A stretch of 54,617 nt of DNA from Myxococcota bacterium (GTDB lineage: Bacteria; Myxococcota_A; UBA796; CAJQPC01): assembly GCA_036012755.1 (NCBI GenBank), contig DASCPX010000002.1, forward strand, positions 1 through 54,617, written 5' to 3'. Numbering within the stretch: the stretch's first letter is position 1; each line of letters opens with the position of its first letter. Shown piece after piece: positions 1 to 54,617 of this stretch. The notes under the pieces were generated by a model, which worked only from the letters and a program-made list of their open reading frames with translations, searched no databases and was not told the origin of the DNA. Both the position numbers and the translations under genes were made by a program.

Positions 1-366
1 CGCTTCGTTGCCCGGTTCGGGTCACCCTTGCAGGTCCCCCTACGTGCCTTCGGCGCTTACCCCCCCGGCGGCTCTGCGCCTCGCTGTCGCTTCGTTGCCT
101 GGTTCGGGTCACCCTTGCAGGTCCCCCTACGTGCCTTCGGCGCTTACCCCCCCGGCGGCTCTGCGCCTCGCTGGCGCTTCGTTGCCCGGTTCGGGTCACC
201 CTTGCAGGTCCCCCTACGTGCCTTCGGCGCTTACCCCCCCGGCGGCTCTGCGCCTCGCTGTCGCTTCGTTGCCTGGTTCGGCGACCCCCCGCAGGTCCCC
301 CTACGTGCCTTCGGCGCTTACCCCCCCGGCGGCTCTGCGCCTCACTGTCGCTTCGTTGCCTGGTTC
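1..366. repeat. Tandem array of an 87-bp GC-rich unit, at least 4.2 copies (may continue left of the window)
   Basis: Unit starts (CGCTTCGTTGCC) at 1, 88, 175, 262 and 349, an exact 87-bp period. Units are nearly identical and have no unique spacers. Confidence 0.97.
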
Positions 367-390
367 CACAGCTCCAGGCGGGTCGCGCGG

Positions 391-458
391 GCCACAAAGT
401 GTGGCGGATGGGACGGACAAGACGGGCTTCTCAGGCCAAAACGCCACAGTTTGTGGCG
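391..458. promoter_or_regulatory. Two copies of the palindrome GCCACA-N3-TGTGGC (candidate operators)
   Basis: GCCACAaagTGTGGC at 391-405 and CGCCACAgttTGTGGCG at 442-458, in the non-coding region upstream of the gene at 688. Confidence 0.5.
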
Positions 459-687
459 CTCCGCGTTCAGGAGGCTCAGAGGGAGAGCCCGCTGAGCATG
501 GCGCCGGTTCGCGCATCTCGTTCGAAGCGGTGTCAGCGTGGTGCCACGGCGCTGCGCAGGTCAGGGGATTGGGATAGACTCCAAGTGCCGTGTGAGCGGC
601 CGATACGCGGTTGGTGATGGACGCGTGACGTAGAATTCGAACAACCCCCTCGGTCAACCGAGGGCGACGGACGCGCAAGGAGAACCC

Positions 688-1239
688 GTGAAGGCCATTA
701 CGCGCGCTGCCCTGGGCGCAGCGCTTGCTCTGGGATTGACCTCTGTCCCTGCACTCGCGCAGGACACGACCACCACCCTCGAGCAGTCGTCCGCTACGAC
801 GGACAAGGAGAAGATCCGCTTCGCCAATGACGCCGTCGCGGAGATCTCCGACACGGTCGACTACCTCGAAGAGATGTACAAGGACTCGCAGTCGGAGGAG
901 GACCCGGTCCTCGTCCAGTGCATCTACAAGAAGTACAACGCCGCTGTCAGCCTGAAGGGCGTCGTCGAGTCGAGCAACGCCGCGATGCAGGAAGCCATGG
1001 CAGCCGGCGAGACCGGACGCGCGGACCTGGAGTTCCGCAAGATCGGCGTCGCCCAGAGCAAGGCCCAGCAGTTCAAGGCCGAGGCTGACGCCTGCTCCGG
1101 AGAGTCCGGCGTCGCGCCCGGCGTCACCGAGATCGACGTCACGAACGATGGACTTGGCGACGGCGACGACACGGAGCCGATCGAGGATTCCAACGATGAG
1201 ATCGGCGAGGATCCACCGGGCACAACTCCCTTCGAATAG
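688..1239 (+). CDS. Secreted alpha-helical hypothetical protein with two Cys and an acidic tail
   Basis: AAGGAG SD, GTG start, classical signal peptide (MKAITR...PALA|Q), strong GC3 bias. The DPVLVQC...AEADAC pattern resembles conserved myxobacterial hypothetical proteins. Confidence 0.85.
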   Translation: MKAITRAALGAALALGLTSVPALAQDTTTTLEQSSATTDKEKIRFANDAVAEISDTVDYLEEMYKDSQSEEDPVLVQCIYKKYNAAVSLKGVVESSNAAMQEAMAAGETGRADLEFRKIGVAQSKAQQFKAEADACSGESGVAPGVTEIDVTNDGLGDGDDTEPIEDSNDEIGEDPPGTTPFE

Positions 1240-1247
1240 GCATTGCG

Positions 1248-1306
1248 ACCTCACGCCGAACGGGTGAGGTAGGCGTGCCTGGCTGCGCGAGGTCTTCACC
1301 TCGTGC
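1248..1306 (+). terminator. Two intergenic stem-loops without a U-tract
   Basis: ACCTCAC...GTGAGGT (1248-1270) and GCGCGAGGT-cttc-ACCTCGTGC (1285-1306). Confidence 0.4.
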
Positions 1307-1328
1307 ATACTGAACGTGCGGAACCTGA

Positions 1329-2699
1329 ATGACGCAGAGGCAGAACTGGATGGCTGCAGTGGGCTTGATGGCGCTGACGAGCACCTTGGTCGTCGGCCAG
1401 GCTGAAGCCGCGCCGGGGGACCATGTCCAGGTCGGACGAGCCGAGCTGGTTCCGTCCATCGACATCGGCACCGAGTACCGGACGAACCTGTACTTCGTCG
1501 AGGACCAGGACCTGGCGATCTCTGGCGCCGCGCTCCTGGTGAATCCGGAGATTCGGGTCGGAATGCAGACGAACGAGATCAACCTCGATCTCGGTGCCCG
1601 GTACGGCATCAAGAAGTACTACTTCACGAACAAGGACCAGAACCCGGTCTACCAGCGGTCCAACCTCGATCGCTACAACGACATCTCGTCCAACCTGAAC
1701 CTCGGCATACTCCCGAACGCCATCGTTGGCGTGAAGCTGGGCGAGGACTTCACCGTCGACAACCGCGCGACCGAGGCGGAGTGGGCCGAGGGCTCGCTGA
1801 TCACGCGCCTCAAGAGCGACACCACCGGCGCCATCGCCGTGCAGCCGGGCAGCTCTTTCTTCGTCGACCTCGGCGGGCACTTCCTCTACGACAGCTACGG
1901 TGGAAACCCGGGCGCCTCCTTCGGCAACAGCAGCAGGCTCAACAGGCGTACCGCCTATGGCCCGCAGGCCACGCTCAACTGGCACTTCTTCCCGCGCACC
2001 GCACTGCTCGTCGACTTCGGCATGGACTGGTTCAGGTGGGAGGAAAACGCGCTCAACGCCGTCGGTGGCCAGGGCGTGGAAGACGTCGGCGACCGGCTTG
2101 GTATTCCCGATGGCCGCGAGTGGCGTGCCACGGCTGGCGTCCAGGGCCGGGTCAGTCACAGCTTCGTCGTCAACGTGATCGGGGGCTACGGCCAGATCGA
2201 CTACGACGAGCAGTCGGTGCTCGACGCCGCAGCCGAGCTCGCGGCGAACGGCGCTCGGGGCGCAGACGAGATCAACGTCAGCGAGGGCTGGGCGACGGAC
2301 CTGAAGGGGCTCAGCGGCCTGCTCATCACGACGAAGGCGACGTGGAAGCCCGTGGCGGGCCAGAGCATGAGCCTCGGCTACCAGAAGGACTTCGAGGACA
2401 GCTGGTTCACGAACTACCTCGCCTACCACTACGGCTTCGCTCGCTACAACGGCCTCGTCGCCAGCCGCTGGGGTGTGGAGCTCGAGGGCGGCCTCCGCTA
2501 CGAGACCTACGTCGGCGAGCTGAACCGCAACGACATGTTCATCCGGACTCAGGGTGGGCTGGCCTACAACGCCGCCGAGTGGATGGACCTCTCCGCCAAC
2601 GTGGGCTGGAAGCGCCGTGTGAGCGCTGACAGTCCGCCGGTCGCGACCATCGAGTTCGACGACGTGGCTGCGTCATTCCTGGTCACGCTCAGGTACTGA
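1329..2699 (+). CDS. Outer-membrane beta-barrel protein, probably polysaccharide-export associated (EpsX/Wzp/BBP2-like)
   Basis: Signal peptide (...AEA|A), many amphipathic aromatic beta-strands, C-terminal beta-signal LVTLRY, adjacent to galE. Confidence 0.7.
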   Translation: MTQRQNWMAAVGLMALTSTLVVGQAEAAPGDHVQVGRAELVPSIDIGTEYRTNLYFVEDQDLAISGAALLVNPEIRVGMQTNEINLDLGARYGIKKYYFTNKDQNPVYQRSNLDRYNDISSNLNLGILPNAIVGVKLGEDFTVDNRATEAEWAEGSLITRLKSDTTGAIAVQPGSSFFVDLGGHFLYDSYGGNPGASFGNSSRLNRRTAYGPQATLNWHFFPRTALLVDFGMDWFRWEENALNAVGGQGVEDVGDRLGIPDGREWRATAGVQGRVSHSFVVNVIGGYGQIDYDEQSVLDAAAELAANGARGADEINVSEGWATDLKGLSGLLITTKATWKPVAGQSMSLGYQKDFEDSWFTNYLAYHYGFARYNGLVASRWGVELEGGLRYETYVGELNRNDMFIRTQGGLAYNAAEWMDLSANVGWKRRVSADSPPVATIEFDDVAASFLVTLRY

Positions 2700-2709
2700 A
2701 TCAGTCATA

Positions 2710-2811
2710 GGGGGACCCCTGCAGGTCCCGCTACGCGCCTTCGGCGCTTACCCCCCCGGCGGCCCTGCGCCTCGCTGGCGGTTCGTTGCCCGCTCTCTGC
2801 CGGGTGCCCCC
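2710..2811. repeat. Solitary, diverged copy of the 87-bp unit between convergent genes
   Basis: About 2716-2792 reads CCCTGCAGGTCCCGCTACGCGCCTTCGGCGCTTACCCCCCCGGCGGCCCTGCGCCTCGCTGGCGGTTCGTTGCCCG, matching the array unit with a few substitutions. Confidence 0.9.
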
Positions 2812-2829
2812 TTGAAGACACAGCTGGGT

Positions 2830-3807
2830 TCAGAAGCGGGGGCTGCGGGCCCAGCGCCAAGCGTCGTCGACGATGACGTCGATGTCCGTGTGTCGCGCCT
2901 GCCAGGCCAGGTCGTCGCGGGCGCGGTCCGCGCTTGCCCAGACCCGCGCCGGGTCGCCCTGACGGCGAGGCGCGTCGAGCGCAGGCACCTCTCGCCCAGT
3001 CACCCGCGCGACGCTTCGGAGGACCTCCAGCACCGAGGTCCCGCTGCCAGTCCCGAGGTTCCAGACGCCGCCAGGGTGGCCGCCGATCAGCTGGTCCATG
3101 GCCGCGAGGTGCGCGCTCGCGAGGTCCTGGACGTGGACGTAGTCGCGGATGCAGGTGCCGTCGGGCGTGTCGTAGTCGCGTCCGAAGATCCTCAGGGGCG
3201 GGCGCTCGCCGAGGACCGCCATCAGCGCCAGCGGAATCAGGTGCGTCTCCGGCTCGTGCGACTCGCCGAGGTGCCCCTCCGGGTGAGCGCCGGCGGCGTT
3301 GAAGTAGCGCAGGGAGGCCACGGGTAGCTGGCGCTCTCGCCGGATGTCCTCGAGGAGTTGCTCCGCCATCCACTTGCTGCGTCCGTAGGGGCTCTCGGGT
3401 GCCTTGGGGGTGTCCTCGCACACCGGCGTGTCGTCCGGTGTGCCGTAGATGGAGCAGGAGGAGGAGAAGACGAACGCCCCGACGCCGGCTTCGACGCAGG
3501 CGGATGCCAGCGCCGCGGTCCCGCCCACGTTGACGTCGTAGTAGAGCGCAGGCTGCTGGCTCGACTCACCGACCAGCGCCTTCGCCGCGAAGTGCATGGT
3601 CGCGTCGAAGCCCCGAGCGAGGACCCGGCGCAGCGCGGCCCGATCCCGGATGTCGGCTTCGATCAGCGGACAGTCGACCGCCTCGCCATGGCCCGCAGAC
3701 AGGTCATCGAGGACCACCACGTCGTCGCCACGCTCCAGCAACATCCGCGCAGCGTGGGATCCGATGTACCCCGCGCCTCCAGTGACCAGCACCCGTAGCT
3801 TCGACAC
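2830..3807 (-). CDS. galE: UDP-glucose 4-epimerase
   Basis: GGAGYIGSH, YGRSK, LRYFNAAGA and DGTCIRDYVHV motifs. Confidence 0.96.
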   Translation of the reverse strand: MSKLRVLVTGGAGYIGSHAARMLLERGDDVVVLDDLSAGHGEAVDCPLIEADIRDRAALRRVLARGFDATMHFAAKALVGESSQQPALYYDVNVGGTAALASACVEAGVGAFVFSSSCSIYGTPDDTPVCEDTPKAPESPYGRSKWMAEQLLEDIRRERQLPVASLRYFNAAGAHPEGHLGESHEPETHLIPLALMAVLGERPPLRIFGRDYDTPDGTCIRDYVHVQDLASAHLAAMDQLIGGHPGGVWNLGTGSGTSVLEVLRSVARVTGREVPALDAPRRQGDPARVWASADRARDDLAWQARHTDIDVIVDDAWRWARSPRF

Positions 3808-3953
3808 GTCCTCACCCTCACCGGGCCCGCTGGATGTGTCAAGAACGCTGAACCTGATGTGAAACCTGAAGTGCGTTGATGACGTGTCAATACTTCTGCG
3901 GTACGCTCGGTAGGGGCTGAGTGCCTGCTGTTGTTGATCTGGGAGAAGCTGAC

Positions 3954-6815
3954 GTGGCTCGAACGAGGACGACCTCGAAGAAGAAGGCTGCTCCGAAGCG
4001 TGGAGCCACGACCAGGACCAAGGCCAAGGCCGCGCCCAAGAAGAGGGTGAAGGCGCTGCCCCAGGCGGGGGCCTTCGGGCCTGACAACCGCCGCTCCATC
4101 TTCTTCCTGGGCGGCATCGCGACCTGCGTCTTCACGCTGCTGTCGCTCGCCAGCTACTCGGCCACCGATCCGGCCTTCTCCCGCCGCTCGTCGGTCGAGG
4201 AGGTCGCGAACTGGTGCGGCCGCTGGGGTGCCCTGCTCGCGGACCTGCTGTACCAGACCCTCGGCCTGACGGCGTGGGCCGTGGGCGTGGTCGCGGTCTG
4301 GTTCGGGCTCCGCCTGGCACGCCGGGAGGGCGCCACCGTGGGCCGCCTGTTCGCAGGAATCGGCGGGACCTGGTGGGCCGCGACCCTGCTCGCGCTGTTG
4401 TTCTACCCGGACGCCGGAGGGGACTTCCCCAGGGGCGGACTGCTCGGAGACGTGACCGCCGGCATGCTGCTGGGCACCGTCGGCACCGTGGGCTCCTATG
4501 TCATCGTCCTGGTGCTGTTGCTCGTGGCGGCCACCGTCGTCTTCGGCATCAACTGGGAGACGCTGGCTGGCCGCGGCGTGGACGCGGTCGAGGGCGGAAC
4601 GCCGCGCATCTGGAACGTCTTTACGGCCGGAACTCGTGGTGCATGGGCCCGGTCGGCTGGCCTCCTGAGTGGAGCCCGGGAGCGCCTCGCAGAGGCCCGC
4701 GAGGCACGTGAGGCGCGGCTCGAGGCGAGCCTGGACCAAGACGCCGATCAGGGTGACGAGGTCTTCGACAGCGGACCCGAGTCCATCGCAGCGCCCTCGG
4801 TCGGATCCGGGCTGGACATCGCCATCGACCACCCCGAGCCGGTCGTCGCGCTCGAGTCCGGCATCACCGGCGTTCGCTTCGATGCCGACGCGCCCAGCGT
4901 AGGCGACGCGGTGCCGACCGCCGTCGCGCAGCGAGCACTCGTCGAGGTGGAGTACGTGCCGACCGTCAACGAGTACGCGGATCCCACACCGGCGACTCCC
5001 GTGCAGGACCACGAGCCTCCAAAGAGCGAGGGCTACGACCTGCCGCTGGCCGATTCGAGCCCGTCCTTCGAGCCGAGCGCGGCTCCCTACCTCGGCGAGG
5101 ACGTCATGGGCGACGGGAGCGTCTACGACGAGCCCTCCGGCAGGCCCAGCCAGTTCGATGTCGTCGAGCCGATGTTCGTTCGCCCGTCCGTGAGCGACCC
5201 TCACCTCGACCATGAGCCGGCGTCAGCTACACCCGCTCCAAAGCGGGCGACTCCGGAGCCGGCGATCGAGCCCGGAGATCTCGTCTCCGGCGGGCACGCC
5301 AACGCCGACCTCATCGCCCGGCCCAGCGAGCCCGAGATCGTGTGGGAGTTGCCTCCCTATTCGCTGCTCGACCAGCACGACCGCAGCGTTGGGGTGCTCG
5401 ACGAGGACGCCCTGAAGGACATGGCTGAAGCGCTCGTCCAGAAGCTCGCCGACTTCAACGTACGGGGCGAGGTGACCGCGATCCGCCCCGGTCCGGTCAT
5501 CACGATTTTCGAGTACCTCCCGGCGGCCGGCATCAAGGTGTCCAAGATCGCCAGCCTCTCGGACGACATCGCGATGGCCATGCGCGCCCTCCGGGTCCGT
5601 ATCGTCGCCCCCATTCCCGGGAAGGGCGTCGTCGGCATCGAGATCCCGAACAAGAACCGGCAGACGGTGTGGTACCGCGACATCGTCGTCAGCAAGGAGT
5701 TCCGCGCCGCTGACCGACAGCTCCCGTTGGCCATCGGCAAGACCACGGACGGACGGCCCTACGTCACCGATCTCGTGAAGATGCCCCACCTCCTGGTCGG
5801 CGGAACGACCGGGTCCGGGAAGTCGGTGGGCGTCAACGCGATGCTCGTGAGCATGCTCTACGCGCGCACGCCCGACGAGCTTCGCCTGATTCTCGTCGAC
5901 CCGAAGATGCTCGAGTTCGAGCTCTACAACGACATCCCGCACCTCCTGCACCCGGTCGTCACCGAGCCCAAGCTCGCGGCGGCTGCGTTGAAGTGGGCAT
6001 GCGACGAGATGGATCGTCGCTACCGCCTGCTCGCCCGGTGGAGCGTGCGGAGCATCACCTCGTACAACAAGAAGGTCGATCGCGAGCTCGAGGACTGGAC
6101 CCCCGTCAAGGCTCGCCGCTACGCTCCGCGCAAACACCCCTCGGACCAGCCCCTGCCGAGGCCGGCGAAGCTGCCCTACATCGTCATCGTGATCGACGAG
6201 CTCGCCGACCTGATGATGGTCGCGAGCAAGGACGTCGAAGAGGCCATCGTGCGGCTGGCCCAGAAGGCGCGCGCCTGTGGCGTGCACCTCGTCGTCGCCA
6301 CGCAGCGTCCCAGCGTCGACGTGATCACCGGCCTGATCAAGGCGAACATGCCTACGCGCATCGCCTTCCAGGTCCGGAGCAAGACAGACGGCCGCACGAT
6401 CCTGGATCAGAACGGCGCCGAGACGCTGCTGGGCAAGGGCGACATGCTCGTGCTCCCGCCGGGTGTGTCCGCGCTGCTCCGCTGTCACGGTCCCTTCGTC
6501 GCAGACGACGAGGTCACCCGGGTCTGCGAGTTCTGGCGCGACCAGGGCGAGCCGAGCTACGACGCCGAGATCCGGGTCGTGGAGGACCACGGCCTCGATC
6601 CCCTCTCCGACGACGACTACGACGAGAACTACGACATCGCCGTGCAGATCGTCACAGAGGCCGGCAAGGCCAGCACCTCGATGATCCAGCGTCGCCTGAA
6701 GATCGGCTACAACCGCGCCGCCCGCATCGTAGAGGTGATGGAGAGGGAGGGCATCGTCGGTCCCGCGGACGGGGCTCGCCCCCGAAAGGTCCTGGTACCG
6801 CCCATCGAGGGGTAG
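3954..6815 (+). CDS. ftsK: DNA translocase FtsK
   Basis: N-terminal TM segments, acidic Pro-rich linker, GTTGSGKS Walker A, DELADLM, ATQRPSVDV, gamma domain IQRRLKIGYNRAAR. GTG at 3954 chosen from the SD position. Confidence 0.96.
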   Translation: MARTRTTSKKKAAPKRGATTRTKAKAAPKKRVKALPQAGAFGPDNRRSIFFLGGIATCVFTLLSLASYSATDPAFSRRSSVEEVANWCGRWGALLADLLYQTLGLTAWAVGVVAVWFGLRLARREGATVGRLFAGIGGTWWAATLLALLFYPDAGGDFPRGGLLGDVTAGMLLGTVGTVGSYVIVLVLLLVAATVVFGINWETLAGRGVDAVEGGTPRIWNVFTAGTRGAWARSAGLLSGARERLAEAREAREARLEASLDQDADQGDEVFDSGPESIAAPSVGSGLDIAIDHPEPVVALESGITGVRFDADAPSVGDAVPTAVAQRALVEVEYVPTVNEYADPTPATPVQDHEPPKSEGYDLPLADSSPSFEPSAAPYLGEDVMGDGSVYDEPSGRPSQFDVVEPMFVRPSVSDPHLDHEPASATPAPKRATPEPAIEPGDLVSGGHANADLIARPSEPEIVWELPPYSLLDQHDRSVGVLDEDALKDMAEALVQKLADFNVRGEVTAIRPGPVITIFEYLPAAGIKVSKIASLSDDIAMAMRALRVRIVAPIPGKGVVGIEIPNKNRQTVWYRDIVVSKEFRAADRQLPLAIGKTTDGRPYVTDLVKMPHLLVGGTTGSGKSVGVNAMLVSMLYARTPDELRLILVDPKMLEFELYNDIPHLLHPVVTEPKLAAAALKWACDEMDRRYRLLARWSVRSITSYNKKVDRELEDWTPVKARRYAPRKHPSDQPLPRPAKLPYIVIVIDELADLMMVASKDVEEAIVRLAQKARACGVHLVVATQRPSVDVITGLIKANMPTRIAFQVRSKTDGRTILDQNGAETLLGKGDMLVLPPGVSALLRCHGPFVADDEVTRVCEFWRDQGEPSYDAEIRVVEDHGLDPLSDDDYDENYDIAVQIVTEAGKASTSMIQRRLKIGYNRAARIVEVMEREGIVGPADGARPRKVLVPPIEG

Positions 6816-6885
6816 GCGCGAAAAGACATCGCGTGACGAATGGTCCCCCCCGGCAGCCCGTCTGGAGGTGTCAGGAGACCCAACG

Positions 6886-7608
6886 ATGCTTGATCTCGGC
6901 CTTTGCACGCGGTACCAGAAAAGCTCCCTCCTTGCGGGGTGCGCGTTGCTCGCCTTCCTCCTCTCCGTCTTCCTCCTCGTCTCTGGTCCTGCGCTCGCCA
7001 GTACGGACGAGCCCCAGAACGTCGAGGAGCTCATCGCGGCCGTCGAGGGGACCTATGGCGACGTCGAGTCGCTGCGCGCCGACTTCGTCCAGGTCGTGCG
7101 CAGCGCGGGCGGGGAGCAGAAGACCAAGGGACGGGTGGTGCTGAAGCGACCCCGCCTGATGAAGTGGGACTCGACCAAGGAGCCGGGTGGGACGCTGTTC
7201 GTGTCCGACGGCGAGAAGATGTGGATCTACAGCCCCACCGACAAGCAGGTGCTCGTCTACAACGATCTGTCCCAGGCCGGCGGCGGCCTCGCGATCGACT
7301 TGCTCGACAGCCTGGAGGATCTCGACGAGCACTTCGACGTGGAGTTCCTGGGCAAGGAAGGAGGCGCGAAGAAGAACGCCTTCGTGGTCAGGCTCGATCC
7401 GAAGGCGGAGGACTCTCCTTACAAGGAGGTCCGGCTGGTGTTGTCCAGGAAGAAGTACGAGCTCCAGCAGGTCATCCTCGTGGACCAGTTCGGCACGGAG
7501 AACGAGTTCACCTTCTCGTCGGTGAAGCTCAACCCTGACATCCCTGCGTCGGAGTTCACCTTCGAGCCTCCGGATGGCGTGGAGACCATTGACGTCCAGG
7601 GAATCTGA
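6886..7608 (+). CDS. lolA: Outer-membrane lipoprotein carrier protein
   Basis: LRADFVQ, KRPRLMKW, VSDGEKMWIYSP and FTFEPPDGV motifs. Follows ftsK. AGGAG SD before the ATG at 6886. Confidence 0.9.
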   Translation: MLDLGLCTRYQKSSLLAGCALLAFLLSVFLLVSGPALASTDEPQNVEELIAAVEGTYGDVESLRADFVQVVRSAGGEQKTKGRVVLKRPRLMKWDSTKEPGGTLFVSDGEKMWIYSPTDKQVLVYNDLSQAGGGLAIDLLDSLEDLDEHFDVEFLGKEGGAKKNAFVVRLDPKAEDSPYKEVRLVLSRKKYELQQVILVDQFGTENEFTFSSVKLNPDIPASEFTFEPPDGVETIDVQGI

Positions 7609-8971
7609 GACGAAGGTCCACCTGGTCAGCCTGGGCTGCCCCAAGAACCGAGTGGACTCAGAGGTCATGGTCGGCACGCTGAGCGAGCGTGACTACGAGC
7701 TGGTCGACGATCCTGACGGCGCCGACGTGATCGTCGTCAACACCTGCTCGTTCATCCAGCCTGCCACCGAGGAGTCGATCGAGACCGTCCTCGAGATGGC
7801 CAGGTTCAAGGAGGGCCGGTGCAAGAAGCTGGTCGTCACCGGCTGCATGGTGCAGCGCTACGGTGCCGAGCTCGAGGGTGAGCTGCCCGAGGTCGATCAC
7901 TTCCTCGGGACCGGGGAGTACCACCGCATCGCCGACGTGATCCGCAGGACTGACGCGCCGAGGAGCTACGTCGACGTGCCGATGTACATCCACGACGAGC
8001 TCGCGCCGCGCGTCAACTCGTGGGCCGGCCACAGCGCGTACTTGAAGATCTCGGAGGGCTGCAACCACCGCTGCTCCTTCTGCATCATCCCCAAGCTGCG
8101 GGGCAAGCTCCGATCCCGCAGCGTCGAGTCACTGTCCATCGAGGCGGCCCGACTCGCGGCCCAGGGAGTCCGCGAGCTCAACCTGGTCAGCCAGGACAGC
8201 ACCGCCTACGGTCGGGACCTCTACGGCAGCCCGGCGCTCGCCCAGCTCCTGCGCTCTCTCTGCAGGGTGGATGGCCTCGAGTGGATCCGCATCCACTACG
8301 CCTACCCCATCGGACTTCCGGACGAGCTCCTCGCCGCGATAGCCGAGGAGCCGAAGGTCGTGCCCTACCTCGACATGCCTCTCCAGCACGCCTCGGGCCC
8401 GATGTTGAAGGCCATGAAGCGTGGCGTCACCCGCAGCTCTCAGGAACGGATCCTGTCCAGGGTGCGCTCAGCCGTGCCCGACATCTCGCTGCGGACGACC
8501 TTCATCGTCGGCTTCCCAGGCGAGACCGACGAGGACTTCGCCGTCCTCGAAGACTTCGTGCAACAGCAGCGCTTCTCTCGTGTAGGGGTCTTCGCCTACT
8601 GCCAGGAGGACGGCACTCCCGCCGCGAGCCTGCCAGACCAGGTGCCAGAGGAGCTGCGGAGCGCGCGGCAGGAGGCCTTGATGGCGCGCCAGGCGAGAAT
8701 CAGCGCGGAACTCCACTCCGAGCAGCTCGGACAGCTCGTCCCGGTGATGGTGGACGGCGTCAGCGAGGAGACCAAGCTCTTGCTGGAGGGACGCCTGGCG
8801 AGCCAGGCCCCGGATGTCGACGGAAAGGTCTACATCACCAGCGCCCCGGGGGGCGTGAGGGCTGGTGACATCCTGCCTTGTCGGATCACCGAGGTGACGG
8901 CCTACGATCTCGTCGGCGAGCTCATCGTCGGAGACGTCCGAGGCGCGGGCAGGCCCCGCAGGTCGCCATAG
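7574..8971 (+). CDS. rimO: Ribosomal protein S12 methylthiotransferase
   Basis: SLGCPKNRVDSE, NTCSFI, radical SAM CNHRCSFC, TRAM domain with QAPDVDG. True start may be the TTG at 7589. Confidence 0.94.
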   Translation: MAWRPLTSRESETKVHLVSLGCPKNRVDSEVMVGTLSERDYELVDDPDGADVIVVNTCSFIQPATEESIETVLEMARFKEGRCKKLVVTGCMVQRYGAELEGELPEVDHFLGTGEYHRIADVIRRTDAPRSYVDVPMYIHDELAPRVNSWAGHSAYLKISEGCNHRCSFCIIPKLRGKLRSRSVESLSIEAARLAAQGVRELNLVSQDSTAYGRDLYGSPALAQLLRSLCRVDGLEWIRIHYAYPIGLPDELLAAIAEEPKVVPYLDMPLQHASGPMLKAMKRGVTRSSQERILSRVRSAVPDISLRTTFIVGFPGETDEDFAVLEDFVQQQRFSRVGVFAYCQEDGTPAASLPDQVPEELRSARQEALMARQARISAELHSEQLGQLVPVMVDGVSEETKLLLEGRLASQAPDVDGKVYITSAPGGVRAGDILPCRITEVTAYDLVGELIVGDVRGAGRPRRSP

Positions 8972-9642
8972 AGCCGCCCGAGCTCCAAGAAGGCCTTCGC
9001 GATGACCCTTACGTTCGCGCCCGTCGGCGAGCCGGCTGGACGGGGGTAGTGGCCGACCGGGAGCTGCTTCAGGCGGAAGCCAGCGGCCCGGGCCCGAATC
9101 AGGATCTCGCTGTTCACGAACGCCCCCACCGAGGTGATCGGCACCGCGTCGAAGACCCGGCGGTGGAAGACCTTGAACGCGCAGTCGATGTCTCGCACCC
9201 GGAGGTCGAAGAGGAGATCGATGAGCTGTCCCCATGCCCAGGCGTTGGCGAGGCGAGGCAGGGAGTCGGAGCGCTCGGCGCGGTAGCCCGCGATGATGTC
9301 GTAGTCGTCCGCGTAGCGGAGCAGCTTCACGATCTCGGCGAGGTCGAACTGGAGGTCCGCGTCGGTGAAGAAGATGAGCTCCTTCGTCGAGGCCATGATG
9401 CCGGTGCGCAGCGCGGCCCCGTAGCCCCTGTTCTGCGGGTGGCTGATGCACCGGATGCGGTGGTCGCCCCTGGCCTCGTCGTCCGCGATCTGGCGGGTCT
9501 GGTCGCTGGAGCCGTCGTCCACGACGATGACCTCGAAGTCGATCCCCACATGCTCCAGGATCTCCACCGCGTGCTGGACCGAGGCCCCGATGTTCTCGGC
9601 CTCGTTGAAGGCGGGCAGGACGATGCTGATCGAGCGGTTCAT
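8902..9642 (-). CDS. Glycosyltransferase family 2 (polyprenol-phosphate glycosyltransferase-like)
   Basis: SIVLPAFNE, VDDGSSD, NRGYGAA, DADLQ and DIDCAFK motifs. Confidence 0.92.
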   Translation of the reverse strand: MNRSISIVLPAFNEAENIGASVQHAVEILEHVGIDFEVIVVDDGSSDQTRQIADDEARGDHRIRCISHPQNRGYGAALRTGIMASTKELIFFTDADLQFDLAEIVKLLRYADDYDIIAGYRAERSDSLPRLANAWAWGQLIDLLFDLRVRDIDCAFKVFHRRVFDAVPITSVGAFVNSEILIRARAAGFRLKQLPVGHYPRPAGSPTGANVRVIAKAFLELGRLYGDLRGLPAPRTSPTMSSPTRS

Positions 9643-9669
9643 CGGGTGGTCACCTATCGGCGCGATAAC

Positions 9670-10677
9670 TCATCGCCTACGCTCGAGGACTTCGTTCGCG
9701 AAGGCTGGACGCAGGGTGTAGCGGCGGGCGGCGAGCCACCGGATGGCTCCAGGAGCGTCATCGATGCTGACTGTGAGCACGACGGCCCCGTGGCGCGCCG
9801 CGAGGTGCTCGACCCGCGCCGCCCAGTCGTGATCCGTCGTGACCACCTCATTGGCGCGCAGCACGGGGATGCCGGCGTTGCGCGCCTCGCGAAGGACCAT
9901 CGGCTCGATCTGCCCGGCGGCGTCGAGCAGGTAGAGGTGCTCCGAGGCGATGAGGTCGTCGTCGAGGTCGGCGCCAGGGTTCTCTCCGACGAGCAGTCCA
10001 GTGGCGTAGGGCACGGAGTCGATGGCGATGTGGAGGGGCTGGCCGGCCTGGAGATCGATGAGCACCTCCTTGTGCTGGATGGCCGCGTCCCGAGCGTTCC
10101 TGAGCGCGAACGGAGAGAAGGGCACGATGCCTACCGTCAGGGGCAGGTTGGTCTTCAGGACAGCCGTGCCGCGACCATCGACGCCCAGCCCCGTGACGAC
10201 GATGGCCACCAGCGGCGTGACGTCGTCTTGGAGGTGGGCCTCGCCGAGGGTGGGCTCGATGGAGACGTGGTGTGACAGCCGCTTGCCGACGTAGACGCGG
10301 ATGTCGACGTCGAGCTCGTTCGCCGTCGTGACGTAGGCCACCAGCGGAGGATCCTCACCGTAGCGCGGGTCCTCCACGAGCCTCTTGATCAGCGTGGCGC
10401 GGTCGGCAGGGTCGAAGCGCGCCGGGAGGCGCACCCGCTTGCGGCGCACTGGCCAGAGGTCCTCTTGGGTCTCTTCGTCGGAGATGACGATGGCGTCGGT
10501 GAGCTCGCCCTCGACGATCTCGTCGGCGATCCGGGCCAGGCGCAAGGCCCTTGCGTCTGGAGCAGCCTCCTGTTCCGTCTCTCCGCCGCCGACGTCCTCG
10601 GCCATATGCCAGGTGACCTGCCAGGCGGCGACCACCAGCACCGCCAGGGCGAGGCCCCAGCCCAGGACGCGTCTCAC
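9670..10677 (-). CDS. Divergent polysaccharide deacetylase family protein (YibQ-like, degenerate)
   Basis: N-terminal TM anchor. PLVAIVVTGLG...LPLTVGIVPFSP resembles the YibQ fold. Usual position after envC-ctpA. Confidence 0.7.
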   Translation of the reverse strand: MRRVLGWGLALAVLVVAAWQVTWHMAEDVGGGETEQEAAPDARALRLARIADEIVEGELTDAIVISDEETQEDLWPVRRKRVRLPARFDPADRATLIKRLVEDPRYGEDPPLVAYVTTANELDVDIRVYVGKRLSHHVSIEPTLGEAHLQDDVTPLVAIVVTGLGVDGRGTAVLKTNLPLTVGIVPFSPFALRNARDAAIQHKEVLIDLQAGQPLHIAIDSVPYATGLLVGENPGADLDDDLIASEHLYLLDAAGQIEPMVLREARNAGIPVLRANEVVTTDHDWAARVEHLAARHGAVVLTVSIDDAPGAIRWLAARRYTLRPAFANEVLERRR

Positions 10678-12017
10678 TCGCGCGCCGCCTTCAGCGCTGC
10701 GGCAAGCTGTGGATCGTCCCGCTCGCGCACGTTCCCGCGGAAGCTCGGCACGCCCGGCTCCGGGCGGGCAGCTGGCAGGCGCGCCGCGATCGCGACCAGC
10801 CTGTCTCGCTCCTCCTCCGAGAGCGTTGCCTCGGCGATGGCCTCCGCGAGCTCGTCCTGGGGCGTGGGCGGTCCCAGCAGCAGGACGCTGATGTCCGGCC
10901 GGATGCCCTCGCCCCGCTCCAGCTTCCGGCCGGAGGGCAGGAAGTAGTGACCGATCGTCAAGGACAGGGCGCTGTCGTCCTCGTACTCGAAGTAGGTCTG
11001 GACCGAGCCCTTTCCGTAGCTCGGAGCCCCGACGATCGTGGCGCGGCCGTGGTCCTGCAGGGCGCCGGCGACGATCTCCGAGGCGCTGGCGGACATTCCA
11101 TCGATCAGGACCACGAGCTTCGTGTCGAGGTCGGTCCCCGCGGCGGTGGCCTCGTGCCGCTCGTCGATACTCTCGCGGCCGCGGGTCTCCACGATGAGCC
11201 CCGCGTCGACGAAGTGATCGACCACCACGACGGCCTCGTCGAGGAGCCCGCCCGGGTTGTTCCGCAGGTCGATGACGAGGCTGTCCAGCGAGCCTCCGTC
11301 GAGACTCTGGAGGTGACCCAGTTCGTCGAGGAACTCCTTGCCGGAGTTGCGCCGGAACTGCTCGATGCGCAGATAGCCCAGGCCCGGCTCTACCAGCTGC
11401 GAGGCCACCGAGGGCTGGTGGATCTCGTCTCGCACCACCTCGAGCAAGAGCGGTGCGTCCGGGTCCCCGCGGACCACCGTGAGGACCACAGGCGTGCCAC
11501 GGGGGCCCTTGACCACGTCTACTGCTGCCTCGACCGTCCAGGTCTGCACGTCGGCGCCGTCGATGGCGACGATGCGGTCGTTGACCTCGACACCGCCGAG
11601 CTCCGCGGGGCCTCCGGGCACCACCTCCACCACGAGGAGGCCGCCGGTCTCGGCCGCGTTGACCAGGACGCCGATGCCGCTGGTCGACCCCTCCGTGTCG
11701 TCCCGCAGGGCGCGGTAGGTCTCGGGATCGAAGAACTGTGTGCGGCTGTCGAGGGCATCGGCCATGCCTTCGATGGCTGCCCAGATCAGCACGCTGGTGT
11801 CGACCTCTTCGACGTAGTGCGTCTGGATCTGCGTGATCGCGCGGGCGAAGGTGTCGAGGCTCTCGTAGGGCGCACGAGACGACTCGGCAGCCCGGACGAC
11901 CGCTTCATTGCCTGCAAAGATGCCGGCCGTGAACACCACGAAGGTGGCGCAGAAGGCCCTGACGCTGGGGTTCCGCCAGATGCTCACAGCGGGACGGGGC
12001 GCGTCGGATCCAGGCAC
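10674..12017 (-). CDS. ctpA: S41 family C-terminal processing protease
   Basis: PDZ domain, DLRNNPGGLL, SASASEIVAGALQD, GKGSVQ. Start GTG at 12017 or 11987; the ORF-track extension to 12470 overlaps envC. Confidence 0.93.
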   Translation of the reverse strand: MPGSDAPRPAVSIWRNPSVRAFCATFVVFTAGIFAGNEAVVRAAESSRAPYESLDTFARAITQIQTHYVEEVDTSVLIWAAIEGMADALDSRTQFFDPETYRALRDDTEGSTSGIGVLVNAAETGGLLVVEVVPGGPAELGGVEVNDRIVAIDGADVQTWTVEAAVDVVKGPRGTPVVLTVVRGDPDAPLLLEVVRDEIHQPSVASQLVEPGLGYLRIEQFRRNSGKEFLDELGHLQSLDGGSLDSLVIDLRNNPGGLLDEAVVVVDHFVDAGLIVETRGRESIDERHEATAAGTDLDTKLVVLIDGMSASASEIVAGALQDHGRATIVGAPSYGKGSVQTYFEYEDDSALSLTIGHYFLPSGRKLERGEGIRPDISVLLLGPPTPQDELAEAIAEATLSEEERDRLVAIAARLPAARPEPGVPSFRGNVRERDDPQLAAALKAARE

Positions 12018-12018
12018 G

Positions 12019-13101
12019 TCAGGTCTTGGACCCCAGCCAGCGCATCGGGTCCTGTGGGGTGTCGTAGCGGCGGACCTCGAAGTGGAGCCGCGAGCCCTTG
12101 CCGTCGGTGACGCCGGTCTCTCCGGCGAGTCCGATGACGTCACCGCGCTTGACCTGCTTGCCGAGCTTGACCTGTGACTTGCCGAGGTGGGCGTAGACGG
12201 TCTTGAAGCCGTCCCCGTGGTCCACGATGATGGTCTGGCCGTAGCCGGGGAAGAACTGCAGGTTGCTGACCACCCCGTCGGCGACGACTCGAATGGGTGT
12301 GTGCTTCGGCGCGAGGATGGTGACGCCGTGGTTCTTCGCGTCCCCTCCGGTCTTTTCGTCGATGTAGCGGCCGTAGCCTCGCAGGATGTCGCCGCTGACC
12401 GGCCACCGCATCTTCCCTGCCAGGGTCGCGAAGGGCTCGCTGCCGCTCTTGCCAGCGTCACCGGCGTCATAGAGCGCCAGCGTCTCGCCCATGTCCACCC
12501 CCGCCTGGGTCCGCTCGCGGAGAGCGCCGAGCGCGGTGGTCTTGTCGGTCTTGATCTCCTCCAGGAGCGCGAGGCGCCGAGCGCGGTCGTCTCGCAGGCG
12601 GGCCTCCTTCAAGCGGACCTCGGCCTGCAGCGCCGCCAGGGCCGCCCGGTCGGTGTCGACGCGGTCGACCGCGCCGCGCTTGAGCTCGACCTGGTTCCGG
12701 AAGCGGCGCACCACCACCTCGGTCTCGCGGATGATCGAAGAGAGGTAGCGGGTGCGCCGGCGGAGGTCGTGGGGATCCTCCGCCGAGAAGACGATGCGGG
12801 CGAAGCCGCGCCGGTTGATGTGGTAGAGGGCTCGGATGAGTCCGCTGATCTCGTCGGCCTGCTCGTCGAGCGCCGCCTGGGCGCGCATCAACTCGTCCTC
12901 GTTGAGCATGCGCTCCTGCTCGAGCTCCTGGCCGCGCTCGGAGAGCTGGTTGATCTCCTGCTGGACCTCGTAGAGCTGCGCTTCGACGTCGTTGAGTTCG
13001 CTCAGGATGCGGCGCTCGTTGCGCTCGGCCTTGTGGAGGGTCCGCCGCGGATCGAGGTCTTCGGCGAACGCGGACACCAAGAACAGCAAGAGCAGCATCA
13101 T
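12019..13101 (-). CDS. envC: Murein hydrolase activator (coiled coil plus degenerate M23/LytM domain)
   Basis: Long coiled coil, then WPVSG, YGQTIIVDHG, VYAHL and LHFEVR with incomplete Zn ligands. Follows ftsX. Confidence 0.88.
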   Translation of the reverse strand: MMLLLLFLVSAFAEDLDPRRTLHKAERNERRILSELNDVEAQLYEVQQEINQLSERGQELEQERMLNEDELMRAQAALDEQADEISGLIRALYHINRRGFARIVFSAEDPHDLRRRTRYLSSIIRETEVVVRRFRNQVELKRGAVDRVDTDRAALAALQAEVRLKEARLRDDRARRLALLEEIKTDKTTALGALRERTQAGVDMGETLALYDAGDAGKSGSEPFATLAGKMRWPVSGDILRGYGRYIDEKTGGDAKNHGVTILAPKHTPIRVVADGVVSNLQFFPGYGQTIIVDHGDGFKTVYAHLGKSQVKLGKQVKRGDVIGLAGETGVTDGKGSRLHFEVRRYDTPQDPMRWLGSKT

Positions 13102-13985
13102 GGGGCCTGGCTCCAGAACCGGAAGATGCTCGTCGAGCAGCCGACTACGCCGAGCACCACTCCAGCCAGCAGGAGCACGGCGACGTATTGGAGGGGGAGG
13201 AACATCATGCCGTCATCTACAGAGAGTGACAGCGTGTCCTGGAGCTGGTTCACCAGGGCCTTGTGGAGCACGAAGACGCCGAGGAGGGCGAGCAGCGAGC
13301 CAACGAAGCCCTGCAGGGCGCCCTCGAGGATGAAGGGGACAGCGACGAAGGTCCAGGTGGCGCCGACCAGCTTCATCGTCTCGAGCTCCTGCCGGCGCGC
13401 GTAGGCCACGAGGTGCATCGTGTTTCCGACGAGGAACACGGCGGCGGTGAAGATGAGCGAGCCCAGCACGATGCCGAGGACCTGCAAGAGCGCCAGGAAG
13501 GTGTTGAAGCGCTGGACCCACTCCTGCCCGTAGTCGATGTACTCGAAGTCGGCGGCGTCGATCGAGTCGACGAAGGTGGCGATGTCGCCTGGTCGCGTCG
13601 ACGACTCCCTGAGCTTGATCTCGAGTGACGCGGGGAGGACCGAGGGGCCGAGTTCCTCGATGATAGGGCCGACGTCCTCGACCTTCACCATGAGCCACTC
13701 GGCGGCTTCCTCCTCGGAGACGTACCGCACATCTGCTACAGCCGGCAGGTTCGAGATGTCGTCCTTGACCTCGAAGCGCCGGTCGACGGGCACGTCGGTG
13801 TAGAAGTACGCGCTGACGTGGACGTCGCGGTCCCAGCTGTCCACGACCCGACCCAGGTTCACCATGATGCCGAGGTAGACCCCGGCCAACAGCACCGCGG
13901 CGGTGATGACCCCCGTCGCCACCAGGTTCAGGTAGATGTTCTCGCGAAGGGACCGCAGGGCCCGACGGATGAGGTGGCCCAGCAT
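13098..13985 (-). CDS. ftsX: Cell division permease FtsX
   Basis: LPASLEI, IDYGQEW, MKLVGAT and PFILEG motifs; four TM segments. Confidence 0.93.
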   Translation of the reverse strand: MLGHLIRRALRSLRENIYLNLVATGVITAAVLLAGVYLGIMVNLGRVVDSWDRDVHVSAYFYTDVPVDRRFEVKDDISNLPAVADVRYVSEEEAAEWLMVKVEDVGPIIEELGPSVLPASLEIKLRESSTRPGDIATFVDSIDAADFEYIDYGQEWVQRFNTFLALLQVLGIVLGSLIFTAAVFLVGNTMHLVAYARRQELETMKLVGATWTFVAVPFILEGALQGFVGSLLALLGVFVLHKALVNQLQDTLSLSVDDGMMFLPLQYVAVLLLAGVVLGVVGCSTSIFRFWSQAP

Positions 13986-14638
13986 CAGCGGTCCACCAGG
14001 CGGCCACGCTCGAAGCGCAGGCGACGATGGGGGAAGCGGTCCATGAGGGCGACATCGTGGGTCGCCACCAACACCGTGGTGCCTCGCAGGTTCACGGAGA
14101 GGAGGATCTCCATGACCTCGATGGCCAGGCCACCGTCGAGGTTCCCCGTTGGTTCATCGGCGAGCAGGACGGCCGGGTCGTTGATGATCGCGCGCGCTAC
14201 GGCGACGCGTTGCTGCTCGCCGCCGGAGAGGTCCAGCGGGTGGCGCTCGCCCATGCCCCCGAGCCCGACCACCGTGAGCGCGGCGCGGACCCGTCGGTCG
14301 ACCTTGGCTCGGCTCACGCCCAGGACCTCCAGCGCCAGGCCGACGTTGTCACCCACGGTCCGGCTCTCGATGAGCTTGAAGTCCTGAAAGACGACGCCGA
14401 TGTTGCGGCGCAGGAAGGGGAGTTGGCGCGAGCTCAGCTTGCTGGCGTCTACCCCGCCGACCAGCAGCTTCCCGCTCGTCGGCCGGATGGCGCCGTAGAG
14501 CAGCTTCAAGAGCGTGCTCTTGCCTGCTCCGGAGGTGCCCGTGACGTAGGCGAACTCGCCTTTGCTCACGTGAACCGTGACATCGTTCAGGGCCTCGACA
14601 TCGCCGAAGGCCTTGTGCACGTGGTAGAGGCGGATCAC
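13985..14638 (-). CDS. ftsE: Cell division ATP-binding protein FtsE
   Basis: GTSGAGKS, LRRNIGVVFQDFKLI, LSGGEQQRV and ADEPTGNLD motifs. Confidence 0.94.
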   Translation of the reverse strand: MIRLYHVHKAFGDVEALNDVTVHVSKGEFAYVTGTSGAGKSTLLKLLYGAIRPTSGKLLVGGVDASKLSSRQLPFLRRNIGVVFQDFKLIESRTVGDNVGLALEVLGVSRAKVDRRVRAALTVVGLGGMGERHPLDLSGGEQQRVAVARAIINDPAVLLADEPTGNLDGGLAIEVMEILLSVNLRGTTVLVATHDVALMDRFPHRRLRFERGRLVDR

Positions 14639-15447
14639 GGCGTCGCGAATGGCCCGTTGGGGTCGGGCAAATCTACCAGTTCCGCGTGTTCGACAGGCGC
14701 ACCGAGGAACCGACCGCCGACCTCGACGAAGCGGTCGAGGTTGTCGGTGACCAGGAAACGTGCTCGCCCCTGGCTTTCCGAGCGCGCGAGTCCGCTGGCC
14801 TGGAGCTCTTTTGCGACCGCTCGTGCGGTGGCGGTCGCCGAGTCGACGAGGCGCACGCCGGGCAGGACCGAGCTGATGACGTCTCTCAGCAGGGGGTAGT
14901 GCGTGCAGCCGAGGATCAGCGTGTCGGGGCCGCCGCGCAGGTGGCCGAGGTATGCCTCTGCGACCAGGCTCGGGACCTGCCCCGAGGTCCAGCCCTCCTC
15001 TGCCAGCGACACGAAGAGCGGGCAGGGGACACCGACCGCTTCGACCCCCCGAGCCGCCAGGGCGTGCTGGTAGCGGTTGCTGTCGATGGTGCCCACGGTC
15101 CCGGCGACGGCTACCCGCCCAGTCCGAGTGACGGCCACAGCCGCGTCCACTCCCGGCTGGAGCACGCCGACAACTGGGATACCGGTGGCCGCGGCGCGCA
15201 GGGTCGGGAGCGCGTGAGCGGTCGCCGTGTTGCAGGCGACGACGAGGGCCTTGATGCCGCCCTCCCAGAGGTGCGATGCGACGCGCGCGGCGTACTTGAC
15301 CACGGTCTCCGGTGAGCGGGTGCCGTAGGGCACGCGAGCAGTGTCCCCGAGGTACAGGAGGTCCTCGTGGGGCAGCTCGTCGCGGAGTGCGGCGAGGACC
15401 GTGAGGCCGCCCACACCAGAGTCGAAGACACCGATCGGTCGGTCCAC
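14635..15447 (-). CDS. murI: Glutamate racemase
   Basis: PIGVFDSGVGGLTV, ACNTA and LGCTHYP motifs. Confidence 0.96.
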   Translation of the reverse strand: MDRPIGVFDSGVGGLTVLAALRDELPHEDLLYLGDTARVPYGTRSPETVVKYAARVASHLWEGGIKALVVACNTATAHALPTLRAAATGIPVVGVLQPGVDAAVAVTRTGRVAVAGTVGTIDSNRYQHALAARGVEAVGVPCPLFVSLAEEGWTSGQVPSLVAEAYLGHLRGGPDTLILGCTHYPLLRDVISSVLPGVRLVDSATATARAVAKELQASGLARSESQGRARFLVTDNLDRFVEVGGRFLGAPVEHAELVDLPDPNGPFATP

Positions 15448-15477
15448 CTGGTCTCCATGGGCGTGCTAGAGAGCGGC

Positions 15478-16011
15478 ATGCAGATAGCGGTCTACGGAGG
15501 CAGCTTCAACCCGCCCCACGTCGGACACGCGATGGTGGCGGGGTGGTTGACGTGGACAAGGCGAGCTGACTCGGTGTGGCTCGTCCCCTGCGTGGAGCAC
15601 GCATTCGACAAGGAGCTGGCTCCCTTCGCGGCGCGCAAGGCCATGTGCGAGGCCCTCGCTCGAGCGGTCGGTCCGCAGGTCCTCGTCTCGGACATCGAGG
15701 TCTCCCTGCCTACGCCCAACTACACCTGGAACACCCTGAGGTCGCTCTCCGAGCGGCATCCGGAGCATCGGTTTCGCCTGGTCGTCGGAGCCGACACCTT
15801 GGATGAGACCCACCTCTGGCACCGGTGGGACGACATCGTCGAGCGCTTCACGCCCATCATCGTCGGGCGGGGCGGCTTTCCACCGGTGCCCACGGCTCCG
15901 ACCTTCCCGCAGCTCTCCAGCACAGAGCTGCGTGCTGCTCTCGCTCGGGGCGAACCTGTCGATCACCTCGTCGTCGCAGGGGTGATCGAGCACCTGGGGG
16001 TCTACACGTGA
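15478..16011 (+). CDS. nadD: Nicotinate-nucleotide adenylyltransferase
   Basis: YGGSFNPPHVGH, LVVGAD and LSSTELR motifs. Confidence 0.92.
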   Translation: MQIAVYGGSFNPPHVGHAMVAGWLTWTRRADSVWLVPCVEHAFDKELAPFAARKAMCEALARAVGPQVLVSDIEVSLPTPNYTWNTLRSLSERHPEHRFRLVVGADTLDETHLWHRWDDIVERFTPIIVGRGGFPPVPTAPTFPQLSSTELRAALARGEPVDHLVVAGVIEHLGVYT

Positions 16012-16679
16012 CGCTCATTCTCTGGGACATAGACGGCACCTTGCTGAGCACCGGTGGCGCTGGGCGCGGGGCGCTGAATCGGGCCTTCGAAGAGCTACAT
16101 GGAGTCCCAGACGGCTTCCGCGACGTGCACTTCGGCGGACGCACCGATCCGGGCATCGTCGCCCAGGCTTTCGAGCTGGCTGGGCTCACCCTCGGCCCCG
16201 GCGACACCGAGCGCTTGTTGCGCCACTACCTGCCCCTGTTGGAGGGGAGCCTGGCGAGGAGGGTCCCCGTCCTGAAGCCCGGGGTCCCCGAGATCCTCGA
16301 CGCCACGGCCCCCTTCGGTGTCAACGCGCTCCTGACGGGCAACTGGAGCGAGGGGGCCCGCCACAAGCTCTCCTCTGTGGGTCTCTGGGAGCGCTTCGAG
16401 TTCGGGGCATTCGGCGACGACAGCGACGACCGGAACGACCTCGTCTTCTTTGCTCGCCGCCGGGCCGAGGAGCGCGGCCACCGTGTCCGAGAGGTCGTCG
16501 TCATCGGCGACACGATCTCGGACGTCGCGTGCGCCCGCGCCGGGGCTGCACACGCCATCGCGGTCGAGACGGGCTGGTCGACGCGCGAGGAGCTGTTCGC
16601 TGCGTGCCCCGACCTCCTGCTCGTCGATCTCTGCGACCCGGCCCTGCTCGCCTACATCTCCGGGCTGGCCGCGAAGTAG
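16008..16679 (+). CDS. HAD-family hydrolase
   Basis: LWDIDGTL, LLTGN and VIGDTISD motifs. GTGA overlap with the nadD stop. Confidence 0.9.
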   Translation: MTLILWDIDGTLLSTGGAGRGALNRAFEELHGVPDGFRDVHFGGRTDPGIVAQAFELAGLTLGPGDTERLLRHYLPLLEGSLARRVPVLKPGVPEILDATAPFGVNALLTGNWSEGARHKLSSVGLWERFEFGAFGDDSDDRNDLVFFARRRAEERGHRVREVVVIGDTISDVACARAGAAHAIAVETGWSTREELFAACPDLLLVDLCDPALLAYISGLAAK

Positions 16680-18229
16680 GTCACGCCATCGGTGGAGAGC
16701 GTCCTGTTGTCGAGCCCGCCGACGACGAGGACGCCGTAGACGGGGTCGGAGGCCAGCGTGGGCCACCAGACCTGAGAGGGGAGCGAGCCAGCGGCGTCGC
16801 CATCGGAGCAGCCATCGAGCAGCTCCCAGCCGATGCCCTCTGTCCACAGCTCGGCGCAGGCGATGGGGACGCCCCCTCCGTACTCCTCCTGGCCGTCGTA
16901 CATGCTCATTCCGGAGTTTCCGCCGATGACCAGCACTCGGCCATCCGCCAGCGTGGTCGCCGCGAAGGCTGCGCGGGGGATGTTCAGGTCGCCTGCGTCG
17001 CTCCACTGTCCCGTGTCGATGTCATAGATGACGGCGGAGGCCAGCGCCGACACCTCGTCCAGGAAGTCGATCGGATCGTCCTGGCTGACGCCGCCGATGA
17101 CCATGGCCCTGCCATCTCCGACCGGGACCATCTGGTGGTGGGCACGTGAGATCTCGAGGGCTACGGCGGAGTCCTCGACCGTGTCGCCCTGGACGAGCTG
17201 GCAGGTGCTCACCGTGTTCCAGACGTTCCCGCCGGGCAGCTCGGCGCCGCCACAGATGAGCGCTCCCTCGGAGCCGAGGGAGGCCCCGGCCAGGAAGGGT
17301 CCATAGCTGGCCAGGTCTCCGAGCTTCTCGAAGCTGCGCTCGTTCCGCCTGTAGACCTCGATCTTCTCGGAACGGGCGAGGTATCCGGCTCCCTCTTCGG
17401 CGCCCCAGCCGCCTGCCAACAGGACATCCCCCGACTGGAGCTCGATGGCGATGTGCTGGGTGCGGGCGTCCCTCAGGTTGTTCTCGGTAGGGACGGCCTC
17501 TCCGGTGGCGGGGTCCCACAAAAAAGCGCTGTTGCTGGTCGTCTGGAAGTCCAGGTCGTTGGTGTGGCCGCCGGCGAGCAGGATGAGCCCGGCGTCGTCG
17601 GCGCCGCCGGTGAGCAGGGTGGCGCTGTGCCCGATGTGTCCGGCGGAGCTCCCTGTGTACTTCGCCTCGAACTGCGGGATCGTGCCTGCCTCGGTGAAGG
17701 CGAGGTCCACCGCTGGCGGGGCGACGTCGACCCGCAGGATCGCGCTCGAGGCGTTGCCGCGCTCGGCGCCGTTCTCCCAGTAGCCGCGGGTGTCTCCGCC
17801 GAAGAGGAAGAAGCTGCCGTTGCCGTCGGGAGCCAGCGCGCCGAGCGCGTTGCTCTTGTCGAGCGAGGCGAACCAGCCTGCGGAGCCGACCTCGGTCACG
17901 AGCACCGTCTCCTCGATGCTCTCGTCGTGCGCCGTCACCGGCTGCGTTGTTCCATACGAGACCAGCAGCTCGCCGCTGTAGCCCACCAGTGTCAGGCGTG
18001 TTCCGTCGAGGTCGCTCAGGTCCTCTACCTGCGGTGAGCCGGTCGTGGACTCCAGCTCGTACTCCTCTGGAGCCCCCGCCGAGTGGTCGAGCCTCAGCAC
18101 GAGCCGGTCCAGTCCATCGAAGGGGGCCTGGTTGCTGGGGGTGACGACGTTCAGCGTCACGTCGTAGGTCGCGACCTCACCACGCCCTAGTGGTCCGTTC
18201 TCGCAGGCGATCAGCGCCAGAAGGTGCAT
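16652..18229 (-). CDS. Kelch-repeat beta-propeller lipoprotein
   Basis: MHLLALIA|C start; repeated R/H...GxVLxxGG kelch motifs (e.g. TTLADGRVLVIGG). Confidence 0.82.
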   Translation of the reverse strand: MHLLALIACENGPLGRGEVATYDVTLNVVTPSNQAPFDGLDRLVLRLDHSAGAPEEYELESTTGSPQVEDLSDLDGTRLTLVGYSGELLVSYGTTQPVTAHDESIEETVLVTEVGSAGWFASLDKSNALGALAPDGNGSFFLFGGDTRGYWENGAERGNASSAILRVDVAPPAVDLAFTEAGTIPQFEAKYTGSSAGHIGHSATLLTGGADDAGLILLAGGHTNDLDFQTTSNSAFLWDPATGEAVPTENNLRDARTQHIAIELQSGDVLLAGGWGAEEGAGYLARSEKIEVYRRNERSFEKLGDLASYGPFLAGASLGSEGALICGGAELPGGNVWNTVSTCQLVQGDTVEDSAVALEISRAHHQMVPVGDGRAMVIGGVSQDDPIDFLDEVSALASAVIYDIDTGQWSDAGDLNIPRAAFAATTLADGRVLVIGGNSGMSMYDGQEEYGGGVPIACAELWTEGIGWELLDGCSDGDAAGSLPSQVWWPTLASDPVYGVLVVGGLDNRTLSTDGVTYFAASPEM

Positions 18230-18289
18230 GGCGGGCAGCGTAGATGTGGCATTCGGAACCTGTCAACCGGACAGGGTTAGACCTTCTTC

Positions 18290-18952
18290 ATGCCTGCACT
18301 GAGCGAGCTGTTGGCTGGCGTCGAGGGCATCGCCCATGGCTTCACGGGGGTCGAGGAGGGCGACCTGCGCGGACCGGCAGGCTGGGCCGACGTCGCGAGG
18401 GCACTCGGGATCCCGGGGGCGCCGGTCGCGCGGGCGGTACAGGTCCATGGCACCCATGTCGTCGATGGAGACCCGGGGGGTCCGCTGGAGGTCCAGGCCG
18501 ACGCCGTGATTGTGAGCGAACCCGGAGTCTTCGCGGCGGTGCGGGTCGCGGACTGCGTGCCCATCTTGATGGCTGCTCCAGGCGCTGTGGCGGCGGTGCA
18601 CGCCGGCTGGCGAGGCACGGTCGCCAGGATCGCCCCGATCGCGCTGCAGCACCTCTGTGCCCGCGCTCGCTGCCGTCCGCGGGATGTCGTCGTTGCGATC
18701 GGACCGTGCATCTCGGTGGACGCCTACGAGGTCGGCGACGAGGTCCTCTCTTCGGTCGACGCCCTCGGGCCCGGTCTGACCCGGGGCCGGTACGCGGATC
18801 TGAAGGCCGCCAACGCGCACCTGCTCCGCGAGGCGGGTGTGGTGGACCTCGACGTCCTCGCCGTGTGCACGGTCGGGACTCCGGGTTTCTTCTCCTACCG
18901 ACGTGACGGTCCGGCCACCGGTCGCCAGGCCGGGCTCATCGCCCTGTGCTGA
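18290..18952 (+). CDS. pgeF: YfiH/PgeF family protein
   Basis: QVHG, ADCVPIL, HAGWRG, IGPCI and FFSYRR motifs. Confidence 0.92.
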   Translation: MPALSELLAGVEGIAHGFTGVEEGDLRGPAGWADVARALGIPGAPVARAVQVHGTHVVDGDPGGPLEVQADAVIVSEPGVFAAVRVADCVPILMAAPGAVAAVHAGWRGTVARIAPIALQHLCARARCRPRDVVVAIGPCISVDAYEVGDEVLSSVDALGPGLTRGRYADLKAANAHLLREAGVVDLDVLAVCTVGTPGFFSYRRDGPATGRQAGLIALC

Positions 18953-19956
18953 TCCTGGCGTCGGTCTTCGGCTGCGCGGACTCGGATCCGCTGCTCGAGC
19001 CTGTGCGCGAGAGCCTGGCGGCCTACGAAGCTGGCACCGGAGCGCTCCTCTCCGGCCGCGCCGAGGTCGCCGAGGAGCACTTCGACGCGGCCATCGACAT
19101 CGACGGAGAGAGCGCCACGCTGCGGCTCTGGAGAGCGAAGGCCCGCGCCGAGCAGGGCGACCTCTCCGGTGCGATCGACGGTGCTACGGAGGCGCTTGGG
19201 CGCCAGCCGGGCTTCCTGGAGGCGCGCTACGATCGGGCGTGCTGGCGGAGCCGGAGCGGGGACCTCGAGGGTGCCGCCGAGGATCTCGCCGTTGCCCTGG
19301 AGGACCCCACCCTCGATCCGCTCTTCGTGGCACGGGACCCGGATCTGTCGGCTCTACGCGCATCGGAGTTCGGCGCGGTGGTCCCTCGACCGGAGCTGCC
19401 CGTGCACGCAGAGCTCGTCGAGGACGCCGTGTTCCTTGGCGGAGAGGTCGTCCTGAAGCTCGCGGTGCTGCATCCGGACGCGCTCAGAGTCGAGCACGAG
19501 GGCGCGGACGTCGGCGTGCTCGCGCTGCGAAAGGTCGTCGAGGATCGGACCGGTGACAACGCGCGGACGCGGACGGAGCTGCGCTTCGCCTGGACGGTCC
19601 TGGGGGCGGCCGAGGTCGCGCTCGGTCCCTGGAGAGTCAGCGCGGACGGTCTGCAGGGGGTCGCCGAGGGCGGTGTCGTCCGAGCGCTGGCACCCGCGGG
19701 ACATTCCCCCGATCTGGTTGACTCACTGGCAGACGACTGGGTGCTCCCGAGCGCCCTGGAGGAGGGGCGTGCAGGGTCCCGTCTCGTGGTGTTCGGAGAG
19801 CCCGGCGACCGGATCGAGTGGGCCGCCGAGCGGGTCGTCACCTATGAGATCCGCGAGTCGGGCCAACCGGTGAAGCTCGCCTGGTCCGGCATCGTCGCGG
19901 CGGGCGAGCCTGTCACCCTGGTGCGAGGTCGTCAGAGGATCGAGGCCGGGAACTGA
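18946..19956 (+). CDS. TPR-containing putative lipoprotein
   Basis: MLILASVFG|C start; TPR-like helices (ARYDRACWRSRSGDLEGA, RDPDLSALR); C-terminal beta-rich region. Confidence 0.75.
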   Translation: MLILASVFGCADSDPLLEPVRESLAAYEAGTGALLSGRAEVAEEHFDAAIDIDGESATLRLWRAKARAEQGDLSGAIDGATEALGRQPGFLEARYDRACWRSRSGDLEGAAEDLAVALEDPTLDPLFVARDPDLSALRASEFGAVVPRPELPVHAELVEDAVFLGGEVVLKLAVLHPDALRVEHEGADVGVLALRKVVEDRTGDNARTRTELRFAWTVLGAAEVALGPWRVSADGLQGVAEGGVVRALAPAGHSPDLVDSLADDWVLPSALEEGRAGSRLVVFGEPGDRIEWAAERVVTYEIRESGQPVKLAWSGIVAAGEPVTLVRGRQRIEAGN

Positions 19957-19960
19957 GCGC

Positions 19961-22900
19961 TCAGTCGCAGGTGTCGCAGCCGTCGTGCTCGCCGTCGGTG
20001 TTGCCCGAGAGGTCACTGGTGTCGCAGGTCGTCCAGGTGGTCGAACTGGAGCACTCGAGGCCGTAGCCGGTGTTGCCTGTCGCGCTGCTGCTGGAGAGCG
20101 TGACCTCCGAGAGGTCCTTGAGGTTCAGGCCTCCAGCGCCGTTTCCGATCGCGCTGAGTCCACTCGCGTCGAGGCTGGAGGGGTAGGCGTCGTAGGCGTT
20201 GCCGTCGCAGTCGCTGTCGATGCCGTGGGTCCCTTCGGCTGCTCCCGGGTAGCGGGTCGTGTCGTTGTCGTCACAGTCGCCGTCCGCGATCGAGTAGCCG
20301 TCACCGTCGCGGTCGCTCTCGTCGGTGCCGTCGTCGGCGATGCCGTCGCAGTCGTCGTCCGCGAAGTCCGTGCCCTCCGTCGCGTCCGGGTTCACGCTGC
20401 TGTCGCCGTCGTTGCAGTCGCCGCCGCCCGCCGACCAGCCGTCGCCGTCCCAGTCGCTCGCCGTGTAGCCCCAGCCCGCGTTGAACGACAGCTCCGTGTC
20501 GCTCAGGTCCAACGCAGATCCGACGGAGATGATGCCGTCTCCGTTGCCGCTGATGGTGGCGTTGGAGATCGCCGCGGTCAGGGTGTCGACGTCCAGCCCC
20601 GCGTCGCGGGCCCCACTCACCGCCAGCTCGTCCAGCCAGATCGTGCCCTCGCCCAGGCTGGAGCTCGAGACCAGCGCCATGCCCGCGCCGGAGTCCGGGT
20701 CCGTGATGCTGAGACCCTCCGCGACGAAGTAGGGCTCGCTCGTGGACCACTGCGCGTACACCGTACTGATCGTGCTCGTCGACCGGTCAGAGCCGCCCGT
20801 CACCTCGACGTCCTCGAAGTCGAGGTTCGACTCGGTTGCGTGGATCGCGTGGTAGTGCGCCTCGCTGATGTCCACGTCCGAGAGCTGCAGGGTGCAGGCG
20901 CTGCTGTAGAGCGCCACCCCGGAGCTGGAGTAGCTGTAGCCGCCGTCGGGCTCGCCATCGCGGGTGTAGGTGACGTCGATGGTCGCGGCGTCGACTTCGC
21001 TGATGCTGAGGGCCTCGGCCTCGACGGTCGAGTCGTAGCAGTAGAAGGCGTACGGGCCGCTGCCTGCGATGCTGTTGTTGGCCAGCTTGGCGTCGGTGCC
21101 GCTCGAGAACTGGAGCACGTAGCCGCGGGCGTAGTCGGTCCAGGTGTTGTCCTCGATGACCAGCTCCTCGCATGCCTGGGCGTAGAGGCCCTGGCTGCCA
21201 GTGCTGAAGGTGTTGTTCCGGACCTCCATCGGGCCACCGGAGACGCAGGCCAGATCGAGGCTCTCGAGGCTGTACTCGTAGCCGTACATCACCGGCTCGT
21301 AGTCGTACATCGAGTAGTAGCCACCGGAGACATCGGCGGTCCAGGCGTTCTCCATCGTCAGCTGGGTGTCCGAGTCGATGCTCAGCACGTAGTTCCAGCC
21401 CGCGGGCTCACCGGAGAGGCTGATCATGTCGCCCACGCCGATGCCGACGGTCGTGAAGCTGGCGTCCGGGTCGGTGAAGGTGGTGTCGCCCGTGGTGCTG
21501 TTGCCGTTGTTTCCCTGGCCGATGTAGCTCAGCGAGTAGGACTCGTACTCGAAGTACCAGCTTGCCTGGTTGTCGACGAAGGTGTTGTCTTCGACGATGG
21601 CGTCGCCGTAGTAGTTGGCGATGCCTCCGTAGTTCGGGCTGCTGGAGAGGGTCGAGTTGCGAACCTCGATCGTGGAGTAGATGGACCACAGGCCGACATC
21701 CGCGTGTCCCATGGAGGTGATGCCGTCGAAGCTCATGGCCGAGTACTGCCCGACGAGGCCGATGACCTCTGAGTCCAGGATGCCGCCTCCGGCCCAGTCC
21801 ACCTCTGAGTTGTTGAAGAACACGCCCCAGCCGACCTCGTAGTAGTCCTGGTTGACCAGGTCCGGGTCATCGACCAGGCGGAGGCCATCGACCGTGACGT
21901 CGGTGAGCGTCGCGGTCGCTTCGTTCACGTAGAGCCCGAAGCGTCCGGTGTTGGTGATCGTCACCGTGTCCATCTCGACTTCGATGTCGTCGTCGTAGGG
22001 CACCACCAGGAGGCCCTGGGCGTTGTAGCCCTCGATCTCGACGTTCGAGATCGTGGCGACGTCATTGGTCGCCACCGTGACCGCGCCACCGGTCCAGCCG
22101 TCCGGGTCGGTGGTGGAGAAGGTGAGCTCCGGATCCCCGTAGATGCTGCTGTTGGTGAGGGAGACCGGGTCGGACTGGCTCACCAGGTACATGCCCTGGG
22201 TCGAGGGGTTCTCCACCGAGACCCCGTCGATGTCGATGGCGCCGAACTGGGCGTACACGCCGAAGAGGCCGTCGCTGATCGTGTCGCCCGACATGGTCAG
22301 GTCACCCTGCAGGACAAAGACCGCGACGACGTTGTCGGCGAAGAGGTTGCCCTCTGTGATGATGCTGCCGCCGTCGCCGAAGAGGCCGAAGCCGTCGGAG
22401 ATCCCCTCTGTGGCGTCGGTGTACATCGTGGCGGAGATGGCGTTGTCGGTCACCGTGGCCACGCCGTCGTCGATGACGTGGACGCCGAAGGCGATGGGGG
22501 CGTCGAAGGTGTTGCCGCTGATGTCGGCCGTGCCGCCGCTGATCTCCACGCCGCCGTACTGAGGCGCCGTGAAGGTCGAGTTGGTGACCGTGATCTCGGA
22601 GTCCGTGGCCTTGATGGCCGTGTTGGCGATGTCCTGGTAGACGATGCTGTCGAGGACGACGCCGGTGGAGGCGTCGATGACGAGGCCGTTGCGCGTGGAG
22701 ATGAGGGTGAAGCCGCTCACCTTGACGTCGCTGGCGCCCGAGATTGTCAGCGCCGGCTCGTTGGTGGGGGCGATCCAAGTCAGGGCGCTCAAGTCGGTCT
22801 CGAACTCGCCGGGGCCGACGATGTTCACCGACTTCGTGACGGTCGCGGTCTGGTCGAAGGTGTCTCCGCACTCGGTGAGGTAGATGGTGCCACCTTCTTC

Positions 22901-23071
22901 GACCACCACGAGAGCGTCCTCCAGCCAGGCGAAGCCACGGTCTCCGACGAGGATGCAGCCTTCGTCGTAGACGACGGGCTCGGCGCTGTCGTCTGTCGGG
23001 TCACCGCTGTCGTCGTTGCCGTTTCCGGGACCGTTGTTGCAAGCGAAGATCAAGGGAAGAAGGGAGGACAT
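19961..23071 (-). CDS. Large acidic lipoprotein with right-handed beta-helix repeats and two putative metal-binding (MopE-like) motifs
   Basis: MSSLLPLIFA|C start; repeated ISGNTF/VEDNTF-type parallel beta-helix strands; two DxDGDG...DCxD...DxDCDG motifs near the C-terminus. Confidence 0.85.
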   Translation of the reverse strand: MSSLLPLIFACNNGPGNGNDDSGDPTDDSAEPVVYDEGCILVGDRGFAWLEDALVVVEEGGTIYLTECGDTFDQTATVTKSVNIVGPGEFETDLSALTWIAPTNEPALTISGASDVKVSGFTLISTRNGLVIDASTGVVLDSIVYQDIANTAIKATDSEITVTNSTFTAPQYGGVEISGGTADISGNTFDAPIAFGVHVIDDGVATVTDNAISATMYTDATEGISDGFGLFGDGGSIITEGNLFADNVVAVFVLQGDLTMSGDTISDGLFGVYAQFGAIDIDGVSVENPSTQGMYLVSQSDPVSLTNSSIYGDPELTFSTTDPDGWTGGAVTVATNDVATISNVEIEGYNAQGLLVVPYDDDIEVEMDTVTITNTGRFGLYVNEATATLTDVTVDGLRLVDDPDLVNQDYYEVGWGVFFNNSEVDWAGGGILDSEVIGLVGQYSAMSFDGITSMGHADVGLWSIYSTIEVRNSTLSSSPNYGGIANYYGDAIVEDNTFVDNQASWYFEYESYSLSYIGQGNNGNSTTGDTTFTDPDASFTTVGIGVGDMISLSGEPAGWNYVLSIDSDTQLTMENAWTADVSGGYYSMYDYEPVMYGYEYSLESLDLACVSGGPMEVRNNTFSTGSQGLYAQACEELVIEDNTWTDYARGYVLQFSSGTDAKLANNSIAGSGPYAFYCYDSTVEAEALSISEVDAATIDVTYTRDGEPDGGYSYSSSGVALYSSACTLQLSDVDISEAHYHAIHATESNLDFEDVEVTGGSDRSTSTISTVYAQWSTSEPYFVAEGLSITDPDSGAGMALVSSSSLGEGTIWLDELAVSGARDAGLDVDTLTAAISNATISGNGDGIISVGSALDLSDTELSFNAGWGYTASDWDGDGWSAGGGDCNDGDSSVNPDATEGTDFADDDCDGIADDGTDESDRDGDGYSIADGDCDDNDTTRYPGAAEGTHGIDSDCDGNAYDAYPSSLDASGLSAIGNGAGGLNLKDLSEVTLSSSSATGNTGYGLECSSSTTWTTCDTSDLSGNTDGEHDGCDTCD

Positions 23072-23258
23072 GGGAATCTCGGGACGCCGTGGGACCCGCA
23101 AGCGTATCCGGCTCCGGGGCGGTCTGGGAGCCCCGACGGAGCACGAGTGACACAGACCGCTGCACGGTGTGTCACCGAGCACGGGTAAGTGCCCGTAATC
23201 AGGTGGTTTCGCCTATGGAACGGGGCTCGCAACAAGAGAGAGCGAACCTTCGACCGGA

Positions 23259-23290
23259 GAACCCCATGAACCCCATGAACCCCATGAACC
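23259..23290. repeat. 9-bp tandem repeat (GAACCCCAT) x about 3.5
   Basis: GAACCCCAT GAACCCCAT GAACCCCAT GAACC in intergenic DNA. Confidence 0.85.
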
Positions 23291-23321
23291 GCGGAATCGG
23301 CCTGTTGGCCTCATCGGGCGC

Positions 23322-24872
<1,551 letters not shown>

Positions 24873-24976
24873 TGTCTCGGACTAACCGCCCAGCCGTTAC
24901 CTGTTGCCTGTTGCCTGCGGCCCCGAGTCCGGATAGCTGCGTCCGGCTACAGAACTCGCTTCCCGAAGAGGATTCA

Positions 24977-25252
24977 ATGGTTCGTCTCCGTCTGACCCGC
25001 TTGGGCGCAAAGAAGCGACCCTTCTACCGTATCGTCGCTGCCGACTCCCGCGCCCCGCGGGATGGTCGGTACATCGAGCAGCTCGGCTACTACGACCCGA
25101 TGAAGGACCCCATCGACCTCCAGGTCGACCTGGAGCGGGTCGACTACTGGCTCGGCACGGGCGCCCAGGCTTCCGACACCGTCGGCACCCTCCTCGCTCG
25201 CGCCCGCACCGCCGCCGACACCGACACCGCCGCCTCCGCCGAGGTGTCCTGA
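24977..25252 (+). CDS. rpsP: 30S ribosomal protein S16
   Basis: [37 protein letters not shown] before the ATG at 24977. Confidence 0.97.
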
Positions 25253-25512
25253 TGGGCGCCGAAGAGCTGGTCGGTTTCCTGGTCCGCGGACTCGTCGACA
25301 ACCCGGACGACGTGAAGATCTCCACGGTGACGGGGGACGCCGCGAGCATCCTCGAGCTGCGGGTCCACCCGGACGACATCGAGCTCGTCAAGGGCACCGG
25401 CGGAGAGACCCTCCACCACATCAAGTCGCTGGTCTCCGCCGCTGCCGGGGACACGAAGGCCATCGTCGAGCTGTTCGAGGCCGATGCGACCGCGTCGGGG
25501 GACGAAGAGTAG
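25252..25512 (+). CDS. khpA: KH-domain protein (KhpA/YlqC), divergent
   Basis: LVDNPDDV...ELRVHPDD; canonical position between rpsP and rimM. Confidence 0.85.
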   Translation: MGAEELVGFLVRGLVDNPDDVKISTVTGDAASILELRVHPDDIELVKGTGGETLHHIKSLVSAAAGDTKAIVELFEADATASGDEE

Positions 25513-26014
25513 CCTCGCCGGCCCGGGGGAGATCTCCCTCGGCTCGGTCGTCGGCGTCTTTGGAAGACACGGCGAGCTCAGGATCCACCTGCACGATCGA
25601 GGGTCCGAGCTGCTGCACGGGGGCATGGACGTGACGCTCGTCGACGCCGAGGGTGCCCGTCGTGCTGTTCGGATCAAGACGCGCCCGGGGACGGGGGGCA
25701 GAGTCCTCGCGGCCGTGGGCGGCGTGACGACTCCAGAGGGCGCCCGCGACCTCATGGGCTTCGAGATCGTCGTCGAGGCGGCCCTGCTCCCCGAGCTGGA
25801 GGAAGGCATCTACTACCACCGGCAGCTCCTCGGGCTCGAGGTCGTCGAGGCCGGAGGGCGCGCGCTCGGGCGGCTCACCGAGATCCACGACAGCGGCCCG
25901 GTCGATGTCTGGACCGTCGTCGGCGAGGCCACCTTCCATGTGCCCGCTACCAGTGAGCACGTCCTCGAGGTCGACGTCGCAAGCGGCCGGATCACCGTGG
26001 TCGACGGCTTTTGA
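25484..26014 (+). CDS. rimM: Ribosome maturation factor RimM
   Basis: GVFGRHGEL and LPELEEGIYYHRQLLGLEV motifs; synteny. Confidence 0.9.
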   Translation: MRPRRGTKSSLAGPGEISLGSVVGVFGRHGELRIHLHDRGSELLHGGMDVTLVDAEGARRAVRIKTRPGTGGRVLAAVGGVTTPEGARDLMGFEIVVEAALLPELEEGIYYHRQLLGLEVVEAGGRALGRLTEIHDSGPVDVWTVVGEATFHVPATSEHVLEVDVASGRITVVDGF

Positions 26015-26694
26015 AGTTCTCGATCCTGACGCTCCACCCGGAGCTGGTGCGCTCGCCGCTGGACCACAGCATCATCAAGCGCGCGCGTGATGATGGACAC
26101 CTCACCGTCGAGGTCGTGGACATCCGTGAGCACGCCCCCGGCAAGCACCGCCAGGCGGACGACACCCCCTACGGTGGGGGCGCGGGCATGGTGATGAAGG
26201 TGGACGTCCTCGACGCCGCCATCGAGGCCGTGCGCGAGGAGGGTGCGCTCGTGCTGCTCGCCAGCGCCAGCGGACGCCGCCTCGACCAGGCCTGGGCGAC
26301 AGAGCTCGCTGTGCAGCAGCACATCGTTCTCGTCTGTGGGCACTACGAGGGCGTCGACGCGCGGATCGAGGAGTTCGTCGACGGGGAGTTCTCCATCGGG
26401 GACTACGTGCTCACCGGCGGGGAGATCCCCGCGTTGGTCCTCATCGAGGCCGTCAGCCGGCTGTCGCCTGGAGTGCTGGGCAACGCGGACAGCGCCGCGG
26501 ACGAGTCCTTCAGCCAGGGCCTGTTGGAGTACCCCCAGTACACCCGGCCCAGGCAATACCGTGGGCTGGAGGTCCCAGAGGTCCTCCTGTCGGGGCACCA
26601 CGCCCGCATCGAGGCCTGGAGGCGCGCTCGCGCGCTGGAGCGTACCCGCGCCAGGCGGCCCGATCTATTGGACGAGGAGTACGACGACAGTTAG
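26011..26694 (+). CDS. trmD: tRNA (guanine37-N1)-methyltransferase
   Basis: [36 protein letters not shown] and LEYPQYTRP motifs. Confidence 0.97.
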
Positions 26695-26752
26695 GTGCGG
26701 CCGTCCCGCGCCGGTCGAGGCCATGTCCCCCGCGCGCGCTCAGGAGTCCAGC

Positions 26753-27172
26753 GTGGCCTACATGTCCCAGATCGAGCAGTCCCTGCTCTCTGACTCGCCG
26801 ACCAAGTCCGACAAGCCGATTCGCATCGGCGACACCGTGCGCGTCCATGTCCGCATCAAGGAAGGCAGCAAGGAGCGCATCCAGGTCTTCGAGGGCACGG
26901 TCATCGCGCGAAAGCACGGCGGCACGCGCGAGAGCATTACGGTCAGGAAGGTCAGCAACGGCGTGGGCGTCGAGCGCATCTTCCCGCTGGTCGCTCCGGT
27001 CATCTCGAAGATCGAGGTCAAGAGCCGCCACCGGGTGCGTCGCGCCAAGCTCTACTACCTGCGCGCGCTGCGCGGCAAGAAGGCCCGTCTCACCGAGATC
27101 AAGGAATTCCACGCGGCCACCGGCGAGAAGAAGCAGCGCCGCAAGAAGAAGAACTCGGAGCAGGCGGACTGA
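26753..27172 (+). CDS. rplS: 50S ribosomal protein L19
   Basis: [32 protein letters not shown] and [10 protein letters not shown] motifs. AGGAG SD before the GTG at 26753. Confidence 0.96.
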
Positions 27173-27537
27173 GTCCGTCCGACTCGAAGCTCGCGGCCCT
27201 GCGTCGAGGCGCTGCCGCCGAGGAGGCGGTGGCGTCTCTGCTCTCTGAGCGAGGCTGGAAGATCCTCGACCGCAACTGGTCGGGGGCGGGTGGGGAGCTG
27301 GACATCGTCGTCCGGGATGGTGGCCGCCTTCGCATCGTCGAGGTCAAGCTGCGCCAGGAGGGGGACCTGGCGGGCATCGAGTGCGTCGACTGGAACAAGC
27401 TGCGGAGAGTCCGCAGGGCGGCCGAGGCATGGCTCCTTGGCTACGAGGACCTCTTCGACGAGGTCTGCCTCCTCGTCGCGATGGTCGAACCCACCGATGA
27501 GGGCTTCCGCATCGAGCTCTTCGACGACCCCATCTGA
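27169..27537 (+). CDS. yraN: YraN family protein (probable CTG start at 27169; first canonical start is 27229)
   Basis: [29 protein letters not shown] and VEVK motifs; sits between rplS and rsmI. Confidence 0.85.
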
Positions 27538-28370
27538 TGCTCCTGGTCGTCGCCACCCCGATTGGAAACCTCGCGGACCTGAGCCCCAGGGCCCGCCAGA
27601 GCCTCGCCGAGGCAGAGGTCATCGCCGCCGAGGACACCCGGGTGACCCGCAAGCTGCTCGCAGCCCTCGATATTCCAGCGCCGGAGCTCGTCAGCTACCG
27701 GCGAGAGGACGAACAGCGGCGTGCCGCGCGCCTGGTCGATCGCATCGCCGAGGGCACCCGGGTGGTCCTGGTGAGCGACGCCGGCACTCCTGCGATCTCG
27801 GATCCGGGGGTGCCGCTGGTGCGCTCGTGCCACGAGCGTGGCATCCCGGTGCGCGCGGTCGCCGGGCCCTGCTCGCCGGCTGCGGCGCTGTCCGTGGCTG
27901 GCCTCCCGACCGCGCCCAACCACTTCCTGGGCTTTCCGCCGAGGAAGCCAGGTCAGCTGCGCCGCTGGCTGAGGGAGCACGGGGCCCTGCCGGGGACGCT
28001 GGTGATGCTGGAGGGACCCCTGCGTGTCGCCAGGACCGCGGCGGCGATCGCAGAGGTGCTCCCCGATCGCAGGGTCGCGCTCTGTCGGGAGCTGACCAAG
28101 CTCCACGAAGAGGTGCTCGTCCTCGACGCCGCCGGGCTCGCCGCGGATCTCGTGGCGCGGGAGCGCATCCGTGGGGAGTGCGTCCTTGTGGTCGGCCCCG
28201 GCGAGGCCCCGGTGAGCGAGCGCCGCAGCACAGAGGCGACCGGCGATCTGAAGACCATCGCCGCGGCTCTCGCGGACCGCTGGGGCTGCACGAGGCGCGA
28301 GGCCTACCAGGTGCTCCTGAGCCTGGAGGCTGGGGAGCTCACTCGCCTGGAGTGCGAACCAGCACCGTGA
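27537..28370 (+). CDS. rsmI: 16S rRNA (cytidine1402-2'-O)-methyltransferase
   Basis: VATPIGNLADLSPRA, AEDTR, VSDAGTPAISDPG and RELTKLHEE motifs. Confidence 0.96.
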   Translation: MLLVVATPIGNLADLSPRARQSLAEAEVIAAEDTRVTRKLLAALDIPAPELVSYRREDEQRRAARLVDRIAEGTRVVLVSDAGTPAISDPGVPLVRSCHERGIPVRAVAGPCSPAAALSVAGLPTAPNHFLGFPPRKPGQLRRWLREHGALPGTLVMLEGPLRVARTAAAIAEVLPDRRVALCRELTKLHEEVLVLDAAGLAADLVARERIRGECVLVVGPGEAPVSERRSTEATGDLKTIAAALADRWGCTRREAYQVLLSLEAGELTRLECEPAP

Positions 28371-29358
28371 GCTCGGCTCCGGCCGTCACGCGGATCGTGT
28401 CGGTGCCCGTGTAGACCGGGTAGGGGTGCTCCAAGCGGTGGGGCATCACGTAGTGGGCGTCGCCGTAGAGGTCGATCCTGCCGTACTGGAACATGCGCCA
28501 GTAGAGCCCGAGCCCGGCGCTCACGGTGCTGTACTCCCCGACGGTCACGAGCTGGCCCTGGGTCGACTCCATCACCGTCGGCAAGTAGGTCCCGGAGGGC
28601 ACGTCTCCCCAGGAGCTGTAGTCGAAGCCGAGGCGGAAGTCGATGGCGAAGAAGGCGTTGGTGACTGCGTTCTCGTAGGTCTGGACCTCTACGCCGGAGC
28701 GCACGCCGAGCACCTGGGGATTGACGACCTCCAGGCCGTCTGCCGTGGTCACCCCCTGCCGCAGCCAGGTGAACTCGAGCCAGGGCTGGGACTGGCCGGC
28801 GGTCGTCGAGAAGGCGTTTCGAATCCGCAGCGCCGGCGCCCCGTTTCCGGCGCCCCGCGAGTCGCCGTCTAGGGTGTAGATGTTGCTCTTGTCTGGTGTG
28901 CGGAAGCCGACGTCGAGCAGCCATGTGCTCGCGTTGCCTCGGCGCGTGAAGGACTCGGAGAAGGGAGTGCCCTTGGCTCCCAGCCAGACCCCGCCGGAGC
29001 CGGAGCCGGTGCGCGTGACCGTCTCGCCGATCGGCTCGCCGTAGGCCATCGAGCCGAGCTGCCGGTTTGGATCGAAGACCACGGCGTTTGCCTCGGACCA
29101 GCTCCAGCGATCGATCACCCAGGTCGGCACGCCGAAGTAGACGGCTGCCCCCGGGGCGACGCTGAAGGTGGCGCCGAAGTCGATGACGTGGGCCTCGTGG
29201 AGGGCCCTGGCGACCTGGATGTCGCTTCCGTCGACTGGCTCCTGGAGGGAGCCTGTCTGTATGTCCGCGCCGTATGCGACGGTGATGTCCCCGCGAAGGA
29301 AGGGCGGGACGGTGGTGACGTCGGCAGCTTGGAGCGGCGCGATGAGCGCGAGCAGCAT
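28339..29358 (-). CDS. Hypothetical secreted protein, probably an outer-membrane beta-barrel
   Basis: Short signal (MLLALIAPLQA), alternating aromatic/Gly beta-strands, strong coding bias. Confidence 0.7.
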   Translation of the reverse strand: MLLALIAPLQAADVTTVPPFLRGDITVAYGADIQTGSLQEPVDGSDIQVARALHEAHVIDFGATFSVAPGAAVYFGVPTWVIDRWSWSEANAVVFDPNRQLGSMAYGEPIGETVTRTGSGSGGVWLGAKGTPFSESFTRRGNASTWLLDVGFRTPDKSNIYTLDGDSRGAGNGAPALRIRNAFSTTAGQSQPWLEFTWLRQGVTTADGLEVVNPQVLGVRSGVEVQTYENAVTNAFFAIDFRLGFDYSSWGDVPSGTYLPTVMESTQGQLVTVGEYSTVSAGLGLYWRMFQYGRIDLYGDAHYVMPHRLEHPYPVYTGTDTIRVTAGAELTVLVRTPGE

Positions 29359-29368
29359 GAGCGCGACC

Positions 29369-30739
<1,371 letters not shown>

Positions 30740-30844
30740 GCCCTGAAGCTAACCCGCATGACCTCGACTTTGCGGCGAGGTCTGCGACATCGAATAAGCT
30801 CGCGCATCCAGGTGTCGTGGACTCAGCCACGCTCGGAGATCTCG

Positions 30845-31342
<498 letters not shown>

Positions 31343-32989
31343 ATGGTCTTCGCCTGGCTCGTCTCAGCGAGCGCCCAGGACGTGTCGACGTCCGGGACGT
31401 TCCGCACCGAAGGGCGCTACTACTTCTCCGATCGCGTCCTCGACGACTTCCCCGAACAGCAGCGCCTCTACGACTACGCCGAGGTCGTGGGACGACTGAA
31501 CCTGCTGGCCGACGATGGTGTCTGGCAGGTCGGGACCCAGGTCGATGGTGTCGGCATGTTCTGGAACTACTACTACCTCGACGACGTGAAGACCTACGAG
31601 TTCGACCTCCTCGGCGAGGGCGCCGGATCCGCGGTCGACTCCGGCTTCGCCAACATCGAGAAGGTGTGGCTGACGCGCCGGTTCATACACGGACGGCTCC
31701 AGCTCGGGGATGGCTACGCGAGCTTCGGCCGCGGTCTGGCCTTGAACATCGTCAAGAACACCGACATCGACGTCGACACCTCCATCGTCGGCGCCAAGAC
31801 CACCGTGACGCGCAACGACTGGGACCTCCAGGTGATCGCGGGCCTGTCGAACGAGCAGCAGGTCCTCCAGGACAACCCGAACCGCCAGGTCCGAGGCAAC
31901 CGGTACCACCTCGTCAGCGGTGTCCGCATCGATCGATGGGGGCTCGGACCAGCCAACATCGGCGTGCACGGGGTGGCGGTCGAGCTCGCCGACACACTGG
32001 ATGCAGAGAAGCCCTTCGCGAGCATCGGCGAGCTCGGAGACGGCGGCTTCGACGCCCTGGTCGCCGGGGCCACCGCAGAGCTCTACGCGGCTGGTGTGGA
32101 CTGGTTCTTCGAGGGCGACGCCTACCGGTACGCCGAGCCGCTGATGTTCGCGACTGGCGAGGTCGAGCCTGGCTACGCAGCCTACGGCTCCGCCAGCTTC
32201 TACCCGGGTCCGCTCGCCGTGCTCTTGGAGGCCAAGCGCTACAAGAACACCGAGCGCGTCAACGCGATCACGGTGGGGGAGGGCTACGAGCTGATGGTCG
32301 GCCCCACGCTGGAGTACGAGCGCGTCATCACAGAGGACAGCTCCGCCGCCATCAACAGCAACGACATCTGGGGCGGTCGAGCTCGGGTGAACCTCTCCCT
32401 GAAGAAGGGCAAGGCGGTCCCCTACGTCGCACTCGGCGCCTATCGGGACCTCGAGCTCGGCGGCCTGCACTTCAACCGGGCCCCGGAGACGATCGTCCAC
32501 CCGGTCGTCGGGCTGGACCTGGTGGGCGGCGTGCACACGCTCCTGCTCAACAGCGGATACCGGGTGGACCTCCGGGACGAGGACTTCGGTCGGGATCGGC
32601 TCGCCCACATCGACGCCACCTGGGCCTTTCCGCTCCCGAAGCACCTCCACGGCGAGGTCATCTGGGACGCCTACAGCTTCCAGTGGGGCGACAACGCCAT
32701 CCAGCAGCACGACTTCGTCACGAGCAGCCTGGCCCTGGCCGGCTTCACAGAGGGCGGCTGGGCCTTCGTGCTCTACAACGACTGGACGAACGACCCGCTC
32801 GTCGACTCGACGGGCAACATCACCGATCAGACCTACCTCGCGGGAGAGGTGCAGTGGCAGCCCACCGACAGCACCACGCTGAAGGGCTTCTACGGCGCCT
32901 ACAAGGCCGGCATTCGCTGTGCCGGCGGCCAGTGCAAGCGCCTCCCGGGATTCGAAGGTGCGCGAGTCACCGCGACGATAGCTTTCTAG
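31343..32989 (+). CDS. DUF6029-like outer-membrane beta-barrel protein
   Basis: GDGYASFGRGLAL, C-terminal GIRCAGGQCKRLPGFEG, terminal Phe, adjacent to tlpA. Family assignment is from recalled motifs. Confidence 0.72.
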   Translation: MVFAWLVSASAQDVSTSGTFRTEGRYYFSDRVLDDFPEQQRLYDYAEVVGRLNLLADDGVWQVGTQVDGVGMFWNYYYLDDVKTYEFDLLGEGAGSAVDSGFANIEKVWLTRRFIHGRLQLGDGYASFGRGLALNIVKNTDIDVDTSIVGAKTTVTRNDWDLQVIAGLSNEQQVLQDNPNRQVRGNRYHLVSGVRIDRWGLGPANIGVHGVAVELADTLDAEKPFASIGELGDGGFDALVAGATAELYAAGVDWFFEGDAYRYAEPLMFATGEVEPGYAAYGSASFYPGPLAVLLEAKRYKNTERVNAITVGEGYELMVGPTLEYERVITEDSSAAINSNDIWGGRARVNLSLKKGKAVPYVALGAYRDLELGGLHFNRAPETIVHPVVGLDLVGGVHTLLLNSGYRVDLRDEDFGRDRLAHIDATWAFPLPKHLHGEVIWDAYSFQWGDNAIQQHDFVTSSLALAGFTEGGWAFVLYNDWTNDPLVDSTGNITDQTYLAGEVQWQPTDSTTLKGFYGAYKAGIRCAGGQCKRLPGFEGARVTATIAF

Positions 32990-33017
32990 TGGGCGAGACC
33001 GCCCCTCAGGAGATCCC

Positions 33018-33923
33018 ATGTTCCTAGCCATCACCCTCGCTCAGGCCGGAGTCGTCGACGTGTCCTCCGTCACTGCCTCGCGCACGCTGCCAGACGACGA
33101 GGGCGTCAGCTACGCCGAGCAGAACACGCAGGACCACAAGCAGTCGACCGTCTGGGTCGAAGGCGACACCAGCGGCTCGGGGCTGGGTGACTGGATCCAG
33201 TTCGACTTCGACGGCGAGGTCACGTTGACCAGCTTCCGTGTCTGGAACGGGAACTTCTACAGCTACGACTTCTGGAACCGCCACAACCGCATCAAGGAGC
33301 TGGAGCTCGAGTTCTCTGACGGCACCAAGCAGGTGATCACCCTCACGGACGAGATGGCGCCCGAGCTCGTGACGCTCGAGAAGCCGGTGAAGACCAGCTC
33401 GGTCAAGATGAAGATCAAGGGCATCTACCGGGGCTCCACCTTCAACGACACGGTCATCAGCGAGGTGATCTTCTTCGACCAGCGCAGCGACGGCCGCGTC
33501 CCTGTGAAGGCATACCAGGCCAGCACGGTGTACCCGGCGGATGCCGATGGCAGCTATGACCCCAAGAACCTCGGGGACGGAGCGGTCGACTCCCTGTGGT
33601 GCGAGGGCGTCGAGGACGGGGACGGAACCGGCGAGTGGGTCCAGCTCGACTTCGGCAGAAGCCACACGATCTCGAAGCTCGAGCTGGTCAACGGGAACGC
33701 CTACAACATCATGTACTTCATGAAGGGAAACCGGGCGACGGAGATGACCCTGTCGTTCTCTGACGGGTCGACCCAGACCGTGGCGGTCAAGGGTTCGCCC
33801 TCGCTGCAGACCATCGCCATCTCCCCGGTGTCGACCTCTGCCGTGAGGATGACCTTCACGGCCGTCCAGACCGGCAAGGAGTTCAACGATCTGTGCATCG
33901 CGGAGGCCGTCTTCGTCGAGTGA
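33018..33923 (+). CDS. Secreted protein with two tandem discoidin/F5/8-like domains
   Basis: Internal duplication: WVEG..GSGLGDWIQFDF..WNGN..ISEV and WCEG..GDGTGEWVQLDF..VNGN..IAEA. Confidence 0.8.
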   Translation: MFLAITLAQAGVVDVSSVTASRTLPDDEGVSYAEQNTQDHKQSTVWVEGDTSGSGLGDWIQFDFDGEVTLTSFRVWNGNFYSYDFWNRHNRIKELELEFSDGTKQVITLTDEMAPELVTLEKPVKTSSVKMKIKGIYRGSTFNDTVISEVIFFDQRSDGRVPVKAYQASTVYPADADGSYDPKNLGDGAVDSLWCEGVEDGDGTGEWVQLDFGRSHTISKLELVNGNAYNIMYFMKGNRATEMTLSFSDGSTQTVAVKGSPSLQTIAISPVSTSAVRMTFTAVQTGKEFNDLCIAEAVFVE

Positions 33924-34004
33924 CGTGCTGCTGACAAGACGGGACTACCGCAACCCTGGGTGTTGGGGCTACCATACACATCCTCAGGCACCTGGAGGCG
34001 ACCC

Positions 34005-34967
34005 ATGGTCCTGCTGTTGGCGGCGTGCCAGAGCGATCAGAACATCTCCCGCAACACGCACACCGACGTGTTCTGGCAGGAACCGGCCTCTGCCGTCGAC
34101 ATCCTCTGGGTCATCGACGACAGCAACTCCATGGCAGAGGAGCAGGCTCGGGTCGCGGACGGCTTCGAGTCCTTCATCCTGAGCATCGAAGAGACGAACA
34201 TCGACTTCCAGCTCGGCGTCATCACCACCGACATGGACCTCGACAACGAGCAACGAGCCCAGCTCCTGGGCAACCCCCGGGTGCTGACCGCCGACGACAA
34301 CTACGTCCAGCAGTTCAAGAACCTCGTGCAGGTCGGGACCGATGGCTCCGACAAGGAAAAGGGGCTCTCCGCGGCGCTGGAGGCCCTGAGCGAGCCGATG
34401 ATCTCCGGGGACAACATCGGCTTCCTCCGTGACGACGCCATCCTGTCCATCATCTTCGTCTCCGACGAGAACGACTGCTCGGATGACGAGGCGCTCTCAG
34501 GCGAGCCCAGCACGGCCTGCTACGAGGAGGCGGAGCGCCTCATCCCGATCACGGAGTTCATCTACAACTTCCGCGGCCTCAAGGGGCCGAGCGGAATGCG
34601 AGTGCTCGCCTCGGCGATCATCGGTCCCAAGGTCGCCGATGGCTGCGAAGGCAGCTGGCCCGGTCATCGCTACGCTGCTTTGGCCGAGGGCCTTGGCGGC
34701 AAGGTCGGGAACATCTGTGACGACGACTACGGCGGCCTGATGTACGACCTCGGCCTGGCGGTCTCTGGCGAGCTGAGCACCTTCCAGCTGAGCTACGCCG
34801 CGGTCATCGACAGCATCGAGGTCTACGTCGACGACGACCTCATCGAAGAGGACCCGGACGAGGGCTGGACCTACGACAGCGAGTACTGGATCCTGCGCTT
34901 CGACGGCGACTACGTGCCCGAGCGGGGCACCCAGGTCTCGGTCGCCTACGAGGTCGCCTCCGGCTGA
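34005..34967 (+). CDS. VWA/MIDAS-like lipoprotein
   Basis: MVLLLAA|C start; VDILWVIDDSNSM (DxSxS), GVITTD and FLRDDAILSIIFVSDENDCS motifs. Confidence 0.82.
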   Translation: MVLLLAACQSDQNISRNTHTDVFWQEPASAVDILWVIDDSNSMAEEQARVADGFESFILSIEETNIDFQLGVITTDMDLDNEQRAQLLGNPRVLTADDNYVQQFKNLVQVGTDGSDKEKGLSAALEALSEPMISGDNIGFLRDDAILSIIFVSDENDCSDDEALSGEPSTACYEEAERLIPITEFIYNFRGLKGPSGMRVLASAIIGPKVADGCEGSWPGHRYAALAEGLGGKVGNICDDDYGGLMYDLGLAVSGELSTFQLSYAAVIDSIEVYVDDDLIEEDPDEGWTYDSEYWILRFDGDYVPERGTQVSVAYEVASG

Positions 34968-36037
34968 CCCAGGACTTCGGCGAGGTGCTCTGCGATGGCG
35001 CCGAGGCTCTCGAGGTCGTGCACGTCCCGGCCCAGCTCGGGCACGGTCCAGATGGGCACGCCCTCTCGGGCCAGCTCCTCCAGCGCGGGTCTGTCCGACT
35101 CGGCGAGCTCGGCGGCGACCCGGGGGGCCCGGGCGACTCCCTCGCAGATGTCCTTCCAGCTCCTTGGGTCGAACCCTGGCGGCCGGGGTGGGAAGACCTC
35201 TGGCGCCAGCGCCACTGCCGAGGAGGGAGTGGGCGCGACCCGGTTCACGATGAAGCCGGCCAGCGGCATGCCGCTGTCTTCCAACAGCGCGCGGAAGGCC
35301 CGGGCTTCGGCTCGGGCGGCAGGGGCGGGGGTCGTGACCAGGAAGAAGCGGGTCTCGTCGCTCTTCAGCAGGGCTTCGACGAGGTTCCCTCGCTCGCTCA
35401 GGGCGTCCCAGAGACCTTGCATCGCGTCGAAGAACTCGGCGATCTCCCCGATGGTGCCTCGCCCGATCAGCCTCTTGAGGACTCCGGTGACGACCTCGCT
35501 GCCCCTCTCGAGGGCGCGGAACCCGCGGCTGTCCTTCGGCAGCGCGAGCCAGGTCATGACGCCCTCGTCGAAGAGCCCGGAGATGCGCCCGGGTGCCCGG
35601 AGGAACTCGACCGCGTGCCGAGAGGGTGGCGTGTCCAGCAGCACGACGTCGTAGTCCCCGGACTCGTAGAGCTCGTAGAGGCGCTCCATCGCCATGTACT
35701 CGTGGGAGCCGGCGAGGCGGGTCGAGGCGAAGCGGTAGTAGCGATTCTCCAGGATGCGATCGCGCTCGGCGTCACTGGGGGCGAAGCGCTCGACCAGGCT
35801 GTCCCAGGTCGCCTTCATGTCGAGCACCATCGCGTCGAGGTGGCAGCCGTTGAGCGGCACCCTCTGCGGTTCGTTGCCGAGGGGGCCGACACCGAGGCTG
35901 TCCGCGAGTCGTCTGGCCGGGTCGATCGTGAGCACGGCCACGCGCTGTCCGGCCTTGGCGCACCTCAGCGCCAGCGCGGCGGAGGTGGTGGTCTTGCCGA
36001 CACCGCCAGAGCCGCAACAGATCACGACCCGGGTCAC
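34946..36037 (-). CDS. ArsA/Get3-like ATPase (second of a pair)
   Basis: GSGGVGKTT, TIDPARRLA and LDTPP motifs. GTGA overlap with the upstream gene. Confidence 0.9.
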   Translation of the reverse strand: MTRVVICCGSGGVGKTTTSAALALRCAKAGQRVAVLTIDPARRLADSLGVGPLGNEPQRVPLNGCHLDAMVLDMKATWDSLVERFAPSDAERDRILENRYYRFASTRLAGSHEYMAMERLYELYESGDYDVVLLDTPPSRHAVEFLRAPGRISGLFDEGVMTWLALPKDSRGFRALERGSEVVTGVLKRLIGRGTIGEIAEFFDAMQGLWDALSERGNLVEALLKSDETRFFLVTTPAPAARAEARAFRALLEDSGMPLAGFIVNRVAPTPSSAVALAPEVFPPRPPGFDPRSWKDICEGVARAPRVAAELAESDRPALEELAREGVPIWTVPELGRDVHDLESLGAIAEHLAEVLGQPEATS

Positions 36038-36933
36038 CCCAGCCTCCGACCGAGCTCTTCGAGCTGGGGGACGCGCAGGCGCCGGGTCGACAACATCGGG
36101 AGCTCGGAGATCGGGCACTGCAGGGCGGCGAGACGTTGGCGCGCTCGCTGTTGGTTCCTCGCCCTGCGGACCGCGCGGTCGGTGAGCTCGACCGCCTCGC
36201 CGAGGTGAGCGAGGTGGGGCCTCGCCACGCTCCAGGCATCCAGGCTCGAAGCGAAGGGCGGCTCGTGGACCTCGTTGAGCACGACCGCCTGGACCTGCTC
36301 CTGGTAGGCGCCGAGCCGCTCGTGGAGTTCCAGGGTCTCGTTGATGGGCATCTCCTCGGGCAAGGTCACCAGCACGATGCAGGTGCGCAGCGGGTCCACG
36401 AAGAGGTCATGGATCTGCTTCGCCCCTTCGTGGAAGGGGCCCGCGACCGTCAGGTCCATCATCGCTCGCGGACCGTCCAGCATCGTCACGCCGTGCCCGG
36501 TCGCCGGGGCGTCGACGACGATCAGGTCCCAGACCGGACGCCCGAAGCTGGTCTCGCCCTCGAGGTCCATGATCTTGCCGAGCTGGACGAGGTCGTGGAC
36601 CCCTGGCACGCCGTCCATGAAGGGGCCCATGACCCGGTTCCGGAACACCATCTTGTAGATGGCGCGCACCTTCACCTGCTGGACGATGTAGTCCTCGATC
36701 GCCGCCTCGCCCGTGAGCGAGAGGGAATAGAGATCCGGCCCCAGAGGCCGGACCTCGTAGCCGGAGTGGTGCCTCCCGAAGAGCTCCGCGACCCGAGAGG
36801 CACCCTGGGTCTCGGCGAGCAGCACCCGCTTGCCCCTGGACGCGGCCTCTACCGCGAGCGCTGCGGCGACGGTGGTCTTGCCGACCCCACCCTTGCCTGT
36901 CACCAGGACGACACGCCGGTCGAGAAGACCCAT
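36034..36933 (-). CDS. ArsA/Get3-like ATPase (first of a pair)
   Basis: GKGGVGKTT, DAPATGH and VTLPEEMPINE motifs. Confidence 0.9.
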   Translation of the reverse strand: MGLLDRRVVLVTGKGGVGKTTVAAALAVEAASRGKRVLLAETQGASRVAELFGRHHSGYEVRPLGPDLYSLSLTGEAAIEDYIVQQVKVRAIYKMVFRNRVMGPFMDGVPGVHDLVQLGKIMDLEGETSFGRPVWDLIVVDAPATGHGVTMLDGPRAMMDLTVAGPFHEGAKQIHDLFVDPLRTCIVLVTLPEEMPINETLELHERLGAYQEQVQAVVLNEVHEPPFASSLDAWSVARPHLAHLGEAVELTDRAVRRARNQQRARQRLAALQCPISELPMLSTRRLRVPQLEELGRRLG

Positions 36934-36969
36934 GGTGCCCGACTAACGCGGCCCGATTAGCAGGGCCCC

Positions 36970-37326
36970 ATGCCCATCTACGAGTACCGCTGTCCGGACT
37001 GCGGCGAGCAGTTCGAAGAGTGGCAGAAGATGTCGGACCCGCCCGTCACCGAGTGCTCGGAGTGCGGGAAGGGCAACGTCAAGAAGCTGCTTTCCGCCCC
37101 CGCTTTCCACCTCAAGGGCGGGGGTTGGTACTCCGACCACTACGGGCTCAAGCCGAGCGGCGGTGGGGGCTCGGAGGGCAGCGATGGTTCCGGCGACACC
37201 TCGGACAGCGGCGGCACGATCGCCTCGGACGGTGCTGACTCCGGGTCCTCCGACTCAGACTCATCTGGCTCCGACTCATCTGGCTCGGGCTCGTCGAGCT
37301 CGGACTCCTCCGGGGGTGACGAGTGA
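36970..37326 (+). CDS. FmdB-family zinc-ribbon protein with an S/G/D low-complexity tail
   Basis: [12 protein letters not shown]...CSECG...FHLKGGGWY. Confidence 0.92.
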
Positions 37327-38174
37327 GCGCCTGCGTCGAGCTGAGCGGCCGTCGGCTCGCGAAGAAGCTCAACCAGGGTCGCGTGCGACCAGCGGCTGCG
37401 GCGCTGCCCAGGAAGCCCGGACTGGCGGTGGTCCTGGTCGGCGGGGATCCGGCGTCGATGGTCTATGTCGGTCGCAAGACGAAGGTGGCCGGGCGTGTCG
37501 GCTTCCACCACCTCCAGATCACGCGGCCGGAAGACACCACCCAGGGCGAGCTCCTCGACATCGTCGCGAAGCTCAACGCCGACGATGAGATCGACGGCAT
37601 CCTCGTCCAGCTGCCCCTGCCTGGTCACATCGACGCCACGGCGGTGCTCGACAGGATCGATCCGGACAAGGACGTCGACGGCTTCCACCCACGCAACGCT
37701 GGCCTGCTGAGCCAGGGGCGGCCTCGCTTCGTGGCCTGCACGCCGAGGGGCGTGATGGCGCTCCTGGACGACGCCGAGGTGCCGCTCTCCGGCAAGGACG
37801 CCGTGGTGATCGGCCGCTCCAACATCGTCGGTCGTCCGATCGCCCAGCTCTTGGAGCAGCGCAACTGCACGGTCACCGTCTGCCACTCCCGCACCCGTGA
37901 CCTCGAGGAGCGGGTCCGGGCAGCCGAGGTCCTCGTCGTCGCCATCGGTCGCCCGCGGGCGATCCCCGGGGACTGGATCAGGGAGGGTGCTTGTGTCGTC
38001 GACGTGGGCATCAACCGGCTCGATGACGGCACCCTCTGCGGCGACGTCGACTACGAGGGCGCCGTGGAGCGCGCGGGCTGGATCACACCCGTGCCCGGCG
38101 GCGTCGGTCCGATGACCATCGCCATGCTCATGGCGAACACCCTGGAGAGCGCCACCCTGAGGACGAGGGGTTAG
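37323..38174 (+). CDS. folD: Methylenetetrahydrofolate dehydrogenase/cyclohydrolase
   Basis: [23 protein letters not shown] and [11 protein letters not shown] motifs. Confidence 0.96.
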
Positions 38175-38178
38175 CGCC

Positions 38179-39276
38179 ATGGTTATGAAGAAGACCGTCT
38201 TCAACGCCCAGCACCTCTCGTGCGGCGCGAGGATGGTCGACTTCGGCGGCTGGCACATGCCCGTGAGCTACGCCGGCACGCTGGCCGAGCACGCCGCGGT
38301 GCGCGAGGACGTAGGGCTCTTCGATGTCTCCCACATGGGCGAGCTGCGCGTGCGGGGCCCCGAATCGCTCGCCGCGCTCCAGCATGTGCTCAGCAACGAC
38401 GTGGCCCCGCTGTCGGTGGGCCAGTCGCTCTACGCGGCGCTGATGCACCACTCCGGCGGCATCGTCGACGATGTCTTCGTCTACCGGCTGGGGCTGCACG
38501 ACTACCTCGTCTGCGTCAACGCCAGCAACCGGGACAAGGACTTCGCCTACCTCAGCGCCAACAACCCCCATCGCGCCGAGATCACCAACGAGAGCGACGC
38601 CTGGGCGCAGCTGGCGATCCAGGGTCGTCGCGCCTGTGAGCTGACCCGGTCCCTGACCGCCGCGCCCATCGCCGAGACCGAACGCGGCGCCATCGTCAGC
38701 GGCGACTTCGCTGGGGTCGAGGGCTGCTGGCTGGCCCGCACGGGCTACACCGGCGAGGACGGCTTCGAGATCTTCATGCCCTTGGAGCGGCCCGAAGCGG
38801 TCGCGGCCACCTGGCAGCGCGTGCTCGACGCCGGAGCAGCGCCCATAGGCCTGGGTGCCCGAGACACCCTGCGGCTCGAGGCGCGGAACGTGCTCTATGG
38901 CAACGACATCGACGACGACACGAGCCCGCTGGAGGCCGGCCTCGGCTGGATCACCAAGCTCGCCAAGGGCGAGTTCCTTGGTCGTGGGGCCCTCTTGCGG
39001 CAGAAGGAGCAGGGGGTGGCGCACCGCCTCGTGGGCCTGGTGGTCGACAAGCGCATCGCTCGGCCACACTGCCAGATCGAGAGCGAGGCCGGCGAGCTGA
39101 TAGGCGAGGTGACCAGCGGCTCCCGCAGCCCCACCCTCGGCACCAACATCGCCCTAGGCTACGTGAAGGCGGAGAAGGGGAACGCGCGCCCCGGAAACCG
39201 TGTCGTGGTCGACGTCCGCGGGCGCAAGGCGACGGCCACCGTCGTGAAGGGCCCCTTCTGGAAGCGCGACTACTGA
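38179..39276 (+). CDS. gcvT: Glycine cleavage system aminomethyltransferase
   Basis: FGGWHMP, FDVSHMG, RTGYTGEDGFE and GARDTLRLEA motifs. Confidence 0.96.
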   Translation: MVMKKTVFNAQHLSCGARMVDFGGWHMPVSYAGTLAEHAAVREDVGLFDVSHMGELRVRGPESLAALQHVLSNDVAPLSVGQSLYAALMHHSGGIVDDVFVYRLGLHDYLVCVNASNRDKDFAYLSANNPHRAEITNESDAWAQLAIQGRRACELTRSLTAAPIAETERGAIVSGDFAGVEGCWLARTGYTGEDGFEIFMPLERPEAVAATWQRVLDAGAAPIGLGARDTLRLEARNVLYGNDIDDDTSPLEAGLGWITKLAKGEFLGRGALLRQKEQGVAHRLVGLVVDKRIARPHCQIESEAGELIGEVTSGSRSPTLGTNIALGYVKAEKGNARPGNRVVVDVRGRKATATVVKGPFWKRDY

Positions 39277-39286
39277 GGAGGCAGGC

Positions 39287-39670
39287 GTGAGCTACCCCCG
39301 CGAGCTGAGGTACAGCGAGGACCACGAGTGGGTTCGGGTCGAGGGCGACGTCGTCGCGGTCGGCGTCACCGATCATGCCCAGGGCCAGCTCGGCGACATC
39401 GTCTACGTGGAGCTGCCCGAGCTCGGCGAGGAGGTCGCCGCCGGCGACACGGTCTGCGAGGTCGAGTCGGTCAAGGCCGTCAGCGACATCATCGCCCCGG
39501 TCTCGGGCAAGATCGTCGAGGTCAACGAGGTGCTCGAAGACACAGGAGAGCTCATGAACTCGGCTCCCTACGGCGAGGGCTGGATCTTCAAGCTCGAGCT
39601 CACCGACGCGACCGAGCTCGACGGGCTCATGGACGCGGCCGCCTACCAGTCCCTCGTGGAAGAGGGCTGA
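39287..39670 (+). CDS. gcvH: Glycine cleavage system H protein
   Basis: [15 protein letters not shown] and ESVKA (lipoyl Lys) motifs. Confidence 0.97.
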
Positions 39671-39672
39671 GG

Positions 39673-42504
<2,832 letters not shown>

Positions 42505-44061
42505 CGGCGCTCGCCGCGCTGCTGCTGGCCGTCGCGGTTTCGTGGCCGCTGGCGCTTCACCTCGACACCCACCTGCTGTCGCCGGCCCAGCACCCCGACG
42601 TGCAGGTCGGCGGGCTGTTCTGGCCAAAGGCCGTCGCGCACTCGGTCCTGTCGCTGGAGGACCCCTTCTTCCGCAAGGAGCTCGCCTGCCCGCTGGGCCA
42701 GGACGTGACCCTGGTGACCTGGAACCTCGCGCTCCAGGTGCTCCTGATCCCGATCACCTCCTGGGCTTCTCCGGTGGCGGCGCTGAACCTCTCGGCGCTG
42801 GCCATCGCCGTGCTCAACGGCCTCGCCTTCGCCTGGGCGGGCTGGCGCTTCAGCGGGGACTGGCGAGGCGGCGCCTGGGCCCTGGTCCTCGGGACCTGCG
42901 CGGCTGGTCCTCTGTCCGAGGTCGGGCTCGGCCACATGGACCAGGCCTTCCTTGCACCCCAGGCGGTCTTCTTTGTCGCGTTGGCGACGCGGAGGAGGGC
43001 GCTGGCGACGGTCGCGCTGGCGCTCGCGGGGGCCGTCTACTGGTTCAACGCGCTGTTCTTGCTGGTGCTGGCGCTGGTCCTTCTGCTCGCCATCCGGCGC
43101 AAGGAGCTCCTGGTCGACCTGGCCACCATCGGTGGTGCGGCCTTGCTCTTCATCCTGCCCCTGTTGATCCCGGTGCTCTTGGCGAGGTGGGAGCAGCCAG
43201 AGGTCCTGGCCCTGGTCGAGGACCCGGGGCCCGTGCGTCAGCTCCGAGAGACCTACTCGTTGGCGCTGTCCAGCTTCCTCGGGCCCTTGCCCTCCGTGGA
43301 CCTCGCGCGTCCCCACCACCTGCGACCATCCCTGCTCGCCCTGCCGCTGTTGGCGGTCGGGGCCTGGAAGCTGAGAGGGCAGGGCAGGGCGCTGTCCGCC
43401 GCGGGTCTGGTCGCCATGGTGCTGGCGCTGGGCCCGCGCATCTTCCTGGCCCCTGGGATGCCACTGATCCCGGGACCTGCCGCTTTGTTGCACCTCCTCC
43501 CTGGCTTCGAGCAGCTCCGTTGGCCAGCGCGGTGGGCCCTGCAAGCGCTGCCTCTGCTGGCGGCCGTCGGCGGCGCGATGCTCGCCAGGCGTCCAAGGCT
43601 CCTGGTGGGGCTGGTGGTCGTCCTCGTGATCGAAGCTCGAGTGGTCCGGTCCGCCTCTCCGGAGCTCGCGCCCTTCGGCGTGAACCCGGCCCTGATGGAG
43701 CTCGAGGGGCCGGTGGTCCAGGTACCCTCGGCGTCCCTGCCCAACGGCTTCGTCGGGCTCCAGGCGATGCACGGCCAGCCCATCGACGGTGGCATCGGCT
43801 TCCAGTTCCCGGAGATGGTCCGGCTCCACGACCGCGACGTCGAGCTGCTCGCCGCCATCGACGCCATCGGCATGCACGAGACTCCGGACCCGGACCCGGA
43901 CTGGGGGCCCTTCCGGCACGTCGCGCTCTACCCGGTCGGCCCCAAGGAGCAGCAGCGCCACTGGGAGAGCGACCTGAAACGCCTGCTCGGACCGCCTTTA
44001 CACGAATCTCGCGACCTGATGCTCTGGACGAAGTAAGTTCTCTGCGCGCCGAGGATCCCAA

Positions 44062-45552
44062 GTGCTGATCTCTGCCTTCCTCGCCAGCGCGGCGGCGACT
44101 ACCTATGGGCCGGCCTTCGAACAGGCCGCCGAGGAATTCCAGGTCCCCGAGCCGCTGCTGGTCGCGCTCGCCTACGAAGCCAGCCGCATCGACCCGGACG
44201 CAGCCAGCGCCTGGGGGGGCTACGGCATGTTCGATTTCCGCGAAGACGACGAGTCCTTCGGTCCGGGCATCGAGCGCGCCAGCGTCCTCCTCGATACGTC
44301 CCCGGACGACCTCATGGTCGACCCCGTGCTCCAGATCCGCGGCGCCGCGGCGCTGTTGGCCTGGCACGGTGACGGCGAGGACGTAGGTGACCTCGAGGCT
44401 TGGGCGGACCCGATCCGCGCTTTCTCGGGCAGGCAGGAGCCGGAGCTCCAGCGCATGTTCGTCGAGTACATCTACGAGCTGGTCGATCAAGGCATCTACA
44501 CCGAAGAGGCCCGGGTCCTGCCGCAGGGAATCGACTTCGCAGAGGTCGTCGTCCCAGCTCCCCCGGCGGACTACGCCGGCGCCTACCAGTTCGTCGCAGC
44601 GAGCAGCAGCAACTACACGAACTCGAGTCGCTCTTCCAGCGACATCCGGTACATCGTCATCCACACGGTCCAGGGCAGCTACTCGGGCTGCATCAGCTGG
44701 TTCCAGAACAGCGCCGCGAGCGTCTCGGCCCACTACGTCGTGCGCTCCAGCGACGGCCAGGTCACGCAGATGGTGTGGGAGGAGGACACGGCGTGGCACG
44801 CCGGCAACTGGTCCTACAACCAGGCCAGCGTCGGCATCGAGCACGAGGGCTACGTCGACGCCCCCGACACCTGGTACACCGACGCCATGTACGAGAGCTC
44901 CGCGGCGCTGTCTGCGGACATCATCGATCGGACCGCGGTGGTGGCCGACCGCAGCCACGTCATCGCCCACTCAGAGATCCCCGGGGCGACCCACACCGAT
45001 CCGGGCTCGGGCTGGGACTGGGACCGCTACATGGATCTCATCGACGGAGGCGGCGGCACCACCACCCCCTCCGCGGAGCTGCTCGGTGTGATCGCGGACG
45101 AGGACATCTACGAGGGCGACCGGCTCGCTGGAGTCACGGTCGTGCTCGACCAGACAGGCGAGACGACCACCACCGACGGCGACGGCTACTACCGCTTCAC
45201 GGAGCTGGGCGCGGGCACCTGGTCCGTGACCGTGACGGCCAGCGGCTTCGAGGACGGCTCCTGCTCGAAGGACATCACCACCAGCAGCGCCCAGTGGTGG
45301 TGTTCTGTCGCGCTGGACCCCGCCGAGGAGGAGGAGGAGCCCGTCGACACGGGTGAACCCCAGCAGGACGACACCGGCGTCGAGCAGGCCCCCAGGCACA
45401 ACGGCGGGGGAGACGGACAGCGCGATCACGGTATCGGCGAGCCCGGGCCGAAGAAGCGGTTGGGCGGCTGCAGCACGGCTCCGGCGCCGGCGGGGCTTGC
45501 GTTGTTGGCGCTGCTCCTGCACCGTCGTCGCCGATGTTCCCCCTCTTCCTGA
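44062..45552 (+). CDS. N-acetylmuramoyl-L-alanine amidase (Amidase_2) with an N-terminal lysozyme-like region, a carboxypeptidase-regulatory-like domain and MYXO-CTERM
   Basis: IVIHT, SAHY, AWHAGN, SVGIEHEG and HTDPG motifs; C-terminal GGCSTAPAPAGLALLALLLHRRRR. Confidence 0.9.
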   Translation: MLISAFLASAAATTYGPAFEQAAEEFQVPEPLLVALAYEASRIDPDAASAWGGYGMFDFREDDESFGPGIERASVLLDTSPDDLMVDPVLQIRGAAALLAWHGDGEDVGDLEAWADPIRAFSGRQEPELQRMFVEYIYELVDQGIYTEEARVLPQGIDFAEVVVPAPPADYAGAYQFVAASSSNYTNSSRSSSDIRYIVIHTVQGSYSGCISWFQNSAASVSAHYVVRSSDGQVTQMVWEEDTAWHAGNWSYNQASVGIEHEGYVDAPDTWYTDAMYESSAALSADIIDRTAVVADRSHVIAHSEIPGATHTDPGSGWDWDRYMDLIDGGGGTTTPSAELLGVIADEDIYEGDRLAGVTVVLDQTGETTTTDGDGYYRFTELGAGTWSVTVTASGFEDGSCSKDITTSSAQWWCSVALDPAEEEEEPVDTGEPQQDDTGVEQAPRHNGGGDGQRDHGIGEPGPKKRLGGCSTAPAPAGLALLALLLHRRRRCSPSS

Positions 45553-46046
45553 TCGCTTGCCCTCCGAAGGGGCCCCAAGGTGTGCACATCACGGTCACGG
45601 AAGACCAGTTCGACCTGCGTCCCGAGCGCGACGAGATGCTCGCCGTGCTCGACGCGGCCGCGCCGGAGGTCGAGTCCTGCTACCTCACCGAGCTCAGGGT
45701 GGACGCTCGGTCCTACGGGGATCTCGTCTTCGTCGCGACCCTGGCCGCCGACGGGAGCGTCCAGGACGTCGAGGTCAGCCTCTCCACGATGTCCCGCCGC
45801 ATGGACCGCTGCGTCGCTGCGGTCTTCATTCAGCTCGAGTTCCCGGCGCCGGTCGAGGCCGGCACGACCATGCGCTACCCGCTCGTCTTCACCACCGAGC
45901 TGACCCCTCCGGAGGTCGCCCGCGCCCTGAAGCTCAAGCACGGCCTGATCGACGCGGAGCAGGAGGCCCTGGAGGCCGAAGAGGCCGCGCTGGACCCCAA
46001 GAAGCGTGAGGAGCAGGGCGAGCGGGGCTGGACGGACTCTTGGTGA
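45534..46046 (+). CDS. Lipoprotein with an AgmX/PglI-type TonB C-terminal-like domain
   Basis: MFPLFLIA|C start; VESCY...DGSV...CV...LEFPAP...YPLVF pattern. Confidence 0.75.
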   Translation: MFPLFLIACPPKGPQGVHITVTEDQFDLRPERDEMLAVLDAAAPEVESCYLTELRVDARSYGDLVFVATLAADGSVQDVEVSLSTMSRRMDRCVAAVFIQLEFPAPVEAGTTMRYPLVFTTELTPPEVARALKLKHGLIDAEQEALEAEEAALDPKKREEQGERGWTDSW

Positions 46047-48529
46047 CCCTGCTCCTGGCTTGCGTGAGCCTCCAGCTCGACGCGCCGGTCGATCATCCGC
46101 ACGTCGTCTATGACCCCGGCGGCGGTGACATCCCCCTGCCGAACGACCTCGTGGTGGAAGACGGGCACCTCGCGCTCCCGACGGACGACGAAGAACTCAG
46201 CGCGGTCGAGGCCGACCTGCGACGGCAGCTCAACGAGCTCGATGGCTGGCCGACGGTCAGCGATGTCGGCTTCTCCCTTTCGCACGAGCTCGGCAGCCTC
46301 GACGGCATCTCCGTGTGGGAGTGGGGCGCGAACCCCGAGATCGTGCCGGTCGATGTCGTCGTCGACGGGACAGAGGTCGAGCTCGCTCACCCCCTTGGTG
46401 GCTGGGAGCGAGGCGGCACCTACCTGGTCGTGGTCGACGAGCGCCTCTCCACCAGCGACGGCAGGGGCTTCGGGCCAGACGCTGCCTTCTGGTACCTGCG
46501 CGCCGAAGAGGACCTGACCGAGCACCCAGACGCCTTCCCCGGCGCCACGGAGGCCGAGCGCCTCGACACCGCCGCGGAGCTCGAGGACAAGCGCCGGGAG
46601 CTGGCGCCCTTCCTGGACTTCGCAGACGACCAGGGCCTGCCCCGAGACCGGGTCGCGGCGGCGTGGACCTTTACGACGACCTCGCGCGTCGAGGTGGCGA
46701 TGGACCCGGACGGCGCCCGCGTCCCGCTGCCCTTCGACCTGCTGATCGATCCGGCCACGGGCCTCGTCGATCTGCCGCCCTCCGATGACGACTCCGAGGT
46801 CGAGGCGGATGCGAAGCTCGTCGCGAACACATTGGATGGCTTCGGGCTCAACGCCAACCTGCTCTTCGACACCACCGACGTGGTCGTCGAGGACACGGCG
46901 GACATCACGCTCTACGCCATCGACCAGACGCCGGTGTCCATGGGGCTCGACGTGCGGGTGATGGAGGGGGAGCACCTCGTCCTGGAGCCTCACGATCTGC
47001 CGCTTCACCCAGGCACCACCTATGCGCTGGTGGTCCGCGGACTGAAGGACGAAGCGGGCGAGGACGTCGTGCCGATGCCCCTGGGCATGCTGGTCGCCAG
47101 CGACGCCCCGCTGGTGGTCGACGGCGAGGTGCAGCTCGACATGGAGCTGGAAGACGCCGAGCGCATCGAGATGGCCCGCCTCGAGCTCGACCCGCTGCTC
47201 GACAGCCTGGGACGGGACGATGTCATCGCCGCCTGGCCCTTCCGCACGCTGGATCCGCTGCCGGCTCAGCAGCGCTCGGCGCGCATGGCGGAGACCCTGG
47301 ACCTCGAGGTGGGCCTGACGGTCTCCTCGCGCCTGCCGGCCTACGACCTGATCTGGGACGACGCGCTGTCCGAGCTCTTCCCGGGCGTCCTGAACCCGGC
47401 GCCTGCGGTCTATGCAGGGCGGGTCTGGGGTGTCCACGAGGTCGTCCAGGGCACCCTGAACACGGCGACCTTCCTCGACCCCGAGACCAGGCGGTGGACC
47501 GCCGAGCACACCGTGGAGCCGATCGGCTACCTCGCCATCATCCCGGAGACTCCCGACCCGGAGCTCCCGGTCATCATCTTCGGCCACGCCATCGTGACCG
47601 ACCGCCGCTTCCTGCTGACCATCGCCGGGGAACTCGCACAGCGCGGCTTCTACAGCGTCGCCATCGACTTCCCCTTCCACGGTCCCAGGACCGTCTGCGT
47701 CGAGTCCTCGCTGGTCGCCGTCCCGAACTTCATTCCAGAGGAGCTCCAGGACGACTTCGGCTACGAGGAGTCGATCATCTGGCTGCCTCCCTGCGCCAGC
47801 GGCGAAGACGCCTCCTGCTCACCGACCGGTGAGTGCCTCGACGCCGAGGGCAACCCAGAGGACTTCAGCGTCTTTCCCCTGATCGACATGTACCCGGCCT
47901 CCGGAGCGGCGTTCATGGACATGGACGACCTCCCCCACATCCCCGACCACTTCCAGCAGGCGCTGGTGGACCTCGGCGCGCTGCGTTGGGCGATCGCCAG
48001 CGGCGCCTTCGACGAGGTCTTCGGACAGAGCGTGCCGCGGGACCGCTTCTACTACGCGGGGCAGTCGCTCGGTTCGATCATCGGCATCGACTTCGTCGCC
48101 CACACCCCGGAGATCGAGCGCGCGGTCTTCAACGTCCCTGGCGCCGACCTCGTCGATCTCTTCCGCTACTCCGACTACTTCGGGCCTCAGATCGACTACT
48201 GGACGGAGACCCACGAGCTCGAGGAGGGGAGCTACGAGCAGGAGCGCATGCTGAACGTCGCCAAGTGGCTCGTGGACGCTGTCGACCCGACGAGCAACGG
48301 CTACGGCTACGCCGAGGACCCCCGGCCCGTCCTGCTGCAGATCGACAAGATCGACGAGGAGACCGGGGACATCATCATTCCGAACTTCACCTCAGAGGGC
48401 TTCCAGGCCCAGAGCGGGCACCAGCTGGAGACCTACCCGAGCGTCTTGCACGCGGACCTCATCATGCCCGTGTTGGGTGATGCCATGCTCGAGGACCTGG
48501 CGGACTTCCTGGAGGACGGGGATCTGTGA
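46040..48529 (+). CDS. Extracellular lipase (Pla-1/VolA-like: N-terminal Ig-like regions plus an alpha/beta hydrolase domain)
   Basis: IPLPNDL and VPLPFDL repeats; IIFGH, AIDFPFHG, GQSLG nucleophile elbow, DAVDP. Confidence 0.78.
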   Translation: MVTLLLACVSLQLDAPVDHPHVVYDPGGGDIPLPNDLVVEDGHLALPTDDEELSAVEADLRRQLNELDGWPTVSDVGFSLSHELGSLDGISVWEWGANPEIVPVDVVVDGTEVELAHPLGGWERGGTYLVVVDERLSTSDGRGFGPDAAFWYLRAEEDLTEHPDAFPGATEAERLDTAAELEDKRRELAPFLDFADDQGLPRDRVAAAWTFTTTSRVEVAMDPDGARVPLPFDLLIDPATGLVDLPPSDDDSEVEADAKLVANTLDGFGLNANLLFDTTDVVVEDTADITLYAIDQTPVSMGLDVRVMEGEHLVLEPHDLPLHPGTTYALVVRGLKDEAGEDVVPMPLGMLVASDAPLVVDGEVQLDMELEDAERIEMARLELDPLLDSLGRDDVIAAWPFRTLDPLPAQQRSARMAETLDLEVGLTVSSRLPAYDLIWDDALSELFPGVLNPAPAVYAGRVWGVHEVVQGTLNTATFLDPETRRWTAEHTVEPIGYLAIIPETPDPELPVIIFGHAIVTDRRFLLTIAGELAQRGFYSVAIDFPFHGPRTVCVESSLVAVPNFIPEELQDDFGYEESIIWLPPCASGEDASCSPTGECLDAEGNPEDFSVFPLIDMYPASGAAFMDMDDLPHIPDHFQQALVDLGALRWAIASGAFDEVFGQSVPRDRFYYAGQSLGSIIGIDFVAHTPEIERAVFNVPGADLVDLFRYSDYFGPQIDYWTETHELEEGSYEQERMLNVAKWLVDAVDPTSNGYGYAEDPRPVLLQIDKIDEETGDIIIPNFTSEGFQAQSGHQLETYPSVLHADLIMPVLGDAMLEDLADFLEDGDL

Positions 48530-49680
48530 TCCTCTGGATCTCGGCCGCCCTCGCCGGCGGCTACGAAGTCGCCCAGCAGGGTGTGCGCGCCGGAGGCATG
48601 GCCCACGCCGGGACCGCGGCGGTCGCAGCCGAGAGCGCCTGGTACAACCCGTCGGCGCTGACCGACGGAGTGCCTCGCTTCGGTCTGAGCGGGGTGGTCG
48701 CCAACCCGCGCATCCAGAGCCGGGCAGAAGCAGAGGTCTACGAGACCATCGGCGGACCCTCCTACATTCCCCAGGTCCACGGGGCCTGGGCCTGGGGCGA
48801 CTGGGCAGCAGGCGCCTCGCTGAACGCGCCCTTCGGTGGTGGCGTGCGGTGGCCCGCCGACTGGCCCGGTCGCTTCGACATCGTCTGCTCGCGCACCCAG
48901 GTCCTGCGCGCCTCGCCGTTTGTCGCCACCCGCCGCGGACCGGTGGCGCTGAGCATCGGTCCCCACCTCGACGCCGGCACCCTGGAGGTCTTCAAGGCCA
49001 CCGATCACGTCAGCGAGGAGGGCACCGCCCACCTGCTCCTCGACGGGCGCGGCGTGGGTGTCGACGCGGCCCTGTTCCTGGACCTCGACGAGGTCGACCT
49101 CGGGGTCTCCTACAAGTCCCGCACCTCGATGCGGCTGTCGGGCCTGGCGGACTTCGACGTGCCGGATCCATTCGCCGCCACCCTGCCCGACCAGACGGTC
49201 GAGGCCGACTGGACCCTCCCCGACCGCCTCGCCGTCGGCGTCGCCTGGCGTGGGCTTCGCCTGGACGCGACCACGACGCTGTGGTCGGTGAACGACGAGC
49301 TCCGCTTCGAGTTCGCGGAGAGCGACGACGCTGTGAACGACTACCGCTGGCGGAACTCTGGTGCCCTGCGCCTCGGCGGAGAGACGGCGCTCCAGGGCTT
49401 CGAGCTGCGGGGCGGGCTGGCGCTCGAGAGGACGCCGGCGCCGGTCGAGACCCTGAGCGCGGCTTCCCCCGACGGGCCCCGCTTTTCACTGACCGTCGGC
49501 GCCGGTCGGGCCCTGACGGATGCACTCCGCGTCGACGCCTTCGTAGAGCACCTGCGCATCCTCGAGCGCCAGAGCGACTCGACCCAGGCGAGCTATGGCG
49601 GCTCTGCCTGGGTCGCGGGTGTGGGGGTCGAAGCTAGGCGCTTCGGCGCTGGGCGTGACGCAGCTTCCGGATCGCCTTGA
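48526..49680 (+). CDS. FadL/OmpP1/TodX family outer-membrane hydrophobic-compound transporter
   Basis: GGYEVAQQG...GMAHAG...WYNPSAL hatch, APFG motif, beta-strands. Confidence 0.85.
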
Positions 49681-50497
49681 TCTCGATCTGGCGGATGCGC
49701 TCACGGGTCAGGTTGAACTTCGAGCCGATCTCCTCGAGGGAGTAGTTCGTGGGCTCGCCGATGCCGTAGCGCATCCGGAGCACCTTCTCCTCGCGGGGGG
49801 TGAGGGTGCAGAGCACCTCCTCGACCTCCTCCTTGGCAGAGGCGAGCTCGAGCTTCTCGTTGGGCGAGACGGCTGCGGGGTTCTCGATGAAGTCGCCGAT
49901 GCTGGAGTCGGAGTCGTCCGAGACCGGCGCGTCGAGGCTCATGGGCTCGCGGGTGAGGCGCATGAGCGGCTCGAGATCCTTGAGCGGGACGTCGAGGTCC
50001 GCTGCGACCTCGCCCAGGGTGGGCTCACGCCCGAAGCGCTGGAAGAGGGCCTTCTGGGTCTGGTGGACCTTGTTGACGACCTCGAGCTTGTAGATCGGGA
50101 TGCGGATGGTGCGGATCTGGCTCTCGATGGCGCGGATGATGGACTGACGAATCCACCAGCTGGCGTAGGTCGAGAACTTGAAGCCCCGCATCGGGTCGAA
50201 CTTCTCGACCGCCTTCATGAGGCCGATGTTGCCTTCCTGGATGAGGTCGGACAGCGGCAGGCCCCGGTAGCTGTACTGCTTGGCGATCGAGACGACGAGG
50301 CGCAGGTTGGCGTTGATGAGCGCCACCTTGGCGAGCTCGGACTCCGGCCCCCCTTCACGGACGCGGCGGGACACCTCGATCTCGTCAGCCCGAGAGAGGA
50401 GGGGAATCGAGCCCATCCTCTTCAGGTACTTGTTGAGAAGGACGTTGGCGCCTGGGTCGTTGTAGCGTCCACTCTTGCGGGGGGCGGCTGCGGCCAT
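49634..50497 (-). CDS. Sigma70-family sigma factor, RpoD/RpoS-like, lacking region 1.1
   Basis: [39 protein letters not shown] and TRERIRQIE motifs. GGAGA SD before the GTG/ATG at 50500/50497. Confidence 0.93.
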
Positions 50498-50531
50498 CAC
50501 GTCTCCGGTTCGCGGGGGCGGTAGGTCTTCT

Positions 50532-50548
50532 CGCAAGATTCGTGCCAA
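50532..50548 (-). promoter_or_regulatory. Sigma54 (-24/-12) promoter of the sigma factor gene
   Basis: Minus strand TTGGCACGAATCTTGCG = TGGCAC-N5-TTGC, about 35 nt upstream of the ATG. Confidence 0.8.
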
Positions 50549-50687
50549 GTCGACTCCGTGGCGTGGCGACGTGCAGAAGCCCGCGCTTTCGACGCGGATC
50601 CGCTCACTTCCTTCGATCGGAAGGGATCTCCTTGTCCATTAGTCACGACATCGGTGTCGCGCCGATGTTCGGGATTCCGAACGGTGT

Positions 50688-51752
50688 TCAAGATTCTTGA
50701 ACGTGAGCCTCGAGCGCTTCGAAGGGGTCGTCCGCGCCCTTGGTGATGATCTCGATCTGCTCGATGAACGCCAGCAGGTCGCCGTCCACCTGCTCGAGGA
50801 CCGCAGCGAACAGCGCGCTCTTGGTGTTGTAGGTCTTGAACTGGACCATCCGCGCGTTGTTCCAGGTCCCCTGCCGCACCGCCTGGGCGTAGCGCTCGGG
50901 ATCGTGGAAGGGCGCATCTCCGACGCGCTGCTGGAGGTCCTCGCCGAAGAGCCGGCCTTTCGCCGCCAGCCGCTCGGCGTCGGTGAGCGACTCGTCCTCG
51001 TAGACCGCCTGGAGGTCCTTGTAGAGCTCGTGCTGGACCTCGCGGAAGAGGCGACGGTCGGCCTGGAGCTGGACCGCCGCGATCAGGGCGGGGTCGTGAT
51101 GCCCCCTGCGGGCCGCCAGGTAGCGCATGGCCGCGACCTCGCCGACGAAGTTCGCATAGGACTCGTTGAACTTCACGCTGCCTGGCACCCAGAGCGTCGC
51201 GTGCGCCAGCTCGTGCAGCACCGTGTCTGCGAGCTTGTAGTCGGTCCAGCTCAGCATCTTGGGGAGGATCGGGTCCTTGAACCAGCCCAGGGTGCTGTAG
51301 GCCCCCGCCTTGCGGACGTAGGTGTCGAGGCCGTCCGCGCGGAGCTCTGCCTCCAGCTCACGGGCGTCCTCTTCCCGGAAGAAGCCGAGGTAGGGGAAGG
51401 AGCCGACGATGGGGAACCACCACTTCTTGGGCTCGAAGCGGGTGGGGTGGCAGGCGGAGACGTTCCAGATCTGCCGCTCCCAGTCGACGCTGATGGTCTC
51501 GTAGTTGTCCGTCGCGGACAGGCCGATCTCCCCGCCGAAGGCCTTCACGTCGGCGATCAACTCCAGCTTCTCGAGCTCTTCGGGGCTGAGCTCTCCGGTC
51601 GCGCGGACCTCGTCGATGGGCTCCCTGAGGGCGAGGAGCTCGGCCTGGTAGTAGCCGGATCTGAGGAGGTAGCCGACCTTGCACCCTGGGAGCGCGGACA
51701 GCGCGAGGCCGCTTATGACCACCCCTCCGATGAACAGACGACGTCGCGACAT
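50688..51752 (-). CDS. Putative zinc aminopeptidase lipoprotein (DUF2265-like)
   Basis: WWFPIVG, AYSTLGWFKDP, HELAH and FNESYA motifs; lipobox LPGC. Confidence 0.88.
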   Translation of the reverse strand: MSRRRLFIGGVVISGLALSALPGCKVGYLLRSGYYQAELLALREPIDEVRATGELSPEELEKLELIADVKAFGGEIGLSATDNYETISVDWERQIWNVSACHPTRFEPKKWWFPIVGSFPYLGFFREEDARELEAELRADGLDTYVRKAGAYSTLGWFKDPILPKMLSWTDYKLADTVLHELAHATLWVPGSVKFNESYANFVGEVAAMRYLAARRGHHDPALIAAVQLQADRRLFREVQHELYKDLQAVYEDESLTDAERLAAKGRLFGEDLQQRVGDAPFHDPERYAQAVRQGTWNNARMVQFKTYNTKSALFAAVLEQVDGDLLAFIEQIEIITKGADDPFEALEAHVQES

Positions 51753-51820
51753 GCTCTGAGAGCGTAGGCCATTTGACCTGGGCTCGTGCCGCGGTCAGGA
51801 TTCCTCGGACGGAGGACCAG

Positions 51821-52432
51821 TTGTTCGAATTCCTGAAGAGCGGCGGCCCGGTGATGATCTTCATCGGAGCAGCTTCGGTCGTCGGGCTCATGGCCTTCAT
51901 CGAGCGTCTCTGGGCGCTCCGGGCTGACCGGGTGGTGCCAAAGGCCCTGCGCGTCGAGCTCCTCGAGCTGGCGCGGCAGAGGCGCTGGGACGACGCCATC
52001 ACCCTGTGTCGAAAGCAGGAGTCCCCGGTGGCCAACGTGCTCGTCGTCGTCCTGGAGAACCGGCATCGCAGCCGATCTGACGCCAAGGAGCTCGCAGAAG
52101 AGGTCGGAAAGCGCGAGGCCGCCGAGCTGGAGCGCTACTCGGGCATAGTCGGCATCGTGGCCTCGGTCGCGCCGCTGTTGGGACTCCTCGGCACGGTCTG
52201 GGGGATGATCCTGACCTTCCAGGTCATCCAGGACAAGGGCATGGGCCACATCGGCGACCTCGCCGGGGGCATCTCCACCGCGCTGGTCACGACCTTCGCC
52301 GGGCTCTGCGTCGGCATCCCCGCCCTCATCGCCCATCGCTACCTGCTCTCGCGGATCGACGACCTCGTCCTGGAGCTGGAGGAAGCGGCGCTGGACGTGC
52401 TCGACGTCACCTCGATGCCCGAGACAGAGTGA
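51821..52432 (+). CDS. exbB: MotA/TolQ/ExbB proton channel protein
   Basis: APLLGLLGTVWGMI and GISTALVTTFAGL motifs. GGAGG SD before the TTG at 51821. Confidence 0.9.
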   Translation: MFEFLKSGGPVMIFIGAASVVGLMAFIERLWALRADRVVPKALRVELLELARQRRWDDAITLCRKQESPVANVLVVVLENRHRSRSDAKELAEEVGKREAAELERYSGIVGIVASVAPLLGLLGTVWGMILTFQVIQDKGMGHIGDLAGGISTALVTTFAGLCVGIPALIAHRYLLSRIDDLVLELEEAALDVLDVTSMPETE

Positions 52433-52854
52433 ACTTCAAGCGCGAGCGCCGAGAGGAGACGCGGGTCGACGTGACCCCGCTCATCGACATCATCTTCCAG
52501 CTGGTGCTGTTCTTCATGGTGTCCACGACCTTCATCACGGCACCGGGCATCCAGGTCGATCTGCCTCGCAGCAGCTCACAGACCATCCTGCGAGACAAGC
52601 AGGACGTGAACATCTGGATGACCGAAGAGGGCAGCGTCTACGTCGACCAGAAGGCCGTCAGCTTCGAGGAGCTGCTCGCGGTGCTCGACTCGGCCGCGGC
52701 GCGGGACAACACGACGCTGGTGGTGATCAAGGCCGACACCAACGTCGACCACGGTGACGTCGTGCGCGTCATGGACGTCGCTCGACAGCGCGGGCTCTCG
52801 CGGCTCGCCATCGCTACGGACCCCGGGCAGCCAGGATCTGGCGAGGATCCATAG
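52429..52854 (+). CDS. exbD: ExbD/TolR family protein
   Basis: VTPLIDIIFQLVLFFMV, IKAD and VVRVMD motifs. Confidence 0.92.
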   Translation: MNFKRERREETRVDVTPLIDIIFQLVLFFMVSTTFITAPGIQVDLPRSSSQTILRDKQDVNIWMTEEGSVYVDQKAVSFEELLAVLDSAAARDNTTLVVIKADTNVDHGDVVRVMDVARQRGLSRLAIATDPGQPGSGEDP

Positions 52855-52881
52855 CGATACCTCAGGTAAATTATAGGGTCG

Positions 52882-52934
52882 TGTCTTGACAGATCAAGAC
52901 ATTGCTGTATCTTCGAGGAGCTGATCTCTCCTCG
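52882..52934 (+). promoter_or_regulatory. Sigma70 promoter (TTGACA-16-TATCTT) overlapped by inverted repeats
   Basis: TTGACA at 52886-52891 and TATCTT at 52908-52913; TGTCTTGA-caga-TCAAGACA at 52882-52901; CGAGGAG-N7-CTCCTCG at 52914-52934. Confidence 0.65.
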
Positions 52935-52959
52935 CTGATTTCTCGCTGAAGCACCCGCT

Positions 52960-53256
52960 GTGACCTCGACGCTGATTCGCCGGCTCGCCATGAGCGTGGT
53001 GCCCTTCATTCTCATGGGCGCTGTGGTCCTGATGGCTATCTTCGGAGACCACGGGCTCGTCCGCCGGCACGAGCTGCGCCAGCGGCAGGTCGAGATCGAG
53101 CTCCAGGTGGAGCAGCTGGCGGGCGAGAACGCGGAGTTCTCGCGACAGATCCGCCTGTTGGACACCCACCGGATCGGTCTCCGCAGGCTGGCGGCCGAGG
53201 AGCTCCTGATGGCGGGCGAGGGAGCGACGATCTACCGCTTCGCCGAGGCGGACTGA
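52960..53256 (+). CDS. ftsB: Septum formation initiator (FtsB/DivIC family)
   Basis: TM segment, FGDHGL, coiled coil, LAAEELLM...GATIYRF. Confidence 0.8.
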   Translation: MTSTLIRRLAMSVVPFILMGAVVLMAIFGDHGLVRRHELRQRQVEIELQVEQLAGENAEFSRQIRLLDTHRIGLRRLAAEELLMAGEGATIYRFAEAD

Positions 53257-53263
53257 GACCGGA

Positions 53264-54014
53264 TCAGAGGTCCTGGTCGAGGAGCCAGTCCACGAGATCC
53301 TGGTTGGTCTGGCCGTAGTCCGAGCGCCACAGCCAGGTGTGTCCGGCGCCGGAGACCTCGGTGTAGGTCACCTCGAAGCCCGCGGCGTCGAGGTCATCGG
53401 CGAGGGCCTCGCCGTAGGAGGTCGGCACGACGGTGTCCGCGCCCCCGTGGATGACCCAGGCGGGACGCTTCGGGTCGGCGTCCGCGGCGGGTAGCCCCCC
53501 CTGCGCGGGGTCGTAGCCGGCGTTGACGCCGTAGGCCGCAAATGGGCTGGTCCAGCCGATCTGTCCGCTCCCCATGAGCACCAGCGCGGTCATCCCGGCT
53601 CCCCTCGAGTGACCGACCAGGTAGAAGCGCTCGGCGTCGAGGCGGTATCCGCCGTCCAGGTCCTCTAGCAGCCCGTCGAGCAGGTAGATGTCGTTGGCGA
53701 AGGAGCTGGAGTTGCCGTCGGTCCCCGGCCAGCCCTCGTTCGTCTGGACGAACCACCCCTTGTTGTACCCGGTGGGCGCGACCACCAGGAGCGCGTTGTC
53801 GCCAGCGGTCGTCTCCAGCCCGGTGGCGTGGAGGAAGTTCTCGGCCGTGTCTCCTGCGCCGTGCAGGGCGACGAGCACCGGGACCGGCCCTGTCTCCATC
53901 GCGGAGGTCGCAGCCTCTGGGACGAAGACGGTGTAGCTGCGCTCGATGCCGTCGACCTCGAGGGTCTCGGTGAAGCGCCCCGACGGTCCGATTGGGATCG
54001 GGACAAGCGACCAT
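53264..54014 (-). pseudogene. PHB-depolymerase/LpqC-like esterase with a defective 5' end (frameshift or truncation)
   Basis: LHGAG, GHSRG, IHGGADTVVP and GAGHTW motifs are intact, but the SD-backed ATG at 54014 is one base out of frame. Confidence 0.6.
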
Positions 54015-54442
54015 TGGGTCCCCCTGTTGTTTGTGCAAGGTCCTATAACCGCACGACTTTTGGCCTTCGCAGGGCGCCGCTGAGGCCCCGATCTCGACAC
54101 CGGACGACCTCGCTCGACGAAAGGCGCGATCGCGGCTGACCAGAGGCGTCTGAGGGCCGTAGAGACCCCTCCTGGCGCCGGTTTGGGATGGGGGCACTTC
54201 GAAACCGTCAAACCGATGGACACCGTCTTGACATGGCCTTGACATCCCTCGCCCACGTGGGCCGGCGCTCCTTCGCGACCCCCGACGCCGACGGTGACGA
54301 CGGGGTCGAGTCCTGCGTGGACCACGGTTCACGCGGCGGCCACCTCTCCCACACAGTTCTTGCCCGTCACTGGATGGATGGAAGCCGGCGACATCGAGAA
54401 CGTGCGCCAGGCCTGAGTCTGCTCTTCGGCGACGCGGACTGA

Positions 54443-54457
54443 CGGGGCGGTGCCCCG
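54443..54457. terminator. Short GC hairpin just after the lexA stop
   Basis: CGGGGC-ggt-GCCCCG, with no U-tract. Confidence 0.3.
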
Positions 54458-54459
54458 GA

Positions 54460-54617
54460 CTAGAAGATGTTCGTGCGGATCAGCGAGACCACCTTGCCGA
54501 GCACCTCGACGTCCATCGTGCCGTCGACGTAGATCGGCTCCATCGAGGAGTTGGCGGGCTGGAGCCTGATGCGGTCGCCTTCGCGGTAGAAGCGCTTCAC
54601 CGTGGCTTCGTCGAAGA
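54460..54617 (-). CDS. lexA: LexA repressor, C-terminal part (runs off the window)
   Basis: My translation: [51 protein letters not shown], an S24 peptidase domain with EATVKR. Confidence 0.88.

Follow-up and report, generated by a model that had tools for sequence, protein, structure and literature searches.

Very short, uncharged leaders as the default candidate export signal in a Myxococcota genome

Leaders in the window

The window, i.e., the whole stretch of 54,617 nucleotides analyzed here, holds 13 genes whose products open with a very short hydrophobic leader that runs either into a lipobox cysteine (lipoprotein type) or into a predicted cut site of the SPI type. All 13 translate, in position and on the strand, as an earlier note on this DNA had them, and the leader that it began at the TTG of 46040 is present too, with its start preferably placed at the GTG of 46043. 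The features are the following:

688..759, plus strand: basic signal peptide of the conventional type, 24 aa, from the coexisting minority (likewise 1329 and 51752)
13063..13101, minus strand: SPI-type leader MMLLLLFLVSAFA, 13 aa, of an EnvC-like M23 protein; ATGA overlap of the start with the stop of an ftsX-like gene; leader also backed by orthologue N-termini
18203..18229, minus strand: lipoprotein leader MHLLALIA|C, 8 aa, of a kelch-repeat protein
18237..18242, minus strand: -10-like hexamer TACGCT, 7 nt before the start at 18229, suggesting a leaderless-type arrangement
18946..18975, plus strand: lipoprotein leader MLILASVFG|C, 9 aa, of a TPR protein; GTG start
23039..23071, minus strand: lipoprotein leader MSSLLPLIFA|C, 10 aa, of a beta-helix/MopE protein; start less constrained
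27537..27566, plus strand: uncharged, hydrophobic, Val-rich start of the cytoplasmic RsmI methyltransferase, a counter-example with neither A-x-A nor lipobox
29326..29358, minus strand: SPI-type leader MLLALIAPLQA, 11 aa; -10-like TAAGGT at a gap of 7 nt
30845..30886, plus strand: SPI-type leader MTLALALALGSADA, 14 aa, of a ResA/TlpA-like thioredoxin; start less constrained
31343..31375, plus strand: SPI-type leader MVFAWLVSASA, 11 aa; in-frame TAG immediately before the ATG
33018..33047, plus strand: SPI-type leader MFLAITLAQA, 10 aa, of an F5/8 type C domain protein; Shine-Dalgarno-like GGAG
33994..33998, plus strand: Shine-Dalgarno GGAGG, 6 nt before the start at 34005
34005..34028, plus strand: lipoprotein leader MVLLLAA|C, 7 aa; start less constrained
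44062..44097, plus strand: SPI-type leader MLISAFLASAAA, 11-12 aa, of an Amidase_2 protein; GTG start
45534..45560, plus strand: lipoprotein leader MFPLFLIA|C, 8 aa; start within the final 19 nt of the upstream gene
46043..46063, plus strand: lipoprotein leader MTLLLA|C, 6 aa; GTG start overlapping the upstream stop (GTGA)
48526..48555, plus strand: SPI-type leader of an outer-membrane protein of the FadL family, 10 aa; start and upstream stop overlap as GTGA

The families behind these leaders are of exported types, namely EnvC-like M23, FadL, amidase, ResA/TlpA, F5/8 and MopE/NosD; the seven SPI-type genes comprise the first five of these, one gene without a family and one DUF. None of the 13 leaders contains an arginine, and the Tat twin-arginine motif is therefore absent. 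In the protein starting at 30845, the thioredoxin domain begins at residue 13–15. The mature start of the FadL-family protein (GGY..), which had been taken as marking its cut site, is supported by one orthologue (ALA|GGYEV here vs AHA|GAFEV there); relatives of this protein gave one match among 40 genomes, the PDB match to FadL stops short of its N-terminus, and its single-sequence fold has a pLDDT of 28.5. That conventional signals coexist with the short ones holds for 688, 1329 and 51752; the start of lolA, cited as a further case, is uncertain, giving a leader of 38 aa from the ATG at 6886 or of 18 uncharged aa from the TTG at 6946.

Start sites, lengths and charge

Leaders of this kind could arise as an artefact, with the true starts lying upstream at rare codons or the n-regions lost through assembly errors. 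Four of the 13 window genes do have an in-frame start upstream, and public gene calls make one protein of the 30845 cluster 12 aa longer; at 34005, an alternative GTG 15 codons upstream would make a 22-aa leader with two arginines. In the other nine window genes, the start is the first ATG/GTG/TTG after an in-frame stop, and six genes (29358, 31343, 33018, 44062, 48526 and 18946) have none of ATG/GTG/TTG/CTG/ATT/ATC/ATA upstream. The starts at 31343, 48526 and 13101, which had been called immovable, indeed lie in their TAG, GTGA and ATGA contexts; those at 23071, 30845 and 34005, rightly described as less constrained, have open upstream frames, as does 45534, and these four frames score as non-coding (dicodon -0.6 to -0.9). 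Public gene calls place identical starts in all eight window proteins that were looked up.

Genome-wide, where all counts depend on an in-house gene caller, 532 of 5544 genes vs 52 of 22348 non-gene ORFs show a short lipobox leader after their first start. Open-frame DNA upstream of the starts has a dicodon score of -0.76 (5% positive), as against +0.48 (95% positive) downstream (n=552). Shine-Dalgarno motifs peak at gaps of 5–7 before short-leader starts, TANNNT peaks at a gap of 6 (101/923; about 6–7), and a -4 overlap with the preceding gene is seen in 149/586 cases, the starts in these three counts having been picked from amino acids and hence independently of the DNA features. Among 785 short lipobox genes, 412 have no upstream ATG/GTG/TTG, 240 also have no upstream CTG/ATT/ATC/ATA, and 18 directly follow an in-frame stop, which excludes an upstream start for them; where a gene has a single possible start, the lipobox leader is at most 12 aa in 204 of 226 instances. 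Upstream stops, the non-coding character of the DNA in front, the spacing to Shine-Dalgarno or -10 motifs and overlaps with the preceding gene together pin down the starts. Upstream and rare-codon starts were rejected on these grounds and, with independent genomes of the lineage displaying the same short-leader pattern, an artefact is very hard to sustain.

With starts called blind to amino acids, leaders of up to 12 residues are found in 785 of 911 TM-free lipobox genes, with a mode of 7; lipoprotein leaders span 5–12 residues and SPI-type leaders 8–14 (mode 10–11). The table of start-to-Cys and A-x-A distances and charge that the earlier note had proposed thus bears out the pattern on a larger scale than it claimed, and its wording of "a subclass" of exports falls: short leaders make up about 85–90% of lipoprotein signals, and on the SPI side 215 short A-x-A leaders stand against about 79 conventional SPI-like ones. 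Carried by about 1,000 of about 5,500 genes, the short leader, with Met and then 5–10 hydrophobic, uncharged residues ahead of the processing site, is the default signal in this genome.

The processing motifs behave as those of export signals would be expected to. A-x-A occurs in 215 of 367 hydrophobic starts, a class whose selection included uncharged residues 1–7, vs 112±7 in 200 shuffles (maximum 129), with the cut near residue 10–11; the other alanine spacings AA, A..A and A...A (110, 104 and 97) are not enriched. Across 1305 hydrophobic starts, Cys falls at residues 7–10 (12, 20, 14 and 9%) vs about 1% further on. The lipobox has Leu at -3 in 61% and at -2 in 61% of cases (23% at -2 in the genome's own long leaders), with A/G/S at -1 demanded by the rule used. 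When starts are aligned across relatives, as had also been suggested, the lipobox Cys of 18946 is kept in 26 of 27 orthologues, with leaders of 6–16 aa and diverged surroundings. Moreover, a FadL-family barrel and an EnvC-like protein necessarily cross the inner membrane. The specific enrichment of the -1/-3 rule, the conserved Cys at its narrow distance and this obligatory crossing all speak against a reading in which the leaders serve as weak membrane tags that stay uncleaved, or the proteins use another exit route, and the motifs are remnants. That reading, which appears improbable, draws on the length of the leaders, below the E. coli minimum of 15–16 aa (PMC5963308), and on the cytoplasmic proteins with hydrophobic starts in the same genome. 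The latter number in the dozens (Rossmann-type enzymes, response regulators and RsmI, judged by eye); the SPI count therefore holds false positives, and the leader alone would be insufficient for specificity. In terms of statistical behavior, the claim of exported, lineage-specific leaders stands, and on these patterns they are very probably processed export signals.

The shortness goes along with a switch in charge: Lys/Arg is present in 13 of 666 leaders of 6–10 aa vs 47 of 53 of 15–18 aa under a relaxed rule, which lessens but does not remove the bias of the lipobox rule that partly forces leaders of 6–7 aa to be uncharged. No Lys/Arg is found in 798 of 814 short lipobox leaders. At NTGA overlaps, where codon 2 begins with A, residue 2 is Lys/Arg in 4 of 139 short leaders vs 254 of 868 other genes (p 3e-14). 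Short and long leaders of the genome match in their best six-residue KD hydrophobicity (2.93 vs 2.97), and the total is lower in the short ones (20 vs 36), implying a truncated signal rather than an extra-greasy one; compensation by higher hydrophobicity was not seen in this comparison, nor was a compensating acidic early mature region, the charge over 10 residues being -1.38 for short vs -1.74 for long leaders.

Distribution and export machinery

The trait is limited to one order, across which it is unevenly spread: low-load families have ultra-short leaders in 2/13 (G040) and 1/17 (G036) lipobox genes, and in sister genera the orthologues bear ordinary signals. The literature searched, which consisted of main texts mostly outside subscription journals, gave no account of leaders like these in the lineage.

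The genome encodes one SecA, one SecY, one YidC, SecD, five Lgt, two LspA, one Lnt (the last three counted as genes above family cut-offs), three LepB-like proteins and LolA. The paralogues of Lgt, LspA and LepB leave room for a dedicated lineage-specific factor (an adaptor, an accessory translocon or an Lgt/LepB paralogue) that recognizes short leaders, as the earlier note had entertained. This idea gains something from the strong variation of load within the order, which the SecY change described below does not share, and from a gene (G000:C43:68496-69935) in which a SecDF P1 head is fused to a membrane domain whose motif faintly resembles SecY TM4-5. However, three high-load and two low-load genomes show no systematic difference in copies of Lgt, LspA, LepB, SecA, SecY, Ffh, YidC and Def, Lgt having 4–5 genes in each, and no extra or missing machinery tracks the trait in these five. 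The C43 gene, found via its SecD head, scores below significance against the SecY profile, and its membrane part, as a single query, was matched in 1 of 54 genomes and in no high-load g4 or f7 genome; it was rejected as the dedicated factor. Because most of the signals are short, the core machine is the more natural candidate; a dedicated factor seems unlikely, and the copy numbers lend no support to extra processing enzymes.

A second route would be co-translational, with SRP binding the emerging Leu-rich leader and blocking peptide deformylase, so that a neutral formyl-Met leader enters SecYEG/YidC and is processed in the same way. SRP is complete in this genome (Ffh, FtsY and 4.5S RNA), Ffh was matched in 30/30 relatives and outgroups, and the exclusion of charge would fit a neutral N-terminus. 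Alanine, a good substrate for Met removal at residue 2, is depleted there (7/494 vs 83/988 at residues 3–4), but small residues as a group are not (143/494 vs 257/988, p 0.24). Deformylation is inhibited by SRP binding, and SRP signals need not be basic, according to PMC9099147. Against this, SRP signals would be expected to be more hydrophobic, whereas these leaders are no more so than normal ones and have about half the total, and about a thousand substrates would probably load the low-copy SRP. Such a route is conceivable, though it is the less favored one.

An altered SecY/SecA, the other proposal of the earlier note, is weakly supported. The column of SecY I187, a member of the pore ring (PMC2171872), is A or S in 68/68 in-clade sequences and in 0/35 outgroups, clade membership coming from a quick tree used for that alone and 7/29 outgroup loci having been dropped as missed by the motif search; the SecY of G000 retains Ile at I82, I86, I191, I278 and I408. 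The column of SecA L372, adjoining the prlD site A373 (bioRxiv 2021.08.31.458331), is Y in 21/21 vs 0/10 outside. Both changes are thus order-wide, but the same residues occur in unrelated bacteria, as in the SecA of T. maritima with Y at L372, and A/S at SecY I187 is present in the low-load families too. As 20 of 150 diverse SecY representatives also carry A/S there, these substitutions point weakly to a permissive translocase. Six SecA columns separate 11 high-load from 10 low-load genomes, and none of them could be tied to signal binding.

A proposed shortened signal and its known counterparts

The reading preferred here, at a probability of roughly 0.5, is that normal Sec, Lgt/LspA and LepB act on signals reduced to their C-terminal half. 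The leader would consist of Met, 4–8 Leu-rich residues and then the processing motif: L-L-[AGS]|C for lipidation and cleavage by Lgt/LspA/Lnt (mode 7 aa) or A-x-A for LepB (mode 10–11 aa). The route would be the single housekeeping SecA/SecYEG, with a gate tolerant of weak signals, as in E. coli prl mutants, which export proteins even when the signal is defective or missing (PMC5963308), and the targeting information may lie largely in the acidic, Lys/Arg-poor early mature region. Against this reading, export in E. coli becomes slower once the n-region loses its charge, and an h-region there cannot fall below a certain length (PMC5875014). With the cut site at outer-leaflet active sites, a short leader could not reach the cytoplasmic head groups, and its N-terminus would be buried in the membrane or the lateral gate. 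Such a position would exclude charged side chains below about 14 residues and let them return above that length. In its strongest and distinctly tentative form, this amounts to an order-specific default export code: a formyl-Met-capped leader of 5–7 greasy residues, never spanning the membrane, might be recognized by a SecYEG-SecA that is prl-like by nature, its pore ring loosened, and passed on to Lgt/LspA or LepB, with the n-region and half of the h-region dispensable for about a fifth of the proteome.

Bacterial export is taken to require a tripartite signal that has a basic n-region and is no shorter than about 15 residues, a rule broken by about 1,000 short-leader genes in one genome. Natural pairs, in which the same protein bears a long basic or a short neutral leader, allow the needs of SecA, SecY, SRP, Lgt, LspA and LepB to be tested; with candidate translocase residues supplied for the same tests, the minimal needs of an export signal become directly testable. 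The question of proofreading is sharpened because cytoplasmic proteins with greasy N-termini share the same cell. Most lipoproteins of these genomes would probably escape rules that call for a basic n-region or set a minimum length.

A parallel might be struck with eukaryotic ER signals, in which a Leu-rich core comes right after Met, often without Lys/Arg, although these are usually longer, use SRP/Sec61 and have no lipobox. As a functional analogue, the E. coli prlA/prlD translocases accept defective or absent signals (PMC5963308, PMC2171872, bioRxiv 2021.08.31.458331). The order-wide changes here affect I187 of the pore ring and the neighbor of A373; the prl alleles listed in the consulted passages of these sources include neither substitution, and both residues occur in other wild-type bacteria. 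The lipoprotein leaders resemble the E. coli Lpp-type Sec/SPase II signal in being N-terminal, with Leu at -3, A/G/S at -1 and Cys at +1, and in the presence of genes for Lgt, LspA, Lnt and LolA. The lipoprotein signal consists of an n-region, an h-region and a lipobox (PMC8048626), whereas the leaders here are without a basic n-region, span 5–12 residues and form the majority class; their -2 position is mostly Leu, where the consensus [LV][ASTVI][GAS]C lists A/S/T/V/I. Similarly, the SPI-type leaders share with the Sec/SPase I signal a hydrophobic core followed by A-x-A, on periplasmic and outer-membrane families, but have no n-region and only 8–14 residues. E. coli signal peptides have a median of 22 residues (PMC5963308); the short leaders as a whole are about half as long as the shortest normal bacterial signal peptide.

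Start codons and genome-wide extent

The 13 short leaders that the earlier note had read in the window, of lipobox type (before Cys) or SPI type (A-x-A) and named here by start position, all give the reported peptides on translation. One start needs revision: the leader at 46040 is real, but GTG at 46043, which overlaps the upstream stop and gives a 6-residue leader, fits better. In 9 of the 13 genes the start used is the first ATG, GTG or TTG after the in-frame stop, and 6 of the 13 have zero upstream start codons among seven tested kinds. The starts described as less constrained (23071, 30845 and 34005) do have an open upstream frame, which scores as non-coding, and the same applies to 45534. 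The gene at 34005 could alternatively be read with a 22-residue leader containing two Arg; against this reading, GGAGG precedes the short start with a 6-nt gap. Public gene calls carry the exact short starts for all eight window proteins looked up. The products are of exported kinds (EnvC-like M23, FadL family, amidase, ResA/TlpA-like, F5/8, MopE/NosD, kelch and TPR), with family assignment giving none for four of the short-leader proteins. The start of lolA (6868-7608) is itself ambiguous: ATG 6886 gives a 38-aa leader and TTG 6946 an uncharged one of 18 aa.

In the whole genome (G000; 6.73 Mb, 250 contigs, 68% GC), of which the window is C2:1-54617, 5990 genes were called with a dicodon model. 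Among 5544 genes that score well and are closed at the 5' end, the first start is followed by a short lipobox leader in 532, versus 52 of 22348 non-gene ORFs. A start caller using only upstream DNA, start codon, overlap and coding score yields 958 lipobox genes, 814 of them with leaders of at most 12 residues (mode 7), and Lys/Arg are absent from 798 of these 814; its 79% start support is partly built into the caller itself and is not relied on. Among genes with a single possible start, 204 of 226 lipobox leaders have at most 12 residues. Of 911 lipobox genes without downstream membrane segments, 785 are short and 89 long and basic; thus, what had been presented as a subclass of exported proteins is instead the default signal form of this genome. 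Around 16% of all its genes are lipoprotein-like.

As to the SPI type, the genome has 367 TM-free non-lipobox genes whose products are hydrophobic from residue 2 onward; judged by eye, this set contains cytoplasmic false positives (RsmI at 27537, Rossmann-type enzymes, response regulators). A-x-A falls within residues 5–17 in 215 of them versus 112±7 over 200 shuffles, and the AA, A..A and A...A spacings in the same genes stay at chance level (110, 104 and 97). Conventional SPI-like genes number about 79. A reasonable overall estimate is about 1,000 short-leader genes, or close to one fifth of the proteome.

When starts were picked from amino acids alone and the upstream DNA then examined, SD motifs appeared upstream of short-leader starts at gaps 5–7, and TANNNT at gap 6 in 101 of 923 upstream regions, probably a leaderless-type arrangement. 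A −4 overlap with the upstream stop is seen in 149 of 586. In 552 genes with at least 22 codons open upstream, the upstream score is −0.76 versus +0.48 downstream. Among the 785 short lipobox genes, upstream ATG/GTG/TTG are missing in 412, CTG/ATT/ATC/ATA are missing as well in 240, and 18 sit directly after a stop. The short-leader starts are real. Genome-wide, 12% of genes, and 22% of the lipoprotein genes with short leaders, have a TANNNT hexamer 5–8 nt upstream of the start codon, which suggests that leaderless transcripts are frequent. Hexamers of this type in the window are:
18237-18242, TANNNT-type hexamer
29366-29371, TANNNT-type hexamer

Composition and charge of the leaders

Leu makes up about 55% of short leader residues. 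Their best six-residue stretch matches that of long leaders in the same genome in hydrophobicity (2.93 vs 2.97), with total hydrophobicity at 57% of the long-leader value. With the lipobox rule constraining the last four residues only, Lys/Arg are present in 13 of the 666 leaders that have 6–10 residues, 8 of 17 with 13–14 and 47 of 53 with 15–18; at NTGA overlaps, in which the first base of codon 2 has to be A, Lys or Arg is encoded there in 4 of 139 genes with short leaders versus 254 of 868 other genes. Both sets of counts indicate that charge is avoided rather than simply lost. Ala is scarce at residue 2 (7/494 vs 83/988), with no depletion there of small residues as a group. Short and long leaders alike are followed by an early mature region that is acidic and poor in Lys/Arg, and no additional acidity was seen after the short ones.

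Distribution among relatives

The 7-residue leader pattern RTG(NTN)5GCNTGY has 74 matches in G000; of 60 genomes from the order, 19 have at least 10 (maximum 106), including 11 of 12 in family f7, and outside the order, 341 genomes have at most 8 each. In DNA samples of G000 and relatives, read from the most upstream start within 30 codons, the shares of short leaders among lipobox genes are G000 (24/32), G005 (14/19), G393 (13/31), G008 (9/15), G032 (7/16), G003 (4/12), G004 (3/18), G024 (2/6), G039 (1/2), G040 (2/13), G036 (1/17), G006/G013 (1/10) and sister orders (1/14), these being counts from kin rather than independent lineages. The lipobox Cys of the 18946 lipoprotein is conserved in 26 of 27 relatives, the remaining one being unreadable; by eye, 19 leaders are uncharged with at most 12 residues, six have 12–14 residues with Lys/Arg and one has 16, uncharged. 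In envC orthologues (30 loci, by eye) the start is fixed on the ftsX stop overlap in many, and the leaders vary from long and basic to short and neutral, which suggests shortening by internal loss.

BamD (TIGR03302; G000:C149:39842-40597, L298) has an SPI-type leader without lipobox Cys, as in most of 30 loci (L284-L313), the Cys being present only in g7, g9 and G035. BamD of E. coli is a lipoprotein; hence, the protein may be soluble and periplasmic in most of the order.

Export machinery and comparison with known signals

G000 encodes one SecA, one SecY, one YidC, SecD, Ffh, FtsY and 4.5S RNA, along with two deformylases, five Lgt, two LspA, one Lnt and three LepB-like enzymes; the sets are alike in two other genomes rich in short leaders (high-load) and two poor in them (low-load). 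The lgt/lspA genes, which include a tandem lspA-lspA-lgt-lgt cluster, and whose products include one LspA and one Lgt with a terminal acidic tail each, lie at:
G000:C59:99967-102591, lgt/lspA
G000:C203:23345-24268, lgt/lspA
G000:C40:2396-3196, lgt/lspA
G000:C127:122470-123285, lgt/lspA

The altered SecA/SecY specificity proposed earlier finds weak backing. In 68 in-clade sequences, the column of E. coli SecY I187, a residue of the isoleucine ring (PMC2171872), holds 43 Ala and 25 Ser; the 35 outgroups aligned have Ile, Met or Thr there, a motif search having dropped 7 more outgroup loci. The SecA position of L372, adjoining the prlD site A373 in E. coli (bioRxiv 2021.08.31.458331), is Tyr in 21/21 order sequences versus 0/10 outgroups. 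However, Ala/Ser occurs at the SecY column in 20 of 150 diverse representatives, T. maritima SecA also has Tyr, and low-load families share the SecY change. Judged from these alignments, both changes would be permissive at most.

In a further gene, a membrane domain bearing a faint SecY TM4-5-like motif is fused with a SecD head:
G000:C43:68496-69935 (L419), 479 aa, C-terminal SecDF P1 head
As a factor tracking short leaders it was rejected, its membrane part matching 1 of 54 genomes (G002) with this query. YajC (G000:C27:86880-87236, L420) has a short uncharged A-x-A leader in front of its membrane segment; the short signal may thus serve a translocon accessory as well. In the low-load genome G040, a second, divergent SecY-like open frame of 427 aa (C32:15040-18504, L096) lies apart from the ribosomal protein operon. 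The metal-binding motif at the SecA C-terminus (G000:C23:25963-28764, L389-L418) ends Cys-Cys in 20/20 order sequences and Cys-His in 9/10 outgroups, and an order-specific segment precedes it.

Most likely, the short-leader proteins would be exported by an ordinary Sec machine whose gate is tolerant, aided by signals in the mature region, and processed by ordinary Lgt/LspA/Lnt or LepB, since what these enzymes recognise lies around the cut site. A short leader may not extend as far as the cytoplasmic face, and this would account for the charge switch at 14–15 residues. SRP is reported to block deformylation (PMC9099147); the leader's N-terminal amine would be either formylated, or free and the sole positive charge. 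Such a mechanism is plausible. Cytoplasmic RsmI (window 27537-28370) has an uncharged hydrophobic N-terminal stretch, as by eye do dozens of cytoplasmic G000 proteins with Val/Ile-rich starts, raising the question of export proofreading; our guess is that fast first-strand folding and the missing cut site spare them export.

Myxococcota secretomes are large (PMC11495043); no mention of short signals was found in the passages covered, and its supplements could bear on prior notice. A literature search found no description of such leaders, which are a real, strong, lineage-specific feature. In presumed working they resemble SPase I and SPase II signals, from which they differ in the missing basic n-region and in being shorter than signal peptides in E. 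coli (median 22, minimum 15–16 residues; PMC5963308; PMC5875014). Both traits are defining ones, and by their sequences the leaders are therefore set apart from standard SPase I/II signals.
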